41,107 nt of DNA. It comes from a virus. Shown one piece after another: positions 1-41,107 of the stretch. A model generated the notes under the pieces. That model did no database searches. It was not told the origin of the DNA and saw only the letters and a list, made by a program, of their open reading frames with translations. Numbering within the stretch: the stretch's first letter is position 1; every line of letters starts with the position of its first letter. The translations under genes were made by a program, and so were the position numbers. The stretch lies in the IMG/VR virus record IMGVR_UViG_3300045988_093172; one strand, given 5' to 3'.

Positions 1-89
1 GAGTCACCATGGGCATCACCGTCGTCTTCGGTACGTCCGTTGCGACCATCTTCGGGGTCTTCCTTATCCCCATGATGTTCATCATCGTA
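1..89. repeat. Left copy of the 89-bp perfect direct repeat bounding the window (identical to 41019..41107). Candidate attL / attP core; alternatively terminal redundancy or a circular-assembly overlap.
   Basis: Read directly. Bases 1-89 (gagtcaccatgggcatcacc...gttcatcatcgta) recur exactly at 41019-41107, so the window starts and ends with the same sequence. The 3' end of the integrase gene lies 83 bp away. Confidence 0.95.
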
Positions 90-161
90 GAAACATTCGG
101 ACACAATAAGAAATCCTTTAGTGTGATGAAGGAAACTGTGGAAGATAAGCGCCTACATTAG
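3..161 (+). CDS. 3'-terminal fragment of a membrane transporter gene whose 5' end lies outside the window. The last TM helix resembles TM12 and the C-terminus of RND (AcrB/MexB-type) efflux permeases.
   Basis: Frame 3 is open from the window edge: VTMGITVVFGTSVATIFGVFLIPMMFIIVETFGHNKKSFSVMKETVEDKRLH, with stop TAG at 159-161. The pattern G..V..G...AT.....F..P..F..V followed by a charged tail matches my recollection of the AcrB C-terminus ([28 protein letters not shown]). The first 29 codons lie inside the 89-bp repeat. No search was possible. Confidence 0.45.
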   Translation, partial: VTMGITVVFGTSVATIFGVFLIPMMFIIVETFGHNKKSFSVMKETVEDKRLH

Positions 162-171
162 CACCTTTTGT

Positions 172-1239
172 CTACACGGGTAACGTCATGTGACACGTGG
201 GGAAGGAGTGTGTATAATACTTTAGGGTAGTCTCGATATTCGAGTGTCCCATAAGCATACTCACGGTCTTAACGTCCACATGGAATACCGTGATGAGCAA
301 GGTAGCATAGGTGTGTCTTGTGTCGTACAGATGGTGTCCCTTGGAACTCCCTAGTACGACTTCTACATACTTCTTAAAACGAACATTCACATTATCCTTA
401 CTTAGATAACCGTAGGTACTCTTCTCAGACCTGAAGATGCTTACGGTTTTCTTTTCGATTTTGTCTAATAACCACAGACCCCACTTTGTCTCTATGGGAA
501 CCTCCCGTATACTTGTGGGAGTCTTCATGGTTTCCTGTAGCTTGCCTTGGAATCCCAGTGACTTGTTGAAGGACACTCTGTCTTCCTTAATGTCTTCTCT
601 GGTTAAGGCAAGTATTTCCTGTGGTCTTGCTCCCGTAATAAAGGAAAGCACAATGTACACTTGGTATACCACAGGTAGGGTAGACAAATTCTCAATAGAT
701 AACAACTTCTGGACTTCCTCTAGGGAGAACACCTTCTTTTGTCTCTCTTGTCTTCCTTTTAACCTCCTTATGGCTTGTCGGGATTCCATAGGGTTGTTCT
801 CAAGATACCCTTCGAGTACCGCTGTTTCTAGGATAGCTTTAAAGTTTTTCCTCCAGCGATCTAGGGTAGTAGTGGCATAGCCCCTTGAGGATAACCCTAG
901 GAAAAACCGATTAATGTCCTGAGGTGTTAGGTCAGAGAACTTTATATGAGCTACCTTGCTGTTTTCTACATGTTTTCGATAGAATTGCTTTAGACCATTT
1001 AAGGTAGACTCACGGTATACTCCCGATTTAAGTTCCATGAAGTGTTCATAGTATTCTGCTACGGTAACAGGGGAGAAGTATTTGATGTCTTTCCCTTTGA
1101 TGTCCATGAAGAACTTCTGGCACTCCTCACGTGTATCAAAGGTTTTACTAACTCGCTTACCTCCTGATACGGTGATAGTGGCCTTGAATCTTCCATTGGG
1201 TCTCCTCACGATTGACCCTGTACCTTTGGTTCTTCTCAT
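172..1239 (-). CDS. int: Tyrosine recombinase / phage integrase (355 aa) with an arm-binding-type N-terminus
   Basis: The ORF track gives 172..1365. I place the start at ATG 1239 (MRRTKGTGSIVRRPNGRFKATITV...) because GGAGG lies 5 nt upstream. The N-terminus resembles the integrase arm-type DNA-binding domain. The C-terminus carries the catalytic signature HHLYDTRHTYATLL ... LMGHSNIETTLKYYTH (R..HxxR..Y). Confidence 0.9.
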   Translation of the reverse strand: MRRTKGTGSIVRRPNGRFKATITVSGGKRVSKTFDTREECQKFFMDIKGKDIKYFSPVTVAEYYEHFMELKSGVYRESTLNGLKQFYRKHVENSKVAHIKFSDLTPQDINRFFLGLSSRGYATTTLDRWRKNFKAILETAVLEGYLENNPMESRQAIRRLKGRQERQKKVFSLEEVQKLLSIENLSTLPVVYQVYIVLSFITGARPQEILALTREDIKEDRVSFNKSLGFQGKLQETMKTPTSIREVPIETKWGLWLLDKIEKKTVSIFRSEKSTYGYLSKDNVNVRFKKYVEVVLGSSKGHHLYDTRHTYATLLITVFHVDVKTVSMLMGHSNIETTLKYYTHSFPTCHMTLPV

Positions 1240-1481
1240 GTAACCTCCTTTCCTTTTCCTCATGTACTTTATGTATACCATGGATTTTGAAAAATTACAA
1301 AAAATTTCTGAGGACATACATGAATGAACAGCACACAGCAGTTCCCCCGTATACCCCTCAGTCATCCACAGTTACAATAATTGAACACTTGCTCATTTCT
1401 TCATATATCATTATGTTTTACATAACGGCACGTAGTACCATAAGTAACTCGTGTATCCGCATGGTTGAGCCATTTATAATA

Positions 1482-1515
1482 ACCCTGTTGCCTTAACGGT
1501 AGCGGGGTATTTTTT
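1482..1515 (+). terminator. Candidate plus-strand intrinsic terminator upstream of (antisense to) the int promoter region
   Basis: ACCCTGTTGCC-TTAAC-GGTAGCGGGGT forms an 11-bp stem if three G-U pairs are allowed. It is followed by ATTTTTT on the plus strand only. No plus-strand gene ends here. Confidence 0.35.
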
Positions 1516-1770
1516 CGATATATGAATGATTGCTCATACGTTATATATTTTTGAACATTTGTTCAATTAGGATTTTACAGTTGTTCAATGGATATTGCTT
1601 TAGGATATATTGATAAATTTCGATATATCTATATGTTTTTTCATGTATTACATATCTGTATAATACAGAACACTCATGTATTTCCACACACTATCACATA
1701 GGTAATACATGGCATACCTTCAGAATATTGCTATTACAAACTATATGAGTACCGCAATATTTATATAAAA

Positions 1771-2163
1771 TTACTTACGGAACCACACAATACAAACAGC
1801 ACCTAAAAGACAAATTGTTAAACCAACAACATAAATAGAAAGTATATCGACTTGTTTTTGTAGTCCTGTATTCTTCTTTATTATATCATTGATAGTCTTT
1901 GTATTTTTGTCTATCCTTGAACCTTGTAGTTCGTCCATTTGGACAGTATAAGACAATACCTCATCTAAACGTTGATTAGAAGTTAAAGCCTCGGGATTGA
2001 ATATACTTCCTTTGTGTGTGTCATTATACCATAGAACAAAGGCATTGTAACTACTACGATCCCATTTGTCTGATTTCCAGTCGTAAGCAAAGCCTAAAGA
2101 AAGATAAGATGAAAATAGGAAGAAGAGAAGTATAATTTTTAATGGGGAAAACATCTTATTCAC
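1771..2163 (-). CDS. Small membrane protein of the lysogeny module (130 aa; N-terminal signal/TM and C-terminal TM). Candidate lysogenic-conversion or superinfection-exclusion protein.
   Basis: The N-terminus MNKMFSPLKIILLFFLFSSYLSLGFA is hydrophobic, as is the C-terminus ILSIYVVGLTICLLGAVCIVWFRK. RBS GAGGTG lies before the ATG. The gene sits between int and the repressor on the same strand, separated from the repressor by a terminator. I recognise no homolog. Confidence 0.6.
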   Translation of the reverse strand: MNKMFSPLKIILLFFLFSSYLSLGFAYDWKSDKWDRSSYNAFVLWYNDTHKGSIFNPEALTSNQRLDEVLSYTVQMDELQGSRIDKNTKTINDIIKKNTGLQKQVDILSIYVVGLTICLLGAVCIVWFRK

Positions 2164-2202
2164 CTCAACTATATGTAATCTATGAGAATATTATATCAAA
2201 AA

Positions 2203-2253
2203 GGGAGGCACTTTAGAATACTCTTATTATCTAAAGTGCCTCCCTTTTTTTTT
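2203..2253. terminator. Bidirectional intrinsic terminator between the repressor gene and the membrane-protein gene
   Basis: A perfect 14-bp stem, GGGAGGCACTTTAG (2203-2216) / CTAAAGTGCCTCCC (2231-2244), is flanked by AAAAA on the left and a T9 run on the right. Confidence 0.8.
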
Positions 2254-2266
2254 ATTTTTACCACCT

Positions 2267-2464
2267 TTATTTTAATTCAAGTATTTCATCTGCCGATATA
2301 TTATAGTACCTCGCCAGCTTGCGTATAACATCTATTTTAGGTTCCCTGGTGCCGTATTCGTAGCGTTGATATACCTGTTCTTTTATCCCTAAGGCCTCTG
2401 CTACTTCTTTTTGTGTCTTTTCTCGTTCTTCTCTCAGTTGTTTTAGTTTTTTATTAAGACTCAT
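2267..2464 (-). CDS. XRE-family HTH repressor (65 aa, cI-like position, no peptidase domain)
   Basis: MSLNKKLKQLREEREKTQKEVAEALGIKEQVYQRYEYGTREPKIDVIRKLARYYNISADEILELK is a typical HTH_3 fold signature. I move the start from 2497 to ATG 2464 because AAGGAAGGA precedes it and the longer version would run into the operator/promoter. Confidence 0.85.
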   Translation of the reverse strand: MSLNKKLKQLREEREKTQKEVAEALGIKEQVYQRYEYGTREPKIDVIRKLARYYNISADEILELK

Positions 2465-2484
2465 AAATTTTTCCTTCCTTCCTC

Positions 2485-2513
2485 TTGACACAACCAAATG
2501 GTTGTTGTATTAT
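2485..2513 (+). promoter_or_regulatory. Host (sigma70-type) early rightward promoter: TTGACA-17 bp-TATTAT
   Basis: TTGACA lies at 2485-2490 and TATTAT at 2508-2513, with a 17-bp spacer filled by operator O1. A TATAAT on the opposite strand (2509-2514) could serve the repressor gene, giving back-to-back divergent promoters. Confidence 0.6.
2490..2505. promoter_or_regulatory. Operator O1: 16-bp palindrome ACAACCAAATGGTTGT
   Basis: Perfect inverted half-sites ACAACCA / TGGTTGT. It lies in the spacer of the rightward promoter and between the leftward -10 and the repressor RBS. Confidence 0.7.
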
Positions 2514-2523
2514 AATAATGCAG

Positions 2524-2539
2524 ACAGCCAAATGGTTGT
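2524..2539. promoter_or_regulatory. Operator O2: ACAGCCAAATGGTTGT
   Basis: The same 16-mer with one mismatch, 34 bp centre-to-centre from O1. Confidence 0.65.
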
Positions 2540-2609
2540 CACAGTCTTATTATATCATATGTCATGGGGTCAAACAAGAGTTGAAAATAAATTAAAAATA
2601 ACTCTTGAC

Positions 2610-2625
2610 ACAGCCAAATGGTTGT
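2610..2625. promoter_or_regulatory. Operator O3: ACAGCCAAATGGTTGT, preceded by a second TTGACA (2605-2610)
   Basis: The 22-nt block CTCTTGACACA(A/G)CCAAATGGTTGT is duplicated at 2481-2505 and 2601-2625. The -10 for this second copy is weak (AAAAAT at 2628-2633). Confidence 0.6.
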
Positions 2626-2646
2626 CAAAAAATTTTAATCTTATAC

Positions 2647-2662
2647 ACAGCCATTTGGCTGT
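2647..2662. promoter_or_regulatory. Operator O4: ACAGCCATTTGGCTGT
   Basis: Perfect palindrome ACAGCCA/TGGCTGT, 37 bp from O3 and just upstream of the RBS of the first early gene. Confidence 0.6.
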
Positions 2663-2681
2663 TAAGGGAGGCAATCATATT

Positions 2682-3044
2682 ATGACAAACTTAGAAACCA
2701 CACAAAAAATCAATGCTAACAAAATCTTTACCTGCACGCGGCGGGAATTTACACCTGATTTTAAAGCAATGGTAGTTAAAGAATATGAAGCAGGAGCTAC
2801 TAGAAAAGAATTAGCTAGAAAGTACGACATCTTGCCACACTATATTAATCGCTGGCAACAACGAGTACAAAAAGTAACACAAAGTATAAATGAAGAAACT
2901 AAAAGATACAAAGCACAAATTATAGAAAAGCACCAGAAAGAAATAGACAAGAAAGTAGAAGAACAGAATATTCAACAGGAATTACAAGCACTACGTGCTG
3001 AAAACAAGGCACTTAAAACATTGTTAAAAGTGTATATGAAATAA
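2682..3044 (+). CDS. First early gene: HTH protein resembling IS3-type transposase OrfA (HTH_Tnp_1) with a C-terminal coiled coil. Sits in the Cro / excisionase / regulator position.
   Basis: I start it at ATG 2682 (RBS AAGGGAGG) rather than 2502, since the upstream part of the ORF is the operator region. RREFTPDFKAMVVKEYEAGATRKELARKYDILPHYINRWQQRV resembles the IS3/IS911 OrfA HTH. A heptad-rich tail follows (LQALRAENKALKTLLK). Confidence 0.6.
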   Translation: MTNLETTQKINANKIFTCTRREFTPDFKAMVVKEYEAGATRKELARKYDILPHYINRWQQRVQKVTQSINEETKRYKAQIIEKHQKEIDKKVEEQNIQQELQALRAENKALKTLLKVYMK

Positions 3045-3143
3045 GTGTCGAAACACGGGGATTAACCCTCGTGTCTAGGTAAGGCTGGCAACCTGCCTAC
3101 TGATGAGACAAGCCACTTAGTTAAAAGAAGGGAAGTTTTTACT

Positions 3144-3572
3144 ATGACAATGACAAGAGAACAGGCAATCCGTAACTATGTTGAACATTTAATTGGGGAC
3201 GACCTCACACAACTTTTACAACACATGAACGCATATGACGGGTGCTTTGAAGAAGCCACTTATTACGACATGGATGAATTTGATGAATTTATGTCCAACT
3301 ACACGCCTATGGAAATTGCTCAAATGATTTTCTATGGTGGCGAATTTAACCCTAACGACGAATATTTCAGATTCAATGCTTATGGGAATTTAGAATCTGC
3401 TAATTGGGGTGATGTAGTAGCAGAGGCAGAGGACTTAGAAGAAGACATTATTAATCACCTCACACACTATTATGGGGGCGACACTCCGTGGCCAGATTTA
3501 GACGACCTTGTCGACGCCGACGATGACGCACTCTTTGACGAAAATTATGAAGAAGTAGAAGAAGACCAGTAG
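3144..3572 (+). CDS. Highly acidic early protein (142 aa). Candidate DNA-mimic or anti-restriction protein (Ocr/ArdA-like role); family not recognised.
   Basis: Very D/E-rich, ending DDLVDADDDALFDENYEEVEEDQ. It is an early gene of a T7-like phage, the position where T7 encodes Ocr. Function is inferred from composition and position only. Confidence 0.55.
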   Translation: MTMTREQAIRNYVEHLIGDDLTQLLQHMNAYDGCFEEATYYDMDEFDEFMSNYTPMEIAQMIFYGGEFNPNDEYFRFNAYGNLESANWGDVVAEAEDLEEDIINHLTHYYGGDTPWPDLDDLVDADDDALFDENYEEVEEDQ

Positions 3573-3574
3573 CG

Positions 3575-3626
3575 GATTTAACAGAGTACCCTAGGGGTTC
3601 TCTCTCTAGGGTATTCGATTAAGTCC
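3575..3626 (+). promoter_or_regulatory. Conserved intergenic stem-loop, copy 1 (candidate RNase III processing site)
   Basis: GATTTAACAGAG - TACCCTAG...CTAGGGTA - TTCGATTAAGTCC. The conserved flanks can pair as a lower stem with an internal loop, and the upper stem is 8 bp. The same architecture occurs at 4436-4482 with a different upper stem. Confidence 0.5.
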
Positions 3627-3637
3627 ACTAGTGACTT

Positions 3638-3660
3638 TTAATTGTGCCACATAAAGAAGA
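3638..3660 (+). promoter_or_regulatory. Degenerate phage-promoter-like sequence TTAATTGTGCCACATAAAGAAGA
   Basis: 19 of 23 positions match the promoter consensus TTAATTGTCACACATACAGAGGA. It lies 15 bp upstream of the 3676 gene. Confidence 0.3.
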
Positions 3661-3675
3661 AAGGAAGTGTCTAGT

Positions 3676-4434
3676 ATGAAATTTTATGAATTACCGCAAG
3701 CAACACAAGACATGTTAGTAGAACGTCAACGAGACTATGTCACCTCGTGCATGGACTGGCTAGAGGATTTGTTCCCCTTGATTAATGACAGGGTAAATGA
3801 AGAATATGGGCGTATCTTTACCGAACCATTCGACGCCCTCATGAACATTCAAGAATTTGAATGGCCTCATAATATCGTATGGTCTACTACGTACGCTGAA
3901 TTAGATCTAGCAGTTTTTTCAGAAGCATTGGGAGTTTTTGTCCCTAGTTATAACGCAAGGCTAGAAGTGTCTCCCAATGGTCGTGTGTGGCTGTTTTTCG
4001 GGGAATATCAAGCGGACTCAAGTTGGAGAGAGTTCGAGGACGCTTGCACAAAAATTCTGGCAGAAGTCAAGGACGTTATTCTCGACATTGTGTCTGAATA
4101 CTACGAGGAAGTCACAAGCACGGCCTATATTGAAAGCCAGTTGTGGGAGGAAGACTTTAAACCTAACGGAGATTTTGCGTGGGAACCGCCCGTCCTTACA
4201 GACAAAGAGCTAGTTTGCTACCTATTCAATACAGGACGCAAGGAAACCACTACAGGAAATTGGATTTTTGACCTGAAGGACTTAGATGGGCGTACCCCTA
4301 AACAGGCCTTAGCACTCCTGTATCGCTCTTCTTGTGGCGACTTTATCCTAGACGCTGAATTTGATGACAATACCCTAGACATCATCTTTGCACTCGACGT
4401 ATGCCCCAATGCTGAACAGGAAGAAGACACCTAG
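3676..4434 (+). CDS. Acidic early protein, unknown function (252 aa)
   Basis: Long ORF. I prefer ATG 3676 (MKFYELPQ...) over GTG 3667 because GAAAGGAAG lies 9 nt upstream. The protein is acidic and I recognise no motif. Confidence 0.6.
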   Translation: MKFYELPQATQDMLVERQRDYVTSCMDWLEDLFPLINDRVNEEYGRIFTEPFDALMNIQEFEWPHNIVWSTTYAELDLAVFSEALGVFVPSYNARLEVSPNGRVWLFFGEYQADSSWREFEDACTKILAEVKDVILDIVSEYYEEVTSTAYIESQLWEEDFKPNGDFAWEPPVLTDKELVCYLFNTGRKETTTGNWIFDLKDLDGRTPKQALALLYRSSCGDFILDAEFDDNTLDIIFALDVCPNAEQEEDT

Positions 4435-4435
4435 A

Positions 4436-4482
4436 GATTTAACAGAGGATACTAGCTATCCTTAGTATCCTCGATTAAGTCC
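4436..4482 (+). promoter_or_regulatory. Conserved intergenic stem-loop, copy 2 (candidate RNase III processing site)
   Basis: GATTTAACA-GAGGATACTA-GCTATCCT-TAGTATCCTC-GATTAAGTCC. The upper stem is a perfect 10 bp and the flanks are the same as in copy 1. Confidence 0.5.
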
Positions 4483-4515
4483 CTAGGAGGACTAGTAGAA
4501 AAGGGAGGAATTACC

Positions 4516-5064
4516 ATGAAAAAAGATATGACGGAAAAGCAATTAAAATTTTGCTTCAATGTGTACGGCCAAGTGCAGGAAGTGTTGTTCTTGCGCACTC
4601 AATGCGCTGAAGAAAGAATAGTTATCTTTCAGCTCAATCAGCAGACACGTAGTCTAGGTCAATGTCACCTGTATGGTTCTGATCTGGCACGTATTGAAAT
4701 CAGTGAATACGCCTTAGATGACACGGGTATGCCCTTTATGGAAACCCTAGTCCACGAATGTATTCATGCTTGCCTGCCCATGCACGAACACCATGGCAGT
4801 AAATTTCAGCAGGCTTGCTTAGTGTGTGGGGAACACTTTGACCTAACCTTGTCTCGATTAGCGTCCCCTAGCGTCACTAAGGCCTTTGTCTCGAACCAGC
4901 CTAGGGGCAAGTATAAAGTCGTGTGGGAAGACGGCGACTACGCCTACTACAAGACTAAGAGGAAGTGGATAGTCAAGGATTTGCTGGCACATGGTGGCTC
5001 TCGTGTCTACAAGCTCACTACAGGGGAAACCTTAAAAGCCAGCTTGATTGTAAGGGGAGACTAG
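4516..5064 (+). CDS. SprT-like zinc metalloprotease domain protein
   Basis: TLVHECIHACLPMHEHHGSKFQQ carries HExxH followed by the HG..F motif typical of the SprT-like family. RBS is AAGGGAGG. Confidence 0.6.
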   Translation: MKKDMTEKQLKFCFNVYGQVQEVLFLRTQCAEERIVIFQLNQQTRSLGQCHLYGSDLARIEISEYALDDTGMPFMETLVHECIHACLPMHEHHGSKFQQACLVCGEHFDLTLSRLASPSVTKAFVSNQPRGKYKVVWEDGDYAYYKTKRKWIVKDLLAHGGSRVYKLTTGETLKASLIVRGD

Positions 5065-5130
5065 TACACCGAACAAGTGTTTGATATACTAGAGAATAGA
5101 ACAAGCGTTCGTAATATAGGAGGTGTCATA

Positions 5131-5361
5131 ATGAATCGCTATGCATATGTAGGAAGGCCCTGCCAGCTAGAGCAGGAAATAGAAGACCTTCAGACACAAG
5201 GATATTGTTTGTTCAGCCGCTTCACAGGCTCAGAAGGGGGACGCAAGGTGAAGCAGGAACTAGCTAGGGTACAGCAAGTCTTCCCTGACAGGCAGTATGT
5301 CGTACTCAAGGGAGGCAAGACTCATAAGGATACATATAAGCAAGCCATATTATTCAAGTAA
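5131..5361 (+). CDS. Small early protein, unknown function (76 aa)
   Basis: Start moved from 5077 to ATG 5131 because of the strong RBS TAGGAGGTG 5 nt upstream. It is the last gene before the early terminator. Confidence 0.5.
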   Translation: MNRYAYVGRPCQLEQEIEDLQTQGYCLFSRFTGSEGGRKVKQELARVQQVFPDRQYVVLKGGKTHKDTYKQAILFK

Positions 5362-5365
5362 TTAG

Positions 5366-5417
5366 TAGCAGGTAACTGAATATGAAAAAAGTGTCATTCA
5401 GTTACCTGCTATTTTTA
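5366..5417 (+). terminator. Intrinsic terminator closing the host-transcribed early operon, immediately upstream of the RNAP gene
   Basis: A 16-bp perfect stem, TAGCAGGTAACTGAAT (5366-5381) / ATTCAGTTACCTGCTA (5396-5411), is followed by TTTTTA. Confidence 0.8.
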
Positions 5418-5427
5418 TACCCTAGTG

Positions 5428-5447
5428 AACCAAACATAGGTTTGGTT
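5428..5447. promoter_or_regulatory. Palindrome AACCAAAC-ATAG-GTTTGGTT abutting the RNAP-gene promoter
   Basis: Eight-bp inverted arms whose right arm overlaps the first two bases of the phage promoter. The same CCAAAC-N4-GTTTGG geometry occurs at 8302-8317. Confidence 0.5.
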
Positions 5448-5468
5448 AATTGTCACACATTCTAGGAG
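5446..5468 (+). promoter_or_regulatory. Phage RNAP promoter, variant copy, directly upstream of the RNAP gene
   Basis: TTAATTGTCACACATTCTAGGAG shares the invariant TAATTGTCACACAT. It differs from the other copies in the initiation region (TTCTAGGAGG versus ACAGAGGA). The AGGAGG doubles as the RBS for ATG 5480. Confidence 0.75.
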
Positions 5469-5479
5469 GAGGAATAAAA

Positions 5480-8041
5480 ATGATGACATTAGAACAACAA
5501 TTAGAACTTGAAAAGATGTACAAAGGCTTAGCAGAAAATCGTGCTTTGCAGGTGTTGAACAAGGCAAAAGCTGACGGGGCCTATGAACGGACAAAGGTTG
5601 GTCAAGGTGTCATGAATCACCTAGCAGAAACCTATACGAAAAACGTAGAAGCCTTTGTTACAGACTGCTTACAGCCGAAACGTGGGGTTCAACCTGCATA
5701 CGCAAAAATCGTCAAGGACTACGTACTGGCCCTAGGTGGAGACACACAGAAATTTTCAAGACTCTGTGCTACTTTGTCTCTTAAAATGGCCCTTAGTGCC
5801 ATGATGAGACGTTCCCATGTAGCTAACAATATTGGGGGTGCAATCGGTCTTGAACTGGAACCAGAAGTAGAAGCAATGGCTTTCTTTGCAGACAAGAACA
5901 ATGTCAAGCGTTTTAACAAGGCCATTAGCTCCCGTGTAGGCTTTTCCTATCGTAGAATCTTCATGGAACATGTCTATGAAGGTGTTGGATTTACCTTTGT
6001 CAAGCATACAGCGAAAGAAAGAACGTCTTTAGGTATGCAGTTGTTAGCTGTCCTAGTGGAAACGACGGACTTCTTTGTCTTTCAAGAAGTATCTGAAGAT
6101 GGCAAGACACAGCCTTTACAGTTACTTCCTACAGATATCTTCTTAAAAGCGATAGCCAATGCAGAAGACAAGAGTATCAGCCTAGCTATTACGTATGTAC
6201 CGACTATCATCCCTCCGAAACCATGGACTAGCATGTGGGACGGGGGTTACTATGGGGCTTTGTCTCAGAATAAAACCTTAATGCGTTACATCCCCTATGC
6301 AAGGTCTTCACAGACACGCAAGTTATACACTAGTAGACTCAATGAACTTGATCTATCTAGTTTATACTCAGCTGTCAATGCGATTCAAGCAACGGCCTAT
6401 AGAATCAACAAACCCGTGCTGGACATTCTCAAGTATTACCTAAGTATCGGCGGTGGCATTGCAGGACTAGCAGAGACAAAACCACTTGAACAGCTTCCAC
6501 GGTTCCCTCATGCCTATGAAGACATTAAGGAAGATGAAGAACTACTCAAGGCGTTCAAGGCACACAAAAAGAAGATGGTAGAAGTTGTACACAAGGAAAA
6601 TCAGCGAAAAGGGAAAGCCCTGAGAGCTGTCATGATTCTGAAGACCGCTGAAGATTTTGCTAAGTATGACTCAATCTGGTTCCCCATGAACATTGACTTT
6701 CGGGGCCGTGTCTATCCGATTCCTACGGGTCTCAACCCTCAAGGGGACGACATGACAAAATCCTTATTACAGTACGCTAACCCCGTCCCTGTGTCTACTG
6801 AAGACGCTCCCGACGCTATCAATTGGTTAGCAATCCACGGGGCAGGACTGGCAGGTCACGACAAGATTCCTCTGGAAGACCGTGTAGCATGGGTAGAGGA
6901 AAACAAGCAGAACATTTTGTCTAGTGCTGAAAATCCGCTGGACTTCCCATGGTGGCAGGAGCAGGACAAGCCATGGCAGTTCTTAGCGTGGGCCATGGAG
7001 TACAAACGGGCCTTAGAATACCTTGACAGCCATGGAACCCTAGCAGGTTTTGACTGCCGTTGTACAATCGCTTACGACGGGACTTGCTCAGGACTCCAGC
7101 ATTACAGTTGTCTGCTCCGTGACCCTGTAGGCGGTTCCGCTGTCAACTTGATTGACCACGATAAACCTTCAGATATTTATAGAGAAGTTTCGGATAAGGT
7201 ATTGACAATGGTCAAGAAAGATGTTATGGAAGGAACCACAAAAGGCAAGGAACGAAAAGACGGCACATTTGGGCCAGGGACAAAGCAAATGGCAGAAGCA
7301 TGGCTGGCACATGGCATTAATCGGAAAGTGTGCAAGCGCCCCGTCATGACCCTAGCTTACGGGAGTGGTCAATACGGATTCGCTGACCAAATCTATGAAG
7401 ACACCACGAGGGACAACCCCCACTTTGCAGGTGTCGGGGATAGACAAGCCGCTCAGTACCTAGCTAAGTTGACATGGAAGGCTGTACAGACAACCGTTGT
7501 AGCCGCTATTGAAGGTATGGAATGTTTGAAGAAGATTGCCACGGCCCTTGCAAAAGCCGATATGCCTGTCGAATGGGTAACACCTATGGGGCTTCCAATT
7601 CAGCAGATGTATCTAGCACGAAAGACAGAATCTTTCCAGCTCCGCCTAGGAAATGCTTCTACACGCTACCGTATCTACGTAACGACGGTTAGCGAAAACG
7701 AGGATGTAGACAGACACAAGCAAGCAACAGGGGTAGCTCCCAATTTCATCCACTCCCTCGACGCTACTCACTTGATGATGAGCATTAATGAAGCAAGTAA
7801 AGAAGGGTGTGTGAACTTCAGTACCGTTCATGATTCTTTCGGAACGTCCCTCGGTGAAGCGGCTCGATTACGCCGTATTATCAGACAACAGATGGTTAAG
7901 TTGTACACGGAGCATGATCCCTTAGCGGATTTCCTGAGACACGCTGAAGAGCTGTTAGGGGAACCACTGGACATTGAACTTCCTAAAAAGGGTTCCTTAG
8001 ACATTAACTGTATCTTAGATAGCAAGTTCGTTTTTCACTAG
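5480..8041 (+). CDS. Single-subunit DNA-directed RNA polymerase (T7 gp1-like, 853 aa)
   Basis: YDGTCSGLQHYSCLLRD, KRPVMTLAYGS and TVHDSFGT match the T7 RNAP palm motifs FDGSCSGIQHFSAMLRD, KRSVMTLAYGS and VHDSFGT. Start placed at ATG 5480 (RBS AGGAGGAGG) rather than 5450, which lies inside the promoter. Confidence 0.97.
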   Translation: MMTLEQQLELEKMYKGLAENRALQVLNKAKADGAYERTKVGQGVMNHLAETYTKNVEAFVTDCLQPKRGVQPAYAKIVKDYVLALGGDTQKFSRLCATLSLKMALSAMMRRSHVANNIGGAIGLELEPEVEAMAFFADKNNVKRFNKAISSRVGFSYRRIFMEHVYEGVGFTFVKHTAKERTSLGMQLLAVLVETTDFFVFQEVSEDGKTQPLQLLPTDIFLKAIANAEDKSISLAITYVPTIIPPKPWTSMWDGGYYGALSQNKTLMRYIPYARSSQTRKLYTSRLNELDLSSLYSAVNAIQATAYRINKPVLDILKYYLSIGGGIAGLAETKPLEQLPRFPHAYEDIKEDEELLKAFKAHKKKMVEVVHKENQRKGKALRAVMILKTAEDFAKYDSIWFPMNIDFRGRVYPIPTGLNPQGDDMTKSLLQYANPVPVSTEDAPDAINWLAIHGAGLAGHDKIPLEDRVAWVEENKQNILSSAENPLDFPWWQEQDKPWQFLAWAMEYKRALEYLDSHGTLAGFDCRCTIAYDGTCSGLQHYSCLLRDPVGGSAVNLIDHDKPSDIYREVSDKVLTMVKKDVMEGTTKGKERKDGTFGPGTKQMAEAWLAHGINRKVCKRPVMTLAYGSGQYGFADQIYEDTTRDNPHFAGVGDRQAAQYLAKLTWKAVQTTVVAAIEGMECLKKIATALAKADMPVEWVTPMGLPIQQMYLARKTESFQLRLGNASTRYRIYVTTVSENEDVDRHKQATGVAPNFIHSLDATHLMMSINEASKEGCVNFSTVHDSFGTSLGEAARLRRIIRQQMVKLYTEHDPLADFLRHAEELLGEPLDIELPKKGSLDINCILDSKFVFH

Positions 8042-8050
8042 TGCGACTAG

Positions 8051-8104
8051 AGAAGGAAGTAAGTAGAGACAAAGGTCTTACCTCTTACTTCCTTCTTCTT
8101 TTTC
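8051..8104 (+). terminator. Intrinsic terminator after the RNAP gene
   Basis: AGAAGGAAGTAAG (8051-8063) pairs with CTTACTTCCTTCT (8084-8096) and is followed by TCTTTTT. Confidence 0.7.
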
Positions 8105-8124
8105 TATTAAGAACACCTGTTTGG

Positions 8125-8147
8125 CTAATTGTCACACATACAGAGGA
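8125..8147 (+). promoter_or_regulatory. Phage RNAP promoter
   Basis: CTAATTGTCACACATACAGAGGA, preceded by GTTTGG as at two other copies. Confidence 0.8.
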
Positions 8148-8151
8148 ACCC

Positions 8152-8233
8152 CCTAAGTATTCCTAAGTAACTAAAGGAAGACTAATTAGGTTTAAGTAGG
8201 AGTAAGTATAGTTAAGTATTCCTAAGTATTCCT
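8152..8233. repeat. Array of 10-bp-phased TAAGTA(T)TCC repeats between tandem phage promoters
   Basis: AAGTA starts at 8155, 8165, 8194, 8204, 8214 and 8224. The 13-mer CCTAAGTATTCCT occurs at 8152, 8221 and again at 40840. Confidence 0.7.
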
Positions 8234-8243
8234 AGGGCTGAGA

Positions 8244-8266
8244 TTAATTGTCACACATACAAGGAA
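8244..8266 (+). promoter_or_regulatory. Phage RNAP promoter
   Basis: TTAATTGTCACACATACAAGGAA. Confidence 0.8.
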
Positions 8267-8301
8267 AGAAAAACTACTACTACTCTACCTCTGTGTCTAT
8301 C

Positions 8302-8317
8302 CCAAACACATGTTTGG
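8302..8317. promoter_or_regulatory. Palindrome CCAAACA-CA-TGTTTGG abutting a phage promoter
   Basis: It ends one base before the promoter at 8318 and has the same CCAAAC-N4-GTTTGG geometry as 5430-5445. Confidence 0.5.
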
Positions 8318-8340
8318 TTAATTGTCACACATACAGAGGA
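8318..8340 (+). promoter_or_regulatory. Phage RNAP promoter (consensus copy)
   Basis: TTAATTGTCACACATACAGAGGA, identical to the copy at 40764. Confidence 0.85.
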
Positions 8341-8371
8341 AAGGACACAAAATTTTCAAGGAGGTAAGGAC

Positions 8372-8812
8372 ATGAGCAACCAGAAGAAAGTCTTACGTGA
8401 TTTTGAAATCGTCCGTGTAGATGTGCAGGATTTTGACCAGATTGAAGGCAATTATGCATACGGAGAAATCCTGAGGCACATGACAGACTTTTTTGGTGTC
8501 TTGTGCTATGAAGTGCGCTTGCGAGGGACTGATGTGTCTATCATTGTCAACTGGGACAAGGTGCAGAGAGTCGCAGAAGAAGACAACAAGCATGACAAGC
8601 ACTACTTAGAAGCTGTTGTAGAGCCTATCAAGGTCATGGAAAAGATGTTTACCAAAGAAGAACTTAAAGGCTTTATCAAAGGTAACATTTTGAAATACCG
8701 CTTACGCATGGGACACAAGGACGACATTCAGAAAGAAATGGATAAAATCCGTGTCTATGAGCAGTGGTTGGAGAAGCTGGAAAGAGGTGAAGCACTGATA
8801 GATGAGAACTAG
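8372..8812 (+). CDS. DUF3310-like domain protein (146 aa)
   Basis: The C-terminal half, HYLEAVVEPIKVMEKMF...GNILKYRLRMGHKD...KIRVYEQWL, fits the DUF3310 pattern (HY..EPI....gN..KY..R...K). RBS is AAGGAGG. Confidence 0.6.
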   Translation: MSNQKKVLRDFEIVRVDVQDFDQIEGNYAYGEILRHMTDFFGVLCYEVRLRGTDVSIIVNWDKVQRVAEEDNKHDKHYLEAVVEPIKVMEKMFTKEELKGFIKGNILKYRLRMGHKDDIQKEMDKIRVYEQWLEKLERGEALIDEN

Positions 8813-9308
8813 AAAACCTTTGTCTATCGTATTCAAACCCTTACGGGATGATATTGAAGTACCTCAAATCAAGACACAAGGTTCCGCAGGGGCAGACATT
8901 GTGATTCCCGACGATGTAACCATTGAGCCTTTTAGTCTTATTGGTAAGGGTACATTAGTTCCCTTGGGGTTCTCTTTAGATATTCCTGAAGGGATGCAAG
9001 TACATATCATGTTACGGTCAAGTGTTGGCTTGAAGACCCCTATCCGTTTGTCTAATGGTGTTGGTCTGATTGATTCAGATTACAAGGGCGAACTCTGCTT
9101 ACTACTTGATAATTTGTCTAAAAATTCAATTCACATCAAAAGTGGGACTCGAATAGCGCAATTAGTGCCGTTTCCTACCTTAAAGTGGGAGTTCGAGTTA
9201 ATTGTCACACATACAGGGGAAAGAAAGCATTTCAACCCTATCCAAAATACTAAGCGCAGTGGTGGCTTTGGGTCTACCACAAGAACAAAAGGAGACAAAA
9301 GCAAATGA
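8802..9308 (+). CDS. dut: dUTP diphosphatase (trimeric dUTPase)
   Basis: The five dUTPase motifs are recognisable: GSAGADI, LRSSVGLK, GLIDSDYKGEL, RIAQL and RSGGFGST. Confidence 0.9.
   Translation: MRTRKPLSIVFKPLRDDIEVPQIKTQGSAGADIVIPDDVTIEPFSLIGKGTLVPLGFSLDIPEGMQVHIMLRSSVGLKTPIRLSNGVGLIDSDYKGELCLLLDNLSKNSIHIKSGTRIAQLVPFPTLKWEFELIVTHTGERKHFNPIQNTKRSGGFGSTTRTKGDKSK
9198..9220 (+). promoter_or_regulatory. Phage RNAP promoter embedded in the 3' part of the dUTPase coding sequence
   Basis: TTAATTGTCACACATACAGGGGA, read as codons for ELIVTHTGE. Confidence 0.75.
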
Positions 9309-9844
9309 AAATTAAAGGTAAAGCATATTGGGCAAAAATTAGAACACCTGAAACATACAACGGCCAGCCTGTAGGCTTCTCGATGCAGGTTTTGATGCCC
9401 GATGAAAACTTAGCAAAAATGAAAGCCTACTTTGAAGGCAAATGCAAAGAAGAATTTGCAGGCAAGAAGATGTTAGGTGACATCACAATGCCGATTAAAA
9501 CCACAGACGATGGTCTGGAAATGGTCAAGGTAAAAACGAAGCACGTGTATAAAGACAAGGCGACAGGAGTAGAAAAACCGAAGGTTATCCCTGTATACAA
9601 TGAATACGGCGAACTGATTCCCGAAGACGTTCTTATTGGTAACGGTTCCGACGTAGAAGTTGTCGTCAATCCCAAACTGTACTATGAAAGCACAAAGAAG
9701 TGGGGCGTTCGCCTGTACCTTCAGTGCTTGATGGTTACAAATCTCGTTAAGTATTCTAAAGACGGTTCCGACGAACTGACATTTAAGAAACGAGATGCAG
9801 AGGATGAAACAGAAACCACGCTGGACGACGAGGTAGACTTCTAA
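9305..9844 (+). CDS. Single-stranded DNA-binding protein, T7 gp2.5-like
   Basis: Size and position match T7 gp2.5. It has an OB-like core (IGNGSDVEVVVNPKLY...WGVRLYLQCLMV) and an acidic C-terminal tail ending in an aromatic residue (ETETTLDDEVDF), as in T7 gp2.5. Confidence 0.75.
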   Translation: MKIKGKAYWAKIRTPETYNGQPVGFSMQVLMPDENLAKMKAYFEGKCKEEFAGKKMLGDITMPIKTTDDGLEMVKVKTKHVYKDKATGVEKPKVIPVYNEYGELIPEDVLIGNGSDVEVVVNPKLYYESTKKWGVRLYLQCLMVTNLVKYSKDGSDELTFKKRDAEDETETTLDDEVDF

Positions 9845-9845
9845 G

Positions 9846-10316
9846 TTGTTCACAGGCGGTTTCCATACACCTGCTAAGACAAAACGAAGTAAGTATGAAG
9901 ACACGCTTACTGCTAACCTTGACAAAAAGAATAAAGAATACCATTACGAAGAGTTCTCTCTGGAGTACACGGTAAAGCACAAATATACCCCTGATTTTGT
10001 CTTGCCAAATGGCATTATTGTCGAGGCTAAGAACGGGGAAGGTGGCTTTGTCCGTGTTGGTAAAAAAGGGGGATTCTACAGAGGCTCATTGGATAGTGAA
10101 GCACGAGGGAAGATGCTGAAGGTAAAACGACAGTATCCCGAACTTGATATTCGCTTTGTCTTTCCTAAAGACTTTAAATTTCAGAGTTTGAAGACAACGG
10201 CGAGTAAGTGGTGCGAGAAGAATGGCTTTAAGTATCACATTGGAAACACGATCCCTGAGTCTTGGTTTAAAGAAGAGGGCCAAATTAGCCCCAAACTAAA
10301 AAAGAAAGGAAAGTGA
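9846..10316 (+). CDS. Endonuclease I (T7 gp3-like Holliday-junction resolvase)
   Basis: EYHYEEFSLEYTVKHKYTPDFVLPNGIIVEAKN matches T7 endonuclease I (KFEYEEWKVPY...HTYTPDFLLPNGIFVETKG). The only available start is TTG 9846. Confidence 0.85.
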   Translation: MFTGGFHTPAKTKRSKYEDTLTANLDKKNKEYHYEEFSLEYTVKHKYTPDFVLPNGIIVEAKNGEGGFVRVGKKGGFYRGSLDSEARGKMLKVKRQYPELDIRFVFPKDFKFQSLKTTASKWCEKNGFKYHIGNTIPESWFKEEGQISPKLKKKGK

Positions 10317-10317
10317 C

Positions 10318-10683
10318 ATGTTTAAATTCAGAGACAGAGAAGAAACTCTCTTCTACTCCTTTGTCTATAAAGAACTCGAAGGAAGAACTGTCTCCGAACT
10401 GTTGAAGGAAGCACGAAGAAAAGGAGCGTTTTCGTTACCGTATCACGCTGTAGTTCTCAAGAATGGCGAACTCGACCTCATGCGTCCGTTTGAAGCAGTC
10501 GGGGGTAGCGAACTTCCTTATAGTGCTTGTGGCGTTTATATTCTCGTGGATGCTGAATCTAAAGAGTCCTTATCGGCTTTACAGAAGAAGCGACTGGACG
10601 ATTTAGTTCAGATGTTCCACGAGGACTATGCAGACATCGTAGAGGAAGAGTTCAACAAAGATGAATTACAGCGAACCGATTAA
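10318..10683 (+). CDS. Short T7 gp3.5 (lysozyme/amidase)-like protein (121 aa), possibly non-catalytic
   Basis: It aligns by eye to T7 lysozyme (FKFRDRE / FKQRES, PYHAVVLKNGE / GYHFIIKRDGT, AVGG / AVGS, GVYILV / GVCLVG). It has Y where T7 has zinc ligand H17 and ends before the C130 region. Confidence 0.5.
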   Translation: MFKFRDREETLFYSFVYKELEGRTVSELLKEARRKGAFSLPYHAVVLKNGELDLMRPFEAVGGSELPYSACGVYILVDAESKESLSALQKKRLDDLVQMFHEDYADIVEEEFNKDELQRTD

Positions 10684-12256
10684 GACACACCTCCCTTGCC
10701 CTGACTGTGGTTCCTCGGATGCCCTGACAGAATACAGTGATGGTCACACATACTGCTTCTCCTGTCAAACGGTACGAGGAGCTACAACACAGGGGACACA
10801 TACAGCCGACCTTATACCTCTCACTTCTTTGTCTATTACTCCTCTAAAGCGGCGTGGAATCATGTCTACCACATGTGAAAAGTACCACTACTATACAGGT
10901 TATCACAATGGGAAACCTGTGCAGGTAGCGTGTTACTTTGACGACGCAGGGGAGCTGATAGGCCAGAAAGTACGGTATCAAGACAAAACGTTTGAGACGA
11001 TTGGTAAAATTTCCAAGCGTTTCTTTGGTCAAGAGCTTTTTGAGAGTAGAGGCAAGCTGGTAATCACAGAGGGTGAGATTGATTGTCTCACTGTGTCACA
11101 ACTACAAAATAACAAATATCCCGTTGTGTCTATCCCTTGTGGGGTGGCCTCGGCAAAGAAAGTATTGACACACAACATGGAGTGGCTATCACAGTTTGAT
11201 GAGGTCATTTTGATGTTTGATATGGATGAAGCAGGAAGGAAGGCCATCAAGGAATGTGCTGGACTCCTGAAGGATTTGAAGGTGGCTAATTTACCACTGA
11301 AAGACCCTAATGAATGTCTATTAGCTAACAAAGGGCAGTCCGTCATCAATGCTATCTGGAACGCTAAAGCATACAAGCCAGACGGTATTGTAAACGGAGC
11401 TGACCTCTGGGAGATGGTAGACAGCGAAGAAGACGAAATGTGCTATACATACCCTTGGGATATTCCACTAAACGACATGACAAAGGGCCTCCGAAAGGGG
11501 GAACTCGTTGTCGTTACCGCAGGTACAGGGGTAGGCAAGACTACGTTTGTAAGACAAATCATGTATGACTTGGGGGTCAAGAAAAACCTCAAAGTAGGAT
11601 GTATGATGCTTGAGGAAAATGTAAAGCGCACCTCCGTGGGACTTATGTCTATACACACGGGAGTACGCTTGCACTTATCAAGACACGCTATCAGTGAAGA
11701 AGAGTATCGGAAGGCATTTGATGAGACACTGGGGACAGGAAACTACGTACTCTACAATCACTTTGGAAGTCTTGAGGGTGACAACTTACTAAACAAGATT
11801 CGATATTTAGCTATTTCTGAGGAGTGTGACTTCATCGTTCTCGACCATGTGTCTATTGCTATCTCTGGTTTGGAGGGGGACAATGAGCGAAAACTGATTG
11901 ACTACCTCATGACACAGATGAGAAGCATTGTAGAAGAGACAGGGGTGGGCATGATTGTCATATCACACTTGCGAAGACCTGACAACTCTCAGAAGTCTCA
12001 TGAAGAAGGTGGTATTACCTCGCTGGCACAGCTCAGAGGCTCCCACGCTATCTCACAGCTTTCAGACATCGTACTGGGGCTGGAAAGGAATCAGCAGGAG
12101 TCCAATGAAGAGCTGAGAAACACCACTCGTGTACGTGTCTTAAAGAACCGCTTCACAGGTGAGACTGGCATAGGAGGCTACCTGACATACAACAGAAAAA
12201 CAGATCGCTTGGAAATAGCAGAGAAGGAAGAAGATGATGATGAAGCAGAATTTTAA
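10661..12256 (+). CDS. Bifunctional primase-helicase (T7 gp4-like)
   Basis: Contains a zinc ribbon (CPDCGSSDA...CFSC), a TOPRIM motif (EGEIDCLT, FDMDEAG), a Walker A motif (GTGVGKTT) and a DnaB-like C-terminal domain (VLDHVS, ISHLRR). Confidence 0.95.
   Translation: MNYSEPIKTHLPCPDCGSSDALTEYSDGHTYCFSCQTVRGATTQGTHTADLIPLTSLSITPLKRRGIMSTTCEKYHYYTGYHNGKPVQVACYFDDAGELIGQKVRYQDKTFETIGKISKRFFGQELFESRGKLVITEGEIDCLTVSQLQNNKYPVVSIPCGVASAKKVLTHNMEWLSQFDEVILMFDMDEAGRKAIKECAGLLKDLKVANLPLKDPNECLLANKGQSVINAIWNAKAYKPDGIVNGADLWEMVDSEEDEMCYTYPWDIPLNDMTKGLRKGELVVVTAGTGVGKTTFVRQIMYDLGVKKNLKVGCMMLEENVKRTSVGLMSIHTGVRLHLSRHAISEEEYRKAFDETLGTGNYVLYNHFGSLEGDNLLNKIRYLAISEECDFIVLDHVSIAISGLEGDNERKLIDYLMTQMRSIVEETGVGMIVISHLRRPDNSQKSHEEGGITSLAQLRGSHAISQLSDIVLGLERNQQESNEELRNTTRVRVLKNRFTGETGIGGYLTYNRKTDRLEIAEKEEDDDEAEF
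10738..10760 (+). promoter_or_regulatory. Weak candidate internal phage promoter inside the primase gene
   Basis: TGATGGTCACACATACTGCTTCT shares the 11-mer GTCACACATAC with the promoter core, but the upstream AT-rich part (3 of 5) and the initiation region differ. Confidence 0.2.
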
Positions 12257-12725
12257 AATTCCTGTGTATTCTCATGGTGTCACGCTGAATGAAATCCCTG
12301 ACAAAATCTCACTGGTCATTAACTTAGGAAAATGTGAATGTCATTGCAAGGGGTGTCACAGTGATTACCTGTGGGATACACATGAGTGTGATGAACAGAC
12401 ACCAGAAGAGCTTTTGTCTCTCATCAAGAGCTACAAGAGTGTTACCAATACGGTACTCTTCATGGGTGGTAATCGTAATCACATGGACTTTGAAGAATTT
12501 GCTGATAGTGTACTGAAGCCTCTCCACAACTTAGGTATCAACATTGGTATCTACTTGGGAGCTTGGGATGCTATGGATTTATTCACAGCTTGTAAGTATT
12601 GCCGCTGGGTAAAAGTGGGCGCATACAGAGAAGAGCTGGGAGGTCTGGACAATCCCGACACGAACCAGTTGTTCCTCGAAGTACAGAACTATAAATTTCA
12701 CAAGGGAGACACAGGATGGAAGTAA
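12234..12725 (+). CDS. nrdG: Anaerobic ribonucleotide reductase activating protein (radical SAM, NrdG-like)
   Basis: GKCECHCKGCHSDYLW carries the CX3CX2C cluster motif in the NrdG context GC...C.GCHN..W. The gene lies adjacent to nrdD. Confidence 0.75.
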   Translation: MMMKQNFKIPVYSHGVTLNEIPDKISLVINLGKCECHCKGCHSDYLWDTHECDEQTPEELLSLIKSYKSVTNTVLFMGGNRNHMDFEEFADSVLKPLHNLGINIGIYLGAWDAMDLFTACKYCRWVKVGAYREELGGLDNPDTNQLFLEVQNYKFHKGDTGWK

Positions 12726-12943
12726 GCATTTATGTCATTAAAGATTGTATGTATTGTGACACACTACTTAAAGGACTTCCAAAGGTGGTCAAGAAATTCC
12801 CGAACGTAGCTTTTAAGGTAACGTGTGTGACTGAATCAAAAGAATTTGAATTGTTCCCTACAGTAGTTGTGGGAGATAAAACTTTGTCTCCGTGCATTTA
12901 TGCAGAGGACATGGAGAAAGAGGTGAGAAATGCCCTTACTTAA
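12716..12943 (+). CDS. Glutaredoxin/NrdH-like small redox protein (75 aa)
   Basis: The N-terminal beta-strand plus CxxC (IYVIKDCMYCDTL) and the protein size fit the glutaredoxin fold. It sits between nrdG and nrdD. Confidence 0.6.
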   Translation: MEVSIYVIKDCMYCDTLLKGLPKVVKKFPNVAFKVTCVTESKEFELFPTVVVGDKTLSPCIYAEDMEKEVRNALT

Positions 12944-14717
12944 TTTAACGAAAGAACAGATTGAAGAAAAAATTAAATACATCGACCACTATATCCACAG
13001 CCAGAATAGTGCAAGTGGTTCTTTAGTGGATGCTAATGCCAATGTAGACACAAAGAATATTGGTATCTTGGAAGCTGAGATGTATAAGCCTGATACCATT
13101 CAGGTAAATCGTGCTTTAGTACAGCGTAAACTCACGGAGATGTATGGTGAGAAGTTAGCTGAGAAGTACATTGAGGACATCGAAGAACATAGAATTTATA
13201 TCCATGATGAAACTTCCTTACGTCCTTACTGTGCGTCTATCACACTTTTCCCCTTCCTACTCCATGGTACGAAACCGCTGGGAGGCACAAGTGAAGCACC
13301 AAAGAACATCCATAGTTTCTGTGGCTCCTTTGTCAACCTTGTATATCAGGTGGCTTCTGGATTCGCAGGGGCAATCGCTACGGTAGAGTTCCTTTTGTAC
13401 TTTGATTATTTTGCAAAGAAGACATGGGGAGATGACTACATCGACTTGCATACAGCGGATGTTAGACAGTCTTTGCAGGGTGTCGTGTATGCCCTGAATC
13501 AGCCTGCTTCTGCTCGTGGTAATCAGAGTGTCTTCTGGAATATCTCGGTATTAGACCGTTTCTACTTTGAGCAGTTGTTTGGGGGCTTTAAGTTTCCCGA
13601 CGGGACACAGCCTGTATACGAAGGTACATTTCGCAAATTGCAGATGTTCTTTATGGAATGGTTCAGACAAGAGCGAGAACGTGCGTTACTCACGTATCCC
13701 GTACTGACCGCTTCCCTCTTGGTGGATGCTGAAGGGAAACCGAAAGACAAACATTTTGCATGGGCATGTGCTGAGGAAATGTCTAAGGGCTTGAGCTTCT
13801 TTGTCTATGAGAGTGATAGCGTAGACTCTTTGTCTTCCTGCTGTCGCTTGCGTAACGAGTTCACGGACAACACATTCTCCTATACATTGGGTGCAGGTGG
13901 GGTGTCTACAGGTTCCGTACAGGTCATCACGATCAATATGAATCGTTATGTACAGACAAAGGAAGAAGCGTTTTCAAAGTTACTTGGACGAGTCCATATG
14001 TACCTCTTGGCTCACAGAGCTGTCATCGAGGACTACATTGAAGGTGGCTTGCTTCCTGCTTACTCTACAGGATTTATTAGCTTAGACAAGCAGTTTTGCA
14101 CCATTGGTATTAATGGGATGCTGGAAGCGTCTGAGTTTGAACGAGGTAAAGCCGACACAACCTTCTTCTCTCAGTATCTCAAGGAAATTTATGATAATAA
14201 CAAAGAGTGGAAGAAGCTGACAGGTGTTAAGTTTAATACTGAATTTGTCCCTGCCGAAAACCTCGGTGTCAAAAACGCAAAGTGGGACAAAGAAGCTGGA
14301 TTGCAAGCTCCACGAGGATGTTACAACAGCTACTTCTTCCCTGTAGAAGACGATTCCTATAACATCATCGACAAACTGAGACTCCATGGAAAGGAAAATA
14401 CGCAGTGGCTTGATGGTGGTTCTGCTTGTCATCTCAATCTGGAACAGCTTATGTCTAAGGAGCAGGCGTATGACCTGATTTGTATGGCAGGGAAGCTGGG
14501 AGTCAATTATTGGACATTTAACGTTCTCATGACGTTGTGTAATGACTGTGGTTTCATCAATGTCAATACGGAAAATCACTGTACAAAGTGTGGCTCCAAA
14601 GACATTGACTATGCGACACGAGTCATTGGGTATCTGAAGCGTATTTCTAGTTTCTCCACAGAAAGACAAAAAGAAGCTGGGTTACGTATCTACAATAAGG
14701 CAGGTGATAGTGATTGA
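12930..14717 (+). CDS. nrdD: Anaerobic ribonucleoside-triphosphate reductase (class III, NrdD)
   Basis: The C-terminal Zn site CNDCGF...CTKCGS is followed by the glycyl-radical motif RVIGYLKRI. At 595 aa it is similar in size to phage T4 NrdD. Confidence 0.9.
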   Translation: MPLLNLTKEQIEEKIKYIDHYIHSQNSASGSLVDANANVDTKNIGILEAEMYKPDTIQVNRALVQRKLTEMYGEKLAEKYIEDIEEHRIYIHDETSLRPYCASITLFPFLLHGTKPLGGTSEAPKNIHSFCGSFVNLVYQVASGFAGAIATVEFLLYFDYFAKKTWGDDYIDLHTADVRQSLQGVVYALNQPASARGNQSVFWNISVLDRFYFEQLFGGFKFPDGTQPVYEGTFRKLQMFFMEWFRQERERALLTYPVLTASLLVDAEGKPKDKHFAWACAEEMSKGLSFFVYESDSVDSLSSCCRLRNEFTDNTFSYTLGAGGVSTGSVQVITINMNRYVQTKEEAFSKLLGRVHMYLLAHRAVIEDYIEGGLLPAYSTGFISLDKQFCTIGINGMLEASEFERGKADTTFFSQYLKEIYDNNKEWKKLTGVKFNTEFVPAENLGVKNAKWDKEAGLQAPRGCYNSYFFPVEDDSYNIIDKLRLHGKENTQWLDGGSACHLNLEQLMSKEQAYDLICMAGKLGVNYWTFNVLMTLCNDCGFINVNTENHCTKCGSKDIDYATRVIGYLKRISSFSTERQKEAGLRIYNKAGDSD

Positions 14718-14785
14718 AATTATTGAAAATCTTGAAGCGAGTGGAGACATATTGTCACAACAAGCGTGTCATTACGGCACATAAG

Positions 14786-14872
14786 ATGCTTGTTAAGGCA
14801 ACAGAAACCTTTACTAAACTCGAACAGGAGTACGCTAAAAAGATTGCGGAGTTAAAACAGTACACAGAATAG
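14786..14872 (+). CDS. Possible very small ORF (28 aa) between nrdD and the DNA polymerase gene
   Basis: MLVKATETFTKLEQEYAKKIAELKQYTE. It is below the ORF-track threshold, has no clear RBS, and is supported only by filling an otherwise 165-bp gap. Confidence 0.2.
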   Translation: MLVKATETFTKLEQEYAKKIAELKQYTE

Positions 14873-14882
14873 GAGTGATTTT

Positions 14883-16274
14883 GTGTTAATATTCGACATT
14901 GAAACAGACGGTTTGCTGGAGGATATGACAAAAATTCACTGTATGTGTATCAAGGACACCAAAGAGAATAAAATGCACAGGTTTAGACCTGACGAAGTAG
15001 AAGCAGGGGTGCGGATGCTAATGAATGGAGACACGATTTGTGGTCATAATATCATTGCATTTGACATTCCTGCTATCTCTAAGGTGTTTCCATGGTTCCA
15101 TATAGGGAAAGAAAAAGTAGTAGACACGTTGGTCTATGCTCGGTTGGTATTCTCTGAGATTAATTACATTGACAACAAGCTCACTCGAACAGGTGTCTTG
15201 CCTTCACGACTCTACGGGTCACATTCCTTAAAGGCTTATGGTTATCGGCTGGGAGTCCTCAAAGGAACCTATGCGAGTGACTATGAGGCAGAGGATGTTT
15301 GGGCAGTCTTCAATGAAGAGATGCTGGACTACAATGAGCAAGACGTTGTCGTCACCGAAGCATTATATAACAAATGTCGCAAGAAGAAGACAACGGTACA
15401 GGCCCTTGATTTGGAACATAAGGCACAATGGTTGATGCAGAAGATGGAGCAGAATGGCTTTACCTTTGACATGACTAAGGCTAAAAAGCTATTGTCTATC
15501 ATTCTCACAGAGCAGGAAAAAGTGTTATCTAAGTTGGCAGACAAATGCCCTAAGATACCTGACAAAGTGTTTGTCCCTAAGAGAGACAATGCGAAGATGG
15601 GATATAAGAAAGGCGTTCCCATTCAGAGATACAAGGAGTTTAACCCCAACAGTCGACAGCAAATCCTGTGGATTCTGAAAGATCACTATGGATACCCGTT
15701 CGACAATGAGGACATGTGGAATGACAACGGGAATGTACAGTTGAACGAAGAGACATTTAAGCTCATTCAGAAAGACCCGAAGGCTTCTGAAGAAGTCAAG
15801 GAGTTGGCAGAGCTATTCTCTACTAACTTATTACTGACTAAACGATTAGGACAGCTCAGGGATGGTAAAAATGGCTGGATGAAACTGGTGTCTTCTGACG
15901 GCCGCTTACATGGGCGAGTGAATCCCAATGGGGCCATTACAGGCAGAGCGACACACTCTCACCCTAATATTGCGCAGGTTCCCCATGTAGGCTCTCCCTA
16001 TGGGGCTGAGTGCCGTGAGTTATTCACGGTTCCCGATGGATGGTTTCAGGCTGGCGTGGATGCCTGTGGTCTGGAACTTAGGTGTCTGTCCCACTACTTA
16101 TATCCTTTTGACAACGGAGAGTATGCACATGAGTGTGTTGAAGGGGACATTCACACGAAGAATCAGCTGGCCGCAGGATTGCCAGAGAGAAACATGGCAA
16201 AGACGTTTAACTATATGGGCGTCTATAAACTCATTGAAAACGGTGAAACTCCCTATGGGACAATACCGTGCTAA
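14883..16274 (+). CDS. DNA polymerase (family A, T7 gp5-like), N-terminal segment: 3'-5' exonuclease and polymerase domain up to motif B. The last ~20 codons read into an insertion.
   Basis: GTG start with AGGAG 7 nt upstream. The Exo I motif is FDIETDG. The sequence ...PERNMAKTFNY matches T7 RDNAKTFIY (K522..Y526); homology is then lost (MGVYKLIENG...stop). Confidence 0.9.
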   Translation: MLIFDIETDGLLEDMTKIHCMCIKDTKENKMHRFRPDEVEAGVRMLMNGDTICGHNIIAFDIPAISKVFPWFHIGKEKVVDTLVYARLVFSEINYIDNKLTRTGVLPSRLYGSHSLKAYGYRLGVLKGTYASDYEAEDVWAVFNEEMLDYNEQDVVVTEALYNKCRKKKTTVQALDLEHKAQWLMQKMEQNGFTFDMTKAKKLLSIILTEQEKVLSKLADKCPKIPDKVFVPKRDNAKMGYKKGVPIQRYKEFNPNSRQQILWILKDHYGYPFDNEDMWNDNGNVQLNEETFKLIQKDPKASEEVKELAELFSTNLLLTKRLGQLRDGKNGWMKLVSSDGRLHGRVNPNGAITGRATHSHPNIAQVPHVGSPYGAECRELFTVPDGWFQAGVDACGLELRCLSHYLYPFDNGEYAHECVEGDIHTKNQLAAGLPERNMAKTFNYMGVYKLIENGETPYGTIPC

Positions 16275-16902
16275 GTTAGATAGGAGGGAAGGTTATTACA
16301 AGAGAAGAATATCTCAATAAGCTAATATGGGATTTTAATAAACCTAAATCTGAACAGACAGCAAATCCAACTAAGTATCCTCAAGGGAAGTTCAAAAAGA
16401 AAAAATGTAAATGCTGTAAGAAAGAATTTTCTCCTAAAGCACCTTCTGAACTCTACTGTTCTGACTTCTGTAAGGCATATGGAATTACTGAAGCATATTA
16501 CATGAGAACATATGGTATTTCATTAAAGGAATATTTGGATATGGCTGAACAACAGAACTTTGTCTGTGCAATTTGTGGCAAACCAAACTTCCCCATGAAA
16601 AGTATCCATAGTGGATGTTTAGTTGTTGACCACAATCATAAAACAAATAAGGTTAGGGGACTTCTCTGTCATAACTGTAATCGCGCTTTGGGCTTGCTAC
16701 AAGATAATACAGAAACCCTAGAAAGTGCTATTAACTATCTAAAAAGTGTAACGACTATTCCGAAAGGAAGTACCCTCAAGTGAGGGGAAGTGGTGAGTAC
16801 CTACAAAGGTAAAGAGATAGTCTGTTCTCTATAGTAATATAGAGCAGTTCATAAGAGAACGCTATGAGAGTAACGACCTCATGGGAACACAAAAACATAT
16901 AT
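16215..16902 (+). mobile_element. Roughly 690-bp insertion splitting the DNA polymerase gene at motif B and carrying an HNH endonuclease ORF. Candidate group I intron or free-standing homing-endonuclease insertion.
   Basis: Joining 16214 to 16903 restores AKTFNY|GFLYGAGDAKIG, colinear with T7 AKTFIYGFLYGAGDEKIG. Both flanks share AAC(T/A)TATATGGG. The boundaries are inferred from protein homology only, and the canonical intron-terminal G is not present at that junction. Confidence 0.6.
16502..16783 (+). CDS. HNH homing endonuclease (endonuclease VII-like). The ORF is probably longer at its 5' end, open from 16280.
   Basis: CAICGK...LVVDHNHKTNKVRGLLCHNCNRALGLLQDN is the Endonuclease_7/HNH signature. 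The in-frame upstream sequence encodes a Cys-rich segment (KCKCCKKEF...YCSDFCKAYG). AGGAGG at 16282-16287 is followed 7 nt later by ATT at 16295. Confidence 0.85.
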   Translation: MRTYGISLKEYLDMAEQQNFVCAICGKPNFPMKSIHSGCLVVDHNHKTNKVRGLLCHNCNRALGLLQDNTETLESAINYLKSVTTIPKGSTLK

Positions 16903-17424
16903 GGGTTCCTCTACGGTGCAGGGGATGCAAAGATTGGAGAGATTGTTGGGGGTACAGCGGAGCATGGTGCAGAACTACGGAAGAAGTTCTTGAAAGCCAC
17001 TCCTGCTATTAAAAAGCTCCAACAGAGTGTTAAAAACCTTTTGTCTACATACAACGTGGAAATGAGACAAAGGGAGTGGAAGACACGTTATTTGAAGGGT
17101 TTGGATGGTCGCTTACTTTATACTCGGTCAATCCACAGTGCGCTGAATCTCTTGCTACAGTCGGCAGGGGCTATCGTCTGTAAATACTGGATTGTACGTA
17201 CAGAGGAACGCTTACTGAACCTTGGTTTAGATCATGGTAAGGATTTTCAGCTCATGGCATGGGTACACGATGAACAGCAGATTGCCTGCCGTACTGAAGG
17301 TATTGCTGAAATTGTCGTTAGAGAAGCCCAACAGGCTATGAGAGACACACAGCACTATTTCAACTTCAGGTGTCAATTAGATACTGAAGGTAAGATTGGT
17401 AAGAATTGGGCAGATTGCCATTAG
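16864..17424 (+). CDS. DNA polymerase (family A), C-terminal segment: rest of motif B and motif C
   Basis: ...IYGFLYGAGDAKIGEIVGG and AWVHDEQQIACR match T7 YGFLYGAGDEKIG and VHDEIQV. There is no convincing RBS before ATG 16864, so the true exon probably starts near 16903. Confidence 0.85.
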   Translation: MRVTTSWEHKNIYGFLYGAGDAKIGEIVGGTAEHGAELRKKFLKATPAIKKLQQSVKNLLSTYNVEMRQREWKTRYLKGLDGRLLYTRSIHSALNLLLQSAGAIVCKYWIVRTEERLLNLGLDHGKDFQLMAWVHDEQQIACRTEGIAEIVVREAQQAMRDTQHYFNFRCQLDTEGKIGKNWADCH

Positions 17425-17441
17425 GAACAGGAGGAAACAAT

Positions 17442-18101
17442 ATGAAATTTGAAGATGCAAAAGTAGGTATGGAAGTTGTGGTTACAGGGGAACAGGCTGA
17501 TCGTTTCCCTGAAGGTGCAGTAATTGTGGAGGTAGACAAAAGGGATTTCTCGGTTAAATTGGAAGGTGAATATGGGGTAACTTTATGGTTCTGGGATATT
17601 AACTCCCGTGAACCTGAATCACAACGAAATGCTTATGATATGTCTGACATCCATTTAAAAGACGGTGGATTCAGAAAACTGCCTCCCACGACACTCCTTC
17701 TTGCAGAATATTTAGGACTTGACCCTGAAAAAGTGAAGTGCTATGTAGACAAAGAAAACTACACTATCAAGGTGAAGCAGGATGACGTAGAAGCAAAAGC
17801 AAAGAAGGCTCCGCAAGACAAATGGGATTTCCGTTTAGGTATGGGATTGGCTCTTTGTCGCCTGAAGGAAAAGCTGGCTGAACCTCGTAAACCTGCTTTT
17901 ATGGAGCCGTGCCACTATATATTAAAAGATGGGTTAGTTAATTTCACGACTATGGGACTTAGTGAAGATTTCATTCAGGACTCTGTTATGTATGCCATGG
18001 GTAACGTCTTCAAAACACAGAAGGAAGCAGAAGATAATACTGAAGAAATGCTGAAACGGGCCAATATGATTATTGAGTTTTGCCAGAAGCAAGGGTGGTA
18101 A
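17442..18101 (+). CDS. Hypothetical protein (219 aa)
   Basis: Start moved from 17406 to ATG 17442 (RBS AGGAGGAAA). I recognise no motif. Confidence 0.6.
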   Translation: MKFEDAKVGMEVVVTGEQADRFPEGAVIVEVDKRDFSVKLEGEYGVTLWFWDINSREPESQRNAYDMSDIHLKDGGFRKLPPTTLLLAEYLGLDPEKVKCYVDKENYTIKVKQDDVEAKAKKAPQDKWDFRLGMGLALCRLKEKLAEPRKPAFMEPCHYILKDGLVNFTTMGLSEDFIQDSVMYAMGNVFKTQKEAEDNTEEMLKRANMIIEFCQKQGW

Positions 18102-18105
18102 ATGA

Positions 18106-18279
18106 ATGAATAAATATCGTGTCCGCATTAATTACAATCGGGACTCTACGGTCATTGTAGAAGCTGACTCTATTGAAGAAGCTGAGATGATGGTAGACAA
18201 AGACCCCTTTGGATTCCCGTATGAAACGGACGAAGAGACACAAGAAGTTTATGTCGAGGAGGAATTAGGAAATGGATAA
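18106..18279 (+). CDS. Possible small acidic protein (57 aa), missing from the ORF track
   Basis: MNKYRVRINYNRDSTVIVEADSIEEAEMMVDKDPFGFPYETDEETQEVYVEEELGNG fills the 18102-18271 gap. GGTGG lies upstream, and the ORF overlaps the thyX start by 8 nt. Confidence 0.45.
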   Translation: MNKYRVRINYNRDSTVIVEADSIEEAEMMVDKDPFGFPYETDEETQEVYVEEELGNG

Positions 18280-18850
18280 TGTAAAACTTCTGTCTATGAC
18301 AGTTGACCCTTTAACTTTAATTCGTCGTGCCATGGGGGAATGTTACCAGCGTCCCCTTGGTGTAAAGACTGTGCAGAAAGCGATTGAGGCAGGTCATTTG
18401 TCTGTCCTCGAACATTGCTATGCGTCTTTTGAAATCACTGTGTCTACGTCAGTCTTACTCCAACTTACTCGACATCGACACCTGTCCTTTACGATACAGA
18501 GTTCGAGAGGCTGTGAGCTGAAGACATATCACAAGACGGGTATCGAATATATTGACAAACTGCTGGAGGAACACATGGCAGACTATGCTTATGTCTATCA
18601 GGAAGCTGTCAAGAAAGAAGATGCCGCTTACCTGTTGCCGAAGGGTGCTGAGTATACCTTGGTGATTACTGGCAATTTCCGTTCGTGGTACGAATATCTT
18701 CCTAAGCGTATGTGCAAGAGAGCGCAACAGGAACATCGACAGCTGGCTATGGAAATTCAGAAACAGTTGGCAAAGGCTTGCCCTGAGATTTTCGATAGAG
18801 ACTTCATGAAATGTGATATGTGTACAGAAAGGAGTTGTTCGTTTAGCTAA
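18272..18850 (+). CDS. thyX: Flavin-dependent thymidylate synthase ThyX
   Basis: Contains the ThyX signature RHRHLSFTIQSSR (RHRxxSxxxxSxR). Confidence 0.9.
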   Translation: MDNVKLLSMTVDPLTLIRRAMGECYQRPLGVKTVQKAIEAGHLSVLEHCYASFEITVSTSVLLQLTRHRHLSFTIQSSRGCELKTYHKTGIEYIDKLLEEHMADYAYVYQEAVKKEDAAYLLPKGAEYTLVITGNFRSWYEYLPKRMCKRAQQEHRQLAMEIQKQLAKACPEIFDRDFMKCDMCTERSCSFS

Positions 18851-19605
18851 TGATGAATTTGATTTTTGACGCTGACATGCTCCTCTTTGTCTCCTTGCTG
18901 GAGTGTGAGAAGCCTGTACATTGGGGCAACGACATCTGGACACTTCACTGTGATATGAGGGAAGCCACTACGTACTTCTCGAACTTTGCAAAGGAACTGT
19001 CTGACAAAATCCTTGACCACTATAAGTATACGGGAGAGTACCGATGGTTTATGTGCCTCACCGACAAAGATCATGTCAACTTCAGGAACGCAGAAGTGTT
19101 TGAAGATTACAAGGGGAATCGAACGAACAAGCGAAGACCTATCTGCTTCAACCCCATGCGTGAATGGATTCGTGAAAACTTTGTCTGCTACATGGAGCCT
19201 CATTTGGAGGCGGATGATTGCTGTGGACTTCTGACAAAAGAGCTGGAAGGCGATTATGTACTCGTAAGTGGAGACAAAGACTTTCGGGCTATTGAAGGAA
19301 AGTTCTATGATTTTATGCGGAACGAATACTTTGATACGACAAAGGAAGATGCCCGACGCTGGCATTTGAAACAGACAATCATGGGAGATACTACAGATAA
19401 CTATAAGGGAGCTTCTGGATTCGGAGAGGTAAAGACCACACGGCTCTTGGAAGAACTCGGTTATACGTGGGATACGGTCTTGAGAGCTTACAAAGGAGAT
19501 GCTAAGGAAGCTCTGAAGAACGCTCGCCTCGCTTACATCTTACATGAAAAGGGGGACTACGATTGGAAAACAGGGTCTATCAGGCTTTGGGAACCCGATT
19601 CATAG
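18850..19605 (+). CDS. 5'-3' exonuclease (T7 gp6-like, FEN/PIN fold)
   Basis: LIFDADMLLF, YKGNRTNKRRP, LEADDCCG, VSGDKDFRAI and WHLKQTIMGDTTDNYKGASGFGE parallel T7 gp6 MDGDWLVF, YKANRKAVKKP, LEGDDVMG, ISCDKDFKTI and WHLFQTIKGDITDGYSGIAGWGD. Confidence 0.9.
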   Translation: MMNLIFDADMLLFVSLLECEKPVHWGNDIWTLHCDMREATTYFSNFAKELSDKILDHYKYTGEYRWFMCLTDKDHVNFRNAEVFEDYKGNRTNKRRPICFNPMREWIRENFVCYMEPHLEADDCCGLLTKELEGDYVLVSGDKDFRAIEGKFYDFMRNEYFDTTKEDARRWHLKQTIMGDTTDNYKGASGFGEVKTTRLLEELGYTWDTVLRAYKGDAKEALKNARLAYILHEKGDYDWKTGSIRLWEPDS

Positions 19606-20054
19606 TACGATATGGGGAAGCTGTAGAAAGAGCTTATGAAGTCGCTGAGAGGATGTGGAAACTTAGACATAATAATTCACTATGTGAAAAGTTTGGAGAC
19701 AAAGATTGCGTGTGGATGACCATTAGTGAACTGAATAAGACAAAGAACATTGCCTACTTCTACACAGAAGATGGTGAGTTTGTCGGTGCAGTTGCTTTTG
19801 TCTTGAACACAGACTTTGCATGGTGGGCAGATAACTTGAGGGTACTTGAGGAAGTCTTTGTTGTGTCTATGAATCCTAAATATGCAGGGTTTGGCAGGGT
19901 TGCGGCTCAGTTCCTCAAGGATATGGGAGATGCCAATAACTGTGCTTTTGTCTACGCAGGGGCATTTCTTGGTAAAAATAATAGCTATACGAAGGTAGGA
20001 TATTCTAAGGAGTATCCTACTTTTGTCTATATGGGAGGTGCTGATGATGCATAA
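19563..20054 (+). CDS. Hypothetical protein, possibly a GNAT-type acetyltransferase; start uncertain
   Basis: GAVAFVL...LEEVFVVSMNPKYAGFGRVAAQFL loosely resembles GNAT motif A (..G.G....L). The track start is TTG 19563, overlapping the exonuclease gene by 43 nt; alternative starts exist downstream. Confidence 0.4.
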   Translation: MENRVYQALGTRFIVRYGEAVERAYEVAERMWKLRHNNSLCEKFGDKDCVWMTISELNKTKNIAYFYTEDGEFVGAVAFVLNTDFAWWADNLRVLEEVFVVSMNPKYAGFGRVAAQFLKDMGDANNCAFVYAGAFLGKNNSYTKVGYSKEYPTFVYMGGADDA

Positions 20055-20229
20055 AGAAGACACATTAGCAGATTTGGAACTCATGACCTCCCCTGAACTC
20101 GTGGGATGTTTGAGGGAATACTTTGATGTAGATTACTTCTTGACTACCTCTATTCAAGCAGATAAATTACCTGCCTATATGAGAGGTGTCTATGCAGTAA
20201 TTAATTTATTAGAAAGGGTTGGTGATTAA
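20044..20229 (+). CDS. Small hypothetical protein (61 aa)
   Basis: ATG 20044 is preceded by GGGAGG with a 5-nt spacing. I prefer it to the 20023 start in the track. Confidence 0.45.
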   Translation: MMHKEDTLADLELMTSPELVGCLREYFDVDYFLTTSIQADKLPAYMRGVYAVINLLERVGD

Positions 20230-20518
20230 TTTGAGTGGTGGTATTGGTAGAGCAATCAAAAGAGTTGTGTCTGCCCCATTTAAGGCTGTTGGTAAAGTCC
20301 TTGGTGTTGGTGGCTCCCAGACTGTCAACGTGTCTGCTCCCGATGTATCAGCGGCACAGGTGGTTCCCAGTACAGCGGCGGCGGCTCCTGAAGCTCCTGT
20401 ATTGGGTACAGAGAATACGACACAAGACAAAAAGAAGAAGAAAGGGAAGTCCCGCTTGCTCATCAACAACGACAACCAGTCTTCCAATAGCTCTGGTTAC
20501 TCTGGACTGAATATCTAA
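20219..20518 (+). CDS. T7 gp7.3-like small virion/tail-assembly protein (99 aa)
   Basis: It has the same length and position as T7 gp7.3 (immediately upstream of the portal gene) and similar composition: a basic N-terminus, an A/V/P-rich centre, a KKKKKGK patch, and a C-terminus ...SGYSGLNI versus T7 ...SSGGGINI (from memory). The start is non-ATG (TTG/GTG at 20219-20224). Confidence 0.55.
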   Translation: MVINLSGGIGRAIKRVVSAPFKAVGKVLGVGGSQTVNVSAPDVSAAQVVPSTAAAAPEAPVLGTENTTQDKKKKKGKSRLLINNDNQSSNSSGYSGLNI

Positions 20519-22036
20519 ATGGATATTACGATTCAAGAGCTACAGGAACAGGGAGCAAAGAAGACATATAACAGACTGAAGAACGACAGACAGCCCTATA
20601 TTCAACGTGCTGTAGACTGTGCGAAGGTAACGATTCCTTCCTTATTCCCAGAGGAAAATGATGACAAGAGTAAGAATTATGACACACCTTATCAGTCTGT
20701 AGGCGCACGGGGTATTAACAATCTGGCTTCTAAACTCATACTTGCCTTGATGCCTCCGAATAGTCCGTTTTTCCGTTTAGGTATGTCGGACGAGGTTTTG
20801 TCGGAATACATGGCACAGGGACAAGAAGACACAAAAGCTCAGGTAGAGCAGGCTCTCATGCAGATTGAGAATAGAATCATGAAGTACATTGAGTCTAACC
20901 AGATTCGAGTTACTGTGTTAGAGGCCTTGAAGCAGTGTATTGTTGCTGGCAATGCTCTGTTATTCCTTCCACCTGCTGAAGGTGGTATTAAGATGTATCG
21001 CCTGTACAACTATGTCATTCAGCGAGACGGCCTTGGTAATGTCATTCAGATTGTTACGTTAGACAAAGTGGCCTATTCGACACTGGATATTACGGTTCAG
21101 AATTTAATTAAGACCGACAAGAAACCAGAAGACCTTATCGAGGTATACACGCATGTCTGCCGTAGTGGCGATCAGTTCTTGGCGTATCAGGAAGTAGAAG
21201 ACACACCGATTCAGGGGAGTCAGCAGAGTTATCCTGTGCTAAAAACTCCCTACCTGCCTATTCGCATGGTTAAAATGGACGGGGAGTCTTACGGACGTTC
21301 CTTTGTTGAAGAGTATCTCGGTGACTTGAACTCTCTTGAGAACTTGTCTAAAGCTATTTTCAAGTTATCTACGATTGCGGCTAATATCTACTTCCTTGTC
21401 AATCCTAATGGGGTAACGAGGGCAAAGAAGTTGGAGAACGCTACTAGCGGTGATTTTATCCCGGGGCGTATCGAAGACATAGGCGTATTACAGCTTGAGA
21501 AATACTATGACTTCAACACAGCTAAACAGACAGCAGATGCCATTGAAGCTCGTTTGTCTTATGCATTTCTTTTGTCTTCTGTAGTACAGCGTAACGCTGA
21601 ACGAGTAACCGCAGAAGAAGTACGGACGGTAGCTGGTGAACTGGAAGACACATTAGGTGGGGTATACTCCATTTTGTCTCAGGAATTACAGTTACCTCTT
21701 GTACGTAGAATCATGAACCAGCTTCAGAGCACAGGCGAGGTTCCGAACTTACCAGAAGGTACGGTGGAACCGACAATCACAACTGGCTTGGATGCCTTGG
21801 GACGAGGACATGATTTAGAGAAGTATGCAACCGTACTTAACTTGGTGTCTCAGATTCCCAATGCTCAGGCTATGATTAATTGGAATGTCATGCTCCTAAA
21901 TATGTTTACGGGGGCAGGTGTCGAAACAGAAGGTCTTGTGAAGACACAGCAACAGATTGAAGAAGAGCAACAAATGGCAATGGGACAGGAAATGGCAATG
22001 CAGGCTATGTCTCAGCCAGAACAACAAGGAGGTTAA
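20519..22036 (+). CDS. Portal (head-tail connector) protein, T7 gp8-like
   Basis: TYNRLKNDRQPYIQRAVDCAKVTIPSLFPEE...YDTPYQSVGARGINNLASKLILALMP closely parallels T7 gp8 VYERLKNDRAPYETRAQNCAQYTIPSLFPKD...YQTPWQAVGARGLNNLASKLMLALFP. Confidence 0.95.
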   Translation: MDITIQELQEQGAKKTYNRLKNDRQPYIQRAVDCAKVTIPSLFPEENDDKSKNYDTPYQSVGARGINNLASKLILALMPPNSPFFRLGMSDEVLSEYMAQGQEDTKAQVEQALMQIENRIMKYIESNQIRVTVLEALKQCIVAGNALLFLPPAEGGIKMYRLYNYVIQRDGLGNVIQIVTLDKVAYSTLDITVQNLIKTDKKPEDLIEVYTHVCRSGDQFLAYQEVEDTPIQGSQQSYPVLKTPYLPIRMVKMDGESYGRSFVEEYLGDLNSLENLSKAIFKLSTIAANIYFLVNPNGVTRAKKLENATSGDFIPGRIEDIGVLQLEKYYDFNTAKQTADAIEARLSYAFLLSSVVQRNAERVTAEEVRTVAGELEDTLGGVYSILSQELQLPLVRRIMNQLQSTGEVPNLPEGTVEPTITTGLDALGRGHDLEKYATVLNLVSQIPNAQAMINWNVMLLNMFTGAGVETEGLVKTQQQIEEEQQMAMGQEMAMQAMSQPEQQGG

Positions 22037-22039
22037 TGA

Positions 22040-22765
22040 ATGGAACAGGAAAATGTACAGGAACAAGTACAGCAGGAAAATGTACAGGTTACTGAGAACA
22101 CAGGGATGGAAGTTGAAGTAGTTCCTGAAGACACAACAACTACCACAACTGTAGAAGCTACTGAAGAGCAGTCCCCAGAACCCACGGGACAGGATGTAGA
22201 CGACAACGTGCAGAAACGAGTAGACGCACAGACACAGGCAAATGAAGACCTGAAGAATGACTTAGAATCTAAAGGTGTTGATTGGGCTGACCTTGAGAAA
22301 ACCTATACTGAAAAAGGTGAACTCACAGCAGAACAGTTACAGAACCTTGAAAAGGCAGGATATCCGAAGTCTGTTGTCGATGCATATATTCGTGGCATGG
22401 AAGCTGAATATGATCGTCTTGCTCGACACGTTGTAGAAAGTGCAGGTGGTCAGGAAGAGTTTACTAAATTGCAGACCTTTGCTTCTCAGCAGAACGCAGA
22501 ATATAAAAAGATGTGGAACGACACCATGAACAGCGGTAACGTGATGGCTATTCAGACGATGCTCAGAGGTATTCGGGCAGACATGGTACAGACCATGGGG
22601 TCTAGCAATCCAACTATTGTTGGTGGTAGTGGTGCTGTGTCTACTGACGCAGGATTTAATTCTAAGCAAGAAATGGTAACGGCCATGGCTGACCCTCGCT
22701 ATGGGAAAGACAAGGCGTATACCCGTGAAATCGAACAGAAAGTTATTAATTCTAAATTATTTTAA
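22040..22765 (+). CDS. Capsid assembly (scaffolding) protein, T7 gp9-like
   Basis: Position between the portal and major capsid genes, an acidic Q/E-rich N-terminus, and size (241 aa). Confidence 0.7.
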   Translation: MEQENVQEQVQQENVQVTENTGMEVEVVPEDTTTTTTVEATEEQSPEPTGQDVDDNVQKRVDAQTQANEDLKNDLESKGVDWADLEKTYTEKGELTAEQLQNLEKAGYPKSVVDAYIRGMEAEYDRLARHVVESAGGQEEFTKLQTFASQQNAEYKKMWNDTMNSGNVMAIQTMLRGIRADMVQTMGSSNPTIVGGSGAVSTDAGFNSKQEMVTAMADPRYGKDKAYTREIEQKVINSKLF

Positions 22766-22781
22766 AGGAGATTGATAAATT

Positions 22782-23771
22782 ATGGCATTGACAAATATTT
22801 CTCAGCCGGGTCTTAATCAGGGCCAGACGGACGCATTAGCAGGTTTTCTTAAAGTATTTTCTGGTGAAGTTATTTCCGCATTTGAACGGTCTGCCTTAGC
22901 AGTCAACAATCACCTGATGCGCACCATTTCTTCTGGTAAGTCCGCTTCCTTCCCTGTAATGGGTCGGGCAAAAGCCGCTTACTTGGGTGCTGGTCAGTCC
23001 TTGGATGAAATTCGTGAAGCTATCCCGCACAACGAAAAGATTATTGGTATTGACGGCTTGCTGACTTCTGACCAGATGGTAACAGACATCTATGAAGCTA
23101 TGTCTCATTTTGATGTTCGTAACGAATACTCCAAGCAGATGGGTGAAGCCTTGGCCGTGTCTGCCGATGGCGCTATTCTGGCAGAAATTGCTAAGTTGGC
23201 TGTTGAGCAGAAAGAAAATATTACAGGCCTCGGCAAAGGTGTCATCTTAGACAAACAGATTGATGCTACGGATATGGGTATCACCGAAGCAGAAGGCAAG
23301 ATGATTGTTCAGATGCTTCTGGAACTGAAGGCCAAATTCTCTAACCAGTATGTCCCTGCTACGGAACGTTATGTCTACATGAAGCCTGATGGTGTGGCCG
23401 CTTTGGTAGCTTCTTGGAACGCTATCAATCGTGACTTTGGTGCTGTCGGTACTTTGGTTGACGGTAACGTTACTAAGATTGCTGGCTTTAATATCATCGA
23501 AGTTCCTCATCTTACGGATGGTGGCGCAGATGGTACTCACGTATTGCGTTCTGGTACAGCTCATGACTTCCCGTCTACTTATAAAGACAAATGTGTCTTT
23601 GTTGCCGCTCATCATACGGCTGTTGGTACGGTCAAGCTGAAAGACCTCGCAGTAGAAACTGGTCGTCGTATCGAATATCAGGCAACCCAGCTGGTAGCTA
23701 AGTATTCCATGGGTCACGGTGGCCTCCGTCCTGAAGCTACTGCCATTGGTTGTATTTCTGCTAAGGGCTGA
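22782..23771 (+). CDS. Major capsid protein, T7 gp10-like
   Basis: LAGFLKVFSGEVISAFERS...MRTISSGKSASFPVMGRAKAAYL...IGIDGLLTSD...YEAMSHFDVRNEYSKQMGEALAVSADGAILAEIA parallels T7 gp10A LALFLKVFGGEVLTAFART...VRSISSGKSAQFPVLGRTQAAYL...ITIDGLLTAD...EDAMNHYDVRSEYTSQLGESLAMAADGAVLAEIA. Confidence 0.95.
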   Translation: MALTNISQPGLNQGQTDALAGFLKVFSGEVISAFERSALAVNNHLMRTISSGKSASFPVMGRAKAAYLGAGQSLDEIREAIPHNEKIIGIDGLLTSDQMVTDIYEAMSHFDVRNEYSKQMGEALAVSADGAILAEIAKLAVEQKENITGLGKGVILDKQIDATDMGITEAEGKMIVQMLLELKAKFSNQYVPATERYVYMKPDGVAALVASWNAINRDFGAVGTLVDGNVTKIAGFNIIEVPHLTDGGADGTHVLRSGTAHDFPSTYKDKCVFVAAHHTAVGTVKLKDLAVETGRRIEYQATQLVAKYSMGHGGLRPEATAIGCISAKG

Positions 23772-23784
23772 TAGTTGTTTTGTC

Positions 23785-23822
23785 GAGGGGGTTCTTCTTA
23801 TGGACTCCCTCTTTTTTTTTTC
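23785..23822 (+). terminator. Stem-loop plus long T run immediately after the capsid gene (T-phi-like position)
   Basis: GAGGGGGT (23785-23792) pairs with ACTCCCTC (23804-23811), including one G-U pair, and is followed by about 10 T. T7 has its main RNAP terminator T-phi at the same position after gene 10. Confidence 0.7.
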
Positions 23823-23839
23823 TTATATGGAGGCACACA

Positions 23840-24403
23840 ATGATTATTACACCTTTGACGGAACTGGATGCTGTGAACGAAATCCTAACTTCTATCGGGT
23901 CTGACAGTGTCGTCACCTTGGAGGAGATAGACCAGAACATTGACGCTTCTGTAGCAGACAAAATGCTGAAAGCTGTTAGTCAGGAAATTCAGCAGGAAGG
24001 TTGGGACTTCAATACAATCCCTACGATTACGCTGGTTCCCGATGCAAATACACACAGAATCAAGTGGGATAGCTCACTGTTGAGAGTTCCGAACACATAT
24101 AGAAATCGAGGAGGTTTCTTCTTCAATGTGTCTGACTATACGGATGTATTCACAGAAAACTTGATACTTACTAATGTGGTGCAAGAGCTTCCTTTTGAAG
24201 AGCTTCCTATGGTTTTCCGTAAGTACATTACGGTAAAGGCTTCCCTTGCTTTTGCTGTCCGTTTTCTCGGAGATGCAGAGTTGGAACAGTCTTTGAACAC
24301 TGAGCTGGCTAAGGCATACGCAGATGTTATGACTTACGAATTAGACACACAGAAACCGAATGTCTTCAATAATACGTCTGTAACTGAGGTGGGAACACGA
24401 TGA
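23840..24403 (+). CDS. Tail tubular protein A, T7 gp11-like
   Basis: Start moved from 23780 to ATG 23840 (RBS GGAGG); the upstream part overlaps the terminator. LTELDAVNEILTSIGSDSV...QEIQQEGWDFN parallels T7 gp11 AAELSAVNDILASIGEPPV...RQIQSRGWTFN. Confidence 0.9.
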   Translation: MIITPLTELDAVNEILTSIGSDSVVTLEEIDQNIDASVADKMLKAVSQEIQQEGWDFNTIPTITLVPDANTHRIKWDSSLLRVPNTYRNRGGFFFNVSDYTDVFTENLILTNVVQELPFEELPMVFRKYITVKASLAFAVRFLGDAELEQSLNTELAKAYADVMTYELDTQKPNVFNNTSVTEVGTR

Positions 24404-26718
24404 GTAACGTAACACAGCGAATAGACAACTTCATAGAAGGTGTGTCTCAGCAGTCACCTCGTATTCGTCATGCAGAGCAGTTGGAGACACAGGTTAATGG
24501 TTACAGTACAGAAGCAGGTGGATTGCAGAAGCGTCCCCCTACCGTAAATCATGGAAAACTATTCAATGCTGAGGCTGTACCTTATTATGCTCACTTGATT
24601 AATCGAGATGAGCAGGAACGATATATTGTTCTCATCTCTTCTGGTAAAATTCGTGTCTTTACACTGGATGGCACAGAGATGAAAGTAGAGGTGCAGGATG
24701 CAGGTTATATCAGTAACCTCACGAAACCCTACTCACAGTTGAAAGTCATCACGGTAGCTGACTACACGTTTGTCTTAAATAAGGGCATGAAGGTCAGAAT
24801 GTCTGGTAATCGGACAGAAGATACGATGGCCTCTCAGGGGTGTCTCATCAATGTAAAGCAAGGGCAGTATGGTAGAACTTACAAAGTGTGGATAAATGGA
24901 CAGGAAGTAGCGTCTTATGAAACTCCTAATGGCTCCAATGTAGACCACGTAAAGAATATCGCAACGGACTACATTCGTGACCAGTTGGCTTCCCAGATTC
25001 GCAGTAAGGGTTGGACAGTAGACACAGGTAGTTCTTGGTTGAGAGTTCGTGGGAACATTTCAAGCATAGACACAGCTGACTCCTTTAATAACCTTGCTTT
25101 GGTGGGAATTACTTCATATACCAATAAGTTCACTAACTTACCTGCTTCAGCCCCAGATGGTTATACCGTGTTGGTTCGGGGGGAGTCCAATGCAGATGAC
25201 AACTACTATGTCAAATACTCCGCTTCTGAGCGTATCTGGAAGGAAACCGTGAAGACGGGGATAGATAACACCATAAACAATACGACGATGCCTCATGCGT
25301 TGATAAGACAATCAGACGGTACTTTTGTCTTTAAGGCTCTCGATTGGGAACCTCGTAGGACAGGGGATGAAACCTCTAACGAAGTGCCTTCATTCATCAA
25401 CAATACCATTAACGACCTGTTCTTCTATCGTAATCGCTTAGGCTTTTTGTCTGGTGAGAATATCATTCTGTCTTCTTCCTCTGACTTGTTTAACTTCTGG
25501 ATGCAGAGCGTAGTAGATGTTCAGGATGATGATACGATAGACACCAATGCCCCAAACAACAAGGTTTCCATTTTGTACAATGCTATTCCCTTCTCAGGAT
25601 CACTGTACATTTTCTCAGGTCAGACACAGTTTGCTTTAGCTTCAGATGGTACTTTGTCTCCTAAGAACGCTCGATTAGACAGTATTACTGAGTTCACTTC
25701 AGACACCGACGTAATTCCTGTTGGTGCAGGTAACTCCGTCTACTTTGTCTCTAAGAGAGCAGACTTTGCTTCTGTCAACGAGTATCGAGTGGCACAGTAT
25801 TACACAGACACAAAGGATGCTGAAGATGTGACAGCTCACGTTCCTTACTATATTCCCAATGATGTGTATAAGATGACAGGAAGTTCTAATGACAACCTGT
25901 TATTCGTCATGACTACAGCAGAACCTAATACTCTATATGTCTATAAGTATCTTTATCTGAATGGGAACAGGGTGCAGAGTGCTTGGTCAAAATGGACATT
26001 TTCAGGGGAAATCCTCGGTGCTGACTTCATTGGCTCTTCACTGTACATGGCAGTAAAGTATGCGAATAACGAAGTATATTTGGAATCCATTACGATGAGC
26101 TACAACACAGAGGACTATAGGAAAACTGAGAAGTTCCGTGTTATGTTAGATAGAAAGACAGAAGTGACGCTGACTACAGACAACTGTGAAGACAAAGAGG
26201 ATGGTTATTTGTACCTCAATGTTGATAAGGTCTTCAAGGGCTTGAACGGTAGTGTACAGTGTATTACAGAAGACGGCCTGTTATATGAGTCAGACACAAC
26301 GACACTAAAACTGTTGAAGAGAGATAGTGTGGCCTTGGGACACAAGGTTATCATAGGTATTCCCTACACCTTTGAAATGACTTTGTCTACTATCTACCTG
26401 AAGGAGAAAGATCAGCAAGGCTCTACTGTGTCTTCCCCTGACTATCGCTTGATGCTCCGTACTGTATTCTTTGATTATGCAGAGTCGGGGTATATGCGAG
26501 TAATTGTGAACGACAAGTACAAGTATGTACTGACAAATAAGAGAGCTTCTATCTACAAACTGTCTACGATTAACTTTGAGACAGGTACATTTAAGGTTCC
26601 TGTGCGTAGAAGGAACACGGAGACTACCATAAAAGTAATCAATGATACTCCACTACCTTTGTCTATCATTGGTGGTGGGTACGAAGCTAATTATACAGCT
26701 CGATTTAAGAATGTTTAA
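24400..26718 (+). CDS. Tail tubular protein B, T7 gp12-like
   Basis: GVSQQSPRIRHAEQLETQVNGYSTEAGGLQKRPP parallels T7 gp12 GISQQPDILRYPDQGSRQVNGWSSETEGLQKRPP. Size is 772 aa versus 794. Confidence 0.9.
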   Translation: MSNVTQRIDNFIEGVSQQSPRIRHAEQLETQVNGYSTEAGGLQKRPPTVNHGKLFNAEAVPYYAHLINRDEQERYIVLISSGKIRVFTLDGTEMKVEVQDAGYISNLTKPYSQLKVITVADYTFVLNKGMKVRMSGNRTEDTMASQGCLINVKQGQYGRTYKVWINGQEVASYETPNGSNVDHVKNIATDYIRDQLASQIRSKGWTVDTGSSWLRVRGNISSIDTADSFNNLALVGITSYTNKFTNLPASAPDGYTVLVRGESNADDNYYVKYSASERIWKETVKTGIDNTINNTTMPHALIRQSDGTFVFKALDWEPRRTGDETSNEVPSFINNTINDLFFYRNRLGFLSGENIILSSSSDLFNFWMQSVVDVQDDDTIDTNAPNNKVSILYNAIPFSGSLYIFSGQTQFALASDGTLSPKNARLDSITEFTSDTDVIPVGAGNSVYFVSKRADFASVNEYRVAQYYTDTKDAEDVTAHVPYYIPNDVYKMTGSSNDNLLFVMTTAEPNTLYVYKYLYLNGNRVQSAWSKWTFSGEILGADFIGSSLYMAVKYANNEVYLESITMSYNTEDYRKTEKFRVMLDRKTEVTLTTDNCEDKEDGYLYLNVDKVFKGLNGSVQCITEDGLLYESDTTTLKLLKRDSVALGHKVIIGIPYTFEMTLSTIYLKEKDQQGSTVSSPDYRLMLRTVFFDYAESGYMRVIVNDKYKYVLTNKRASIYKLSTINFETGTFKVPVRRRNTETTIKVINDTPLPLSIIGGGYEANYTARFKNV

Positions 26719-26732
26719 TAGGAGGTGATTCT

Positions 26733-27437
26733 ATGGGATTTGCTTCAACGGCGATGGGTGCGACACAGTTAGGACTTAATCTCGTTGGTGACTATATGTC
26801 TTGGAAAGATCAAAGAGAAAATGCTAAGGCACAGGCAAGAGCTTTGTCTCAACAGGCGAACGCTGTAGGAAAGAACTTAGCCTATACCTTTCAGAACTAT
26901 GAGCTACAACGTGTGGATGCCTTTGACGCCGCTGTGAATAGCCTCATGAAGGTACAGACAAACGCTCTCGGTCTGGAATCTTCTGTACGCGCGGCTATCA
27001 ATGAAGAAACGGGAGGTGATTCCCGTACTGGTAGAGCTTTACAGAGAGCGGCTCATGCAGATACCTTGAGAACAGTGTCAGGTATCAAAGATGTCTATGA
27101 ACGACAGTCAGATGAAATCAGTCTCAACAAAGAGATGGCTAAACGTTCGGCTATGGATGAGATTGCGAACATTAAGGCTCAGGCCCCACAGATGCCCAGT
27201 TATTGGTCTTTGCTGGGGAATATTGCAGGGGATACGCTGAATGTCTATAACTCCTATCAGAACGCTCTAAATTCTGCTCAATCACAGGGTATGGAATTAG
27301 ACACATGGTGGAGAGCGCAGAATAGATACGACACAAATCCCTATGCATATCGTAATAACTACCAGTATCACTTTAATCTTCCTACGTATACAAATACATT
27401 CCCTATGACATGGACGTACCCGAAAGGAGGGCGGTAA
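26733..27437 (+). CDS. Internal virion (core) protein, gp14-like
   Basis: Called from position (first of three core genes after tubular B), size, and a hydrophobic N-terminus followed by a Q/A-rich helical region, as in T7 gp14. Confidence 0.6.
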   Translation: MGFASTAMGATQLGLNLVGDYMSWKDQRENAKAQARALSQQANAVGKNLAYTFQNYELQRVDAFDAAVNSLMKVQTNALGLESSVRAAINEETGGDSRTGRALQRAAHADTLRTVSGIKDVYERQSDEISLNKEMAKRSAMDEIANIKAQAPQMPSYWSLLGNIAGDTLNVYNSYQNALNSAQSQGMELDTWWRAQNRYDTNPYAYRNNYQYHFNLPTYTNTFPMTWTYPKGGR

Positions 27438-29693
27438 ATGCCTACAACACAAACCAGTAATGCGATAGGGACGGCTAGGCAGTTCACACAACAGCCCCCG
27501 CAAACTTATCAACGTCAGCTTATCCTCCCTCATTTTGGGGAGAACGTCAGGGCTTCTGAGACGACACAGGGGGCGGCCTTAGCTCGTTCCCTCGGTGTCC
27601 TCAGTGCGGCGGTAGAGCAGTATCGAGTAGACTACGATAAGCGACAAAGAGAGATTGCAGACAAAGTTGTCCCTATTCTCTACGGTCAGAACGATCATGA
27701 TACTCGGCTTACGATGAATAGTATTGCCATGCTTCAACAGGCAGGTATTGGGGATTTGCAAGATAACCCTTATGCCCTTGCCATGGTAGACCAGTTGAGA
27801 GGACAAGAAATCTCGTCAGAAGTCCACAAGAAGTATGAGGCCTATGTGTCTCAGATGAAGCTTCCCGAAAATTTAGGGAAGGAAATTCAGAACTACGATG
27901 ACTTCTTCAATGAGAACGTTCAGAAGTATCTGGACAATATCACGGTAAACAATAAGTATGCTCTGAACAATGGCTTGTATGAATCCCGTGTTGTGAATAC
28001 GGGTAAAGTAGCCAGTAAGTTCATTGCAGAGAAGACAGAAGAAATGTCTATCAACCGTTCAGAATCTATCGCCTCTTTTGTCTCGGAGAACACACGCAAC
28101 CGCTGGAACTGGACAGATGAGGATAGAGAGAAATTTGCAAATCAGGTAGGAAACATGCTCTCCACGACACAGGAACGTGACCCGACAAAGAACTACCAGA
28201 TTCTGGATAACCTGCTGAAGACAGTTGCCATGAACACGGGGGACTACTCTCTGATTCAGAAAATTGGGGAGACACCACTGTATGGAGGAGCAACGAAGGT
28301 CAGTGACTACATTAATGTAGAGAAGTATAAAGACGTAGCCAATGAGTCCAACATGACACACTGGATGCAGAGGGCACGAGATGTCTATGATAAGATGTCA
28401 AAGGCGAAAGACGAAAAGTCTCTATTCGCTATTATAGATGGGCTTGAGAATCCTGAAGACAAACAGATTGCCGCTAAATTTGTGTCTGGCCGTTTGTCTG
28501 CTATTGAGGCCGAACAAAGAGCGCAGAGGAATATTGCAAGGGCCGCCGCCGTAAGTGCGACAAAAGCTCAGGTTGGTAATATGAATATGAAGGCTCAGAT
28601 TGAAGCTGTCATGAATGGACAAACACAGGATGCTATGGGCAACGGGATTGCCACCTCTTCTGAACAGTATAAGGCTTTGGGTTTTACTGAGGCACAGCTG
28701 GTGTTAGCTGTTAATGATGCTTACAATGGGCTTGATTTATCTAAACCTGAAGACTTATCTAAGATGATGCGTCTGGCCTATCATCCTGCTTTTCATAACT
28801 TTCTTGCCCGTTCGTATACGCTTAATGCTACAGCAGGGATAAATAGCCTGACCGTCAATGGTGAGATGTCCCCCATGCTTCAGCGTGTAGTAGACCTTTA
28901 TCAACAATCTCCGGGAATGTGTAACTCCCTTTTGTCTGATGATACCTTAAAGGCTTCTATCGCTTGTATTGCCAATGAGGGTGTAGACAAATTTATGGCG
29001 GTTCGTAATATCCTAAGCGATTCTGAACAGCTGAAGCAGGTAGACACCGACTTAGCACCATATATTGAGGATTCTTTGTCTGGCTCTTCCTTACCTCCCT
29101 TGGCTGGTGGGGATACTTACGAAGGTTTCTCATATGGTGAACCCAACTCTGGTGATTTAAAATCATTGTTTAAGAGTCATGCTCGTGTGTATCGTGCCAT
29201 GGGTGCGTCCGCAGATGAGGCCTGTATGAAAGCTAGAGAAGCTATTGCAAGTGAGTTTTATGTCTTCAATGGAGCACCGATTCCAAAGAGCATTGTTCGT
29301 TTAGTAGACATCGGGGGTACGGATGAAGATACGGCTAGGTCCGCATTTTATTGGGTATTAGCTAGTCGATTTAAAGAGTATTGTGGCAGTACAGTATACC
29401 CTGATTCTGTAAGAGTAAGCTACGTAGCTGGTAATGCTAGCGGAAACTCTATGTTTCTTTTTGTTGGCCCTAATGGTTCTACACAGGTAGCACTCAACGA
29501 CATTGTGTCTGAAGCGAAAGCAAACTTAGAGCAGTCTGGGAATCAGACATACGCCGCACCTGAAGAAGAAACTAGCAGTCAAGAGGACAACACACCGACA
29601 TACAAATATACAGAAACGTCACAGTACGTAGACCCAGGGGATTCCTCTTGGCAAAGTGATGTCGGTAATTTTATTTCCAATTTATTCGGATAG
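27438..29693 (+). CDS. Internal virion (core) protein, gp15-like
   Basis: Position, and size of 751 aa versus 747 aa for T7 gp15. No motif-level evidence. Confidence 0.6.
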   Translation: MPTTQTSNAIGTARQFTQQPPQTYQRQLILPHFGENVRASETTQGAALARSLGVLSAAVEQYRVDYDKRQREIADKVVPILYGQNDHDTRLTMNSIAMLQQAGIGDLQDNPYALAMVDQLRGQEISSEVHKKYEAYVSQMKLPENLGKEIQNYDDFFNENVQKYLDNITVNNKYALNNGLYESRVVNTGKVASKFIAEKTEEMSINRSESIASFVSENTRNRWNWTDEDREKFANQVGNMLSTTQERDPTKNYQILDNLLKTVAMNTGDYSLIQKIGETPLYGGATKVSDYINVEKYKDVANESNMTHWMQRARDVYDKMSKAKDEKSLFAIIDGLENPEDKQIAAKFVSGRLSAIEAEQRAQRNIARAAAVSATKAQVGNMNMKAQIEAVMNGQTQDAMGNGIATSSEQYKALGFTEAQLVLAVNDAYNGLDLSKPEDLSKMMRLAYHPAFHNFLARSYTLNATAGINSLTVNGEMSPMLQRVVDLYQQSPGMCNSLLSDDTLKASIACIANEGVDKFMAVRNILSDSEQLKQVDTDLAPYIEDSLSGSSLPPLAGGDTYEGFSYGEPNSGDLKSLFKSHARVYRAMGASADEACMKAREAIASEFYVFNGAPIPKSIVRLVDIGGTDEDTARSAFYWVLASRFKEYCGSTVYPDSVRVSYVAGNASGNSMFLFVGPNGSTQVALNDIVSEAKANLEQSGNQTYAAPEEETSSQEDNTPTYKYTETSQYVDPGDSSWQSDVGNFISNLFG

Positions 29694-29739
29694 AAAGGAG
29701 GTGTCTTAAATAGGCAAAAAAGAGACAATAGCACAGTTT

Positions 29740-32700
29740 ATGTATAACATAGGCAACAAAGAGTCTGGCATGGACTACACACTACCTAACTCAAGTGGTT
29801 CAGGTGCTTCAGGTGCATATCAGTTCATGCAGGGGACTTGGGATTCCTATGCTGAAAAGGTAGCTCCTGAATATGTGGGGGTGGCTCCGATGAACGCTCC
29901 TGCTGAGGTTCAGGATGCCGTCATGTATGAAAAGACCTCTGAGATGTATGACCGCTATGGAGGCAATATTCAGTTGATGGCTTTGGAACACTACGGAGGT
30001 ATGGGGGCCGCTGATGAAGCTATGAGAACGGGACACATACCAGAAAATGCTGAATGGTGCAATGGGGACGAGTATCCTTCTCAGGCTTCCTATGCAAGAG
30101 AAATTGCTGAGAGCATGGGTCAGGCAGTTCCTAATTTAAATGCTTTTGCAGGGGCTTTTGCTAAGGGAGGTAAAATTACCGCAGGTAATCCCTCCTTTTC
30201 CTTAATCCTTGACGAAAGTCCTCTGGAAATAGCTAGAATGAACAATAGACCTTTCTGGGATAAACTGGAAGACTCGTTCAAGAACATGTGGTACGAAAAC
30301 GGAACCATTGCGGCCATGCGTGTGGGACTGACTAAGATGAACGCTAACCCCTACTACAGCACGTGGAAGGCGTCTGACGAAGACATAAAGCTACTTGACG
30401 AGGTCTTAGGGGACAACAAGGTAGCAAAGGATGCCGTACTGTTAAATGCTGAAAATCCTGAGCAGTTCAAGGCACTTCTGAAGATGAAGAAAGAAGACAT
30501 AGAGCGAGAGAAGAGAGCAGAGCAGACTTCCTTTGGCTTACACTCGGTTATCGGTGGGGCTTTGGGGATGCTGTTAGACCCTCTGAACCTCATCCCCTTT
30601 GTCGGTGAAGAAGCCTTTTTAGTAAAGGTAGGCGCACGACTGGGGTCTAAAGCTCTGGTGTCTTTAGGTTCTAAACGTATCATGAAGATTGCTGAGTCCG
30701 CCGCTGTACAAGGGGCTTTGAATATGGCCGACAGTGGACTGGCAGAACGCTACGGAATCCATGAGGCCAACTATGCAGTGGCAGGTGTCTTAGGTACAGC
30801 AGGTGGGGCTGGTGTCCGCTTCCTCCGCACCATGAGGGAACTGAAGGTTCCTATGAATGGTGAGCATATGCAACGGTTCCTGTATCAATCCGAACGGATG
30901 CAGGATCAGGCCGTGCAGGATGCTTTGGATATTGCAGACAAAAGAGCGATGCAGACACATAGCCTCTTAAACACTACTGAGGCTTCCATAGAGAAACAGC
31001 TCGATGACTTCTTAGGTGGAACTCCTACTTTGTCTAAAAAGGAAAGTAAGGCATTAGGTAAATCTCTTGGCAAACTACTTCCTGAAGAAGATGTAGAGAA
31101 AGTAGTAGGGAAGAAAGCCCCGAAGCTCCTGAGAGATGCAGGGTTATCTGGAGACGCTACAGTCACCGACCTCTTGCAAAAAGCAGGGAGTATTCCTTCT
31201 TTAGGTGCTAAGGTACGCAAGGCCATTGAAAAGTATCGAAAGACTCCAATGTCTGATAGCACATGGAACGCTTACCTCACTAGCAAGGGAGCAAACCCTG
31301 AAGCAGGTGTAAACCGTGTGAAACTGGCAGAAGAAGCCTTGCAGGATGATAAGAAGGCCAGTGCCTTGCAGGATTGGATTAAGAAGACAAAGGGTGAAGA
31401 CGTTCCTATTGATGACTTACGAGTTGGACTGAAACAAATTTTGTATCGTGAGTCTGGTGTAGGATATACGAAAAATGAAGATGCCCTTATTATCAATGGT
31501 ACAGTTGTCAGAGAGAATAGCCCTGTATATGACGCCATTGTACATCCTGAAATTTATGACCCTGTAAGTGTTCCTATGTCCATGCCTCGTACAGAAGAGC
31601 GTGTTGTCTCAGAACGTCATACACTTCCTAAGAAAGACACACAGCCTACCGTGTCTACAGCTGAACAGGAAGCTTTCACTAATGATGTTGAGATGGGTTC
31701 AAAGACACTGAGAGAAGTAGAAGACGAAAATCAGCGAGGATTCAAGAGCCGTGTCATGCGCTACATTGGACGTAAGATGGAAGACTCTAAGTACCTCGGT
31801 GACACTTACGGACACTTCACCAACTCTGTGTCTAATCATCTGAGAGACTTTGGCCGTAAGATGCTTGGCGACCCTAGACAAAATGCAGAGCGTCATGCAC
31901 AAGGAGTATCTTTGGACTTTTCGACTCGGAAGAGTGTTATGCAGAGACAGCTTAAAGAATACATTGGGAGCATGAGGCAGTGCTACAGAGACTACTTTGC
32001 TCAACATGCAGGTATGCCCTCTAAAGTACGTAGACAGTTTGGCAGGGAGTTCCTTCAAGCTTATGACCAGAAAGTGAAGTATGGTAGAAGCATTGAGGGA
32101 TTCCCGAAGGAGATTCAGGAAGCTGTTAGACAAGCTGAGAATTTCCGTAAGCTGGAGCAGGAGTTCTTGCGTAGAACAGGAGCTTTGACAAAGGATATTC
32201 CTGACACTGGCTTCTATCGCAGAGCCGATGTAGACAAAGTAGCTGAGTTCCTTACGAACTTTGACTCTGAACAGGATGCCATTGATTGGCTTGCTAACTA
32301 TGCCAGCAAGAACGCTGATAGAGATGCCTTGGAACGTATGCGTATTATTGAAGAGCCTGACATGGAACTCAGTGAGTACGTAGACAGAGAAGCTCGTAAT
32401 TGGGCCTTTGGTATCATTGACCGTAATTTGTCTAATGCAAAGGTTACTATGCGTGACCTGAATCACATGGACAAGTTAGAGCAGTATCAAAGACGGTTCC
32501 CTATGGACACTTCTGCACTGTCTGACAAAACAATGCCTAACGGGGAATACTTCTCCTTTGATGAGTGCTTGAGAGACTACGATGTCTTCTCCACAATGGA
32601 GCAAGTGGCAAACCGTAGTTCGGCTAAGGCTACCATGGCTTCCCTTGGTGTCAAGGATATGGGGGCGTTCTTTGATGGCTACAGAGACAAAATAGAACGA

Positions 32701-34296
32701 GAACTCCGTAAGGCTAACGAGACACGTAGATTGATTAAACATAGCACTGTGTCTGATTCACTGGAAGAGTTCGACTATGTTGTTTCACAGCTTACTGGAT
32801 ATCGTTATGGTACGAAGCGCTCTCAAGACCCTATGAATGGTGTCGTTCGCTTGCTAACTAAGATGTCCTATGCAATGAATGGTTCCAACATGGGTCTGAA
32901 TCAGATAGGCGAAAACTTTGGGATGATGTCGGTTACTGGGATGAGAGCCATAGGCAACATGATTCCTGGGTTAGACAAAGTTCTCCATGGGATGCGTACT
33001 ACTACGTTGTCTCATGATGAACTGAAGAAACTAAGGATTGCCGCTGACTACTCGCAGTATAACTTCTTGAATCCTATGGATTTGTCTACTCCGAAGTATG
33101 ATCGTATTGGACTCCGTGCAAAGGTCATGGGGAAACTGAATAATGCCGTGGACTATGCTTCTGACATTACTTCTATGCTAAATCAGCTGAGTGCATGGAC
33201 AGAAAGAGCCATTAGTATGGGTGAGGCGGATGTTATGTCTGACCTTATCGACTGGGCTGTATTGGGGCGCAGAGGACACCTGTTCAACGACAATGCCTTC
33301 AAGAATGTGGGGGTAAGAGATACAGGGAAGTTCAAGGATACCATTAACAAATACTTTGGGAACCTTGACCATAACGACCCTGATGCCGTATTCAAGGCCA
33401 TTCATAAGATGCAGGAGGAAGACTACACCTCTTATATCTCCATGAGGGCCTTTACAGCACAGGCAGTTCAGCGGGGTATTATTCAGCCTAATTTGTCTAA
33501 TGCTAACTACTTCACGAAGACGGGACTGTTCCCAATGCTCCTTCAGTTCAAGAACTTCTCTCGTATGGCTATTAATAGTCATCTAGCGAGAGCCTTGGAA
33601 CGACCAGACAAAGAAGCAATGACACAGCTGTTGAGTTCGGCTGTTGCTGGTGCTGGCATTTGGGCCTTGCGTACTCAGGTGTATGCAAATTGGAAATACA
33701 AAGATGAGGCTGAACGGAAGAAGTTCCTTGACGACACGCTGACCCCTGACAACTTTGCCCGTGCTGGTATCACTCGGTCTTCTCTGTTGGCTGGGTTATC
33801 CTTTGGGAATGACTTGTACGAAGCTGTGTCTGGTGCGCCTACGGTACGTACTACTGTAAATCGACAAGGTGGTTCTTCACAGGGGCTTGGTAGTTACATA
33901 GATCAGCTTCCTGCTGTGGCCGCTCTGAATACCGTGAAAGATGGTGTTGGTAGCGCATGGAGCGCCTTAAATGACCTTGTAGTAGACAATCGAGTATATC
34001 AGGATGATAGCAAGACGATTGCGAATATGTTCCCTCTGGATAAGTTTGTAGGAACTCAAGCTGTTTTGTCTGGATTGCTTGATATGCATAAGGGACAAAT
34101 CAGTCAGGATAGCTTCTCGAAACGTCCTGAGACAAAACCTTCTCGCAATCCAATTCAAATGCTTCAGAAGGTAGTGACAGGGACAAATGATGTAGAGGAG
34201 GCGCAGAAGAAACAGAAGGAAACACAGAAGTCTCGTAGTAAAAGTAAGAAGCAGGAACAACGAAAGTATTTAAATATGAATGGAGGTAAATGGTGA
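29740..34296 (+). CDS. Internal virion (core/ejection) protein, gp16-like, with an N-terminal lytic transglycosylase domain (1518 aa or slightly longer)
   Basis: NKESGMDYTLPNSSGSGASGAYQFMQGTW fits the SLT pattern (ES...GA.G..Q....T) found at the N-terminus of T7 gp16. ATG 29740 has no RBS. The frame is open upstream, and AAGGAGG at 29695-29701 is followed 8 nt later by an in-frame ATA at 29710, so the true start is uncertain. Confidence 0.8.
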   Translation: MYNIGNKESGMDYTLPNSSGSGASGAYQFMQGTWDSYAEKVAPEYVGVAPMNAPAEVQDAVMYEKTSEMYDRYGGNIQLMALEHYGGMGAADEAMRTGHIPENAEWCNGDEYPSQASYAREIAESMGQAVPNLNAFAGAFAKGGKITAGNPSFSLILDESPLEIARMNNRPFWDKLEDSFKNMWYENGTIAAMRVGLTKMNANPYYSTWKASDEDIKLLDEVLGDNKVAKDAVLLNAENPEQFKALLKMKKEDIEREKRAEQTSFGLHSVIGGALGMLLDPLNLIPFVGEEAFLVKVGARLGSKALVSLGSKRIMKIAESAAVQGALNMADSGLAERYGIHEANYAVAGVLGTAGGAGVRFLRTMRELKVPMNGEHMQRFLYQSERMQDQAVQDALDIADKRAMQTHSLLNTTEASIEKQLDDFLGGTPTLSKKESKALGKSLGKLLPEEDVEKVVGKKAPKLLRDAGLSGDATVTDLLQKAGSIPSLGAKVRKAIEKYRKTPMSDSTWNAYLTSKGANPEAGVNRVKLAEEALQDDKKASALQDWIKKTKGEDVPIDDLRVGLKQILYRESGVGYTKNEDALIINGTVVRENSPVYDAIVHPEIYDPVSVPMSMPRTEERVVSERHTLPKKDTQPTVSTAEQEAFTNDVEMGSKTLREVEDENQRGFKSRVMRYIGRKMEDSKYLGDTYGHFTNSVSNHLRDFGRKMLGDPRQNAERHAQGVSLDFSTRKSVMQRQLKEYIGSMRQCYRDYFAQHAGMPSKVRRQFGREFLQAYDQKVKYGRSIEGFPKEIQEAVRQAENFRKLEQEFLRRTGALTKDIPDTGFYRRADVDKVAEFLTNFDSEQDAIDWLANYASKNADRDALERMRIIEEPDMELSEYVDREARNWAFGIIDRNLSNAKVTMRDLNHMDKLEQYQRRFPMDTSALSDKTMPNGEYFSFDECLRDYDVFSTMEQVANRSSAKATMASLGVKDMGAFFDGYRDKIERELRKANETRRLIKHSTVSDSLEEFDYVVSQLTGYRYGTKRSQDPMNGVVRLLTKMSYAMNGSNMGLNQIGENFGMMSVTGMRAIGNMIPGLDKVLHGMRTTTLSHDELKKLRIAADYSQYNFLNPMDLSTPKYDRIGLRAKVMGKLNNAVDYASDITSMLNQLSAWTERAISMGEADVMSDLIDWAVLGRRGHLFNDNAFKNVGVRDTGKFKDTINKYFGNLDHNDPDAVFKAIHKMQEEDYTSYISMRAFTAQAVQRGIIQPNLSNANYFTKTGLFPMLLQFKNFSRMAINSHLARALERPDKEAMTQLLSSAVAGAGIWALRTQVYANWKYKDEAERKKFLDDTLTPDNFARAGITRSSLLAGLSFGNDLYEAVSGAPTVRTTVNRQGGSSQGLGSYIDQLPAVAALNTVKDGVGSAWSALNDLVVDNRVYQDDSKTIANMFPLDKFVGTQAVLSGLLDMHKGQISQDSFSKRPETKPSRNPIQMLQKVVTGTNDVEEAQKKQKETQKSRSKSKKQEQRKYLNMNGGKW

Positions 34297-35969
34297 ATAG
34301 TCAAAACTTGAAAGCGAGTGTCTCCTTTGTTGGGGATGGCACTACAAATAAATTTTACTTCGGGTTCGACTATATCAATAAGCAGTTCGTGAAGGTTCAA
34401 ATAGGTAATGAGGGGCAATCCCTCACCTATCCTTCCGACTATACTGTGGATGATAGAAGCGTCGTCCTGAAGGATACCCCTGCTGTGGGGGTGGCTATCA
34501 GGGTATATCGTGAGACTTCTTCAGATAGAATTGTTGAGTGGGCAGATGGTGCTTTTATTAAGGCTTCTCAGATGACACTGGAAAACTTACAGCAGTTACA
34601 CCTGATTGAAGAAGCTCAGGACTACCCTATACTAAACTCTTTGTCTACGTACCCTGATGGGGTTAACTTTAATGCTTTAGGTTCTCGTGTCATTAACGTA
34701 AGTGACCCCAAAGACCCTCAAGATGCCGTAACGAAGCATTACATGGAGAGCGTCCAGAATGGTTTTGTAGCGACCAATACAATCTTGGTACAGGAAGCAA
34801 CGAAGCAAGCGTCCGCCGCAAAGTCTTCTCAGGAAGTCGCTAAGACCTCGGAGACAAATGCAAAAACTTCGGAAACCAATTCTGAAATTTCTAATCAAAA
34901 AGCGAAGAAGTGGGCAGAAGCTACGGATTCTCCAGATGGTGAAGTGGATACGGATAGTACCACAGGGAAGACACAGAGTTCTAAAGAGTGGGCTTTGTAT
35001 AGCAAAACGAAGGCACAGGAAGCGGCAACGTCCGCAACGAACGCTAAGAGTTCTGAGACAAACGCAAAGACCTCTGAAACCAATGCGAAAACCTCGGAAA
35101 CCAATGCGAAGTCATCCGAAACGAAGGCAAAGACCTCAGAAACCAATGCAAAAACATCAGAAACTAATGCGAGTGCAAGTGCCTCTGCCAGTGCGTCTAG
35201 TGCTAGTGCGTCTGCTACGAGCGCCACTAATGCACATAATTCAGAGACGGCCGCCGCTAACAGTGCTAAACAGGCCGCAGAATCAGCAGGTGTCTTTCAG
35301 GACTTTAAGGGGAGCACATCGTCCGCAGATGGTCTTGGTGGTAAAGTTCCTAAACCTTTAGCAGGACAGCAGGAAAGGTATCTAAAAGCGGATGGCACAT
35401 GGAGTGACATTCCTAAATTAACCCCTAATACGCTGTGGGACACCATTCATTCTTATGGGAAGAACTATGTCCCTTCTGATACATCTAACGAAGGGTGGAA
35501 TAAATTAGGATTTGCTTCTATTTCTTACTCAGAGGTTAAGATTAATAATCAACCAAACCAGTATGGACAGCTTATTAATATTCCATACGATCAAGGAGCA
35601 GAGAGTACACAGTTGTGGTTAGATCAAGATACTGGTCTTATCCACTTTAGAGGGAGCAACGTAGCCGATATTGTGAATAATCTTCCCTTTAAAACTGTTG
35701 CTACTACAGATGATGTTAATGCCAGAGAAAAAGTGAATAGCCAAGGGGGCAACTGGATTCGGTATAAAAGTGGTTTACAACTTTGTTGGAACTCATGGAT
35801 TGATGCAGGTGCATGGTGGTCTTTCCCAGTTGCTTTTTCAGGGACTCCTGCTGTAACCATTACAGCTCGTACTGGTGATTGGCAGTGGGTTGATGGTCTT
35901 TCTAATACAGGCTTTACAAACAAGGGGAGTGGTGGTGCGTGTGCCATTGCAGTAGGAAGGTGGAAATAA
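34290..35969 (+). CDS. Tail fiber protein, with a T7 gp17-like N-terminal adaptor domain
   Basis: The N-terminus (FVGDGTTNKFYFGFDYINKQFVKVQIG...RVYRETSSDRIVEWADGAFIKASQMTLENLQQLHLIEEAQD) parallels T7 gp17 (LDGSNRDFNIPFEYLARKFVVVTLIG...[40 protein letters not shown]). The central region is repetitive and the C-terminal domain is unique. Confidence 0.9.
   Translation: MVNSQNLKASVSFVGDGTTNKFYFGFDYINKQFVKVQIGNEGQSLTYPSDYTVDDRSVVLKDTPAVGVAIRVYRETSSDRIVEWADGAFIKASQMTLENLQQLHLIEEAQDYPILNSLSTYPDGVNFNALGSRVINVSDPKDPQDAVTKHYMESVQNGFVATNTILVQEATKQASAAKSSQEVAKTSETNAKTSETNSEISNQKAKKWAEATDSPDGEVDTDSTTGKTQSSKEWALYSKTKAQEAATSATNAKSSETNAKTSETNAKTSETNAKSSETKAKTSETNAKTSETNASASASASASSASASATSATNAHNSETAAANSAKQAAESAGVFQDFKGSTSSADGLGGKVPKPLAGQQERYLKADGTWSDIPKLTPNTLWDTIHSYGKNYVPSDTSNEGWNKLGFASISYSEVKINNQPNQYGQLINIPYDQGAESTQLWLDQDTGLIHFRGSNVADIVNNLPFKTVATTDDVNAREKVNSQGGNWIRYKSGLQLCWNSWIDAGAWWSFPVAFSGTPAVTITARTGDWQWVDGLSNTGFTNKGSGGACAIAVGRWK
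35043..35168 (+). repeat. Six tandem 21-nt repeats encoding the heptapeptide AK(T/S)SETN inside the tail fiber gene
   Basis: AKSSETN AKTSETN AKTSETN AKSSETK AKTSETN AKTSETN. Two further units lie at 34839-34880, and an (S/A)n tract follows (35169-35228). Confidence 0.9.
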
Positions 35970-35970
35970 A

Positions 35971-36198
35971 ATGATAGGAACTAAACTATACAAACAAGAT
36001 TTAGACATCATTGAATATGAAAATACTTCTACATGGTGTAACAAAAATAATGCCATGTTGGTTGACAAGGGGGAATATTTTGAAGTAATTCCTTTTTCAG
36101 AAGACACAAAAGAACAGACCCCCTCTTTGTCTGAACGCATTGTGGTTCTTGAGGATGCAGTGAATACCTTAATGGAAGGAGTGGCTACGAATGGCTAA
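35971..36198 (+). CDS. Hypothetical protein (75 aa) downstream of the tail fiber gene
   Basis: ORF with RBS GGAAGGTGG. Its position suggests a fiber-associated or assembly role; I recognise no motif. Confidence 0.5.
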   Translation: MIGTKLYKQDLDIIEYENTSTWCNKNNAMLVDKGEYFEVIPFSEDTKEQTPSLSERIVVLEDAVNTLMEGVATNG

Positions 36199-36355
36199 AT
36201 ACTTGGCATACCAGATTATTTTGCAGAAACTAAAGTACAACACAGTTATCACAAGATTCCCAAAATACAAAGAGGATATTGATAAGGTGCTTGATGGTAT
36301 GGGATGGATGATTGATGACAATGGGGACTGTGTAGGAAAGAAGGTGTCTGAATAA
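36191..36355 (+). CDS. Possible small protein (54 aa), missing from the ORF track
   Basis: MAKYLAYQIILQKLKYNTVITRFPKYKEDIDKVLDGMGWMIDDNGDCVGKKVSE fills the 36199-36354 gap exactly and overlaps both neighbours by start/stop coupling (ATGGCTAA, TAATG). Confidence 0.45.
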   Translation: MAKYLAYQIILQKLKYNTVITRFPKYKEDIDKVLDGMGWMIDDNGDCVGKKVSE

Positions 36356-36573
36356 TGAAAGACTACATATACGAAATGATTGATTTACGAAATTCCCTAG
36401 ACAAAGAATGGGATAAATTAACGGATATTGTAAAAAAGGAATTCGGCAGTATTGATGACACAGAAGTATTCTTAATGAAGAAGCAGATAGAATTGACAGA
36501 AAAGTATATGGATGTTCTTGACGCTCGTATTTCCCTTGCCATCTTAAAGGAACAAAAGGAAGATGAAAAATGA
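36355..36573 (+). CDS. Hypothetical coiled-coil protein (72 aa)
   Basis: The ORF is translationally coupled to the holin gene (ATGA overlap). No motif. Confidence 0.5.
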   Translation: MKDYIYEMIDLRNSLDKEWDKLTDIVKKEFGSIDDTEVFLMKKQIELTEKYMDVLDARISLAILKEQKEDEK

Positions 36574-37040
36574 AACGAGGTACACTACACAAAATGATTA
36601 ACACACTATGGAACTTATGGACAGCCACAGAGGTAAAGATTGGCTGTCTTTTTTCTATTGCTTGGTTGTGTTTCAATCAGCTTGTGGGCGGTGTGGATGA
36701 GCAGATTAATGCTTTGGTTGTCCTTGTGGCTTGTGACATTCTCACAGGCCTTTGGGCTTCCTTCAAACTCCATGCCTTTGCAAGTTCGATTGCGACACAT
36801 GGCTTATATAAGAAGGCCGCTATGTTCCTTATCATTGGTCTGGGTGTCTTGCTTGATTCAGCGATGAACACTCACATGGTACGGACGTTATTCATTGGAG
36901 CCTTTGCAGTGGTAGAGGCTCTTAGTATTGTTGAAAATATTGATCGTGTTGGTTATGGGCAGTACATCCCTAGCTTTATCAGGGGTGCGCTCGCTCAGAT
37001 TGCAAAAGAGAAGAAGGTGGACAAATTAGATGACCAGTAA
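36570..37040 (+). CDS. Holin (Phage_holin_4 / toxin-secretion holin family)
   Basis: Multiple TM segments plus the family signature ...ALVVLVACDILTGL... and FAVVEALSIVENIDRVG (E..SI.EN....G). It lies directly upstream of the endolysin. Confidence 0.8.
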   Translation: MKRGTLHKMINTLWNLWTATEVKIGCLFSIAWLCFNQLVGGVDEQINALVVLVACDILTGLWASFKLHAFASSIATHGLYKKAAMFLIIGLGVLLDSAMNTHMVRTLFIGAFAVVEALSIVENIDRVGYGQYIPSFIRGALAQIAKEKKVDKLDDQ

Positions 37041-37623
37041 AGTAATTGACGTTTCCTATTATCAGCGCAATATTGATTATGATGCTGTAGAGGCCACAGG
37101 GGTTCAAGGTGTCATTATCAAAATTTCCGAAGGGTGTTCCGAAGAAGACACATGGGTAAGACACGCAGAAGAATGTAAGTCTAGGGGTATCCCTTGGGGT
37201 GTCTATTGCTTCACCCATGCTCAGACATCCGAAAGAGCAAGGGAAGAAGCTAAGACAGTTTTGGCACTCCTTGGTGATGATGTGCCACCTATGGGAATTT
37301 GGTACGATTGTGAAGCCGATGAATGTTTTGCAGAAGGGGTAGACACCACAGCCCTTTGTTCAGCCTTTATTGTCGCTTGCAATGAAGCAGGACACAGAGC
37401 AGGGATTTATACCTCCACTTTGAAATGCACTGACTACATGACAAACTCCATTCAGCCTAACTTGCTCGCTGACTATGTACCGTATTGGATTGCAGATTAC
37501 CGTGGATACAACGGGTTTGCACAGGACTACCCTGATAAGCATGTAGCAGGCTGGCAGTGGAGCGCACATGAATATATTGGAGACACCGAAGTAGATATGA
37601 ATGAATGGTATGAGGAGCTGTAA
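37030..37623 (+). CDS. Endolysin, glycoside hydrolase family 25 muramidase
   Basis: VIDVSYYQRNIDYDAVEATGVQGVIIKISEG...GIPWGVYCF...GIWYDCE fits the GH25 pattern (GIDVS.WQG.IDW..V...G..F..IK.TEG...GAYHF). Confidence 0.85.
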   Translation: MTSKVIDVSYYQRNIDYDAVEATGVQGVIIKISEGCSEEDTWVRHAEECKSRGIPWGVYCFTHAQTSERAREEAKTVLALLGDDVPPMGIWYDCEADECFAEGVDTTALCSAFIVACNEAGHRAGIYTSTLKCTDYMTNSIQPNLLADYVPYWIADYRGYNGFAQDYPDKHVAGWQWSAHEYIGDTEVDMNEWYEEL

Positions 37624-37950
37624 ATGGATGAAGACAACAAAAAATATTCTGCAAAGATGGTGCTTGTGTCTTTCACTGTTGGTGTGCTTTTGTGTCTTTC
37701 CCTCTGTGTCTACTTCTACAGTTCACGCACAGAGTCCACAGAAAGTCGAAATGTCAATCGAACAATTCAACAGCTTACGACAGATGGTGACAGAGCTACA
37801 GAAGCAGTCAACAGCGCAGAAACAGGACTCACAGAAGCTCAAGACACAGCTAACAGAATCTCAGAAAGAGCTGACGAAAGCGCAAGTGTACTTGACCGAT
37901 TACAAGCAGAACTTGACAGAATTGCAAAAGCAAACGGACTCTCTGAATAA
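37624..37950 (+). CDS. i-spanin-like ORF (108 aa): N-terminal TM segment plus a charged helical periplasmic domain
   Basis: MDEDNKKYSAKMVLVSFTVGVLLCLSLCVYFY is followed by a helix-prone E/A/R-rich sequence. ATG lies 6 nt after GAGGAG. It is almost completely overlapped by the next ORF in the +1 frame. Confidence 0.4.
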   Translation: MDEDNKKYSAKMVLVSFTVGVLLCLSLCVYFYSSRTESTESRNVNRTIQQLTTDGDRATEAVNSAETGLTEAQDTANRISERADESASVLDRLQAELDRIAKANGLSE

Positions 37951-38032
37951 GTCGGTAAAGCGGATGGAGCGACAGCGTGATTTGGCTTGGGTCGTTGCAG
38001 GTGGCTTGTTGATTTGGGGGTGTAGTCGGTAA
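37628..38032 (+). CDS. Second spanin-like ORF (134 aa): N-terminal signal peptide, Q/K/L-rich coiled coil, C-terminal TM segment
   Basis: MKTTKNILQRWCLCLSLLVCFCVFPSVSTSTVHA|Q..., heptad-rich LKTQLTESQKELTKAQ...LTELQKQTDSL, and a C-terminus DLAWVVAGGLLIWGCSR. Start taken at ATG 37628 rather than 37601, which lies inside the lysin gene. Stop is coupled to the next gene (TAATG). Confidence 0.5.
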   Translation: MKTTKNILQRWCLCLSLLVCFCVFPSVSTSTVHAQSPQKVEMSIEQFNSLRQMVTELQKQSTAQKQDSQKLKTQLTESQKELTKAQVYLTDYKQNLTELQKQTDSLNKSVKRMERQRDLAWVVAGGLLIWGCSR

Positions 38033-38232
38033 TGAAGGTGCGTATTAAGAATCCTGATAAGCCCTCGATGGCAAAAGCAATTCGTGCGAAGTGTATGAAT
38101 TGTGCAGGAGAACAGGAAGCAGAAGTGCGCAAATGTGCTATTGTTGATTGCCCTTTGTTTCCCTATCGCTTTGGGTGCAATCCTAAGTCATACATTAGTA
38201 GGAACAAGGATAACGTTAAAATTATCCCCTAG
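38032..38232 (+). CDS. Small Cys-rich (zinc-ribbon-like) protein (66 aa)
   Basis: AIRAKCMNCAGEQEAEVRKCAIVDCPLFPYRFG. This C..C....C...DCPL.P.R.G pattern recurs in small phage and plasmid proteins of unknown function, as far as I recall. Confidence 0.55.
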   Translation: MKVRIKNPDKPSMAKAIRAKCMNCAGEQEAEVRKCAIVDCPLFPYRFGCNPKSYISRNKDNVKIIP

Positions 38233-38261
38233 ACCGATTGAGATGCGTTTTACGGTTTTGT

Positions 38262-38304
38262 AACTCCCTGTAGGTGTATTTACCTATGGGGAGTTTTATT
38301 TTTA
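38262..38304 (+). terminator. Intrinsic terminator between the lysis cassette and the methyltransferase/terminase genes
   Basis: AACTCCCTGTAGGT (38262-38275) pairs with ACCTATGGGGAGTT (38282-38295), 12 of 14 bp, and is followed by TTATTTTT. Confidence 0.65.
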
Positions 38305-38319
38305 CGCAGGAGGCTTATA

Positions 38320-38775
38320 GTGGCTATTAATAATGTTTTATATAGTAGTGAAAGTGAAGTGTGGGAGACACCGAAAGACCTGTTTGACAAGCTGGATACT
38401 GAGTTCCATTTTGATATAGATGTATGCGCCTTACCTTTCAATGCTAAATGTACTACTTTCTTTACTCCAGATCAGGACGGCTTGAAGCAGAAGTGGGAAG
38501 GTGTCTGTTGGATGAATCCTCCTTACGGTAGGAAGATTGGGGCATGGATGAGCAAGGCCTTGGAGGCAAAGACAACGGTAGTGTGTCTCGTACCTGCTCG
38601 AACAGACACAAAGTGGTGGCATGAGTATGCTATGAAAGCCTCTGAAATTCGCTTTGTAAAAGGACGATTGAAGTTTGGTGACAGTAAAAACAGTGCACCA
38701 TTTCCCAGTGCGATTATCGTATTTAGAAAAAAAAATAATGAAAATATAAAGGTAACTAGCTTTGAGAAAGGATGA
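38320..38775 (+). CDS. DNA N6-adenine methyltransferase (phage Dam-like family)
   Basis: WETPKDLFDKLDTEFHFDIDVCA, CWMNPPYGR (NPPY catalytic motif) and LVPARTDTKWWH fit the phage N-6-adenine-methyltransferase family. GTG start with AGGAGG 6 nt upstream. Target specificity cannot be read from the sequence. Confidence 0.85.
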   Translation: MAINNVLYSSESEVWETPKDLFDKLDTEFHFDIDVCALPFNAKCTTFFTPDQDGLKQKWEGVCWMNPPYGRKIGAWMSKALEAKTTVVCLVPARTDTKWWHEYAMKASEIRFVKGRLKFGDSKNSAPFPSAIIVFRKKNNENIKVTSFEKG

Positions 38776-38779
38776 TAGT

Positions 38780-39055
38780 ATGAGTAAAATCAATCCGGAA
38801 CTGCTGGATATTCTGGCACAGGAAGAAGTTAATGCCTTGATTGAGGGTATTCAGAATGAAGACTTGAGACACAGCCCTCAGTTCTTGGCAAAAGTCAGAC
38901 AGTTCTTGAAAGACAATGAGCTGAAGACAACTCCTGAAACGACGACGCCTTTGGTGTCCATGGTTACAAAAGAATTGCCTGACTTCTTGGATGATGATGA
39001 AGATGAAGGGGGTGCTGTGAAGGGTGCAGGTTCAGTGGACTCCAGAGCAAATTGA
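38780..39055 (+). CDS. Terminase small subunit, T7 gp18-like
   Basis: Position directly upstream of terL, size (91 aa versus 89 aa), and a shared SPQ(F/L) segment plus acidic C-terminus as I recall them from T7 gp18. Start moved from 38762 to ATG 38780 (RBS GAAAGGA). Confidence 0.65.
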   Translation: MSKINPELLDILAQEEVNALIEGIQNEDLRHSPQFLAKVRQFLKDNELKTTPETTTPLVSMVTKELPDFLDDDEDEGGAVKGAGSVDSRAN

Positions 39056-40739
39056 AGCGGCTAAGAAAGACTTCAGGAAGTTCTTGTTTATCCTCTGGCA
39101 TGAGATAGCCCTTCCTGAACCGACAGACATACAGTATGCTATTGCGACACTCCTCATGAAATGCCCTGAGAAACGATATATCATTGAAGGGTTCCGTGGG
39201 GTAGCTAAGTCCTTCATTACTTGTGCTTATGTCGTATGGTCACTTTGGAATGACCCTCAACTGAAGTGTCTCATTATCTCTGCAAGTAAAGACAGAGCAG
39301 ATGCAAACGCCGTGTTTATCCGAAAGATAATCTACTTACTAGACTTTTTGTCTCACCTAAAACCTCGTGACGGACAGCGTAACACTCAGAATCTTTTTGA
39401 TGTTGGGGAAGCCGTAGCGGATATTTCCCCCTCTGTAAAGTCTGTTGGTATTACGGGTCAGATAACAGGTAGCCGTGCGGACATACTGATTGCGGATGAC
39501 GTAGAGATTCCCAATAATTCCAGTACACAGACACGGAGGGACAAGCTGTTTGAGGATGTTAAGGAATTTGATGCCATTATCAAGCCGGGGGATAGAAGTA
39601 AGGTTATATACCTCGGTACTCCGCAGAACGAAATGTCTCTGTACAATGAGCTTCAGAATCGTGGATATTCCTGCTATATTTTCCCGCTGGTATACCCTGA
39701 GACACCAGAAGAGCGTGAGTATTACGGGGACAAATTAGCTCCTTTTATTGCTACCCCTTACGACAAAAACCCTGCTCTGTATGCAGGAAAGCCGACTGAC
39801 CCTAGAAGATTCCCTGAAGAGGAAATTGAGGAACGTCGGCAGTCCTACGGTAAAGCAGGGTTTTCCTTACAGTTCAAACTGAATACGAACTTGTCTGACT
39901 ACGAAAAATATCCCCTGAAGACACAGGACTTGATTGTGTCTAATGTGGACATGGATGAAACCTCTTTGAAGTGGTCATGGTCAAGCGGTTATGAGTATCG
40001 TCTGAATGACCTCCCCTGTGTCGCCATTAAGGGCGACTTTTTCTATCGTGAGCATAGTAGAAGCCAGGAGACAGCTAAGTATACAGGATGTGTTATGGCT
40101 GTTGACCCTTCTGGTAGAGGTACTGACGAGACTGCCTACGCTATCGTGAAGTACCTGAATGGGTATCTCTTTGTAGTAGAAGTAGGAGGTTTTCAGGATG
40201 GTTACTCAGATGCCGTGTTGACACAGCTGGCTAACAAGGCTAAAATCCATGGAGTTAATGAGATTATCGTAGAAGCAAACTTTGGGGACGGTATGTTCAC
40301 TCAGCTATTCAAGCCTATCCTGACGAGTATTTACCCCTGTGCTGTACAGGAAGTGAAGAACACAGTACAGAAGGAAGCTCGTATTATAGACACCTTAGAA
40401 CCTGTTATGATGAGACACAAGATTATCATGACTGAGACAGTTATTCGTGATGATTACAGCGTGTATGAGGAAAAGGGACAGAAATATTCGCTGATTTACC
40501 AGATGACCCGTCTGAGTAGAGATAGGGGTTCATTGGCACACGATGACCGCTTAGATGCCCTGACTATGGCTGTGTCTTACTGGTTGGATGTCATGGATAG
40601 AGATTACCAGACTGGACTGGATGAACAGTTAGAAGAATTTCTGGAGACAGCTCTGGATGATGATCGGGGTCTGTTCTCTATGATGTATGGAGAAGTAGAA
40701 GATAGTAGTAATAGGAACATCATGAAGAAAAAATGGTAA
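39024..40739 (+). CDS. Terminase large subunit, T7 gp19-like
   Basis: FRGVAKSFITCAYVVWSLWNDPQLKCLIISASKDRADANAVFIRK, SVGITGQITGSRADILIADDVEIPNNS, VIYLGTPQNEMSLYNEL and LAHDDRLDAL closely parallel T7 gp19. GTG start at 39024. Confidence 0.95.
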   Translation: MQVQWTPEQIEAAKKDFRKFLFILWHEIALPEPTDIQYAIATLLMKCPEKRYIIEGFRGVAKSFITCAYVVWSLWNDPQLKCLIISASKDRADANAVFIRKIIYLLDFLSHLKPRDGQRNTQNLFDVGEAVADISPSVKSVGITGQITGSRADILIADDVEIPNNSSTQTRRDKLFEDVKEFDAIIKPGDRSKVIYLGTPQNEMSLYNELQNRGYSCYIFPLVYPETPEEREYYGDKLAPFIATPYDKNPALYAGKPTDPRRFPEEEIEERRQSYGKAGFSLQFKLNTNLSDYEKYPLKTQDLIVSNVDMDETSLKWSWSSGYEYRLNDLPCVAIKGDFFYREHSRSQETAKYTGCVMAVDPSGRGTDETAYAIVKYLNGYLFVVEVGGFQDGYSDAVLTQLANKAKIHGVNEIIVEANFGDGMFTQLFKPILTSIYPCAVQEVKNTVQKEARIIDTLEPVMMRHKIIMTETVIRDDYSVYEEKGQKYSLIYQMTRLSRDRGSLAHDDRLDALTMAVSYWLDVMDRDYQTGLDEQLEEFLETALDDDRGLFSMMYGEVEDSSNRNIMKKKW

Positions 40740-40758
40740 TTGTCACACATATATACAA
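40736..40758 (+). promoter_or_regulatory. Phage RNAP promoter, variant copy overlapping the terminase stop codon
   Basis: GTAATTGTCACACATATATACAA. The invariant 14-mer is present but the initiation region is divergent. Confidence 0.65.
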
Positions 40759-40763
40759 AGTCG

Positions 40764-40786
40764 TTAATTGTCACACATACAGAGGA
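40764..40786 (+). promoter_or_regulatory. Phage RNAP promoter (consensus copy) at the extreme right end, pointing toward the 89-bp repeat
   Basis: TTAATTGTCACACATACAGAGGA, identical to 8318-8340. Its position is equivalent to T7 phiOR. Confidence 0.85.
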
Positions 40787-40801
40787 AAGCAGAGGAAAAC
40801 T

Positions 40802-40882
40802 AAAGTATATCTAAGTATTTCCTCTGTTCCTCTAGTATACCTAAGTATTCCTTAGTATTACAGTTAGGAGTCCTTTAGTATC
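40802..40882. repeat. 10-bp-phased (T/A)AGTAT repeats downstream of the right-end promoters
   Basis: AGTAT starts at 40804, 40814, 40834, 40844, 40854 and 40877. The array contains the 13-mer CCTAAGTATTCCT (40840-40852), shared with the 8152-8233 array. Confidence 0.7.
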
Positions 40883-40887
40883 CTAAA

Positions 40888-40958
40888 GAACCCCGAACCT
40901 TAGGAACTCAAAGGGAACACAACTGGAACCCTAAGAGAACTCCGTAGGAACTCACTAA
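40888..40958. repeat. 11-bp-phased GGAAC/GAGAAC repeats next to the 89-bp repeat
   Basis: GAAC starts at 40888, 40895, 40904, 40915, 40926, 40937 and 40948; the last five are exactly 11 bp apart. Units are TTAGGAACTCA / AAGGGAACACA / ACTGGAACCCT / AAGAGAACTCC / GTAGGAACTCA. Confidence 0.7.
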
Positions 40959-41018
40959 GGAAAAGCACCAACAACTACACCTAACTACCTCCTATAAAGA
41001 ACTACTAAGAGGAACCCA

Positions 41019-41107
41019 GAGTCACCATGGGCATCACCGTCGTCTTCGGTACGTCCGTTGCGACCATCTTCGGGGTCTTCCTTATCCCCATGATGTTCAT
41101 CATCGTA
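41019..41107. repeat. Right copy of the 89-bp perfect direct repeat (candidate attR / attP core)
   Basis: Identical to 1-89. The transporter-like frame is closed by TAA at 41006-41008, 4 codons upstream of this copy, so the coding-looking sequence starts essentially at the repeat boundary. Confidence 0.95.

Follow-up and report, generated by a model that had tools for sequence, protein, structure and literature searches.

An apparently functional temperate T7-like podophage of human-gut Megasphaera with a putatively silenced RNA polymerase cascade

Results

The window, the whole 41,107-nucleotide stretch of DNA that we analysed, comprises a T7-like phage genome of 41,018 bp and an 89-bp terminal repeat. 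Its T7-type single-subunit RNA polymerase (RNAP) gene (5480..8041, + strand; PF00940, E 1.4e-104; phrog_414, E 3e-233 over the full length) encodes a protein about 35% identical to the RNAPs of Studiervirinae and only about 35% to that of any isolated phage. Apart from RNAP, we identified a gp2.5-like SSB, endonuclease I, primase-helicase, exonuclease, portal, scaffold, capsid, tubular tail proteins A and B, fibre, terS and terL, so that the T7-like gene order described in a first, sequence-only reading holds, co-linear and on one strand, except that the ORF called gp3.5-like there (10318-10683) matches no family. The minus strand carries only int, p127 and the XRE gene (see below). The DNA-metabolism block (8372..20054, + strand) encodes DUF3310, dUTPase, SSB, endonuclease I, primase-helicase, NrdG, NrdD, DNA polymerase, a thymidylate synthase-like protein and exonuclease, with NrdG (12234-12725) and NrdD (12930-14717), both skipped in the earlier gene order, lying between primase-helicase and DNA polymerase. 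As read, a DNA polymerase gene is present, but it is split into two pieces (14883-16274 and 16864-17424) with an EndoVII/HNH ORF and a sub-threshold match to a group I intron between them, the interruption probably being an intron; the adjoining ORF at 17406-18101 has no family match. In the virion block (20219..35969, + strand), which runs from a gp7.3-like protein through portal, scaffold, capsid and tubular tail A/B to the tail fibre, the gp7.3-like match is weak, and of the three proteins at internal-core positions two are homologues of gp14 and gp16, whereas the 751-aa protein at the gp15 position has no family match. The lysis/packaging block (36570..40739, + strand) encodes a holin of the Phage_holin_4_1 family, which we take to be typical of Firmicutes, a GH25 muramidase as endolysin (37030-37623), a 108-aa ORF that we read as spanin-like though it matches no family, a Dam methylase, terS and terL. 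The T7-type genome is complete and the phage apparently active.

The left end carries a tyrosine integrase gene (172..1239, - strand; PF00589, E 2.7e-15; phrog_1, E 1e-53) located 4.2 kb upstream of the RNAP gene, in agreement with the earlier assignment. Its closest relatives, at about 28% identity, are integrases of temperate phages of Firmicutes and Fusobacterium (Sfi21 and TP-J34 among them), and the TGARPQE, KT..S.R, RHT, GHSN and YYTH motifs are visible in an alignment with Tn1549 Int, in which the first His of the HxxR box is offset by two residues and a Tyr stands at its canonical position. Judged by these similarities, the genome is a mosaic of a T7-type backbone (RNAP, replication, virion, terminase) with an integrase of the Firmicutes/Fusobacterium temperate-phage type and a holin family taken as Firmicutes-typical. 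To the right of the integrase gene lie an AT-rich non-coding region (1240..1770) with a strict GAAC-N4-GTTC box (1553-1564), and a moron encoding a predicted 127-aa membrane protein (p127; 1771..2154, - strand), possibly acting in superinfection exclusion; the gene in the p127 slot varies among relatives.

Next to p127 lies the 65-aa XRE/Cro-C1-type repressor gene that had been recognized previously (2267..2464, - strand; HTH_3, E 3.8e-18), with a hairpin terminator after it (2198..2249; perfect 20-bp stem, -32.6 kcal/mol). The HTH spans residues 7-61 of the 65 aa, an S24 peptidase or self-cleavage domain is absent from the protein, and a search for a MarR match to the regulator gave none. The switch region (2485..2665) contains the four palindromic operators O1-O4 of the sequence-only reading (2490-2505, 2524-2539, 2610-2625 and 2647-2662), which a motif search bore out (6 strand-matches versus 0.48 expected; none of 100 shuffles reached 6). 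Two σ70-like rightward promoters (2485-2513, 11/12 matches; 2605-2633, 10/12) hold an operator in the spacer, consistent with the proposed host-promoter-driven early operon, and operators also cover the -35 of two weaker leftward candidate promoters (2542-2515 and 2665-2638). At the sequence level, this is an arrangement of divergent promoters overlapped by multiple putative operators, as in the lambdoid CI/Cro switch, although lambdoid CI repressors harbour a C-terminal S24 domain that the XRE repressor of the window does not have. Among related loci, only those with an XRE gene carry operator-like sites, which number 3-5 per locus and co-vary in sequence; such sites are absent from loci without a repressor gene or with a small RHH-looking ORF (a label judged by reading the sequence) in the repressor slot. 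In the window, the motif search placed XRE operators on none of the phage promoters, and no antirepressor was identified.

The early operon begins with a gene for a 120-aa HTH_Tnp_1-like DNA-binding protein (2682..3044, + strand), which may act as a Cro-like regulator or an excision factor, followed by p142 (3144-3572), p252 (3676-4434) and a SprT-like metalloprotease gene (4516-5064), all on the + strand (3144..5064) and shared with siblings that lack the lysogeny module. An internal host-type promoter (5070..5111, + strand) with an extended -10 (TGATATACT, 5082-5090) precedes p76 (5131..5361, + strand), the last gene before RNAP, which encodes a 76-aa clade-restricted protein. An intrinsic terminator (5366..5417, + strand), whose perfect 16-bp stem (-26.1 kcal/mol) runs into UUUUUAU, insulates the RNAP gene from transcripts of the host RNAP, and directly upstream of the latter stand a palindrome, CCAAACATAGGTTTGG, and a variant phage promoter, TAATTGTCACACATTCTAGGAGGA (5430..5470, + strand). 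The order terminator, phage promoter, RNAP is kept in 10 relatives (RNAP 87-99% identity) and in the divergent prophage L038 (57%).

The phage promoter motif, TAATTGTCACACATACAG, occurs at 7-9 sites (9 at ≤3 mismatches), all on the + strand, versus 0.04 expected, and we infer that these promoters are recognised by the phage's own RNAP. Only seven strong phage promoters were found, with none between 9.2 and 40.7 kb. Four consensus copies (8126, 8245, 8319 and 9199) lie at 8126..9222 (+ strand) along with AGTATTCCTAAGTATT-type repeats (8152-8238). Two copies at the right end (40737..40788, + strand) point across attP, so that they run antisense to int when the genome is circular or concatemeric and lead out into host DNA when it is a prophage. 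No T7-lysozyme-type RNAP inhibitor was found.

The direct repeat bracketing the element is exact (1-89 = 41019-41107), as had been noted. In integrated copies, identity to attR and attB reaches base 106, so the att core measures 106 bp and not 89 (left copy 1..106, + strand; right copy 41019..41107, + strand, the first 89 of its 106 bp). This core matches without a difference the 3' end of an RND efflux-permease gene of Megasphaera, a member of the Negativicutes, which are diderm Firmicutes, and codes for the last transmembrane segment. The adjacent phage segment (90..161, + strand; ...ETFGHNKKSFSVMKETVEDKRLH*) supplies a replacement 3' end for the host RND gene, so that the 1053-aa ORF stays open in lysogens. 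A search for tRNA genes in the window found none, and the att site is not a tRNA gene. Both attL and attR were found on host contigs, where the integrase adjoins an RND-MFP-TetR operon. Integrated copies, which the proposal of a temperate phage called for, are 100% (L002, L007) or 96.9% (L001) identical to the window; two NCBI Megasphaera sp. genomes (L098, L099) carry the prophage as well. Empty sites, with left flank, core and right flank contiguous, exist in M. elsdenii MSK.21.52 (L029), in L024 and in others. The attP junction (terL-attP-int) is present on a 41,022-bp contig (L006) that comes from an independent metagenome and is 100% identical; it could represent a concatemer or a circular replication form and does not imply particle production. 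Together, these junctions indicate that recombination by the tyrosine integrase joins the 106-bp core of attP to its identical counterpart at the 3' end of the RND gene in the host.

Comparison with relatives delimits the lysogeny arm. RNAP of at least 98% identity is encoded on dozens of contigs ranging from ~41 kb to 2.7 Mb, with one cluster named Megasphaera sp. by NCBI, and Megasphaera sp. AM44-1BH harbours at this RND site a prophage that is only 65-68% identical. Two siblings, L089 and L090 (terL 98%, RNAP 90% identical to the window), are without att core, int, XRE gene, operators and p76 promoter; they keep the hairpin before RNAP but have lost its U-run, and in L089 two good σ70 promoters stand where the operators would be. 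From the AT-rich region at 1240-1770 these siblings retain only 1291-1358. The left 5.4 kb, previously described as not T7-like, is therefore lysogeny-specific only over ~1-3044, as the early operon at 3044-5400 is also found in the siblings without a lysogeny module. Assemblies from ENA, JGI, Logan and NCBI contain this left arm again, so that it is not an assembly chimera, and given the ENA, Logan and NCBI isolate assemblies, chimerism of the lysogen and empty-site contigs is unlikely.

Discussion

The window is best explained as a functional temperate T7-like podophage of human-gut Megasphaera that would keep its RNAP cascade silent in the lysogen and enter the lytic cycle by terminator read-through, a reading to which we assign a probability of about 0.85 from genome comparison. 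The temperate character proposed in the sequence-only reading is supported by integrated copies, empty sites, an attP junction, and integrase and repressor genes that are intact and conserved rather than remnants; the four operators are intact too. Silencing would operate in three layers. The 65-aa XRE repressor would occupy the four operators within the two host-type early promoters; the strong terminator at the end of the early operon would halt such host-RNAP transcripts as still arise, 60 bp short of the RNAP gene; and the RNAP gene itself would be served by no more than a weakened version of the phage promoter. As long as no phage RNAP is present, no phage promoter would fire. On entry into the lytic cycle, the first RNAP would come from terminator read-through by transcripts originating at a derepressed early promoter or at the p76 promoter, and the little RNAP made would set off an autocatalytic loop, turning on the consensus promoters at 8.1-9.2 kb and 40.7 kb.

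A different view of the trigger is that host LexA, not XRE inactivation, directly gates induction: SOS cleavage of LexA would free the p76 promoter, and terminator read-through would then yield the first RNAP and start the cascade whatever the state of the XRE protein, with LexA-like boxes abutting three phage promoters acting as a further lock. Two SOS-box-like sites, CGAACAAGTGTTTG and AGAACAAGCGTTCG, flank the extended -10 directly upstream of p76, so LexA control may apply; each deviates once from CGAAC-N4-GTTCG, a Gram-positive consensus (PMC4551915) that may not be that of Megasphaera. Across ~650 kb of Megasphaera host DNA the strict motif is rare, turning up at a single orthologous coding site. 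Ten relatives have kept the p76 promoter, both siblings without the lysogeny module have a deletion there, and in the L038 prophage TGAACAAACGTTCT lies right against the phage promoter that precedes RNAP. The freedom of the phage promoters from XRE operators fits as well, as does the precedent of GIL01, in which LexA serves as prophage repressor (PMC4551915). Yet the 2 strict boxes in the whole window, versus 0.73 expected, are not significant on their own, the temperate relative L097 has also lost the p76 promoter, and similar boxes persist in L089 and L090, in the left-end region and beside phage promoters, which would allow for a phage-encoded binder or another role. We consider direct LexA gating rather doubtful and offer it as a hypothesis only.

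It is improbable that the element is instead a cryptic, decaying prophage that no longer excises or forms particles. The copies in the two NCBI Megasphaera sp. isolate genomes are interrupted by two IS (DDE_5) elements, and their early operon is shortened by the lack of p142, p252 and SprT, indicating that some prophages are decaying; the deviation of the integrase from the canonical first His of HxxR may point the same way. In the window, however, all examined backbone ORFs are open, except for the DNA polymerase with its probable intron. The terL-attP-int contig, assembled from another metagenome, shows 100% identity to an integrated copy, and many contigs carrying RNAP measure ~40-41.7 kb. 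Moreover, the repressor slot holds genes of at least two kinds and many samples contain near-identical copies, which indicates that the phage is still spreading. Almost no weight attaches to the view, long argued for cyanophage P-SSP7, that the T7-like phage is essentially virulent and its integrase vestigial, with the 89-bp repeat arising from T7-type terminal redundancy or from overlap in assembly. Short direct terminal repeats are indeed a feature of T7-like genomes, and this one sits at the expected ends, between terL and the early region. It is, however, host RND coding sequence: lysogen contigs show host DNA flanking it left and right, and phage-free genomes carry a single copy between these flanks. 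No tRNA is involved, and we rejected the repeat as a T7-type DTR in favour of att.

Preferring the temperate, silenced phage, we turn to known systems. Temperate T7 relatives and the repressor/RNAP logic are already published (Boeckman 2022, LUZ100 2023), and the earlier statement that the coupling of a repressor switch to an RNAP-driven programme lacks a good description is out of date, going by the passages in PMC10134795 that deal with both. Apparently new here are the host group, the integration site, the switch type and the close relatives that lost the dormancy module; L089 and L090 are natural knock-outs, near-identical siblings that document the step of lysogeny loss.

In LUZ100, a repressor, a terminator and a phage promoter precede the RNAP gene, for which read-through and positive feedback have been modelled, and LUZ100 and the window share a T7-like backbone, a tyrosine integrase, a repressor upstream of RNAP, and a terminator and phage promoter fronting it (PMC10134795). 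LUZ100 differs in having a MarR-like regulator co-transcribed with int, a tRNA-Leu beside int, and a gammaproteobacterial host without stable lysogens (PMC10134795). The window has XRE in a divergent multi-operator switch and att in a protein-coding gene, and lysogens, attP junction and empty sites of the present phage are seen in sequence data. According to the portions of PMC10134795 that treat Boeckman et al. 2022, integrase-bearing T7-like phages (Agrobacterium phage Pasto and others) lysogenise, with a repressor proposed to silence RNAP; T7-like prophages are widespread, "to a lesser extent" in Gram-positives; and virulent T7-likes may descend from temperate ancestors, an idea originating there. 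As described in those portions, their module is MarR-based, unlike the XRE of the window and the RHH-looking ORF of some relatives, and the window adds a Firmicutes-phage-type integrase and siblings showing lysogeny loss. The Pseudomonas putida KT2440 prophage, to the extent that PMC10134795 covers it, resembles the window in having the T7-type order integrated in the chromosome of a host from a different phylum. HTVC019P-type pelagiphages and cyanophage P-SSP7 are T7-like podoviruses with a tyrosine integrase, integration having been demonstrated for pelagiphages, but their hosts are marine and their att sites lie in tRNA genes, not in an RND permease 3' end with a 106-bp core (bioRxiv 10.1101/410191; PMC1079782).

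Host LexA acting at phage-promoter SOS boxes governs lysogeny or induction in coliphage 186 (Tum) and CTXphi. In Bacillus thuringiensis phage GIL01, LexA at SOS boxes in a phage promoter likewise controls lysogeny and induction, but GIL01 is a tectivirus without RNAP or a CI-type repressor and offers a functional analogy for the candidate p76 promoter only (PMC4551915).

With coliphage T7 itself, the window shares the single-subunit RNAP, the order of gene 1-19 homologues and the phage promoters, clustered after gene 1 beside repeats and again present after terL. T7 has no integrase, repressor or att and transcribes gene 1 from host promoters with no insulating terminator or promoter of its own, whereas the window yielded no homologue of the gp3.5 lysozyme, encodes anaerobic NrdDG, and has GH25 and holin_4_1 as its lysis genes.

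Integrated copies, attP junction and empty sites of the element in Megasphaera

The 89 bp at either end of the 41,107-bp window match exactly, and the repeat encodes in frame VTMGITVVFGTSVATIFGVFLIPMMFIIV, the final transmembrane helix of an RND permease. In integrated contigs, attL-attR identity extends over 106 bp (window 1-106), and exact-protein look-ups place the integrase beside a 1053-aa ACR_tran gene followed by MFP, TetR, ThiW, ThiM, FtsY and SMC genes (L001 and L002, contigs bearing integrated copies), the permease gaining a new C-terminal tail from the phage upon integration. One contig with host DNA at both flanks (k109_6435, ENA ERZ27293780) matches the window at 100% identity. 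Another metagenome (JGI 3300056060) yielded a 41,022-bp contig, also 100% identical, that carries the attP junction, terL running straight into the core and int. A search with the permease against one genome per species assigned the host to the genus Megasphaera (98% identity in UMGS1114, 96% in strain WILCCON 0056) and recovered many empty sites; left flank, core and right flank are contiguous in M. elsdenii MSK.21.52 (L029) and MGYG-HGUT-00612 (L024), with 2/106 mismatches in the core. The same site holds a prophage of only 65-68% identity in Megasphaera sp. AM44-1BH (L038) and, in two NCBI Megasphaera sp. genomes, the element itself with IS insertions (L098, GCA_041327815.1; L099, GCA_027494185.1). 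RNAPs at least 98% identical to that of the window are encoded on dozens of contigs of about 41 kb to 2.7 Mb. The temperate cycle can thus be read from sequence data: lysogens, a contig with the attP junction, and unoccupied sites.

The sequence-only reading had proposed a temperate, or recently temperate, T7-like phage. We looked for integrated copies (L001, L002, k109_6435 and the two NCBI genomes) and for empty sites in Megasphaera genomes and found both, and the left arm recurs in independent assemblies; since none of the tests designed to refute the proposal did so, the sequence comparisons support the window phage being temperate. Explanation of the 89-bp repeat as a T7-type DTR or an assembler overlap is rejected, because the repeat is coding DNA of the host, flanked by host sequence, and the identity extends over 106 bp. 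An assembly chimera is rejected by the presence of the left arm in ENA, JGI, Logan and NCBI assemblies alike, and a tRNA attachment site by a tRNA scan of the window that found none.

The att core of UMGS1114 (L010, L011) shares just 89% identity with that of the phage (window 1-106), though its permease protein is 98% identical to that of the lysogen, and lysogen attL and attR are both 100% phage-like across the 106 bp. The mismatch suggests either strain-level variation or phage-driven conversion of the core. Two IS insertions (DDE_5 transposase) interrupt the L098 and L099 copies, the first lying between int and XRE and the second just 3' of the RNAP gene, and p142, p252 and SprT are missing from both; on these grounds they look like decaying prophages.

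A T7-type backbone with corrected annotation

Family searches bore out the T7-type gene order with an attached lysogeny arm, subject to corrections of the annotation. Nearly all long ORFs of the window lie on the + strand. The single-subunit RNAP (5480-8041) matches PF00940 (E 1.4e-104) and, over its full length, phrog_414 (E 3e-233), and the same searches recovered DUF3310, dUTPase, a gp2.5-like SSB, endonuclease I, a T7-type primase-helicase, a 5'-3' exonuclease, a gp7.3-like protein (weak match), portal, scaffold, major capsid, tubular tail proteins A and B, gp14 and gp16 homologues, a T7-tail-fibre N-domain, terS and terL. Family searches gave no match for the 751-aa protein in the gp15 position or for the 121-aa ORF, which leaves the earlier label of the latter, 'gp3.5-like', unsupported. 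The endolysin is a GH25 muramidase sited in the late lysis cassette. The tail-fibre gene (34797-35168) contains 21-nt tandem repeats (7 aa, SETNAKT-like).

The sequence-only gene list had the T7-like order right, but it omitted two genes and missed a split in the polymerase. NrdG and NrdD (anaerobic ribonucleotide reductase activase and reductase; 12234-14717) lie between primase-helicase and DNA polymerase, and their presence within a T7-type replication module is consistent with an obligately anaerobic host. The DNA polymerase gene is split, with matches at 14883-16274 and 16864-17424 separated by an EndoVII/HNH-type ORF (16502-16783) and by a group I intron match (RF00028, 16609-16844) whose 33.4 bits fall below the gathering score of 50; Rfam at gathering thresholds gave no match over the window. 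The ORF adjoining the second piece (17406-18101) had no family match. A nucleotide search of 50,697 phage records for a related genome returned none, only 50-nt intron-like matches (Bacillus phage PBS1 and a Rhizobium phage) that map inside the polymerase insert. The polymerase ORF of L098 is unbroken for at least 617 aa. A more distant group of T7-like prophages (L101-L103; RNAP 43% identical, hundreds of member sequences) has the same NrdD/NrdG pair; it is embedded in gut-metagenome contigs of up to 480 kb and is without an integrase on the RNAP side.

The left arm and its putative repressor switch

Family searches identified a tyrosine integrase (172-1239, - strand) and a 65-aa XRE/HTH_3 protein (2267-2464, - strand) in the left arm. 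Between them lies the gene of a 127-aa membrane protein, p127, and a perfect 20-bp hairpin terminator separates p127 from the XRE gene. A 180-bp switch region past the XRE gene contains four 16-bp palindromes, ACA(A/G)CCAAATGG(T/C)TGT, that occur in no other part of the window (6 strand-matches versus 0.48 expected; no shuffle attained 6). Two of these putative operators occupy the spacers of rightward sigma70-like promoters (TTGACA-17-TATTAT and TTGACA-17-AAAAAT), and each of the remaining two covers the -35 of a weaker candidate promoter directed leftward. Products of the rightward operon are an HTH_Tnp_1-like protein, p142 and p252 (both without assigned function), an SprT-like metalloprotease and the 76-aa p76 (5131-5361).

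Three to five operator-like sites are present at each XRE-bearing locus (the window, L001, L092, L096, L097 and L098), and the operator sequence co-varies with the XRE variant, giving three operator variants among these loci. There are no such sites in L091, L094, L095 and L038, whose repressor slot holds one of two different kinds of 49-55-aa ORF, called ribbon-helix-helix by eye only, or in L089 and L090, from which the repressor gene is absent. Among relatives, operators and the XRE repressor thus occur together. The repressor-slot gene differs among otherwise close relatives, and lambdoid phage populations likewise vary in this gene. Variation extends to the small membrane-protein gene that lies between int and this slot.

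Putative silencing of the RNAP cascade

An 18-24-nt motif, TAATTGTCACACATACAG, is present in seven near-unchanged and two weaker copies, all on the + strand, where 0.04 would be expected, and we take it to be the phage RNAP's promoter; no second class of late promoters was seen in intergenic gaps from 9 to 40 kb. The early operon ends at its 3' side in a strong terminator, a 16-bp perfect stem (-26.1 kcal/mol, z = -8) followed by UUUUUAU. A phage-type promoter that deviates from the consensus near the start site, at what by analogy with T7 would be positions -3, -1 and +1, lies 30 nt 3' of this terminator, and the RNAP start codon is directly 3' of the variant promoter. The order terminator-promoter-RNAP is kept in 10 relatives and in the 57%-identical L038, and no XRE operators were found near any phage promoter in the window.

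From the repressor-operator pairing, the terminator/promoter arrangement and the operator-free phage promoters, we infer three layers of RNAP silencing. In a lysogen, the XRE protein would close the host-type early promoters, the terminator would cut off residual read-through, and the RNAP gene's own promoter would stay inactive until RNAP exists. The first RNAP made would then set off a self-amplifying loop, switching on the consensus promoters at 8.1-9.2 kb and 40.7 kb.

Triggering of the cascade by host LexA, rather than by the phage repressor, strikes us as rather unlikely. In the 66-bp gap 5' of p76, CGAACAAGTGTTTG and AGAACAAGCGTTCG flank an extended -10 element, TGATATACT, and fit the LexA consensus CGAAC-N4-GTTCG (PMC4551915), which is Gram-positive and may not be that of Megasphaera; a Megasphaera lexA gene from which to read the SOS box was not found among the collected loci. 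The candidate p76 promoter is separated from the RNAP gene by one small gene and one terminator. LexA bound to its boxes would allow DNA damage to start RNAP synthesis through read-through of transcripts from this promoter, with the XRE repressor, which has no cleavage domain, still bound. The p76-promoter segment is kept in 10 relatives, and the strict SOS motif is nearly absent across about 650 kb of Megasphaera host DNA, but the number of SOS-like boxes over the whole window is not significant and the temperate relative L097 is without the p76 promoter. SOS-like boxes abutting the RNAP gene's own promoter would add to such gating: a box in L038, TGAACAAACGTTCT, does so, and degenerate RAAC-N4-GTTY boxes abut three phage promoters of the window (5432, 8111 and 8304), yet similar boxes are retained in L089 and L090. 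Nor does p76 itself help this explanation, being a clade-restricted protein (homologues confined to the clade, no Pfam or PHROG match) with a confident yet unmatched fold (AF2 model, pLDDT 84.5; no PDB/BFVD match below E 0.03).

The RAAC-N4-GTTY palindromes (e.g. CCAAACATAGGTTTGG; 5430-5445, 8109-8124 and 8302-8317) lie 1-2 nt 5' of three of the seven phage promoters and are kept in relatives, L089 and L090 included. A single binder for these palindromes and the XRE operators is rejected, as the half-sites differ (ACAACCAA versus CCAAACAT) and the palindromes are kept even where a relative has a different gene, or no gene, in the repressor slot. Arrays of 10-nt repeats of the AGTATTCCTAAGTATT type (8152-8238 and 40794-40859) adjoin the promoter clusters 3' of the RNAP gene and of terL, and may represent an origin or a concatemer-processing element. 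The two phage promoters 3' of terL (40737-40788) are directed across attP; on circular or concatemeric DNA, their transcripts would be antisense to those of int, p127 and the repressor gene, and in the prophage they face host DNA. A conserved intergenic element, ATTTAACAGAG-hairpin-TCGATTAAGTCC, lies between early genes (3573-3635 and 4435-4500; also L038, 16797-16853) and recalls the RNase III processing sites among T7 early genes.

Siblings lacking the lysogeny module

The three proposed silencing layers can be compared with two IMG/VR siblings, L089 (1-14152, a partial contig of 14 kb) and L090 (1-10698), whose terL and RNAP are 98% and 90% identical to those of the window. Homology runs through window position 40982 and resumes at 3044, and of the 3 kb between only 1291-1358 is retained. 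Neither sibling has the att core, int, p127, XRE, operators or HTH_Tnp_1 gene, and L089 carries a pair of small genes and two good promoters of the sigma70 type in place of the lysogeny segment. The intergenic promoter 5' of p76 is lost from both siblings; the pre-RNAP hairpin is kept (-20 kcal/mol), with its U-run shrunk to UUUAU in L089 and gone in L090. Every putative lysogeny lock is therefore missing or weakened in these siblings, which supports the functional reading of the locks.

Judged by the absent features, L089 and L090 are probably lytic. The retained int-upstream remnant measures 60-69 bp, and suggests that they arose by deletion from a temperate ancestor. One lineage would then document a temperate-to-lytic transition, and a temperate T7-like phage might turn stepwise into a 'T7' by losing att and int, the immunity cassette, the SOS promoter and the U-run of the terminator. 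Pairs of temperate and module-less phages at 98% terminase identity, the latter without the candidate lysogeny locks, open two questions to direct testing: the shut-off of a self-amplifying RNAP loop and the origin of virulent T7-likes.

Comparison with known temperate T7-like phages

T7 is the textbook strictly lytic phage, its RNAP-promoter pair is widely used in biotechnology, and temperate relatives are a recent and thinly documented idea. The T7-like backbone is otherwise known mainly from Proteobacteria and Cyanobacteria. With the affinity of its integrase, and with holin and endolysin families that we take to be typical of Firmicutes phages, the window genome is a cross-phylum mosaic of a T7 backbone and a Firmicutes/Fusobacterium-type integrase. 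Possible synthetic-biology parts include a new RNAP-promoter pair, varied XRE-operator pairs and an insulated auto-activating polymerase cassette, and wider interest would follow if a LexA-gated cascade or stepwise loss of lysogeny proved true.

No isolated phage RNAP exceeds about 35% identity to that of the window. Our search found no T7-like phage described for the host group, diderm Firmicutes of the human gut: a survey of Negativicutes prophages does not mention T7-likes (bioRxiv 10.1101/606087), and T7-like prophage proteins of Megasphaera hexanoica have been noted in passing only, as BLAST matches.

Temperate T7-like phages are already established, and the window phage is not new in kind. 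Described cases include a P. putida KT2440 prophage, LUZ100 and Agrobacterium phage Pasto (PMC10134795), integrase-bearing cyanophages (PMC10134795; PMC1079782), integrating pelagiphages (PMC10134795; bioRxiv 10.1101/410191) and those of the Boeckman et al. 2022 survey, as relayed in PMC10134795. The same logic of read-through and feedback has been proposed for RNAP silencing in Pseudomonas phage LUZ100 (PMC10134795) and, according to that paper's account, in the MarR-type temperate T7-likes of Boeckman et al. 2022. Unlike the described temperate T7-likes, the window phage has a diderm Firmicute of the human gut as host, and it integrates at the 3' end of an RND permease gene instead of a tRNA. 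Its switch and those of its relatives pair an XRE or RHH-looking regulator with a divergent, multi-operator arrangement in place of a MarR regulator. Its integrase is nearest to those of temperate phages of Streptococcus, Lactobacillus, Bacillus and Fusobacterium (~28% identity), and its lineage includes close relatives without the lysogeny module.

Follow-up and report, generated by a model that had tools for sequence, protein, structure and literature searches.

A probable temperate T7-like phage of the Megasphaera elsdenii group with its attachment site in the 3′ end of an RND efflux permease gene

Genes and terminal repeat of the window

The window, by which we mean the whole stretch of 41,107 nt analysed here, is bounded by a direct repeat. 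Bases 1–89 and 41019–41107 are identical at 89 of 89 positions, which is beyond chance for a match of this length, and no other long exact repeat occurs in the window. The left copy (1–89, plus strand) holds the last two bases of the codon for Arg1001 and the codons for Val1002–Val1030 of a host RND permease, corresponding to transmembrane helix 12 (TM12). Its reading frame starts at base 3, is open at the window edge and encodes VTMGITVVFGTSVATIFGVFLIPMMFIIV, then continues into unique sequence as ETFGHNKKSFSVMKETVEDKRLH and ends with a TAG at 159–161. The stop codon of a convergent integrase gene lies at 172–174, and only 10 bp (162–171) separate the two stops. The right copy (41019–41107, plus strand) is preceded by phage DNA, and its frame is closed by a TAA at 41006–41008, four codons (E E P R) ahead of the first Val. 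In all of this, namely the exact duplication, the frame running from the edge to a stop 10 bp short of the integrase stop and the early closure of the frame at the right copy, the original prediction was accurate. The repeat is also an island of composition: the G+C content of the repeat and core is 52–54%, like the 55% of the M. elsdenii RND gene and unlike the 43.6% of the whole window.

The convergent gene (172–1239, minus strand) encodes a tyrosine integrase recognized by the Pfam family Phage_integrase (PF00589; 56.6 bits, cut-off 27.1), a SAM-like N-domain and PHROG 1. Translation likely starts at the ATG at 1237–1239, which follows a GGAGG and gives a protein of 355 aa (360 aa in relatives); the longest open reading frame extends to 1365. 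The residue series R...HxxR...H...Y is visible in the motifs GARPQE, YDTRHTYAT, GHS and LKYYTH. Further genes comprise an HTH repressor-like gene of the lysogeny module (2267–2497, minus strand), which matches PHROG 8, 3 and 4 (transcriptional regulator/repressor), a single-subunit T7-like RNA polymerase (5450–8041, plus strand; Pfam RNA_pol, E = 1.4e-104) and a T7-type large terminase (39024–40739, plus strand; PF22530, Terminase-T7_RNaseH-like, E = 1.9e-40; PHROG 38). The terminase is the final gene ahead of the phage attachment site, attP, and the stretch from its stop codon to the core (40740–41018, plus strand) is a non-coding P arm that contains two copies of a promoter-like motif (40737–40760 and 40765–40788).

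This motif, TAATTGTCACACATAC, was found in seven occurrences in front of genes. Copies of the form (G)TTAATTGTCACACATACAGAGGAAA lie upstream of genes at 3637–3672, 5445–5480, 8124–8159, 8243–8278, 8317–8352, 9197–9232, 40737–40760 and 40763–40798. The motif is probably a promoter for the phage’s own RNA polymerase, as judged from its sequence and placement. Together, the single-subunit RNA polymerase, the T7-type terminase and the repeated phage-specific promoter-like motif characterize the phage as T7-like. The last two motif copies lie just past the terminase gene and are oriented across attP.

Close relatives are absent from the collections of described phages. No phage terminase in the INPHARED / GenBank phage collection exceeds 56% identity to the large terminase of the window, and a Megablast comparison of the window with GenBank phages found no relatives, only fragments of 50 nt in unrelated phages. 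Neither a tRNA nor any Rfam element was found in the window, and a tRNA attachment site was therefore excluded. An imperfect direct repeat of 94 nt with 71% identity (34787–34880 and 35012–35105) lies inside an open reading frame of 559 aa (34290–35969), a late gene with a repetitive segment that may encode a tail fibre.

The target gene in Megasphaera

The 52-aa peptide encoded at 3–161 is too short to be classified by profile alone. Against ACR_tran (PF00873), it aligns with profile positions 994–1020/1021 at an E-value of 0.62 and 8.1 bits, where the cut-off is 28, and the other matches in Pfam are likewise below threshold (Amj, 0.037; DUF485, 0.19). The profile search that had been proposed for the fragment is thus not significant on its own, and the assignment to the RND family is based instead on near-identity to the ends of full-length genes. 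A protein search returned open reading frames of 46–58 aa on contigs of 40–66 kb as well as two truncated PF00873 proteins that reach further upstream as ...GAGAASRVTMG.... A scan with conserved peptide words across one genome per GTDB species gave matches only at the 3′ ends of RND genes of Megasphaera, Anaeroglobus, Colibacter and Veillonella.

The gene order at the locus is exemplified by M. elsdenii MSK.21.52 (L013), where genes for a TetR regulator, an HlyD-family membrane fusion protein (MFP) and an RND permease of 1050 aa are followed by a convergent NAD synthase gene (nadE). Both this uninterrupted permease and the 1055-aa permease of a lysogen (L011, see below) match ACR_tran over positions 1–1020/1021 with 1042–1045 bits (E = 0). 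In a phmmer search against the PDB, the last 199 aa of the permease matched AcrB, MexB, CmeB and other HAE1 structures with E-values of about 3e-58 to 1e-52. The alignment places the core-encoded segment ‘rvtmgitvvfgtsvatifgvflipmmfiivet’ on the final helix of AcrB/MexB-type pumps, which ends near residue 1030. The MFP and TetR genes stand immediately upstream of the RND gene, and the presence of an MFP partner implies a tripartite pump.

The hosts identified in this way belong to Megasphaera, a genus of the class Negativicutes and hence diderm Firmicutes; Negativicutes possess outer membranes with LPS (PMC5007114). From the repeat and its frame, the original prediction had recognized TM12 of an AcrB/MexB-type permease, proposed the 3′ end of a host RND gene as the target and deduced a host with an outer membrane. 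The full-length genes, the structural alignment and the taxonomy of the hosts bear out each of these points.

The intergenic region next to the attachment site is variable. In the M. massiliensis group (L020, L022 and L024, positions 10150–11750), the RND gene and nadE are separated by about 1.4 kb with two paralogous small lipoprotein-like open reading frames (189 and 186 aa), whereas in other Megasphaera only a terminator separates the two genes.

Four forms of the attachment site

The window itself contains no host DNA, and the evidence for integration comes from other contigs of the same phage lineage and from a sister lineage whose terminase, integrase and RNA polymerase are about 84%, 65% and 56% identical, respectively. 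Across the two lineages, all four forms of the site were compared: the empty bacterial site attB (L012–L016), the junctions attL (L095–L097 and L011) and attR (L001, L004–L009 and L028), and attP (L091, L092, L093, L098, L003 and L010).

At attB, the RND gene ends with its native tail, ETFGHKRVRPKQ.VGRLKDM, which is followed by a hairpin-plus-T-run terminator and then by nadE. The comparison with uninfected relatives that had been suggested could thereby be made in M. elsdenii itself. The attL junction was sought with a 26-mer from the phage-specific tail (window 111–136), which is present in five metagenome contigs. Three of the five (L095, L096 and L097, with lengths of 147, 78 and 92 kb) contain attL of the window’s lineage, in which the body of the RND gene runs through the core and into the phage tail. 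Here, the tail reads ETFGHSKKSFSVMKETV(E/K)DK(R/H)LH and is followed by an integrase 98.7–99.5% identical to that of the window. In L096, a single unbroken RND match covers residues 1–1037, with the phage tail attached. An RND gene body leading into the first base of the repeat, as the original prediction anticipated, is therefore present in the attL contigs of the window’s own lineage. The attR junction of the same lineage (L001) consists of a terminase 98% identical to the window’s, the core, the native tail ETFGHKRVRPKQEVGRLKDM and a nadE gene 96% identical to that of M. elsdenii, with more chromosomal genes beyond. Finally, attP is contiguous, in the order phage right arm, core and phage left arm, in L091, L092, L093 (core 89/89) and L098, a contig of 41.2 kb in which the site is internal.

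The sister lineage provides a lysogen in culture. In Megasphaera sp. AM44-1BH, attL (L011) and attR (L028) lie 39,467 bp apart on one contig; the former shows an intact RND open reading frame of 1055 aa with a complete ACR_tran match, followed by integrase and RNA polymerase genes, and the latter shows terminase, core and nadE. Sister-lineage attP is found in L003 and L010. Furthermore, the phage copy in each lineage matches its own host group, reading ETFGH in one and ENIGH in the other. With attB, attL, attR and attP thus in hand for the window’s lineage and the sister lineage, the interpretation of the repeat as an att core is supported. A protein search with a constructed hybrid of RND and phage tail, in an index that seems biased toward short proteins, retrieved no attL protein; all matches were short fragments bearing the native tail.

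Two of the contigs show irregularities. In L091, a gap of 10 N (1568–1577) joins a contig of the RND gene body to a contig of attP form (right arm, core, tail and int); this suggests that both attL- and attP-type read pairs were present in the sample, as from a lysogen with some excised phage. In the attR contig L001, the core contains a 33-bp tandem duplication (4587–4652, tccccatgatgttcatcatcgtagaaacattcg twice) that corresponds to window 68–100 and yields an odd protein, P0005. Either aberrant recombination or an assembly error could account for the duplication.

Extent of the core and position of the crossover

For the delimitation of the core, all sites were anchored on the window and compared with the empty sites L012–L016. 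The block of phage-host identity spans positions 1–106 (plus strand), where attP of the window agrees with M. elsdenii-group attB at 104 of 106 positions (both L013 and L012). Its left edge is base 1 of the window: phage and host already differ at the base before it (A and C, respectively), and nothing further upstream is similar. Its right edge is base 106, after which the phage continues with TAAG... and the host with the unrelated sequence ACGG.... The end of the repeat between bases 89 and 90 is accordingly no boundary of homology, because identity with the host goes on to base 106. The codon directly after the repeat is a Glu codon (GAR) and is invariant in nine of nine homologues. The proposed att core of 89 bp is hence upheld as an att core and corrected in length, the block of identity being 106 bp.

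Within the core, polymorphisms among copies of the lineage are synonymous at five sites and exchange V for I at one, a pattern expected of coding sequence under selection. SNPs also allow the crossover to be placed in AM44-1BH, with L010 serving as a proxy for its attP. Positions 20, 32 and 56 are of the phage type in attR and not in attL, and position 81 is of the phage type in attL and not in attR. This single switch would put the exchange between positions 57 and 80, so that crossover in the window would take place within about 57–80 (plus strand), inside the TM12 coding sequence, as mapped by homology from the L011/L028 pair of this one sister-lineage lysogen. A conservative range is 57–101, which applies if position 81 is a private mutation.

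Identity upstream of the deduced crossover thus amounts to at least 56 bp (window 1–56), and to about 48 bp in the sister lineage. This upstream identity is superfluous for reconstitution of the gene. Variants in window 1–56 mirror host alleles, which hints at gene conversion between the phage and host copies. A search for arm-type repeats around attP as exact 8-mers gave nothing convincing.

The surrogate 3′ end and the hybrid pump

The phage-borne 3′ end of the RND gene was originally placed at 90–161 (plus strand). The attL contigs L095–L097, where the phage tail is joined in frame to the RND body, substantiate a surrogate end as such; its first part, 90–106 (ETFGH), is identical to the host, and the phage-specific tail proper is 107–161, encoding (N)KKSFSVMKETVEDKRLH followed by the TAG stop. 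The target open reading frame is full length and in frame in lysogens, with 1055 aa in L011 and an unbroken match over residues 1–1037 plus phage tail in L096. Replacement is confined to the last 15 native residues, KRVRPKQTVGRLKDM becoming NKKSFSVMKETVEDKRLH, and the basic juxtamembrane cluster is kept. Overall, only the last 15–18 residues of the pump are altered, and the hybrid pump is predicted to be functional.

Three polymorphisms were observed in the tail (107–161) within the lineage (N>S, E>K and R>H). All are non-synonymous and none is synonymous, and there is therefore no sign of protein-level selection on the tail sequence. We see no evidence in these sequences that the tail is of importance beyond closing the frame. 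The extreme C-terminus of AcrB tolerates tags, which fits a tail whose sequence matters little in other respects. A terminator between the RND stop and int was looked for and none was detected.

Across the two lineages, a KSF(S/N)..VK motif and the DNA sequence AAATCCTTTA are conserved in the tail. The conservation of the DNA could reflect a constraint at the DNA level, that is, on attP.

Origin of the terminal duplication

Although the repeat is att sequence, its length probably is not a biological boundary, as its right edge falls short of the homology edge. The invariant Glu codon and the host identity up to base 106 predict that a genuine attL/attR repeat would measure at least 91 bp and typically 106 bp. 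The likelier account, in our view, is therefore that the 89-bp end duplication arose in assembly, where a cyclic path through the graph set out from the first k-mer common to phage and host and closed with an overlap of k = 89. The contig starts at the left homology edge, as is expected of a branch node in a de Bruijn graph, and sibling contigs are interrupted at these edges too, L099 beginning at core base 6 and L094 at base 105. Contigs assembled by MEGAHIT with k = 89 do occur in gut metagenome sets, as the contig name of L090 documents. The contig of the window is itself absent from the viral and metagenome collections searched. The original prediction had counted a repeat length equal to a k-mer overlap as evidence against an attachment site. 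Such an overlap is indeed probable, yet the att reading stands, because the contig starts exactly at the left phage-host homology edge; for an arbitrary break, the chance of a start at this very base is 1 in 41,000. We favour describing the window as attP on a cyclic contig over treating it as a proven pair of attL and attR.

Alternatively, the window could be an integrated prophage cut in silico at its attL and attR direct repeats, in which case the 89 bp would be physically present twice in the source chromosome. Lysogens of the lineage do exist, as witnessed by attL in L095–L097 and attR in L001, and the repeat starts precisely at the left homology edge. The right edge is harder to reconcile with this origin: an M. 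elsdenii-type repeat would be 106 bp, or at least 91 bp by the Glu codon, and the window stops at 89. Moreover, attL and attR of AM44-1BH, the one lysogen for which both ends are available, differ from each other at four to five positions in this region, whereas the copies in the window are perfect, and few pipelines trim exactly at att repeats. A cut prophage is thus rather unlikely.

The duplicated sequence has also to be considered as something other than an attachment site. The RND fragment could be an expressed phage gene of 50 aa starting at the ATG at 9–11, encoding a membrane peptide that mimics TM12, or it could be an accidentally captured piece of host DNA. Gene callers predict an open reading frame of 46–52 aa in several phage contigs (P0001–P0004), and the ATG as well as an upstream stop are retained in both lineages. 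The Met in question is, however, an invariant residue of the host protein, no ribosome-binding site is conserved across the lineages, and the complete set of att forms accounts for the fragment fully, which makes both versions very improbable compared with an att core. Least credible is a physical direct terminal repeat of the virion DNA in the manner of T7: the phage is T7-like in its RNA polymerase and terminase, and terminal repeats of T7-like phages sit between the terminase and the early genes just as the 89-bp repeat does, but the repeat consists of host coding sequence and resembles the host in G+C content, its first base falls exactly on the edge of phage-host homology, it is single-copy and internal in L092, L093 and L098 of the same phage, and virion ends falling on the att core would again be a 1-in-41,000 coincidence.

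Proposed mechanism of integration

Taken together, the window very probably represents the genome of a temperate T7-like podophage that infects the Megasphaera elsdenii group, integrates within the 3′ end of an RND gene and brings a replacement for the part it displaces. In the proposed scheme, attP would have the terminase gene on one side and the convergent integrase gene on the other and carry a 106-bp copy of the 3′ end of the host RND gene, comprising TM12 and the first five codons of the tail. The tyrosine integrase (172–1239, minus strand), whose activity on attP and attB is predicted from its sequence, would recombine attP with the identical chromosomal sequence. With strand exchange at about 57–80, the host would supply the gene up to about codon 1020, and at attL the phage would give the remainder of TM12 (...FLIPMMFIIV), ETFGH, a different cytoplasmic tail of 18 residues and the stop codon. 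The pump gene of the lysogen would thereby stay full length, at about 1053 aa compared to 1050 aa in the native form. At attR, the displaced native 3′ end would come to lie behind a phage-supplied stop codon and beside the convergent nadE.

Integration on this model would deprive the pump operon of its native terminator and place it head-on to int, with 10 bp between the stops. At the other junction, the last two copies of the promoter-like motif would fire toward the displaced native RND tail and nadE. Going by gene geometry, one may speculate that induction of the TetR-controlled and presumably drug- or bile-inducible pump leads to antisense transcription through int, tying prophage stability or excision to chemical stress, or else that the exchanged tail alters pump activity and amounts to lysogenic conversion of drug tolerance; we regard either consequence as improbable. 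Every lysogen would carry a pump with an altered C-terminus and without its native terminator, which could bear on drug or bile tolerance in Megasphaera. Members of the genus are used as rumen probiotics.

Relation to known systems

The closest precedent for the strategy is the integration of prophages into the icd gene. In E. coli, the prophage e14 provides the 3′ end of icd (PMC6379469). As in the phage described here, a tyrosine-integrase prophage is located within the 3′ end of a protein-coding gene and brings a homologous replacement end. The result is an intact gene with a minor change at its C-terminus, and the native end is left as a pseudo-fragment at the other junction. Phage 21 reportedly follows the same strategy at the 3′ end of icd and shares these features. 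The systems differ in several respects: the target is an RND efflux permease, of which TM12 and the cytoplasmic tail are concerned, where icd encodes a metabolic enzyme; the phage is T7-like, not lambdoid, and its host belongs to the diderm Firmicutes; and the block of homology is 106 bp as compared to about 160 bp in e14. Neither this phage nor an att site in an RND gene came up in literature searches, which were of incomplete coverage. The e14/phage 21-type strategy is known, then, and the RND target gene is new, adding an efflux permease to the short list of protein-coding att genes with replacement of the 3′ end.

A second group of relevant systems comprises temperate relatives of T7. Pelagiphages of the HTVC019P type, the cyanophage P-SSP7 and lysogenic Autographiviridae of Pseudomonas have a T7-like architecture, encode a tyrosine integrase at the left end of the genome and integrate site-specifically. 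To our knowledge, the att sites reported for temperate T7-like podophages are tRNA genes. Temperate T7-like podophages with integrases as such are already known (bioRxiv 10.1101/410191; PMC10142737). The phage of the window shares with them the single-subunit RNA polymerase, the T7-type terminase and the left-end tyrosine integrase, and differs in that it targets a protein-coding gene and infects Negativicutes. Temperate T7-like phages are accordingly present in diderm Firmicutes.

Comparison with tRNA genes as att sites of temperate phages and genomic islands is instructive in its own right. In both cases, the element carries the 3′ part of its target and the crossover is situated inside the gene. 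At tRNA genes, identity runs to the 3′ end of the gene, which is regenerated exactly, whereas here a sequence without homology takes the place of the extreme 3′ end. In addition, the target here is protein-coding and identity extends over at least 56 bp upstream of the deduced crossover.

For an uncultured phage lineage of the human or animal gut, sequence alone sufficed to assign a host, the Megasphaera elsdenii group, and to place the site of integration exactly. The case also calls for caution where a direct terminal repeat (DTR) is taken to indicate a complete genome, given that the terminal repeat of this contig is host-derived att sequence whose length was probably set by the assembler and not by the virion.

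The same end of the RND gene is found next to other DNA as well. In L002 (1–180), AT-rich DNA with no relation to this phage stands ahead of the core and native tail beside nadE and runs to the end of the contig; another mobile element may use the same att site. Veillonella loci screened for related phages at the same site gave no integrase, terminase or RNA polymerase match. In a Veillonella MAG (L079, 2649–2975), an orphan 3′ fragment of an RND gene encodes 108 aa (ACR_tran 932–1020) with no gene body upstream, and on a JGI contig of 1244 bp, the protein P0014 has the N-terminus of a DUF2815 protein (PF10991, phage-type) fused in frame to an RND C-terminus from ...AAIEAAKIRLRP onward. These two fragments may derive from other elements that insert at this gene end and duplicate a longer segment of it.

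Follow-up and report, generated by a model that had tools for sequence, protein, structure and literature searches.

A five-base word, TGTCT, enriched and conserved across the genome of a T7-like gut prophage, is a candidate primase start site

Introduction

What reads a five-base word that a phage genome carries hundreds of times on both strands? The stretch of DNA analysed here (the window, 41,107 nucleotides at its full length) is a T7-like prophage, temperate in lifestyle, from a bacterium of the human gut. An earlier note on this DNA described a large excess of TTTGTCT and proposed that the word might be the preferred start site of the phage primase.

T7 primase uses sites of the class (G/T)(G/T)GTC (PMC2910064, PMC12839067), with GGGTC as its preferred template (PMC11109968). 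For optimal recognition, the template must extend by one nucleotide or more on the 3′ side of the cryptic C (PMC2910064). Binding depends on which base comes first there, the best being A, not T (PMC12839067), and G/T-rich flanks raise it up to 10-fold (PMC6136900). The T7 genome holds about 1,300 GTC trinucleotides, and how the active sites are chosen among them is a question of the field (PMC6136900, PMC8599759, PMC12839067).

Results

TGTCT is the over-represented word

The prophage is bounded by an exact 89-nt direct repeat, with the attL core at positions 1–89 and the identical attR core at 41019–41107 (both + strand). Megablast turned up no close relative among GenBank phages. The nearest portal proteins are about 55% identical and come from Teseptimavirus-like phages.

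By exact counting, TGTCT/AGACA is the top over-represented 5-mer of the window. It occurs 155 times on the + strand and 178 times on the − strand (as AGACA), 333 copies in total, where base composition (order 0) predicts 35 and 52. TTTGTCT is present 53 times (2.5 expected) and GTGTCT 58 times (8.5 expected), just as had been estimated; AGACAC is present 60 times (10.3 expected). For AGACAAA the earlier note was right about strong enrichment, but its count of about 35 was too low, the exact number being 42 (4.8 expected). Its list of TTTGTCT positions stands apart from two slips (460, not 470; 25744, not 25745).

Two null models were used. The first shuffles synonymous codons within genes, keeping protein and codon usage, and the second preserves dinucleotide counts as well. 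The codon shuffle yields 59.9 ± 6.1 copies of TGTCT (z = 15.5), 90.9 ± 7.4 of AGACA (z = 11.7) and 8.3 ± 2.3 of TTTGTCT (z = 19.6). With dinucleotides kept, the corresponding values are 84.8 ± 6.7 (z = 10.5), 120.2 ± 7.5 (z = 7.7) and 16.7 ± 2.7 (z = 13.6). Shuffled genomes fall short of the observed counts under both nulls, which bears out the earlier view that simple codon preference is not an obvious explanation.

The excess is specific to the pentamer. Bare GTC hardly exceeds the codon-shuffle null (511 versus 482; 755 versus 710). TGTCT is the sole enriched member of the 16 NGTCN words, at 2.2-fold over the codon null, with GGTCT at 1.03. Among the 16 NNGTC words, enrichment is restricted to GTGTC (2.0-fold) and TTGTC (1.7-fold). 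The upstream context favours T-K (TKTGTCT), and the base two before GTC is G or T in 73–77% of sites.

TGTCT carries a footprint of purifying selection

Constraint was measured across 37 close variants, with the same codons elsewhere as the reference. Synonymous third positions within TGTCT are polymorphic in 120 cases versus 193 expected, and synonymous divergence within the word is about half the expectation (26.4 versus 55.7). Along T-G-T-C-T the per-base ratios are 0.77, 0.39, 0.57, 0.47 and 0.38, and those of the flanks are about 1.0, giving a footprint of exactly five bases. The 3′ T is constrained as strongly as the G and the C. One-mismatch neighbours of TGTCT show no constraint (ratio about 1.0), and for the T-K upstream the preference is compositional, with no constraint footprint. 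The excess of TTTGTCT is real, but the selected unit is TGTCT. This word is maintained by selection beyond the needs of proteins and codon usage.

The word is spread over all frames and both strands

The 333 copies are spread evenly over both strands of the whole window (1–41107), at about 4.05 per kb per strand. Their spacing is Poisson-like (CV 0.91), and no favoured pair spacing was found among the sites in the window, which rules out paired half-sites and periodic arrays. The orientation counts are uniform over 2-kb bins. There is a mild + strand excess in enrichment (2.6-fold versus 2.0-fold) and in constraint (0.38 versus 0.56). Two patches are poor in the word, a homing-endonuclease insert (gap 16561–17042) and the C-terminal region of the tail fibre (gap 35291–36003). 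An origin of the word as a piece of the phage promoter was rejected; the promoter consensus, TAATTGTCACACATACAGAGGAAA, has TGTCA, not TGTCT, and only 7–8 copies.

The word had been reported in at least two reading frames and within the minus-strand integrase region. It is in fact found in all three frames and both orientations, and TTTGTCT stands at 460, 485 and 738 inside the integrase gene. Of the positions where the protein permits TGTCT, 37% and 39% carry it in the two orientations. Val-Ser, for example, is written GTG-TCT in 30 of 62 cases versus 4.6 expected.

A putative primary replication origin lies at 8092–8353 (+ strand), where promoter copies at 8126, 8245 and 8319 flank A+T-rich 10-nt iterons, AAGTATTCCT (repeat families D2, D3, D5, D9, D10 and D11). 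The assignment is by analogy with T7, where the primary origin, like the cluster here, directly follows the gene for RNA polymerase. A second cluster at the right end (40737–40860, + strand), with two promoter copies and the same iterons (families D2, D3, D5, D9 and D11), is a possible second origin, judging by its composition. If selection followed the lagging strand, enrichment would be expected to follow fork direction and to switch at the origin. Instead, both strands are enriched, and there is no switch either near 8.2 kb, where the earlier note had seen none, or elsewhere in the window.

The bias belongs to the phage and its relatives

In L014, a single metagenome contig, word density changes exactly at the att core. 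The phage side has 97 copies versus 26.7 expected, and the host side, a small sample, has 11 versus 12.6 in 7.7 kb. Other host flanks have 2–4 TGTCT per 2 kb. The DNA flanking the prophage is thus without excess, and this rules out a host compositional signature, which the earlier note had listed among the outcomes that would overturn its proposal.

The bias recurs in related gut T7-like phages. Enrichment persists in relatives whose primases are as little as about 50% identical and over a GC range of 35–48%, and is still present in L013, where the restriction-avoidance pattern differs. Sister clades additionally enrich GGTCT, GTCTT and GGGTC. An endolysin-gene search for unrelated phages of the same host returned only the same T7-like family.

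The phage encodes a T7-like primase with a conserved zinc finger

The proposed reader of TGTCT is a gp4-type primase-helicase (10661–12256, + strand). It has the Pfam domains Helic-prim_T7_N, Toprim_2 and DnaB_C and shares 42% identity with T7 gp4 across 533 aligned positions, in line with the gp4 homologue noted earlier. Pairwise alignment with T7 and alignment with relatives locate its Cys4 zinc-binding domain, HLPCPDCGSSDALTEYSDGHTYCFSC, at 10688–10774 (+ strand). Equivalents of T7 Cys17, Cys20, Asp31, His33, Cys36 and Cys39 are all retained. In a 22-sequence alignment with relatives, the phage protein reads CxxC...SDGHTYCFSC, with all four cysteines and SDGH as in T7. In T7 gp4, Asp31 and His33 act in GTC recognition.

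Three loci, L054, L065 and L086, have a zinc finger lacking the His33 equivalent (Ser in L086) and show no KGTCT enrichment. In the L081–L087 clade it is TCTGG that is in excess instead, by about 1.9-fold on either strand. Against a primase reader, SDGH is intact in several T7-like loci that show little enrichment (L063, L091, L101). The covariation of zinc finger and word comes from three or four clades, with phylogeny as a confounder.

The T7 genome is without TGTCT bias. Its GGGTC, TGGTC and GTGTC words number 161 and 159 versus 116 and 129 expected, about 1.3-fold over the codon null, and rank 1, 3 and 5 of the 16 NNGTC words. The density of functional sites in T7 is 4.01 per kb per strand versus 4.05 for TGTCT in this phage. 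In SP6, considered as a control with a different primase site (probably GCA), words containing TGCA rank 6th, 10th and 12th, but TGCA is a palindrome.

Discussion

We propose TGTCT as the preferred priming site of the phage gp4-type primase, a candidate reading to which we give slightly less than an even chance. The zinc finger would recognise 5′-GTC-3′ on the single-stranded template. A T would be needed on either side, the 5′ T being copied and the 3′ T lying past the cryptic C. From this we infer a primer that would begin pppACA and be extended to ACAC or ACAA at the favoured GTGTCT and TTGTCT contexts. Since such specificity is narrower than that of T7, chance alone would give no more than about one site in each kb of a strand, and selection at synonymous positions would have lifted this figure, for both strands, to about 4.

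The words themselves argue for the primase. The GTC core is present, the −1 base is always T, and the only enriched NNGTC words, GTGTC and TTGTC, belong to the T7 site class, as do GGTCT and GGGTC of the sister clades. The G/T-rich flanks match the binding preference of T7 primase, and this phage and T7 share the zinc-finger motif and a site density of about 4.0 per kb per strand. The two differ in that only the T-GTC form is enriched here and the GGTC forms, including GGGTC, are not. The 3′ T, which is not included in the classical T7 site, is constrained in this phage, and the 1.3-fold enrichment of T7 compares with 2.2-fold and a clear purifying footprint.

The earlier primase idea thus gains from the T7-class words, the zinc finger, the sister-clade words and the fit to T7 density, but the near-equal strands and the 3′ T outside the classical site weigh against it. 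A lagging-strand model with a single origin predicts polarity, so the near-equal strands count against the primase. T7 primase does best with A at the first 3′ position, so a strict need for T here is an extrapolation. T7 requires just one primer per 1–6 kb and its sites are enriched only 1.3-fold; strong selection on site density is therefore not an established principle. Both strands would be affected if forks ran both ways from the two promoter-iteron clusters and in concatemers, leftward forks from 40737–40860 taking the − strand as lagging-strand template. Such replication could reconcile both-strand enrichment with lagging-strand use.

Another lineage-conserved phage factor might instead read TGTCT on double-stranded DNA, such as an abundant protein that binds or coats DNA, an enzyme that marks the phage's own DNA by modification, or a nuclease for which the word is either protective or required. 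A duplex-level reader working either way round would enrich both strands equally, as is seen in the similar use of permitted positions, the even spread and the lack of polarity, and a sharp 5-bp footprint is typical of a protein recognition site. Enrichment is tracked by several lineage-restricted genes (g10318-10683, g19563-20054 and those for a DUF3310 protein, 8372–8812, and a dUTPase-like protein, 8802–9308), although this correlation of gene presence is confounded by phylogeny. The phage also has a Dam-family methyltransferase gene (38320–38775). A link of the word to this enzyme was rejected, as 45 loci of other phages with homologues (52–66% identity) show no enrichment (observed/expected 0.2–1.4). 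A search of the phage genes found no protein known to match TGTCT, and such a factor would leave the T7-primase class of the enriched words in this and the sister clades unexplained. We consider it unlikely.

Somewhat less probable still is that TGTCT accumulates without function, through context-dependent mutation or through biased repair or gene conversion by the phage machinery. Working on duplex DNA, a process of this kind would be strand-symmetric and blind to frame, and the enrichment is both, as well as uniform along the genome. The bias is missing from host DNA, which is copied by host enzymes alone, and the word-poor homing-endonuclease insert and tail-fibre region fit slow conversion of foreign DNA. 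Very-short-patch repair in E. coli is a precedent for a strand-symmetric, frame-blind oligonucleotide bias that needs no selection at each site. It acts, however, on a palindromic host methylation site, whereas TGTCT is non-palindromic, and this phage has no evident repair gene of that kind and no evident context of methylated cytosine; a Vsr-like or other mismatch-specific repair gene was not found among its genes. A specificity of about 10 bits greatly exceeds the known context effects of polymerases or deaminases. The host replisome copies the prophage too, yet the signal persists. The lowered synonymous divergence within words, with neighbours at about 1.0, fits purifying selection, a pattern that biased repair could mimic.

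A host-interaction word, either Chi-like and restraining the AddAB/RecBCD nuclease of the host on linear phage DNA or serving to escape or exploit a host defence, is improbable. Chi words that are short (5–8 nt) and asymmetric do occur in Firmicutes, no homologue of the T7 RecBCD inhibitor gp5.9 was noticed among the annotated genes, and a linear genome guarded at both ends would require both orientations. Chi is, however, usually over-represented in the host, and the host flank has no excess. Orientation shows no bias with respect to replication or to the ends of the DNA (155 versus 178, uniform), and protection would take just a few sites close to the ends, leaving 333 evenly spread copies superfluous. 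Chi also varies from genus to genus, whereas TGTCT is common to relatives that span GC 35–48%, include L013 with its differing pattern and probably have different hosts. Chi, the DNA uptake sequences USS/DUS and the FtsK KOPS resemble the TGTCT set more broadly, as short asymmetric words, dense in coding DNA largely through synonymous choices and read by a DNA-processing machine. Those are words of cellular genomes, with Chi and KOPS polarised by replication; TGTCT is phage-only, missing from host flanks and almost without polarity.

A coding by-product, arising from amino acids, codon usage, codon pairs or compensation for avoided restriction sites, is barely credible: the window is 96% coding, favoured codons include TCT, ACA and GAC, and many palindromes are avoided, but shuffles that preserve protein, codons and dinucleotides leave z at 8–14, the word is enriched in three frames, sense and antisense, the alternatives to GTG-TCT seemingly would not, as a rule, give rise to an avoided site, and the bias is missing from both T7 and the host flank.

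If the primase is the reader, the consequences extend beyond this phage. More tentatively, and with rather more doubt than confidence, we suggest that T7-like phages may carry their own primase start word genome-wide, at synonymous sites, on both strands and at about 4 per kb per strand. Each clade's words might then be legible from statistics: TGTCT in this clade; TGTCT, GGTCT and GGGTC in the sister clades; weakly GGGTC, TGGTC and GTGTC in T7; and perhaps TCTGG in L081–L087, whose sampled member L086 has Ser for the His33 equivalent. Such words, if this is true, would be a new category among words selected across a whole genome, one that belongs to the virus and not to the cell.

A literature search found work on T7 primase specificity and nothing on genome-wide enrichment of priming sites. 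To our knowledge, TGTCT as a primase site would be the first priming signal seen to sculpt a whole viral genome visibly. It would allow primase specificity to be predicted purely computationally for uncultured phages, and it would bear on how T7 picks its active priming sites. Whatever the reader, purifying selection on about 330 copies of a 5-bp word within 41 kb points strongly to a function, and this constraint matters for phage recoding and engineering and for models of synonymous-site evolution.

A pentamer enriched beyond codon usage

The earlier note reported an excess of TTTGTCT, and of KTGTCT generally, with word counts that proved essentially exact on recount. The excess is real, but its core unit is the pentamer TGTCT, which tops all 5-mers of the window in over-representation. 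There are 155 copies on the plus strand against 35 expected from composition, and 178 of AGACA (TGTCT read on the other strand) against 52. The longer words derive from the pentamer, enriched because of TGTCT together with a preference for T, then G or T, upstream. The GTC trinucleotide alone is barely enriched.

Codon usage does not account for these numbers. Synonymous shuffling within each gene gives 59.9 ± 6.1 copies of TGTCT (z 15.5), 90.9 ± 7.4 of AGACA (z 11.7) and 8.3 ± 2.3 of TTTGTCT (z 19.6). A stricter shuffle that keeps dinucleotide counts gives 84.8 ± 6.7 (z 10.5), 120.2 ± 7.5 (z 7.7) and 16.7 ± 2.7 (z 13.6), respectively. Shuffled genomes, the check that the note had proposed, therefore fall short under both nulls (z 7.7–19.6). 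The word had also been described as independent of reading frame, and all three frames are indeed used. TGTCT occupies 142 of the 386 positions where the protein permits it on the sense strand (48 expected) and 182 of 463 on the antisense strand (86 expected). Val-Ser is written GTG-TCT 30 out of 62 times, against 4.6 expected.

Sites are evenly spread along the window with Poisson-like spacing, and there is no preferred spacing between pairs of them. Their distribution shows no strand switch, either near the putative origin, as the note had observed, or elsewhere. The longest TGTCT-free stretches (1086-1808, 16561-17042 and 35291-36003) correspond to the 5' part of the integrase gene with its upstream region, a homing-endonuclease insert and the C-terminal portion of the tail fibre, all of them segments likely acquired or exchanged recently.

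Purifying selection on the five bases

Selection was assessed in 37 variants, 86–99.9% identical to the window, using the same codons outside the word as the expectation for divergence within it. Within the word, 120 synonymous third positions are polymorphic against 193 predicted, and their summed divergence is 26.4 against 55.7 expected. Observed/expected divergence at T, G, T, C and T is 0.77, 0.39, 0.57, 0.47 and 0.38; in the flanks (−6 to −1 and +5 to +10) the ratio is about 1.0. The upstream T-K is a preference with no detectable footprint. No constraint was seen on the one-mismatch neighbours GGTCT, TGTCC and AGTCT or their complements, and TGTCA showed weak constraint. The five-base footprint and the unconstrained neighbours indicate that the pentamer is the unit under constraint. 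Plus-strand copies are somewhat more constrained than minus-strand copies (0.38 vs 0.56). TGTCT, with about 333 copies, is a pentamer specific to this phage lineage and held by purifying selection.

A common integrated gut phage

The window is a complete prophage with an exact 89-nt direct repeat at both ends (1-89 and 41019-41107), and its gene order matches a T7-like podovirus. Integrase and an HTH repressor-like gene lie at the left end on the minus strand. Next come a single-subunit RNA polymerase (5450-8041); a dUTPase-like protein, gp2.5-type SSB and endonuclease I; a gp4-type primase-helicase (10661-12256); NrdG/NrdD anaerobic ribonucleotide reductase; family-A DNA polymerase, ThyX and 5'-3' exonuclease; portal, capsid, tube, nozzle and internal virion proteins; and finally tail fibre, holin, endolysin, a Dam-family methyltransferase and terminase. 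The window contains no tRNA gene. The repeat (GC 54%, host-like) is the att core of the integrated prophage. It codes for a hydrophobic protein C-terminus (...GITVVFGTSVATIFGVFLIPMMFIIV), which places the insertion at the 3' end of a host gene for a protein; the phage provides this gene with a new C-terminal tail that ends at 161.

The assembly index has an identical capsid protein in 364 blocks. Those of its contigs that were examined come from human-gut metagenomes and reach 285 kb, which makes this a common integrated phage. Megasphaera sp. AM44-1BH holds a relative with 84% capsid identity; no close relative was found among GenBank phages. In one 87-kb viral contig, IMGVR_UViG_3300044857_000313 (L118 and L121), the endolysin region occurs twice, about 43 kb apart and at 95% and 85% identity to the window, which suggests a pair of related T7-like prophages that are in tandem or near each other.

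An insert with an ORF (16502-16783) for an endonuclease VII-type homing endonuclease splits the DNA polymerase gene (14883-17424) into parts of 463 and 186 aa. In several variants (L002, L004, L007) the polymerase is intact, at 617 aa; NrdD is interrupted in a similar way in L002 and L007, by a 238-aa ORF. The tail-fibre gene holds tandem 21-nt repeats (34797-35168) coding a seven-residue repeat, roughly A-K-T-S-E-T-N.

The word belongs to the phage and recurs in relatives

In L014, a metagenome contig that runs from phage into host DNA, the att core is the exact point at which TGTCT density shifts: the phage part (GC 44%) has 97 sites against 26.7 expected, and the host part (7.7 kb, GC 57%) has 11 against 12.6. 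Other host flanks behave as this one does, so the genome-wide host bias that the note had considered finds no counterpart in this small host sample. A relative in Megasphaera (L013; 39% GC, ~66% nucleotide identity in aligned codons) shows the same enrichment as the window, with 188 TGTCT against 74 under the codon null. Unlike the window, it does not avoid CCGG.

The window shows extreme avoidance of restriction-type palindromes. Counting both strands together, CCGG occurs 10 times and CGCG 8 times (185 expected for each), and GCAGC/GCTGC, GGACC/GGTCC and CCAGG/CCTGG occur 0, 1 and 5 times (52 expected for each). On the plus strand alone there are 27 GATC against 153 expected. About 20 six-base palindromes are absent, among them AGTACT, ATCGAT, CTCGAG, CTGCAG, GACGTC and GAGCTC; GCATGC, GGATCC, GGTACC, TCTAGA, TGATCA and TTCGAA are also missing. 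This genome, strongly depleted of GATC, encodes a 151-aa Dam-family (PF05869) adenine methyltransferase (38320-38775) directly before the small terminase gene.

The note had suggested looking in related phages, and among 79 IMG/VR loci found through the primase and scored with the codon null, TGTCT enrichment recurs in three clades. In clade A (primase ≥77% identical; L024-L041, L055) TGTCT is enriched about 2x, and GGTCT stands at about 1.0. In clade B (about 65% identical; L042-L052, L071) both words reach 1.7-2.2x, along with GTCTT, and GGGTC is in the top three words at three loci. Clade C (about 50% identical, gut; L056-L068) has TGTCT at 1.6-2.2x. The single locus L053 is enriched for GGTCT and GGTCA. 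Distant loci (L063, L091, L101 and others) show nothing comparable, nor does T7 (L103) at this level. Across 15 representatives besides the window, many of them related to each other, TGTCT has the 2nd and GGTCT the 3rd highest mean z among 512 words. In a distant T7-like clade (L081, L083, L085, L086, L087; primase about 49-50% identical), both strands hold about 1.6-1.95x as much TCTGG/CCAGA as the codon null. This may be a second, different clade-specific word.

The primase as proposed reader

The gp4 homologue of the window is 42% identical to T7 gp4. It retains the Cys4 zinc ribbon and an SDGH motif aligning with T7 Asp31 and His33, residues with a role in reading GTC. All enriched words fit (G/T)GTC-T or (G/T)(G/T)GTC, and the latter class comprises the template sites for functional primers by T7 primase (PMC2910064, PMC12839067). 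For the T7 enzyme, G/T-rich flanks raise binding up to 10-fold (PMC6136900), optimal recognition needs one or more bases 3' of the cryptic C (PMC2910064), and the first 3' base modulates binding, A being best (PMC12839067). These findings agree with a word in which GTC has a T on either side. Under the same null, the three functional sites of T7 are mildly enriched in its own genome (161 and 159 vs 116 and 129 expected) and rank 1st, 3rd and 5th among 16 NNGTC words. At 4.01 per kb per strand, these sites are as dense in T7 as TGTCT is in the window (4.05).

Zinc fingers lacking a His33 equivalent occur in L054 (Gln), L065 (Ser) and L086 (Ser), the last being the one aligned member of the TCTGG clade; none of these loci is KGTCT-enriched, and the clade of L086 has TCTGG/CCAGA at about 1.9x instead. 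This covariation of zinc finger and word, drawn from few clades and without phylogenetic control, is suggestive.

The note's reading of the word as a primase start site is supported by the site class and the gp4 homologue, and is strained by strand symmetry and the strict 3' T, which is not a T7 property. Moreover, T7 uses few of its sites, and site density is not known as limiting. The two strands are almost equally enriched, and nothing changes at the putative origin. A duplex-level reader of TGTCT, or a biased repair process, would explain this symmetry more simply than a primase, but no candidate for either was found, an absence that counts for little as evidence. A Chi-like role in the host is disfavoured, since host flanks (a small sample) lack the excess and TGTCT is conserved across relatives probably infecting different hosts.

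Under the primase reading, symmetry could arise from concatemer replication and forks moving both ways from two clusters of promoters and iterons. The window has seven or eight copies of a 24-nt sequence that resembles a phage promoter, TAATTGTCACACATACAGAGGAAA, and is presumably the target of the phage RNA polymerase (5447, 8126, 8245, 8319, 9199, 40737 and 40765, with a weaker one at 3639). These copies cause an excess of ATTGTCA under a maximal-order Markov model. At 8092-8353 and 40737-40860 they are joined by tandem 10-nt A+T-rich iterons (AAGTATTCCT / CCTAAGTATTCCTAAGTA). The first cluster closely follows the RNA polymerase gene, as the primary origin does in T7, and the second lies at the right end of the window. 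Both are possible replication origins.

We found no paper on genome-wide enrichment of primase sites. That TGTCT is the primase site is the best supported mechanism, a proposal to which we give slightly less than an even chance. For a primase limited to one pentamer, chance would supply too few sites (about one per kb per strand), a shortage for which the genome would have compensated by raising the number of TGTCT.

Follow-up and report, generated by a model that had tools for sequence, protein, structure and literature searches.

How is a self-sufficient and potentially runaway RNA polymerase silenced in the lysogen of a temperate T7-like phage? This question is raised by a viral DNA of 41,107 nt (IMG/VR record IMGVR_UViG_3300045988_093172; the whole stretch is referred to as the window), which carries, in this order, an early operon, an intrinsic terminator, a spacer, a phage promoter, the gene of a T7-type RNA polymerase (RNAP), a second terminator and further phage promoters. 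Based on the analyses presented here, we consider it probable that this order is a regulatory cassette which a clade of temperate, T7-like Megasphaera phages has conserved and which works as a leak-filtered, self-amplifying switch.

Prophage state and early operon

The window is an integrated prophage of a T7-like temperate phage, and its host is the gut bacterium Megasphaera. The integration site, the lysogeny module and the early operon comprise the following features:

1-89, strand not applicable: left copy of the att core repeat; the right copy is at 41019-41107 (89-nt exact direct repeat at both window ends)
1-161: 3′ end of a host RND transporter gene
172-1365, minus strand: tyrosine integrase (Pfam Phage_integrase, E = 3.5e-15)
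2267-2464, minus strand: XRE/Cro-CI-type repressor, 65 aa (Pfam HTH_3, E = 3.8e-18)
2485-2662, plus strand: switch region with sigma-70-like early promoters at 2485-2513 (TTGACA-17-TATTAT) and 2605-2633
2490, 2524, 2610 and 2647: four operators ACARCCAAATGGYTGT, overlapping the early promoters
2682-5361, plus strand: early operon of five ORFs
2682-3044, plus strand: early ORF 1, an HTH protein
3144-3572, plus strand: early ORF 2
3667-4434, plus strand: early ORF 3
4516-5064, plus strand: early ORF 4, SprT-like
5131-5361, plus strand: early ORF 5, with its TAA stop at 5359-5361

A metagenome contig from ENA (L028) is 100% identical to window positions 1-18041 and runs on into TetR, RND-MFP and ACR_tran genes, which locates the integrase end of the prophage within a bacterial RND transporter gene. 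Because L028 extends into host genes, an origin of the 89-nt terminal repeat as assembly overlap of a circular contig was rejected in favor of its interpretation as the att core. The exact repressor protein exists as WP_289122435.1 of an uncultured Megasphaera sp., and a second integrated copy, L012, is a prophage within a Megasphaera genome. When the genome collection was scanned with a profile, this Megasphaera prophage was recovered; the scan of the same kind with a single protein gave no match. The temperate lifestyle assumed in the original prediction is supported by the integrase, the XRE repressor with its operators, and the integrated copies L028 and L012.

The operator motif has 8 matches, compared to 0.4 expected, and the TTGACA-17-TATTAT promoter adjoins the divergent repressor gene. 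This promoter, lying under four operators, also supports the earlier assumption that the upstream operon is transcribed by the host polymerase, as far as can be judged from its sequence.

Hairpins on either side of the RNAP gene

Between the early operon and the replication genes, the following features were found:

5366-5416, plus strand: predicted early-operon terminator (16-bp perfect stem, 14-nt loop, T5)
5425-5445, plus strand: conserved spacer element GTGAACCAAAC..GTTYT, a palindrome in the window (AACCAAAC/GTTTGGTT)
5446-5471, plus strand: phage RNAP promoter copy, core at 5447-5460
5464-5472, plus strand: Shine-Dalgarno sequence AGGAGGAGG for the ATG at 5480, overlapping the promoter initiation region
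5480-8041, plus strand: T7-type single-subunit RNA polymerase, 853 aa (Pfam RNA_pol, E = 1.4e-104)
8050-8103, plus strand: second terminator-like hairpin (hairpin 8050-8097, then C, T5 at 8099-8103)
8125-8343, plus strand: three consensus phage promoters (8126, 8245, 8319)
9198-9223, plus strand: last phage promoter ahead of the replication and late region of ~31 kb

The early operon had been predicted to end in a 16-bp perfect hairpin with a T tract, and this is borne out by its structure. The arms TAGCAGGTAACTGAAT (5366-5381) and ATTCAGTTACCTGCTA (5396-5411) pair perfectly, TTTTT follows at 5412-5416 and then A, and the hairpin begins 5 nt past the TAA stop of the last early ORF. Its folding energy is −27.2 kcal/mol (z = −7.7; 0 of 200 shuffled sequences were equally stable), ranking it third in stability among the plus-strand hairpins with T runs in the window. 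The T run itself is only 5 long.

All relatives examined possess a hairpin with unrelated stem sequences; at this one position, at least four unrelated stems occur (window type, L012 type, L026, L010 and L032-L034). Covariation analysis found both sides altered in 7 of 16 pairs, with 99.2% of cells paired compared to 20-40% in slid controls, and within the clade a compensatory change from U-A to C-G was detected in L025. Most lineages have T5-T6 directly after the stem, namely the window and L012 types as well as L010, L032, L033 and L034. A weak T run, CTTTAT only, was found in L003 and L026, and L004 has a 13-bp hairpin without any T tract. Thus, the locus has the features of an intrinsic terminator, i.e., a stable stem after the stop codon, a U-rich tract 3′ of it, and conservation of structure rather than sequence, and host RNAP probably terminates at 5366-5416. 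However, as the hairpin is kept in L004 despite the absent T tract, and in L003 and L026 despite a weak T run, it must be selected also for something besides intrinsic termination.

Both L003 and L004 lack the integrase as well as the repressor but retain hairpin and promoter; their T tract is T3 or none. Loss of the T tract in genomes without a lysogeny module would fit a link between terminator and lysogeny, in this case represented by one lineage. A pattern scan of metagenomes for further independent lineages with lysogeny loss returned only contigs already in the comparison.

A second terminator-like hairpin, missed in the original prediction, is located directly 3′ of the RNAP stop codon. 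It is kept in L001-L009, and L012 and L019 have a different stem at this place. Since this hairpin with its T5 follows the gene, RNAP is bracketed by hairpins.

Both hairpins could instead be RNA-processing or stability elements like R1 and R1.1 of T7 and not efficient terminators, in which case the RNAP gene would be the distal part of the early operon and its promoter a later boost. T7 gene 1 is reportedly flanked by the RNase III hairpins R1 and R1.1, and the hairpin positions in the window match these on the T7 map. That L004 keeps the hairpin although its T tract is gone, and that L003 and L026 keep it with a weak tract, points in the same direction, and flanking A-U pairs bring the window helix close to 20 bp. 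RNase III sites of T7 span about two helical turns, contain an internal loop and do not require a U tract. In contrast, the stems found here are perfect duplexes of 12-16 bp, which is short for RNase III, and lack the internal loop seen in T7 sites. In most lineages, as listed above, T5-T6 follows straight after unrelated stems, a T run for which an RNase III site has no need. Further, the genomes which lost the T tract are the two which lost lysogeny. All in all, we regard processing elements as an unlikely explanation of the two hairpins.

Somewhat less likely still is a real terminator passed by active antitermination, as by lambda N at tR1, with RNAP as a timed delayed-early gene and the self-promoter used for maintenance. 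A temperate switch followed by a terminator before the next gene block does resemble the lambdoid pattern, no function could be assigned to three of the five early ORFs, and a conserved element at 5425-5445 lies between hairpin and promoter. Nevertheless, none of the five early ORFs resembles a known antiterminator, no antiterminator was found among the early and class II ORFs, the early gene content is mosaic among relatives sharing the cassette, and no known RNA family of Rfam was found in the window.

The spacer element was found in relatives with 57-100% identity regardless of their immunity type, but not in L010, and similar palindromes lie ahead of the promoters at 8126 and 8319. A repressor operator beside the self-promoter was considered and rejected as a general feature: the element is kept across unrelated immunity regions, the window spacer matches its own operators poorly, and the operator motif of the XRE repressor is absent from 5400-5480. 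In L006, spacer element and an operator have 14 nt in common.

The proposed self-promoter and its co-variation with RNAP

Further copies of the promoter motif were found outside the cassette:

3638-3663, plus strand: diverged promoter-like copy TTAATTGTGCCACATAAAGAAGAAAG within the early operon, four mismatches to the 26-nt consensus
40736-40789, plus strand: tandem phage promoters after the terminase gene

The 14-mer TAATTGTCACACAT occurs exactly 7 times in the window, always on the plus strand (5447, 8126, 8245, 8318/8319, 9199, 40737 and 40765), compared to 0.00 expected occurrences. With a 26-nt consensus around these exact copies, the motif agrees with T7-type promoters, which are recognized by a conserved motif of ~23 nt. 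The copy at 3638 is an eighth, promoter-like one not noticed before; it is retained in L001, L006 and L011 independently of the A/C switch described below. The tandem promoters at 40736-40789 point at attR in the prophage; once the genome is circular, they face the integrase gene in antisense.

As predicted, an exact copy of the 14-mer (core 5447-5460) follows the terminator, at a distance of about 28-29 nt from the T tract (29 bp had been stated), sharing bases at its 3′ end with the ribosome-binding site of the RNAP gene (AGGAGGAGG at 5464-5472, ATG at 5480). Assuming the T7 register, transcription would start at about 5464. A differing initiation region had been noted correctly for this copy, but it is confined to the window clade: downstream of the core the 5447 copy reads TCTAGGAGGAGG and the consensus ACAGAGGAAAG, and the melting and initiation region (−4 to +6) is TCTAGGAGGAG, departing from the consensus ACAGAGGAAAG. 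Altogether 7 of 26 positions differ, all of them within this region, and therefore the 5447 copy may be weak. The departure bears on the strength of the promoter, not on its identity; activity and strength of the copy are inferred. In relatives of 57-58% identity (L012 and L019 clades), the pre-RNAP copy has the full consensus. The variant coincides with the clade in which the promoter abuts the ribosome-binding site. The proposal that the variant initiation sequence tunes the gain of the circuit is weakened by these observations, as the variation goes along with the need to place a ribosome-binding site at 8 nt from the ATG, and relatives with a longer leader do not show it.

Other entry points for RNAP expression were considered as well. 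A simple scan of the window and of L012 detected no sigma-70-like promoter between T tract and ATG. By eye, TTGTCA-17-AATAAA can be found in this interval, but it lacks the final T and its start would fall downstream of the ATG, so a hidden sigma-70 promoter was rejected. A ribosome-binding site hidden only in read-through transcripts was rejected, too, since 5412-5510 folds no better than shuffled sequences (z = −0.7).

Comparison with related genomes was used to assess conservation of the self-promoter. Among the RNAPs of known phages in the collection used (LUZ100 not being one of those compared), the best matches reach ~35% identity to the window RNAP, and RNAP homologs at E ≤ 1e-100 number 904. 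A pre-RNAP copy is present in genomes of the types TAATTGTCACACATACAG, TAATTGTCCCACATACAG, TAATTGTCCCACAGAGTAG, TTGTCCCACATAGTAGAG, TTGTCCCACTATYAAGAG, TAATTGTCCCCCGTTATGG and TTAATGTGTCCGGTATATGG, and a looser one in L032. Each bears the recognition region of its own genome, covering seven or eight promoter types. All ~17 relatives whose RNAP identity is 53% or more retain the copy, and it always lies immediately upstream of the RNAP gene itself or of a small ORF that the RNAP gene follows. Within the close clade, an A/C difference runs through all promoters including the pre-RNAP copy, and the polymerase changes with it: a position in the specificity loop, which aligns gap-free with R746 of T7, is Gln in 6/6 A-type genomes and Arg in 10/10 C-type genomes checked, so that promoter and residue match in 16/16 genomes. 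Promoters and RNAP have thus co-evolved, and the data support equal selection on the pre-RNAP copy and on the remaining phage promoters. In L034, a relative with 45% identity, the promoter motif could be defined, yet ahead of the RNAP gene there is a terminator and no detectable copy of the motif; consequently, the feedback is not universal in the wider group. For L033 (43%), de novo promoter definition yielded no settled motif.

It is very improbable that the 5447 copy serves replication priming, like origin-associated promoters of T7, or is a decaying duplicate unrelated to RNAP expression: T7-type promoters can prime replication, and the initiation region is non-consensus in the window clade, but the copy persists in all of the ~17 relatives mentioned, tracks every specificity change and has full consensus in the L012 and L019 clades, and the triple promoters at 8126-8319 are the better analog of a T7 origin.

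The proposed switch and known systems

The leak-filtered, self-amplifying switch would work as follows. In the lysogen, the sigma-70-type early promoter would be held off by the XRE repressor and, therefore, nothing should reach the RNAP gene. Once the early promoter is on, transcripts of host RNAP would mostly stop at 5366-5416, and the fraction reading through is the sole visible route to the first RNAP molecules. These would then use the 5447 promoter to transcribe their own gene, resulting in positive feedback, which the downstream terminator would confine to a largely monocistronic unit. Past the RNAP cassette, the promoters at 8126, 8245 and 8319 are predicted to restart transcription, and RNAP acting on the promoters from 8126 to 9199 would turn on replication and late genes. 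Since most transcripts would be stopped while RNAP amplifies itself, the terminator would act as a leak filter protecting lysogeny, and the self-promoter would make the lytic program self-sustaining. The "autocatalytic latch" of the original prediction is therefore a plausible reading of the cassette, in which read-through priming and switch-like behavior are inferred. Bistability of such a cassette is hypothetical and would need non-linearity.

A more specific version is put forward tentatively, as less likely than not: the cassette, second terminator included, would be the actual commitment device of temperate T7-like phages in a host of the Firmicutes lineage, its upstream terminator would serve specifically to silence the autocatalytic polymerase in lysogens and would decay after loss of lysogeny, as in L003 and L004, and the 20-nt element ahead of the promoter would be the site of a regulator or antitermination factor gating the loop.

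Comparison with T7 shows both shared and differing elements. The gene order around gene 1, hairpins on both sides and phage promoters just downstream are common to T7 and the window. In T7, no terminator is known to separate promoters A1-A3 from gene 1, TE following after gene 1.3, and neither a phage promoter directly ahead of gene 1 nor a lysogeny module is known. The original prediction had drawn this contrast for the terminator, but had left out the R1 and R1.1 hairpins as well as the phiOL promoter, which lies upstream of the early region of T7. The virulent L003 and L004 come near the T7 layout, yet retain the self-promoter.

A functional parallel is the synthetic T7 autogene, a term in current use, in which the RNAP gene was reportedly placed under its own promoter; it is said to be autocatalytic and to require tight control of basal leak, which was reportedly held down by lac operator and repressor together with T7 lysozyme. 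In the window, leak control would instead be provided by a natural upstream terminator together with repression of the feeding operon; a T7-lysozyme homolog was found neither at the syntenic position nor among the early and class II ORFs.

Lambdoid phages exert delayed-early control by the terminator tR1 together with N antitermination. They share with the window a repressor-controlled early promoter and a subsequent terminator gating the next lytic block. In the window, however, the gated gene encodes an RNA polymerase and has a promoter of its own, and an antiterminator was not found among the early ORFs.

The idea of read-through followed by feedback is not novel, as it has already been published for LUZ100, a T7-like, integrase-bearing Pseudomonas phage (Putzeys et al., 2023, mSystems, PMC10134795; building on Boeckman et al., 2022, Virology 568:86). 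In LUZ100, the phage promoter phi1 lies directly before the RNAP gene and terminator T4 closes the upstream host-transcribed operon (PMC10134795). From transcript mapping, sporadic read-through of host RNAP followed by self-amplifying positive feedback was proposed, which is a hypothesis there, too; lysogeny was not demonstrated for LUZ100 (PMC10134795). The clade described here supplies numerous natural versions of a single compact cassette, with seven or eight promoter types, at least four stems and virulent derivatives without a T tract, so that the LUZ100 hypothesis can be tested both comparatively and with simple reporter constructs. Moreover, its pairs of RNAP and promoter, one residue and one base apart, are possible orthogonal expression parts.

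Common to LUZ100 and the window are a T7-like genome, an integrase, and the succession of terminator, phage promoter and RNAP gene. The feeding operon of LUZ100 is the lysogeny module (MarR-like regulator and integrase), co-directional with the RNAP gene, whereas the window uses the lytic early operon, and its lysogeny genes are divergent, with an XRE/Cro-CI-type regulator and four operators 2.9 kb away. MarR sites have been proposed around phi1; in contrast, no repressor operator is detectable at the self-promoter of the window. Finally, in the window a second terminator closes the RNAP cassette, integrated copies exist, and the host Megasphaera belongs to the Negativicutes, extending the design to a gut bacterium of this group and to a lambda-like XRE switch.

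The RNAP gene and its flanking signals

The upstream operon of the window ends in a hairpin with a T tract, which is followed by a copy of the phage promoter overlapping the ribosome-binding site of a T7-type RNA polymerase (RNAP) gene. The original prediction saw a possible autocatalytic latch in this arrangement, and its observation is correct as written, since coordinates, fold, motif count and Pfam match agree. The features are:

5359-5361, + strand: stop codon TAA of the last early ORF; the hairpin starts five bases further on
5366-5381, + strand: 5′ arm of the hairpin, TAGCAGGTAACTGAAT, pairing perfectly with the 3′ arm
5396-5411, + strand: 3′ arm, ATTCAGTTACCTGCTA, after a 14-nt loop; TTTTT and then A follow the stem
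5480-8041, + strand: T7-type RNAP gene (Pfam RNA_pol, E = 1.4e-104)

As RNA, the hairpin has a folding energy of −27.2 kcal/mol (z = −7.7; 0 of 200 shuffles equally stable) and ranks third among the + strand hairpin-plus-T-runs of the window in our own scan. The 14-mer TAATTGTCACACAT occurs in seven exact copies, all on the + strand (0.00 expected), one of them at 5447. A scan of the window with the 26-nt promoter consensus detected eight sites genome-wide, with the stretch from 9.3 to 40.7 kb free of them. The 5447 copy retains the upstream 15 nt and carries TCTAGGAGGAG in place of the consensus ACAGAGGAAAG, a stretch which is the Shine-Dalgarno sequence for the ATG at 5480. The RNAP itself shows only about 35% identity to those of known phages.

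A second long hairpin (8050-8097), followed by C and T5 (to 8103), lies directly 3′ of the RNAP stop codon and was absent from the original prediction. As three consensus promoters follow within 220 bp, the RNAP gene is bracketed in the order terminator, promoter, gene, terminator, promoters.

Across 9223-40736 (31 kb; replication, structural and packaging genes), no phage promoter-like site was found, and evident terminator-like sites are limited to 23785-23811 (T10, behind the capsid gene) and 38264-38293. At 14883-17424, the gene for a family A DNA polymerase is split into ORFs 14883-16274 and 16864-17424 with an Endonuclease_7-type ORF between them, which looks like a homing-endonuclease insertion. 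Over the whole window, the + strand has 27 copies of TGTCTAT and the − strand six (2.8 expected; e.g., 8294, 8821, 10362, 10830, 20024), often within YTTTGTCTAT or TGTGTCTATCCC; with its KKGTC core, the motif is similar to the sites recognized by T7 primase; alternatively, it could act as a pause signal. Short repeats resembling TAAGTATTCCT form arrays at 8150-8240 and 40800-40900, after the promoters at 8126 and 40765; these arrays are similar to those found close to the ends of the T7 genome and may mark virion DNA ends.

Conservation of hairpin and promoter among relatives

About 20 related loci with RNAP identities of 43-100% were compared, and in every one of them a hairpin closes off the upstream genes, just 5′ of the RNAP region. 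Different clades have unrelated stem sequences: loci of the window type carry TAGCAGGTAACTGAAT, those of the Megasphaera prophage type TAGCGTGTACTTAGA, and L026, L010, L032, L033 and L034 yet others. In a covariation alignment of nine distinct hairpin versions, 99.2% of cells were paired and 7 of 16 pairs were changed on both sides, compared to 20-40% pairing in slid control alignments; within its own clade, L025 has a compensatory U-A to C-G change. In nearly all lineages, a run of T5-T6 comes after the stem, frequently in the form TATTTTTATACCC. The hairpin and T run after the RNAP gene are likewise conserved, with a different stem in L012 (a Megasphaera prophage) and L019. As the main rival explanation, the hairpin pair could correspond to R1 and R1.1, the RNase III sites on either side of gene 1 in T7; conserved T runs and stems that are both perfect and short speak against this as their main function. 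The post-stem sequence TATTTTTATACCC (window 5412-5424; variants GTACCC, GCGCCC) is kept down to 43% RNAP identity and occupies the same position in L010 and L032-L034 despite their entirely different stems.

At least seven promoter types occur among the relatives, and each genome's own recognition region is found in the copy right after the terminator, ahead of the RNAP gene (L026 and L032 have a small ORF between copy and gene). In the close clade, GTCACAC is found in six genomes and GTCCCAC in five, a difference at position 9 of the 14-mer which concerns all promoters including the pre-RNAP one. The RNAP motif KTESF[Q/R]LRLG has Gln in the former and Arg in the latter, and Arg is also found in all more distant genomes with C. 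This residue (722 of alignment A2, window ~7640-7645) lies opposite T7 R746 when the sequences are aligned without gaps from the HKQ motif, and Gln/Arg matches A/C in every promoter of 16/16 genomes. The concerted promoter change is strong evidence, at the sequence level, that the 5447 copy is functional as a target for the phage RNAP. The pairing of one RNAP residue with one promoter base amounts to a natural specificity switch. A promoter-like copy within the early operon (3638-3663, TTAATTGTGCCACATAAAGAAGAAAG) is kept in relatives without following the A/C switch; if it were active, the phage RNAP would transcribe three early genes as far as the terminator.

The original prediction proposed that the variant initiation region may tune the gain. 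The non-consensus region is found in the window clade alone, whose promoter lies only 33 nt from the ATG, and in L012 and L019, with leaders of 54-57 nt, the copy has the full consensus. The overlap with the ribosome-binding site accounts for the variation; gain tuning may occur as well but need not be invoked.

In the wider group, the terminator 5′ of the RNAP gene reaches to relatives of 43-45% identity, and the self-promoter is demonstrable down to 53% only. In L034 (45%), a hairpin and T6 lie ahead of the RNAP gene (9900-10001), but the promoter of that genome, TAATTGGAACAGTATTTAGAGAGA, is not represented there; the gene before them is a Bro-N/ANT antirepressor-like ORF.

Lysogeny and its loss

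The window is an integrated prophage. The metagenome contig L028 (ENA) matches window 1-18041 with 100% identity and runs on leftward into TetR, RND-MFP and ACR_tran genes; hence, the 89-bp direct repeat at both window ends (right copy 41019-41107) is best read as the att core. The prophage is inserted in an AcrB-like RND transporter gene, at its 3′ end (window 1-161; L028 1-4700), and phage sequence seemingly completes the host ORF. The host is Megasphaera: the repressor exactly matches WP_289122435.1 of an uncultured Megasphaera sp., an RNAP with 98% identity is found on a 2.73-Mb NCBI Megasphaera contig, and Megasphaera sp. AM44-1BH carries a prophage which is a 57% relative. That a T7-like genome encodes NrdD, the anaerobic ribonucleotide reductase, along with an activase-like radical-SAM protein (12234-14717) fits a strictly anaerobic host. 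On the lysogeny side are:

172-1365, − strand: tyrosine integrase
2267-2464, − strand: XRE repressor (65 aa)

Four operators ACARCCAAATGGYTGT overlap sigma-70-like promoters, e.g., TTGACA-17-TATTAT at 2485-2513; together with the XRE repressor, they make it plausible that the early operon (2682-5361) is host-transcribed and repressor-controlled.

L003 and L004 (RNAP identity 90%) retain only a 60-69 nt remnant of the integrase gene, and neither an XRE gene nor operators were found in them. A repeat-rich non-coding region with two strong sigma-70-like promoters takes the place of the lysogeny genes (L003 3430-5060; L004 6300-7660), so both look like virulent derivatives. Among close relatives, only these two have a reduced (CTTTAT) or lost T tract, a pattern which, in a single lineage, fits a role of termination in lysogeny; L026 is integrase-positive, yet its T tract is only CTTTAT. 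As both derivatives retain a shortened hairpin along with the self-promoter, the hairpin is kept for some further reason, such as stabilization of mRNA 3′ ends.

Proposed activation of the RNAP gene and comparison with LUZ100

Terminator, self-promoter and hairpins are real features with unusually good comparative support; from them we infer the function of the RNAP cassette. A simple scan from the T tract to the ATG found no sigma-70-like promoter in the window or in L012, so the first RNAP would have to come from host transcripts passing the terminator, by leak or by antitermination. Once made, RNAP could transcribe its own gene. Neither an antiterminator nor a T7-lysozyme-like inhibitor was found among the early or class II ORFs, folding gave no ribosome-binding-site occlusion specific to read-through RNA, and no Rfam element was found in the window. 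An element of about 20 nt between terminator and promoter (5425-5445, GTGAACCAAAC..GTTYT) is conserved; as this holds across different immunity types, a function as repressor operator was ruled out. Such a palindromic element (CCAAACA..TGTTTGG or the former version) is found immediately 5′ of three promoters (5425-5445, 8109-8124, 8302-8317).

The model of the original prediction has been put forward before, as a hypothesis for Pseudomonas phage LUZ100, which is T7-like too (Putzeys et al., 2023; PMC10134795). There, the phage-specific promoter phi1 was mapped directly 5′ of the RNAP gene, terminator T4 ends the upstream host-transcribed operon, and sporadic read-through was proposed to lead into a positive feedback loop, with a MarR-like protein as its repressor. 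In contrast to LUZ100, the cassette of the window takes its input from the lytic early operon, which a lambda-like XRE switch controls, has no detectable operator at its self-promoter and is closed by a second terminator. Further, the host belongs to a different phylum, and integration is demonstrated rather than inferred.
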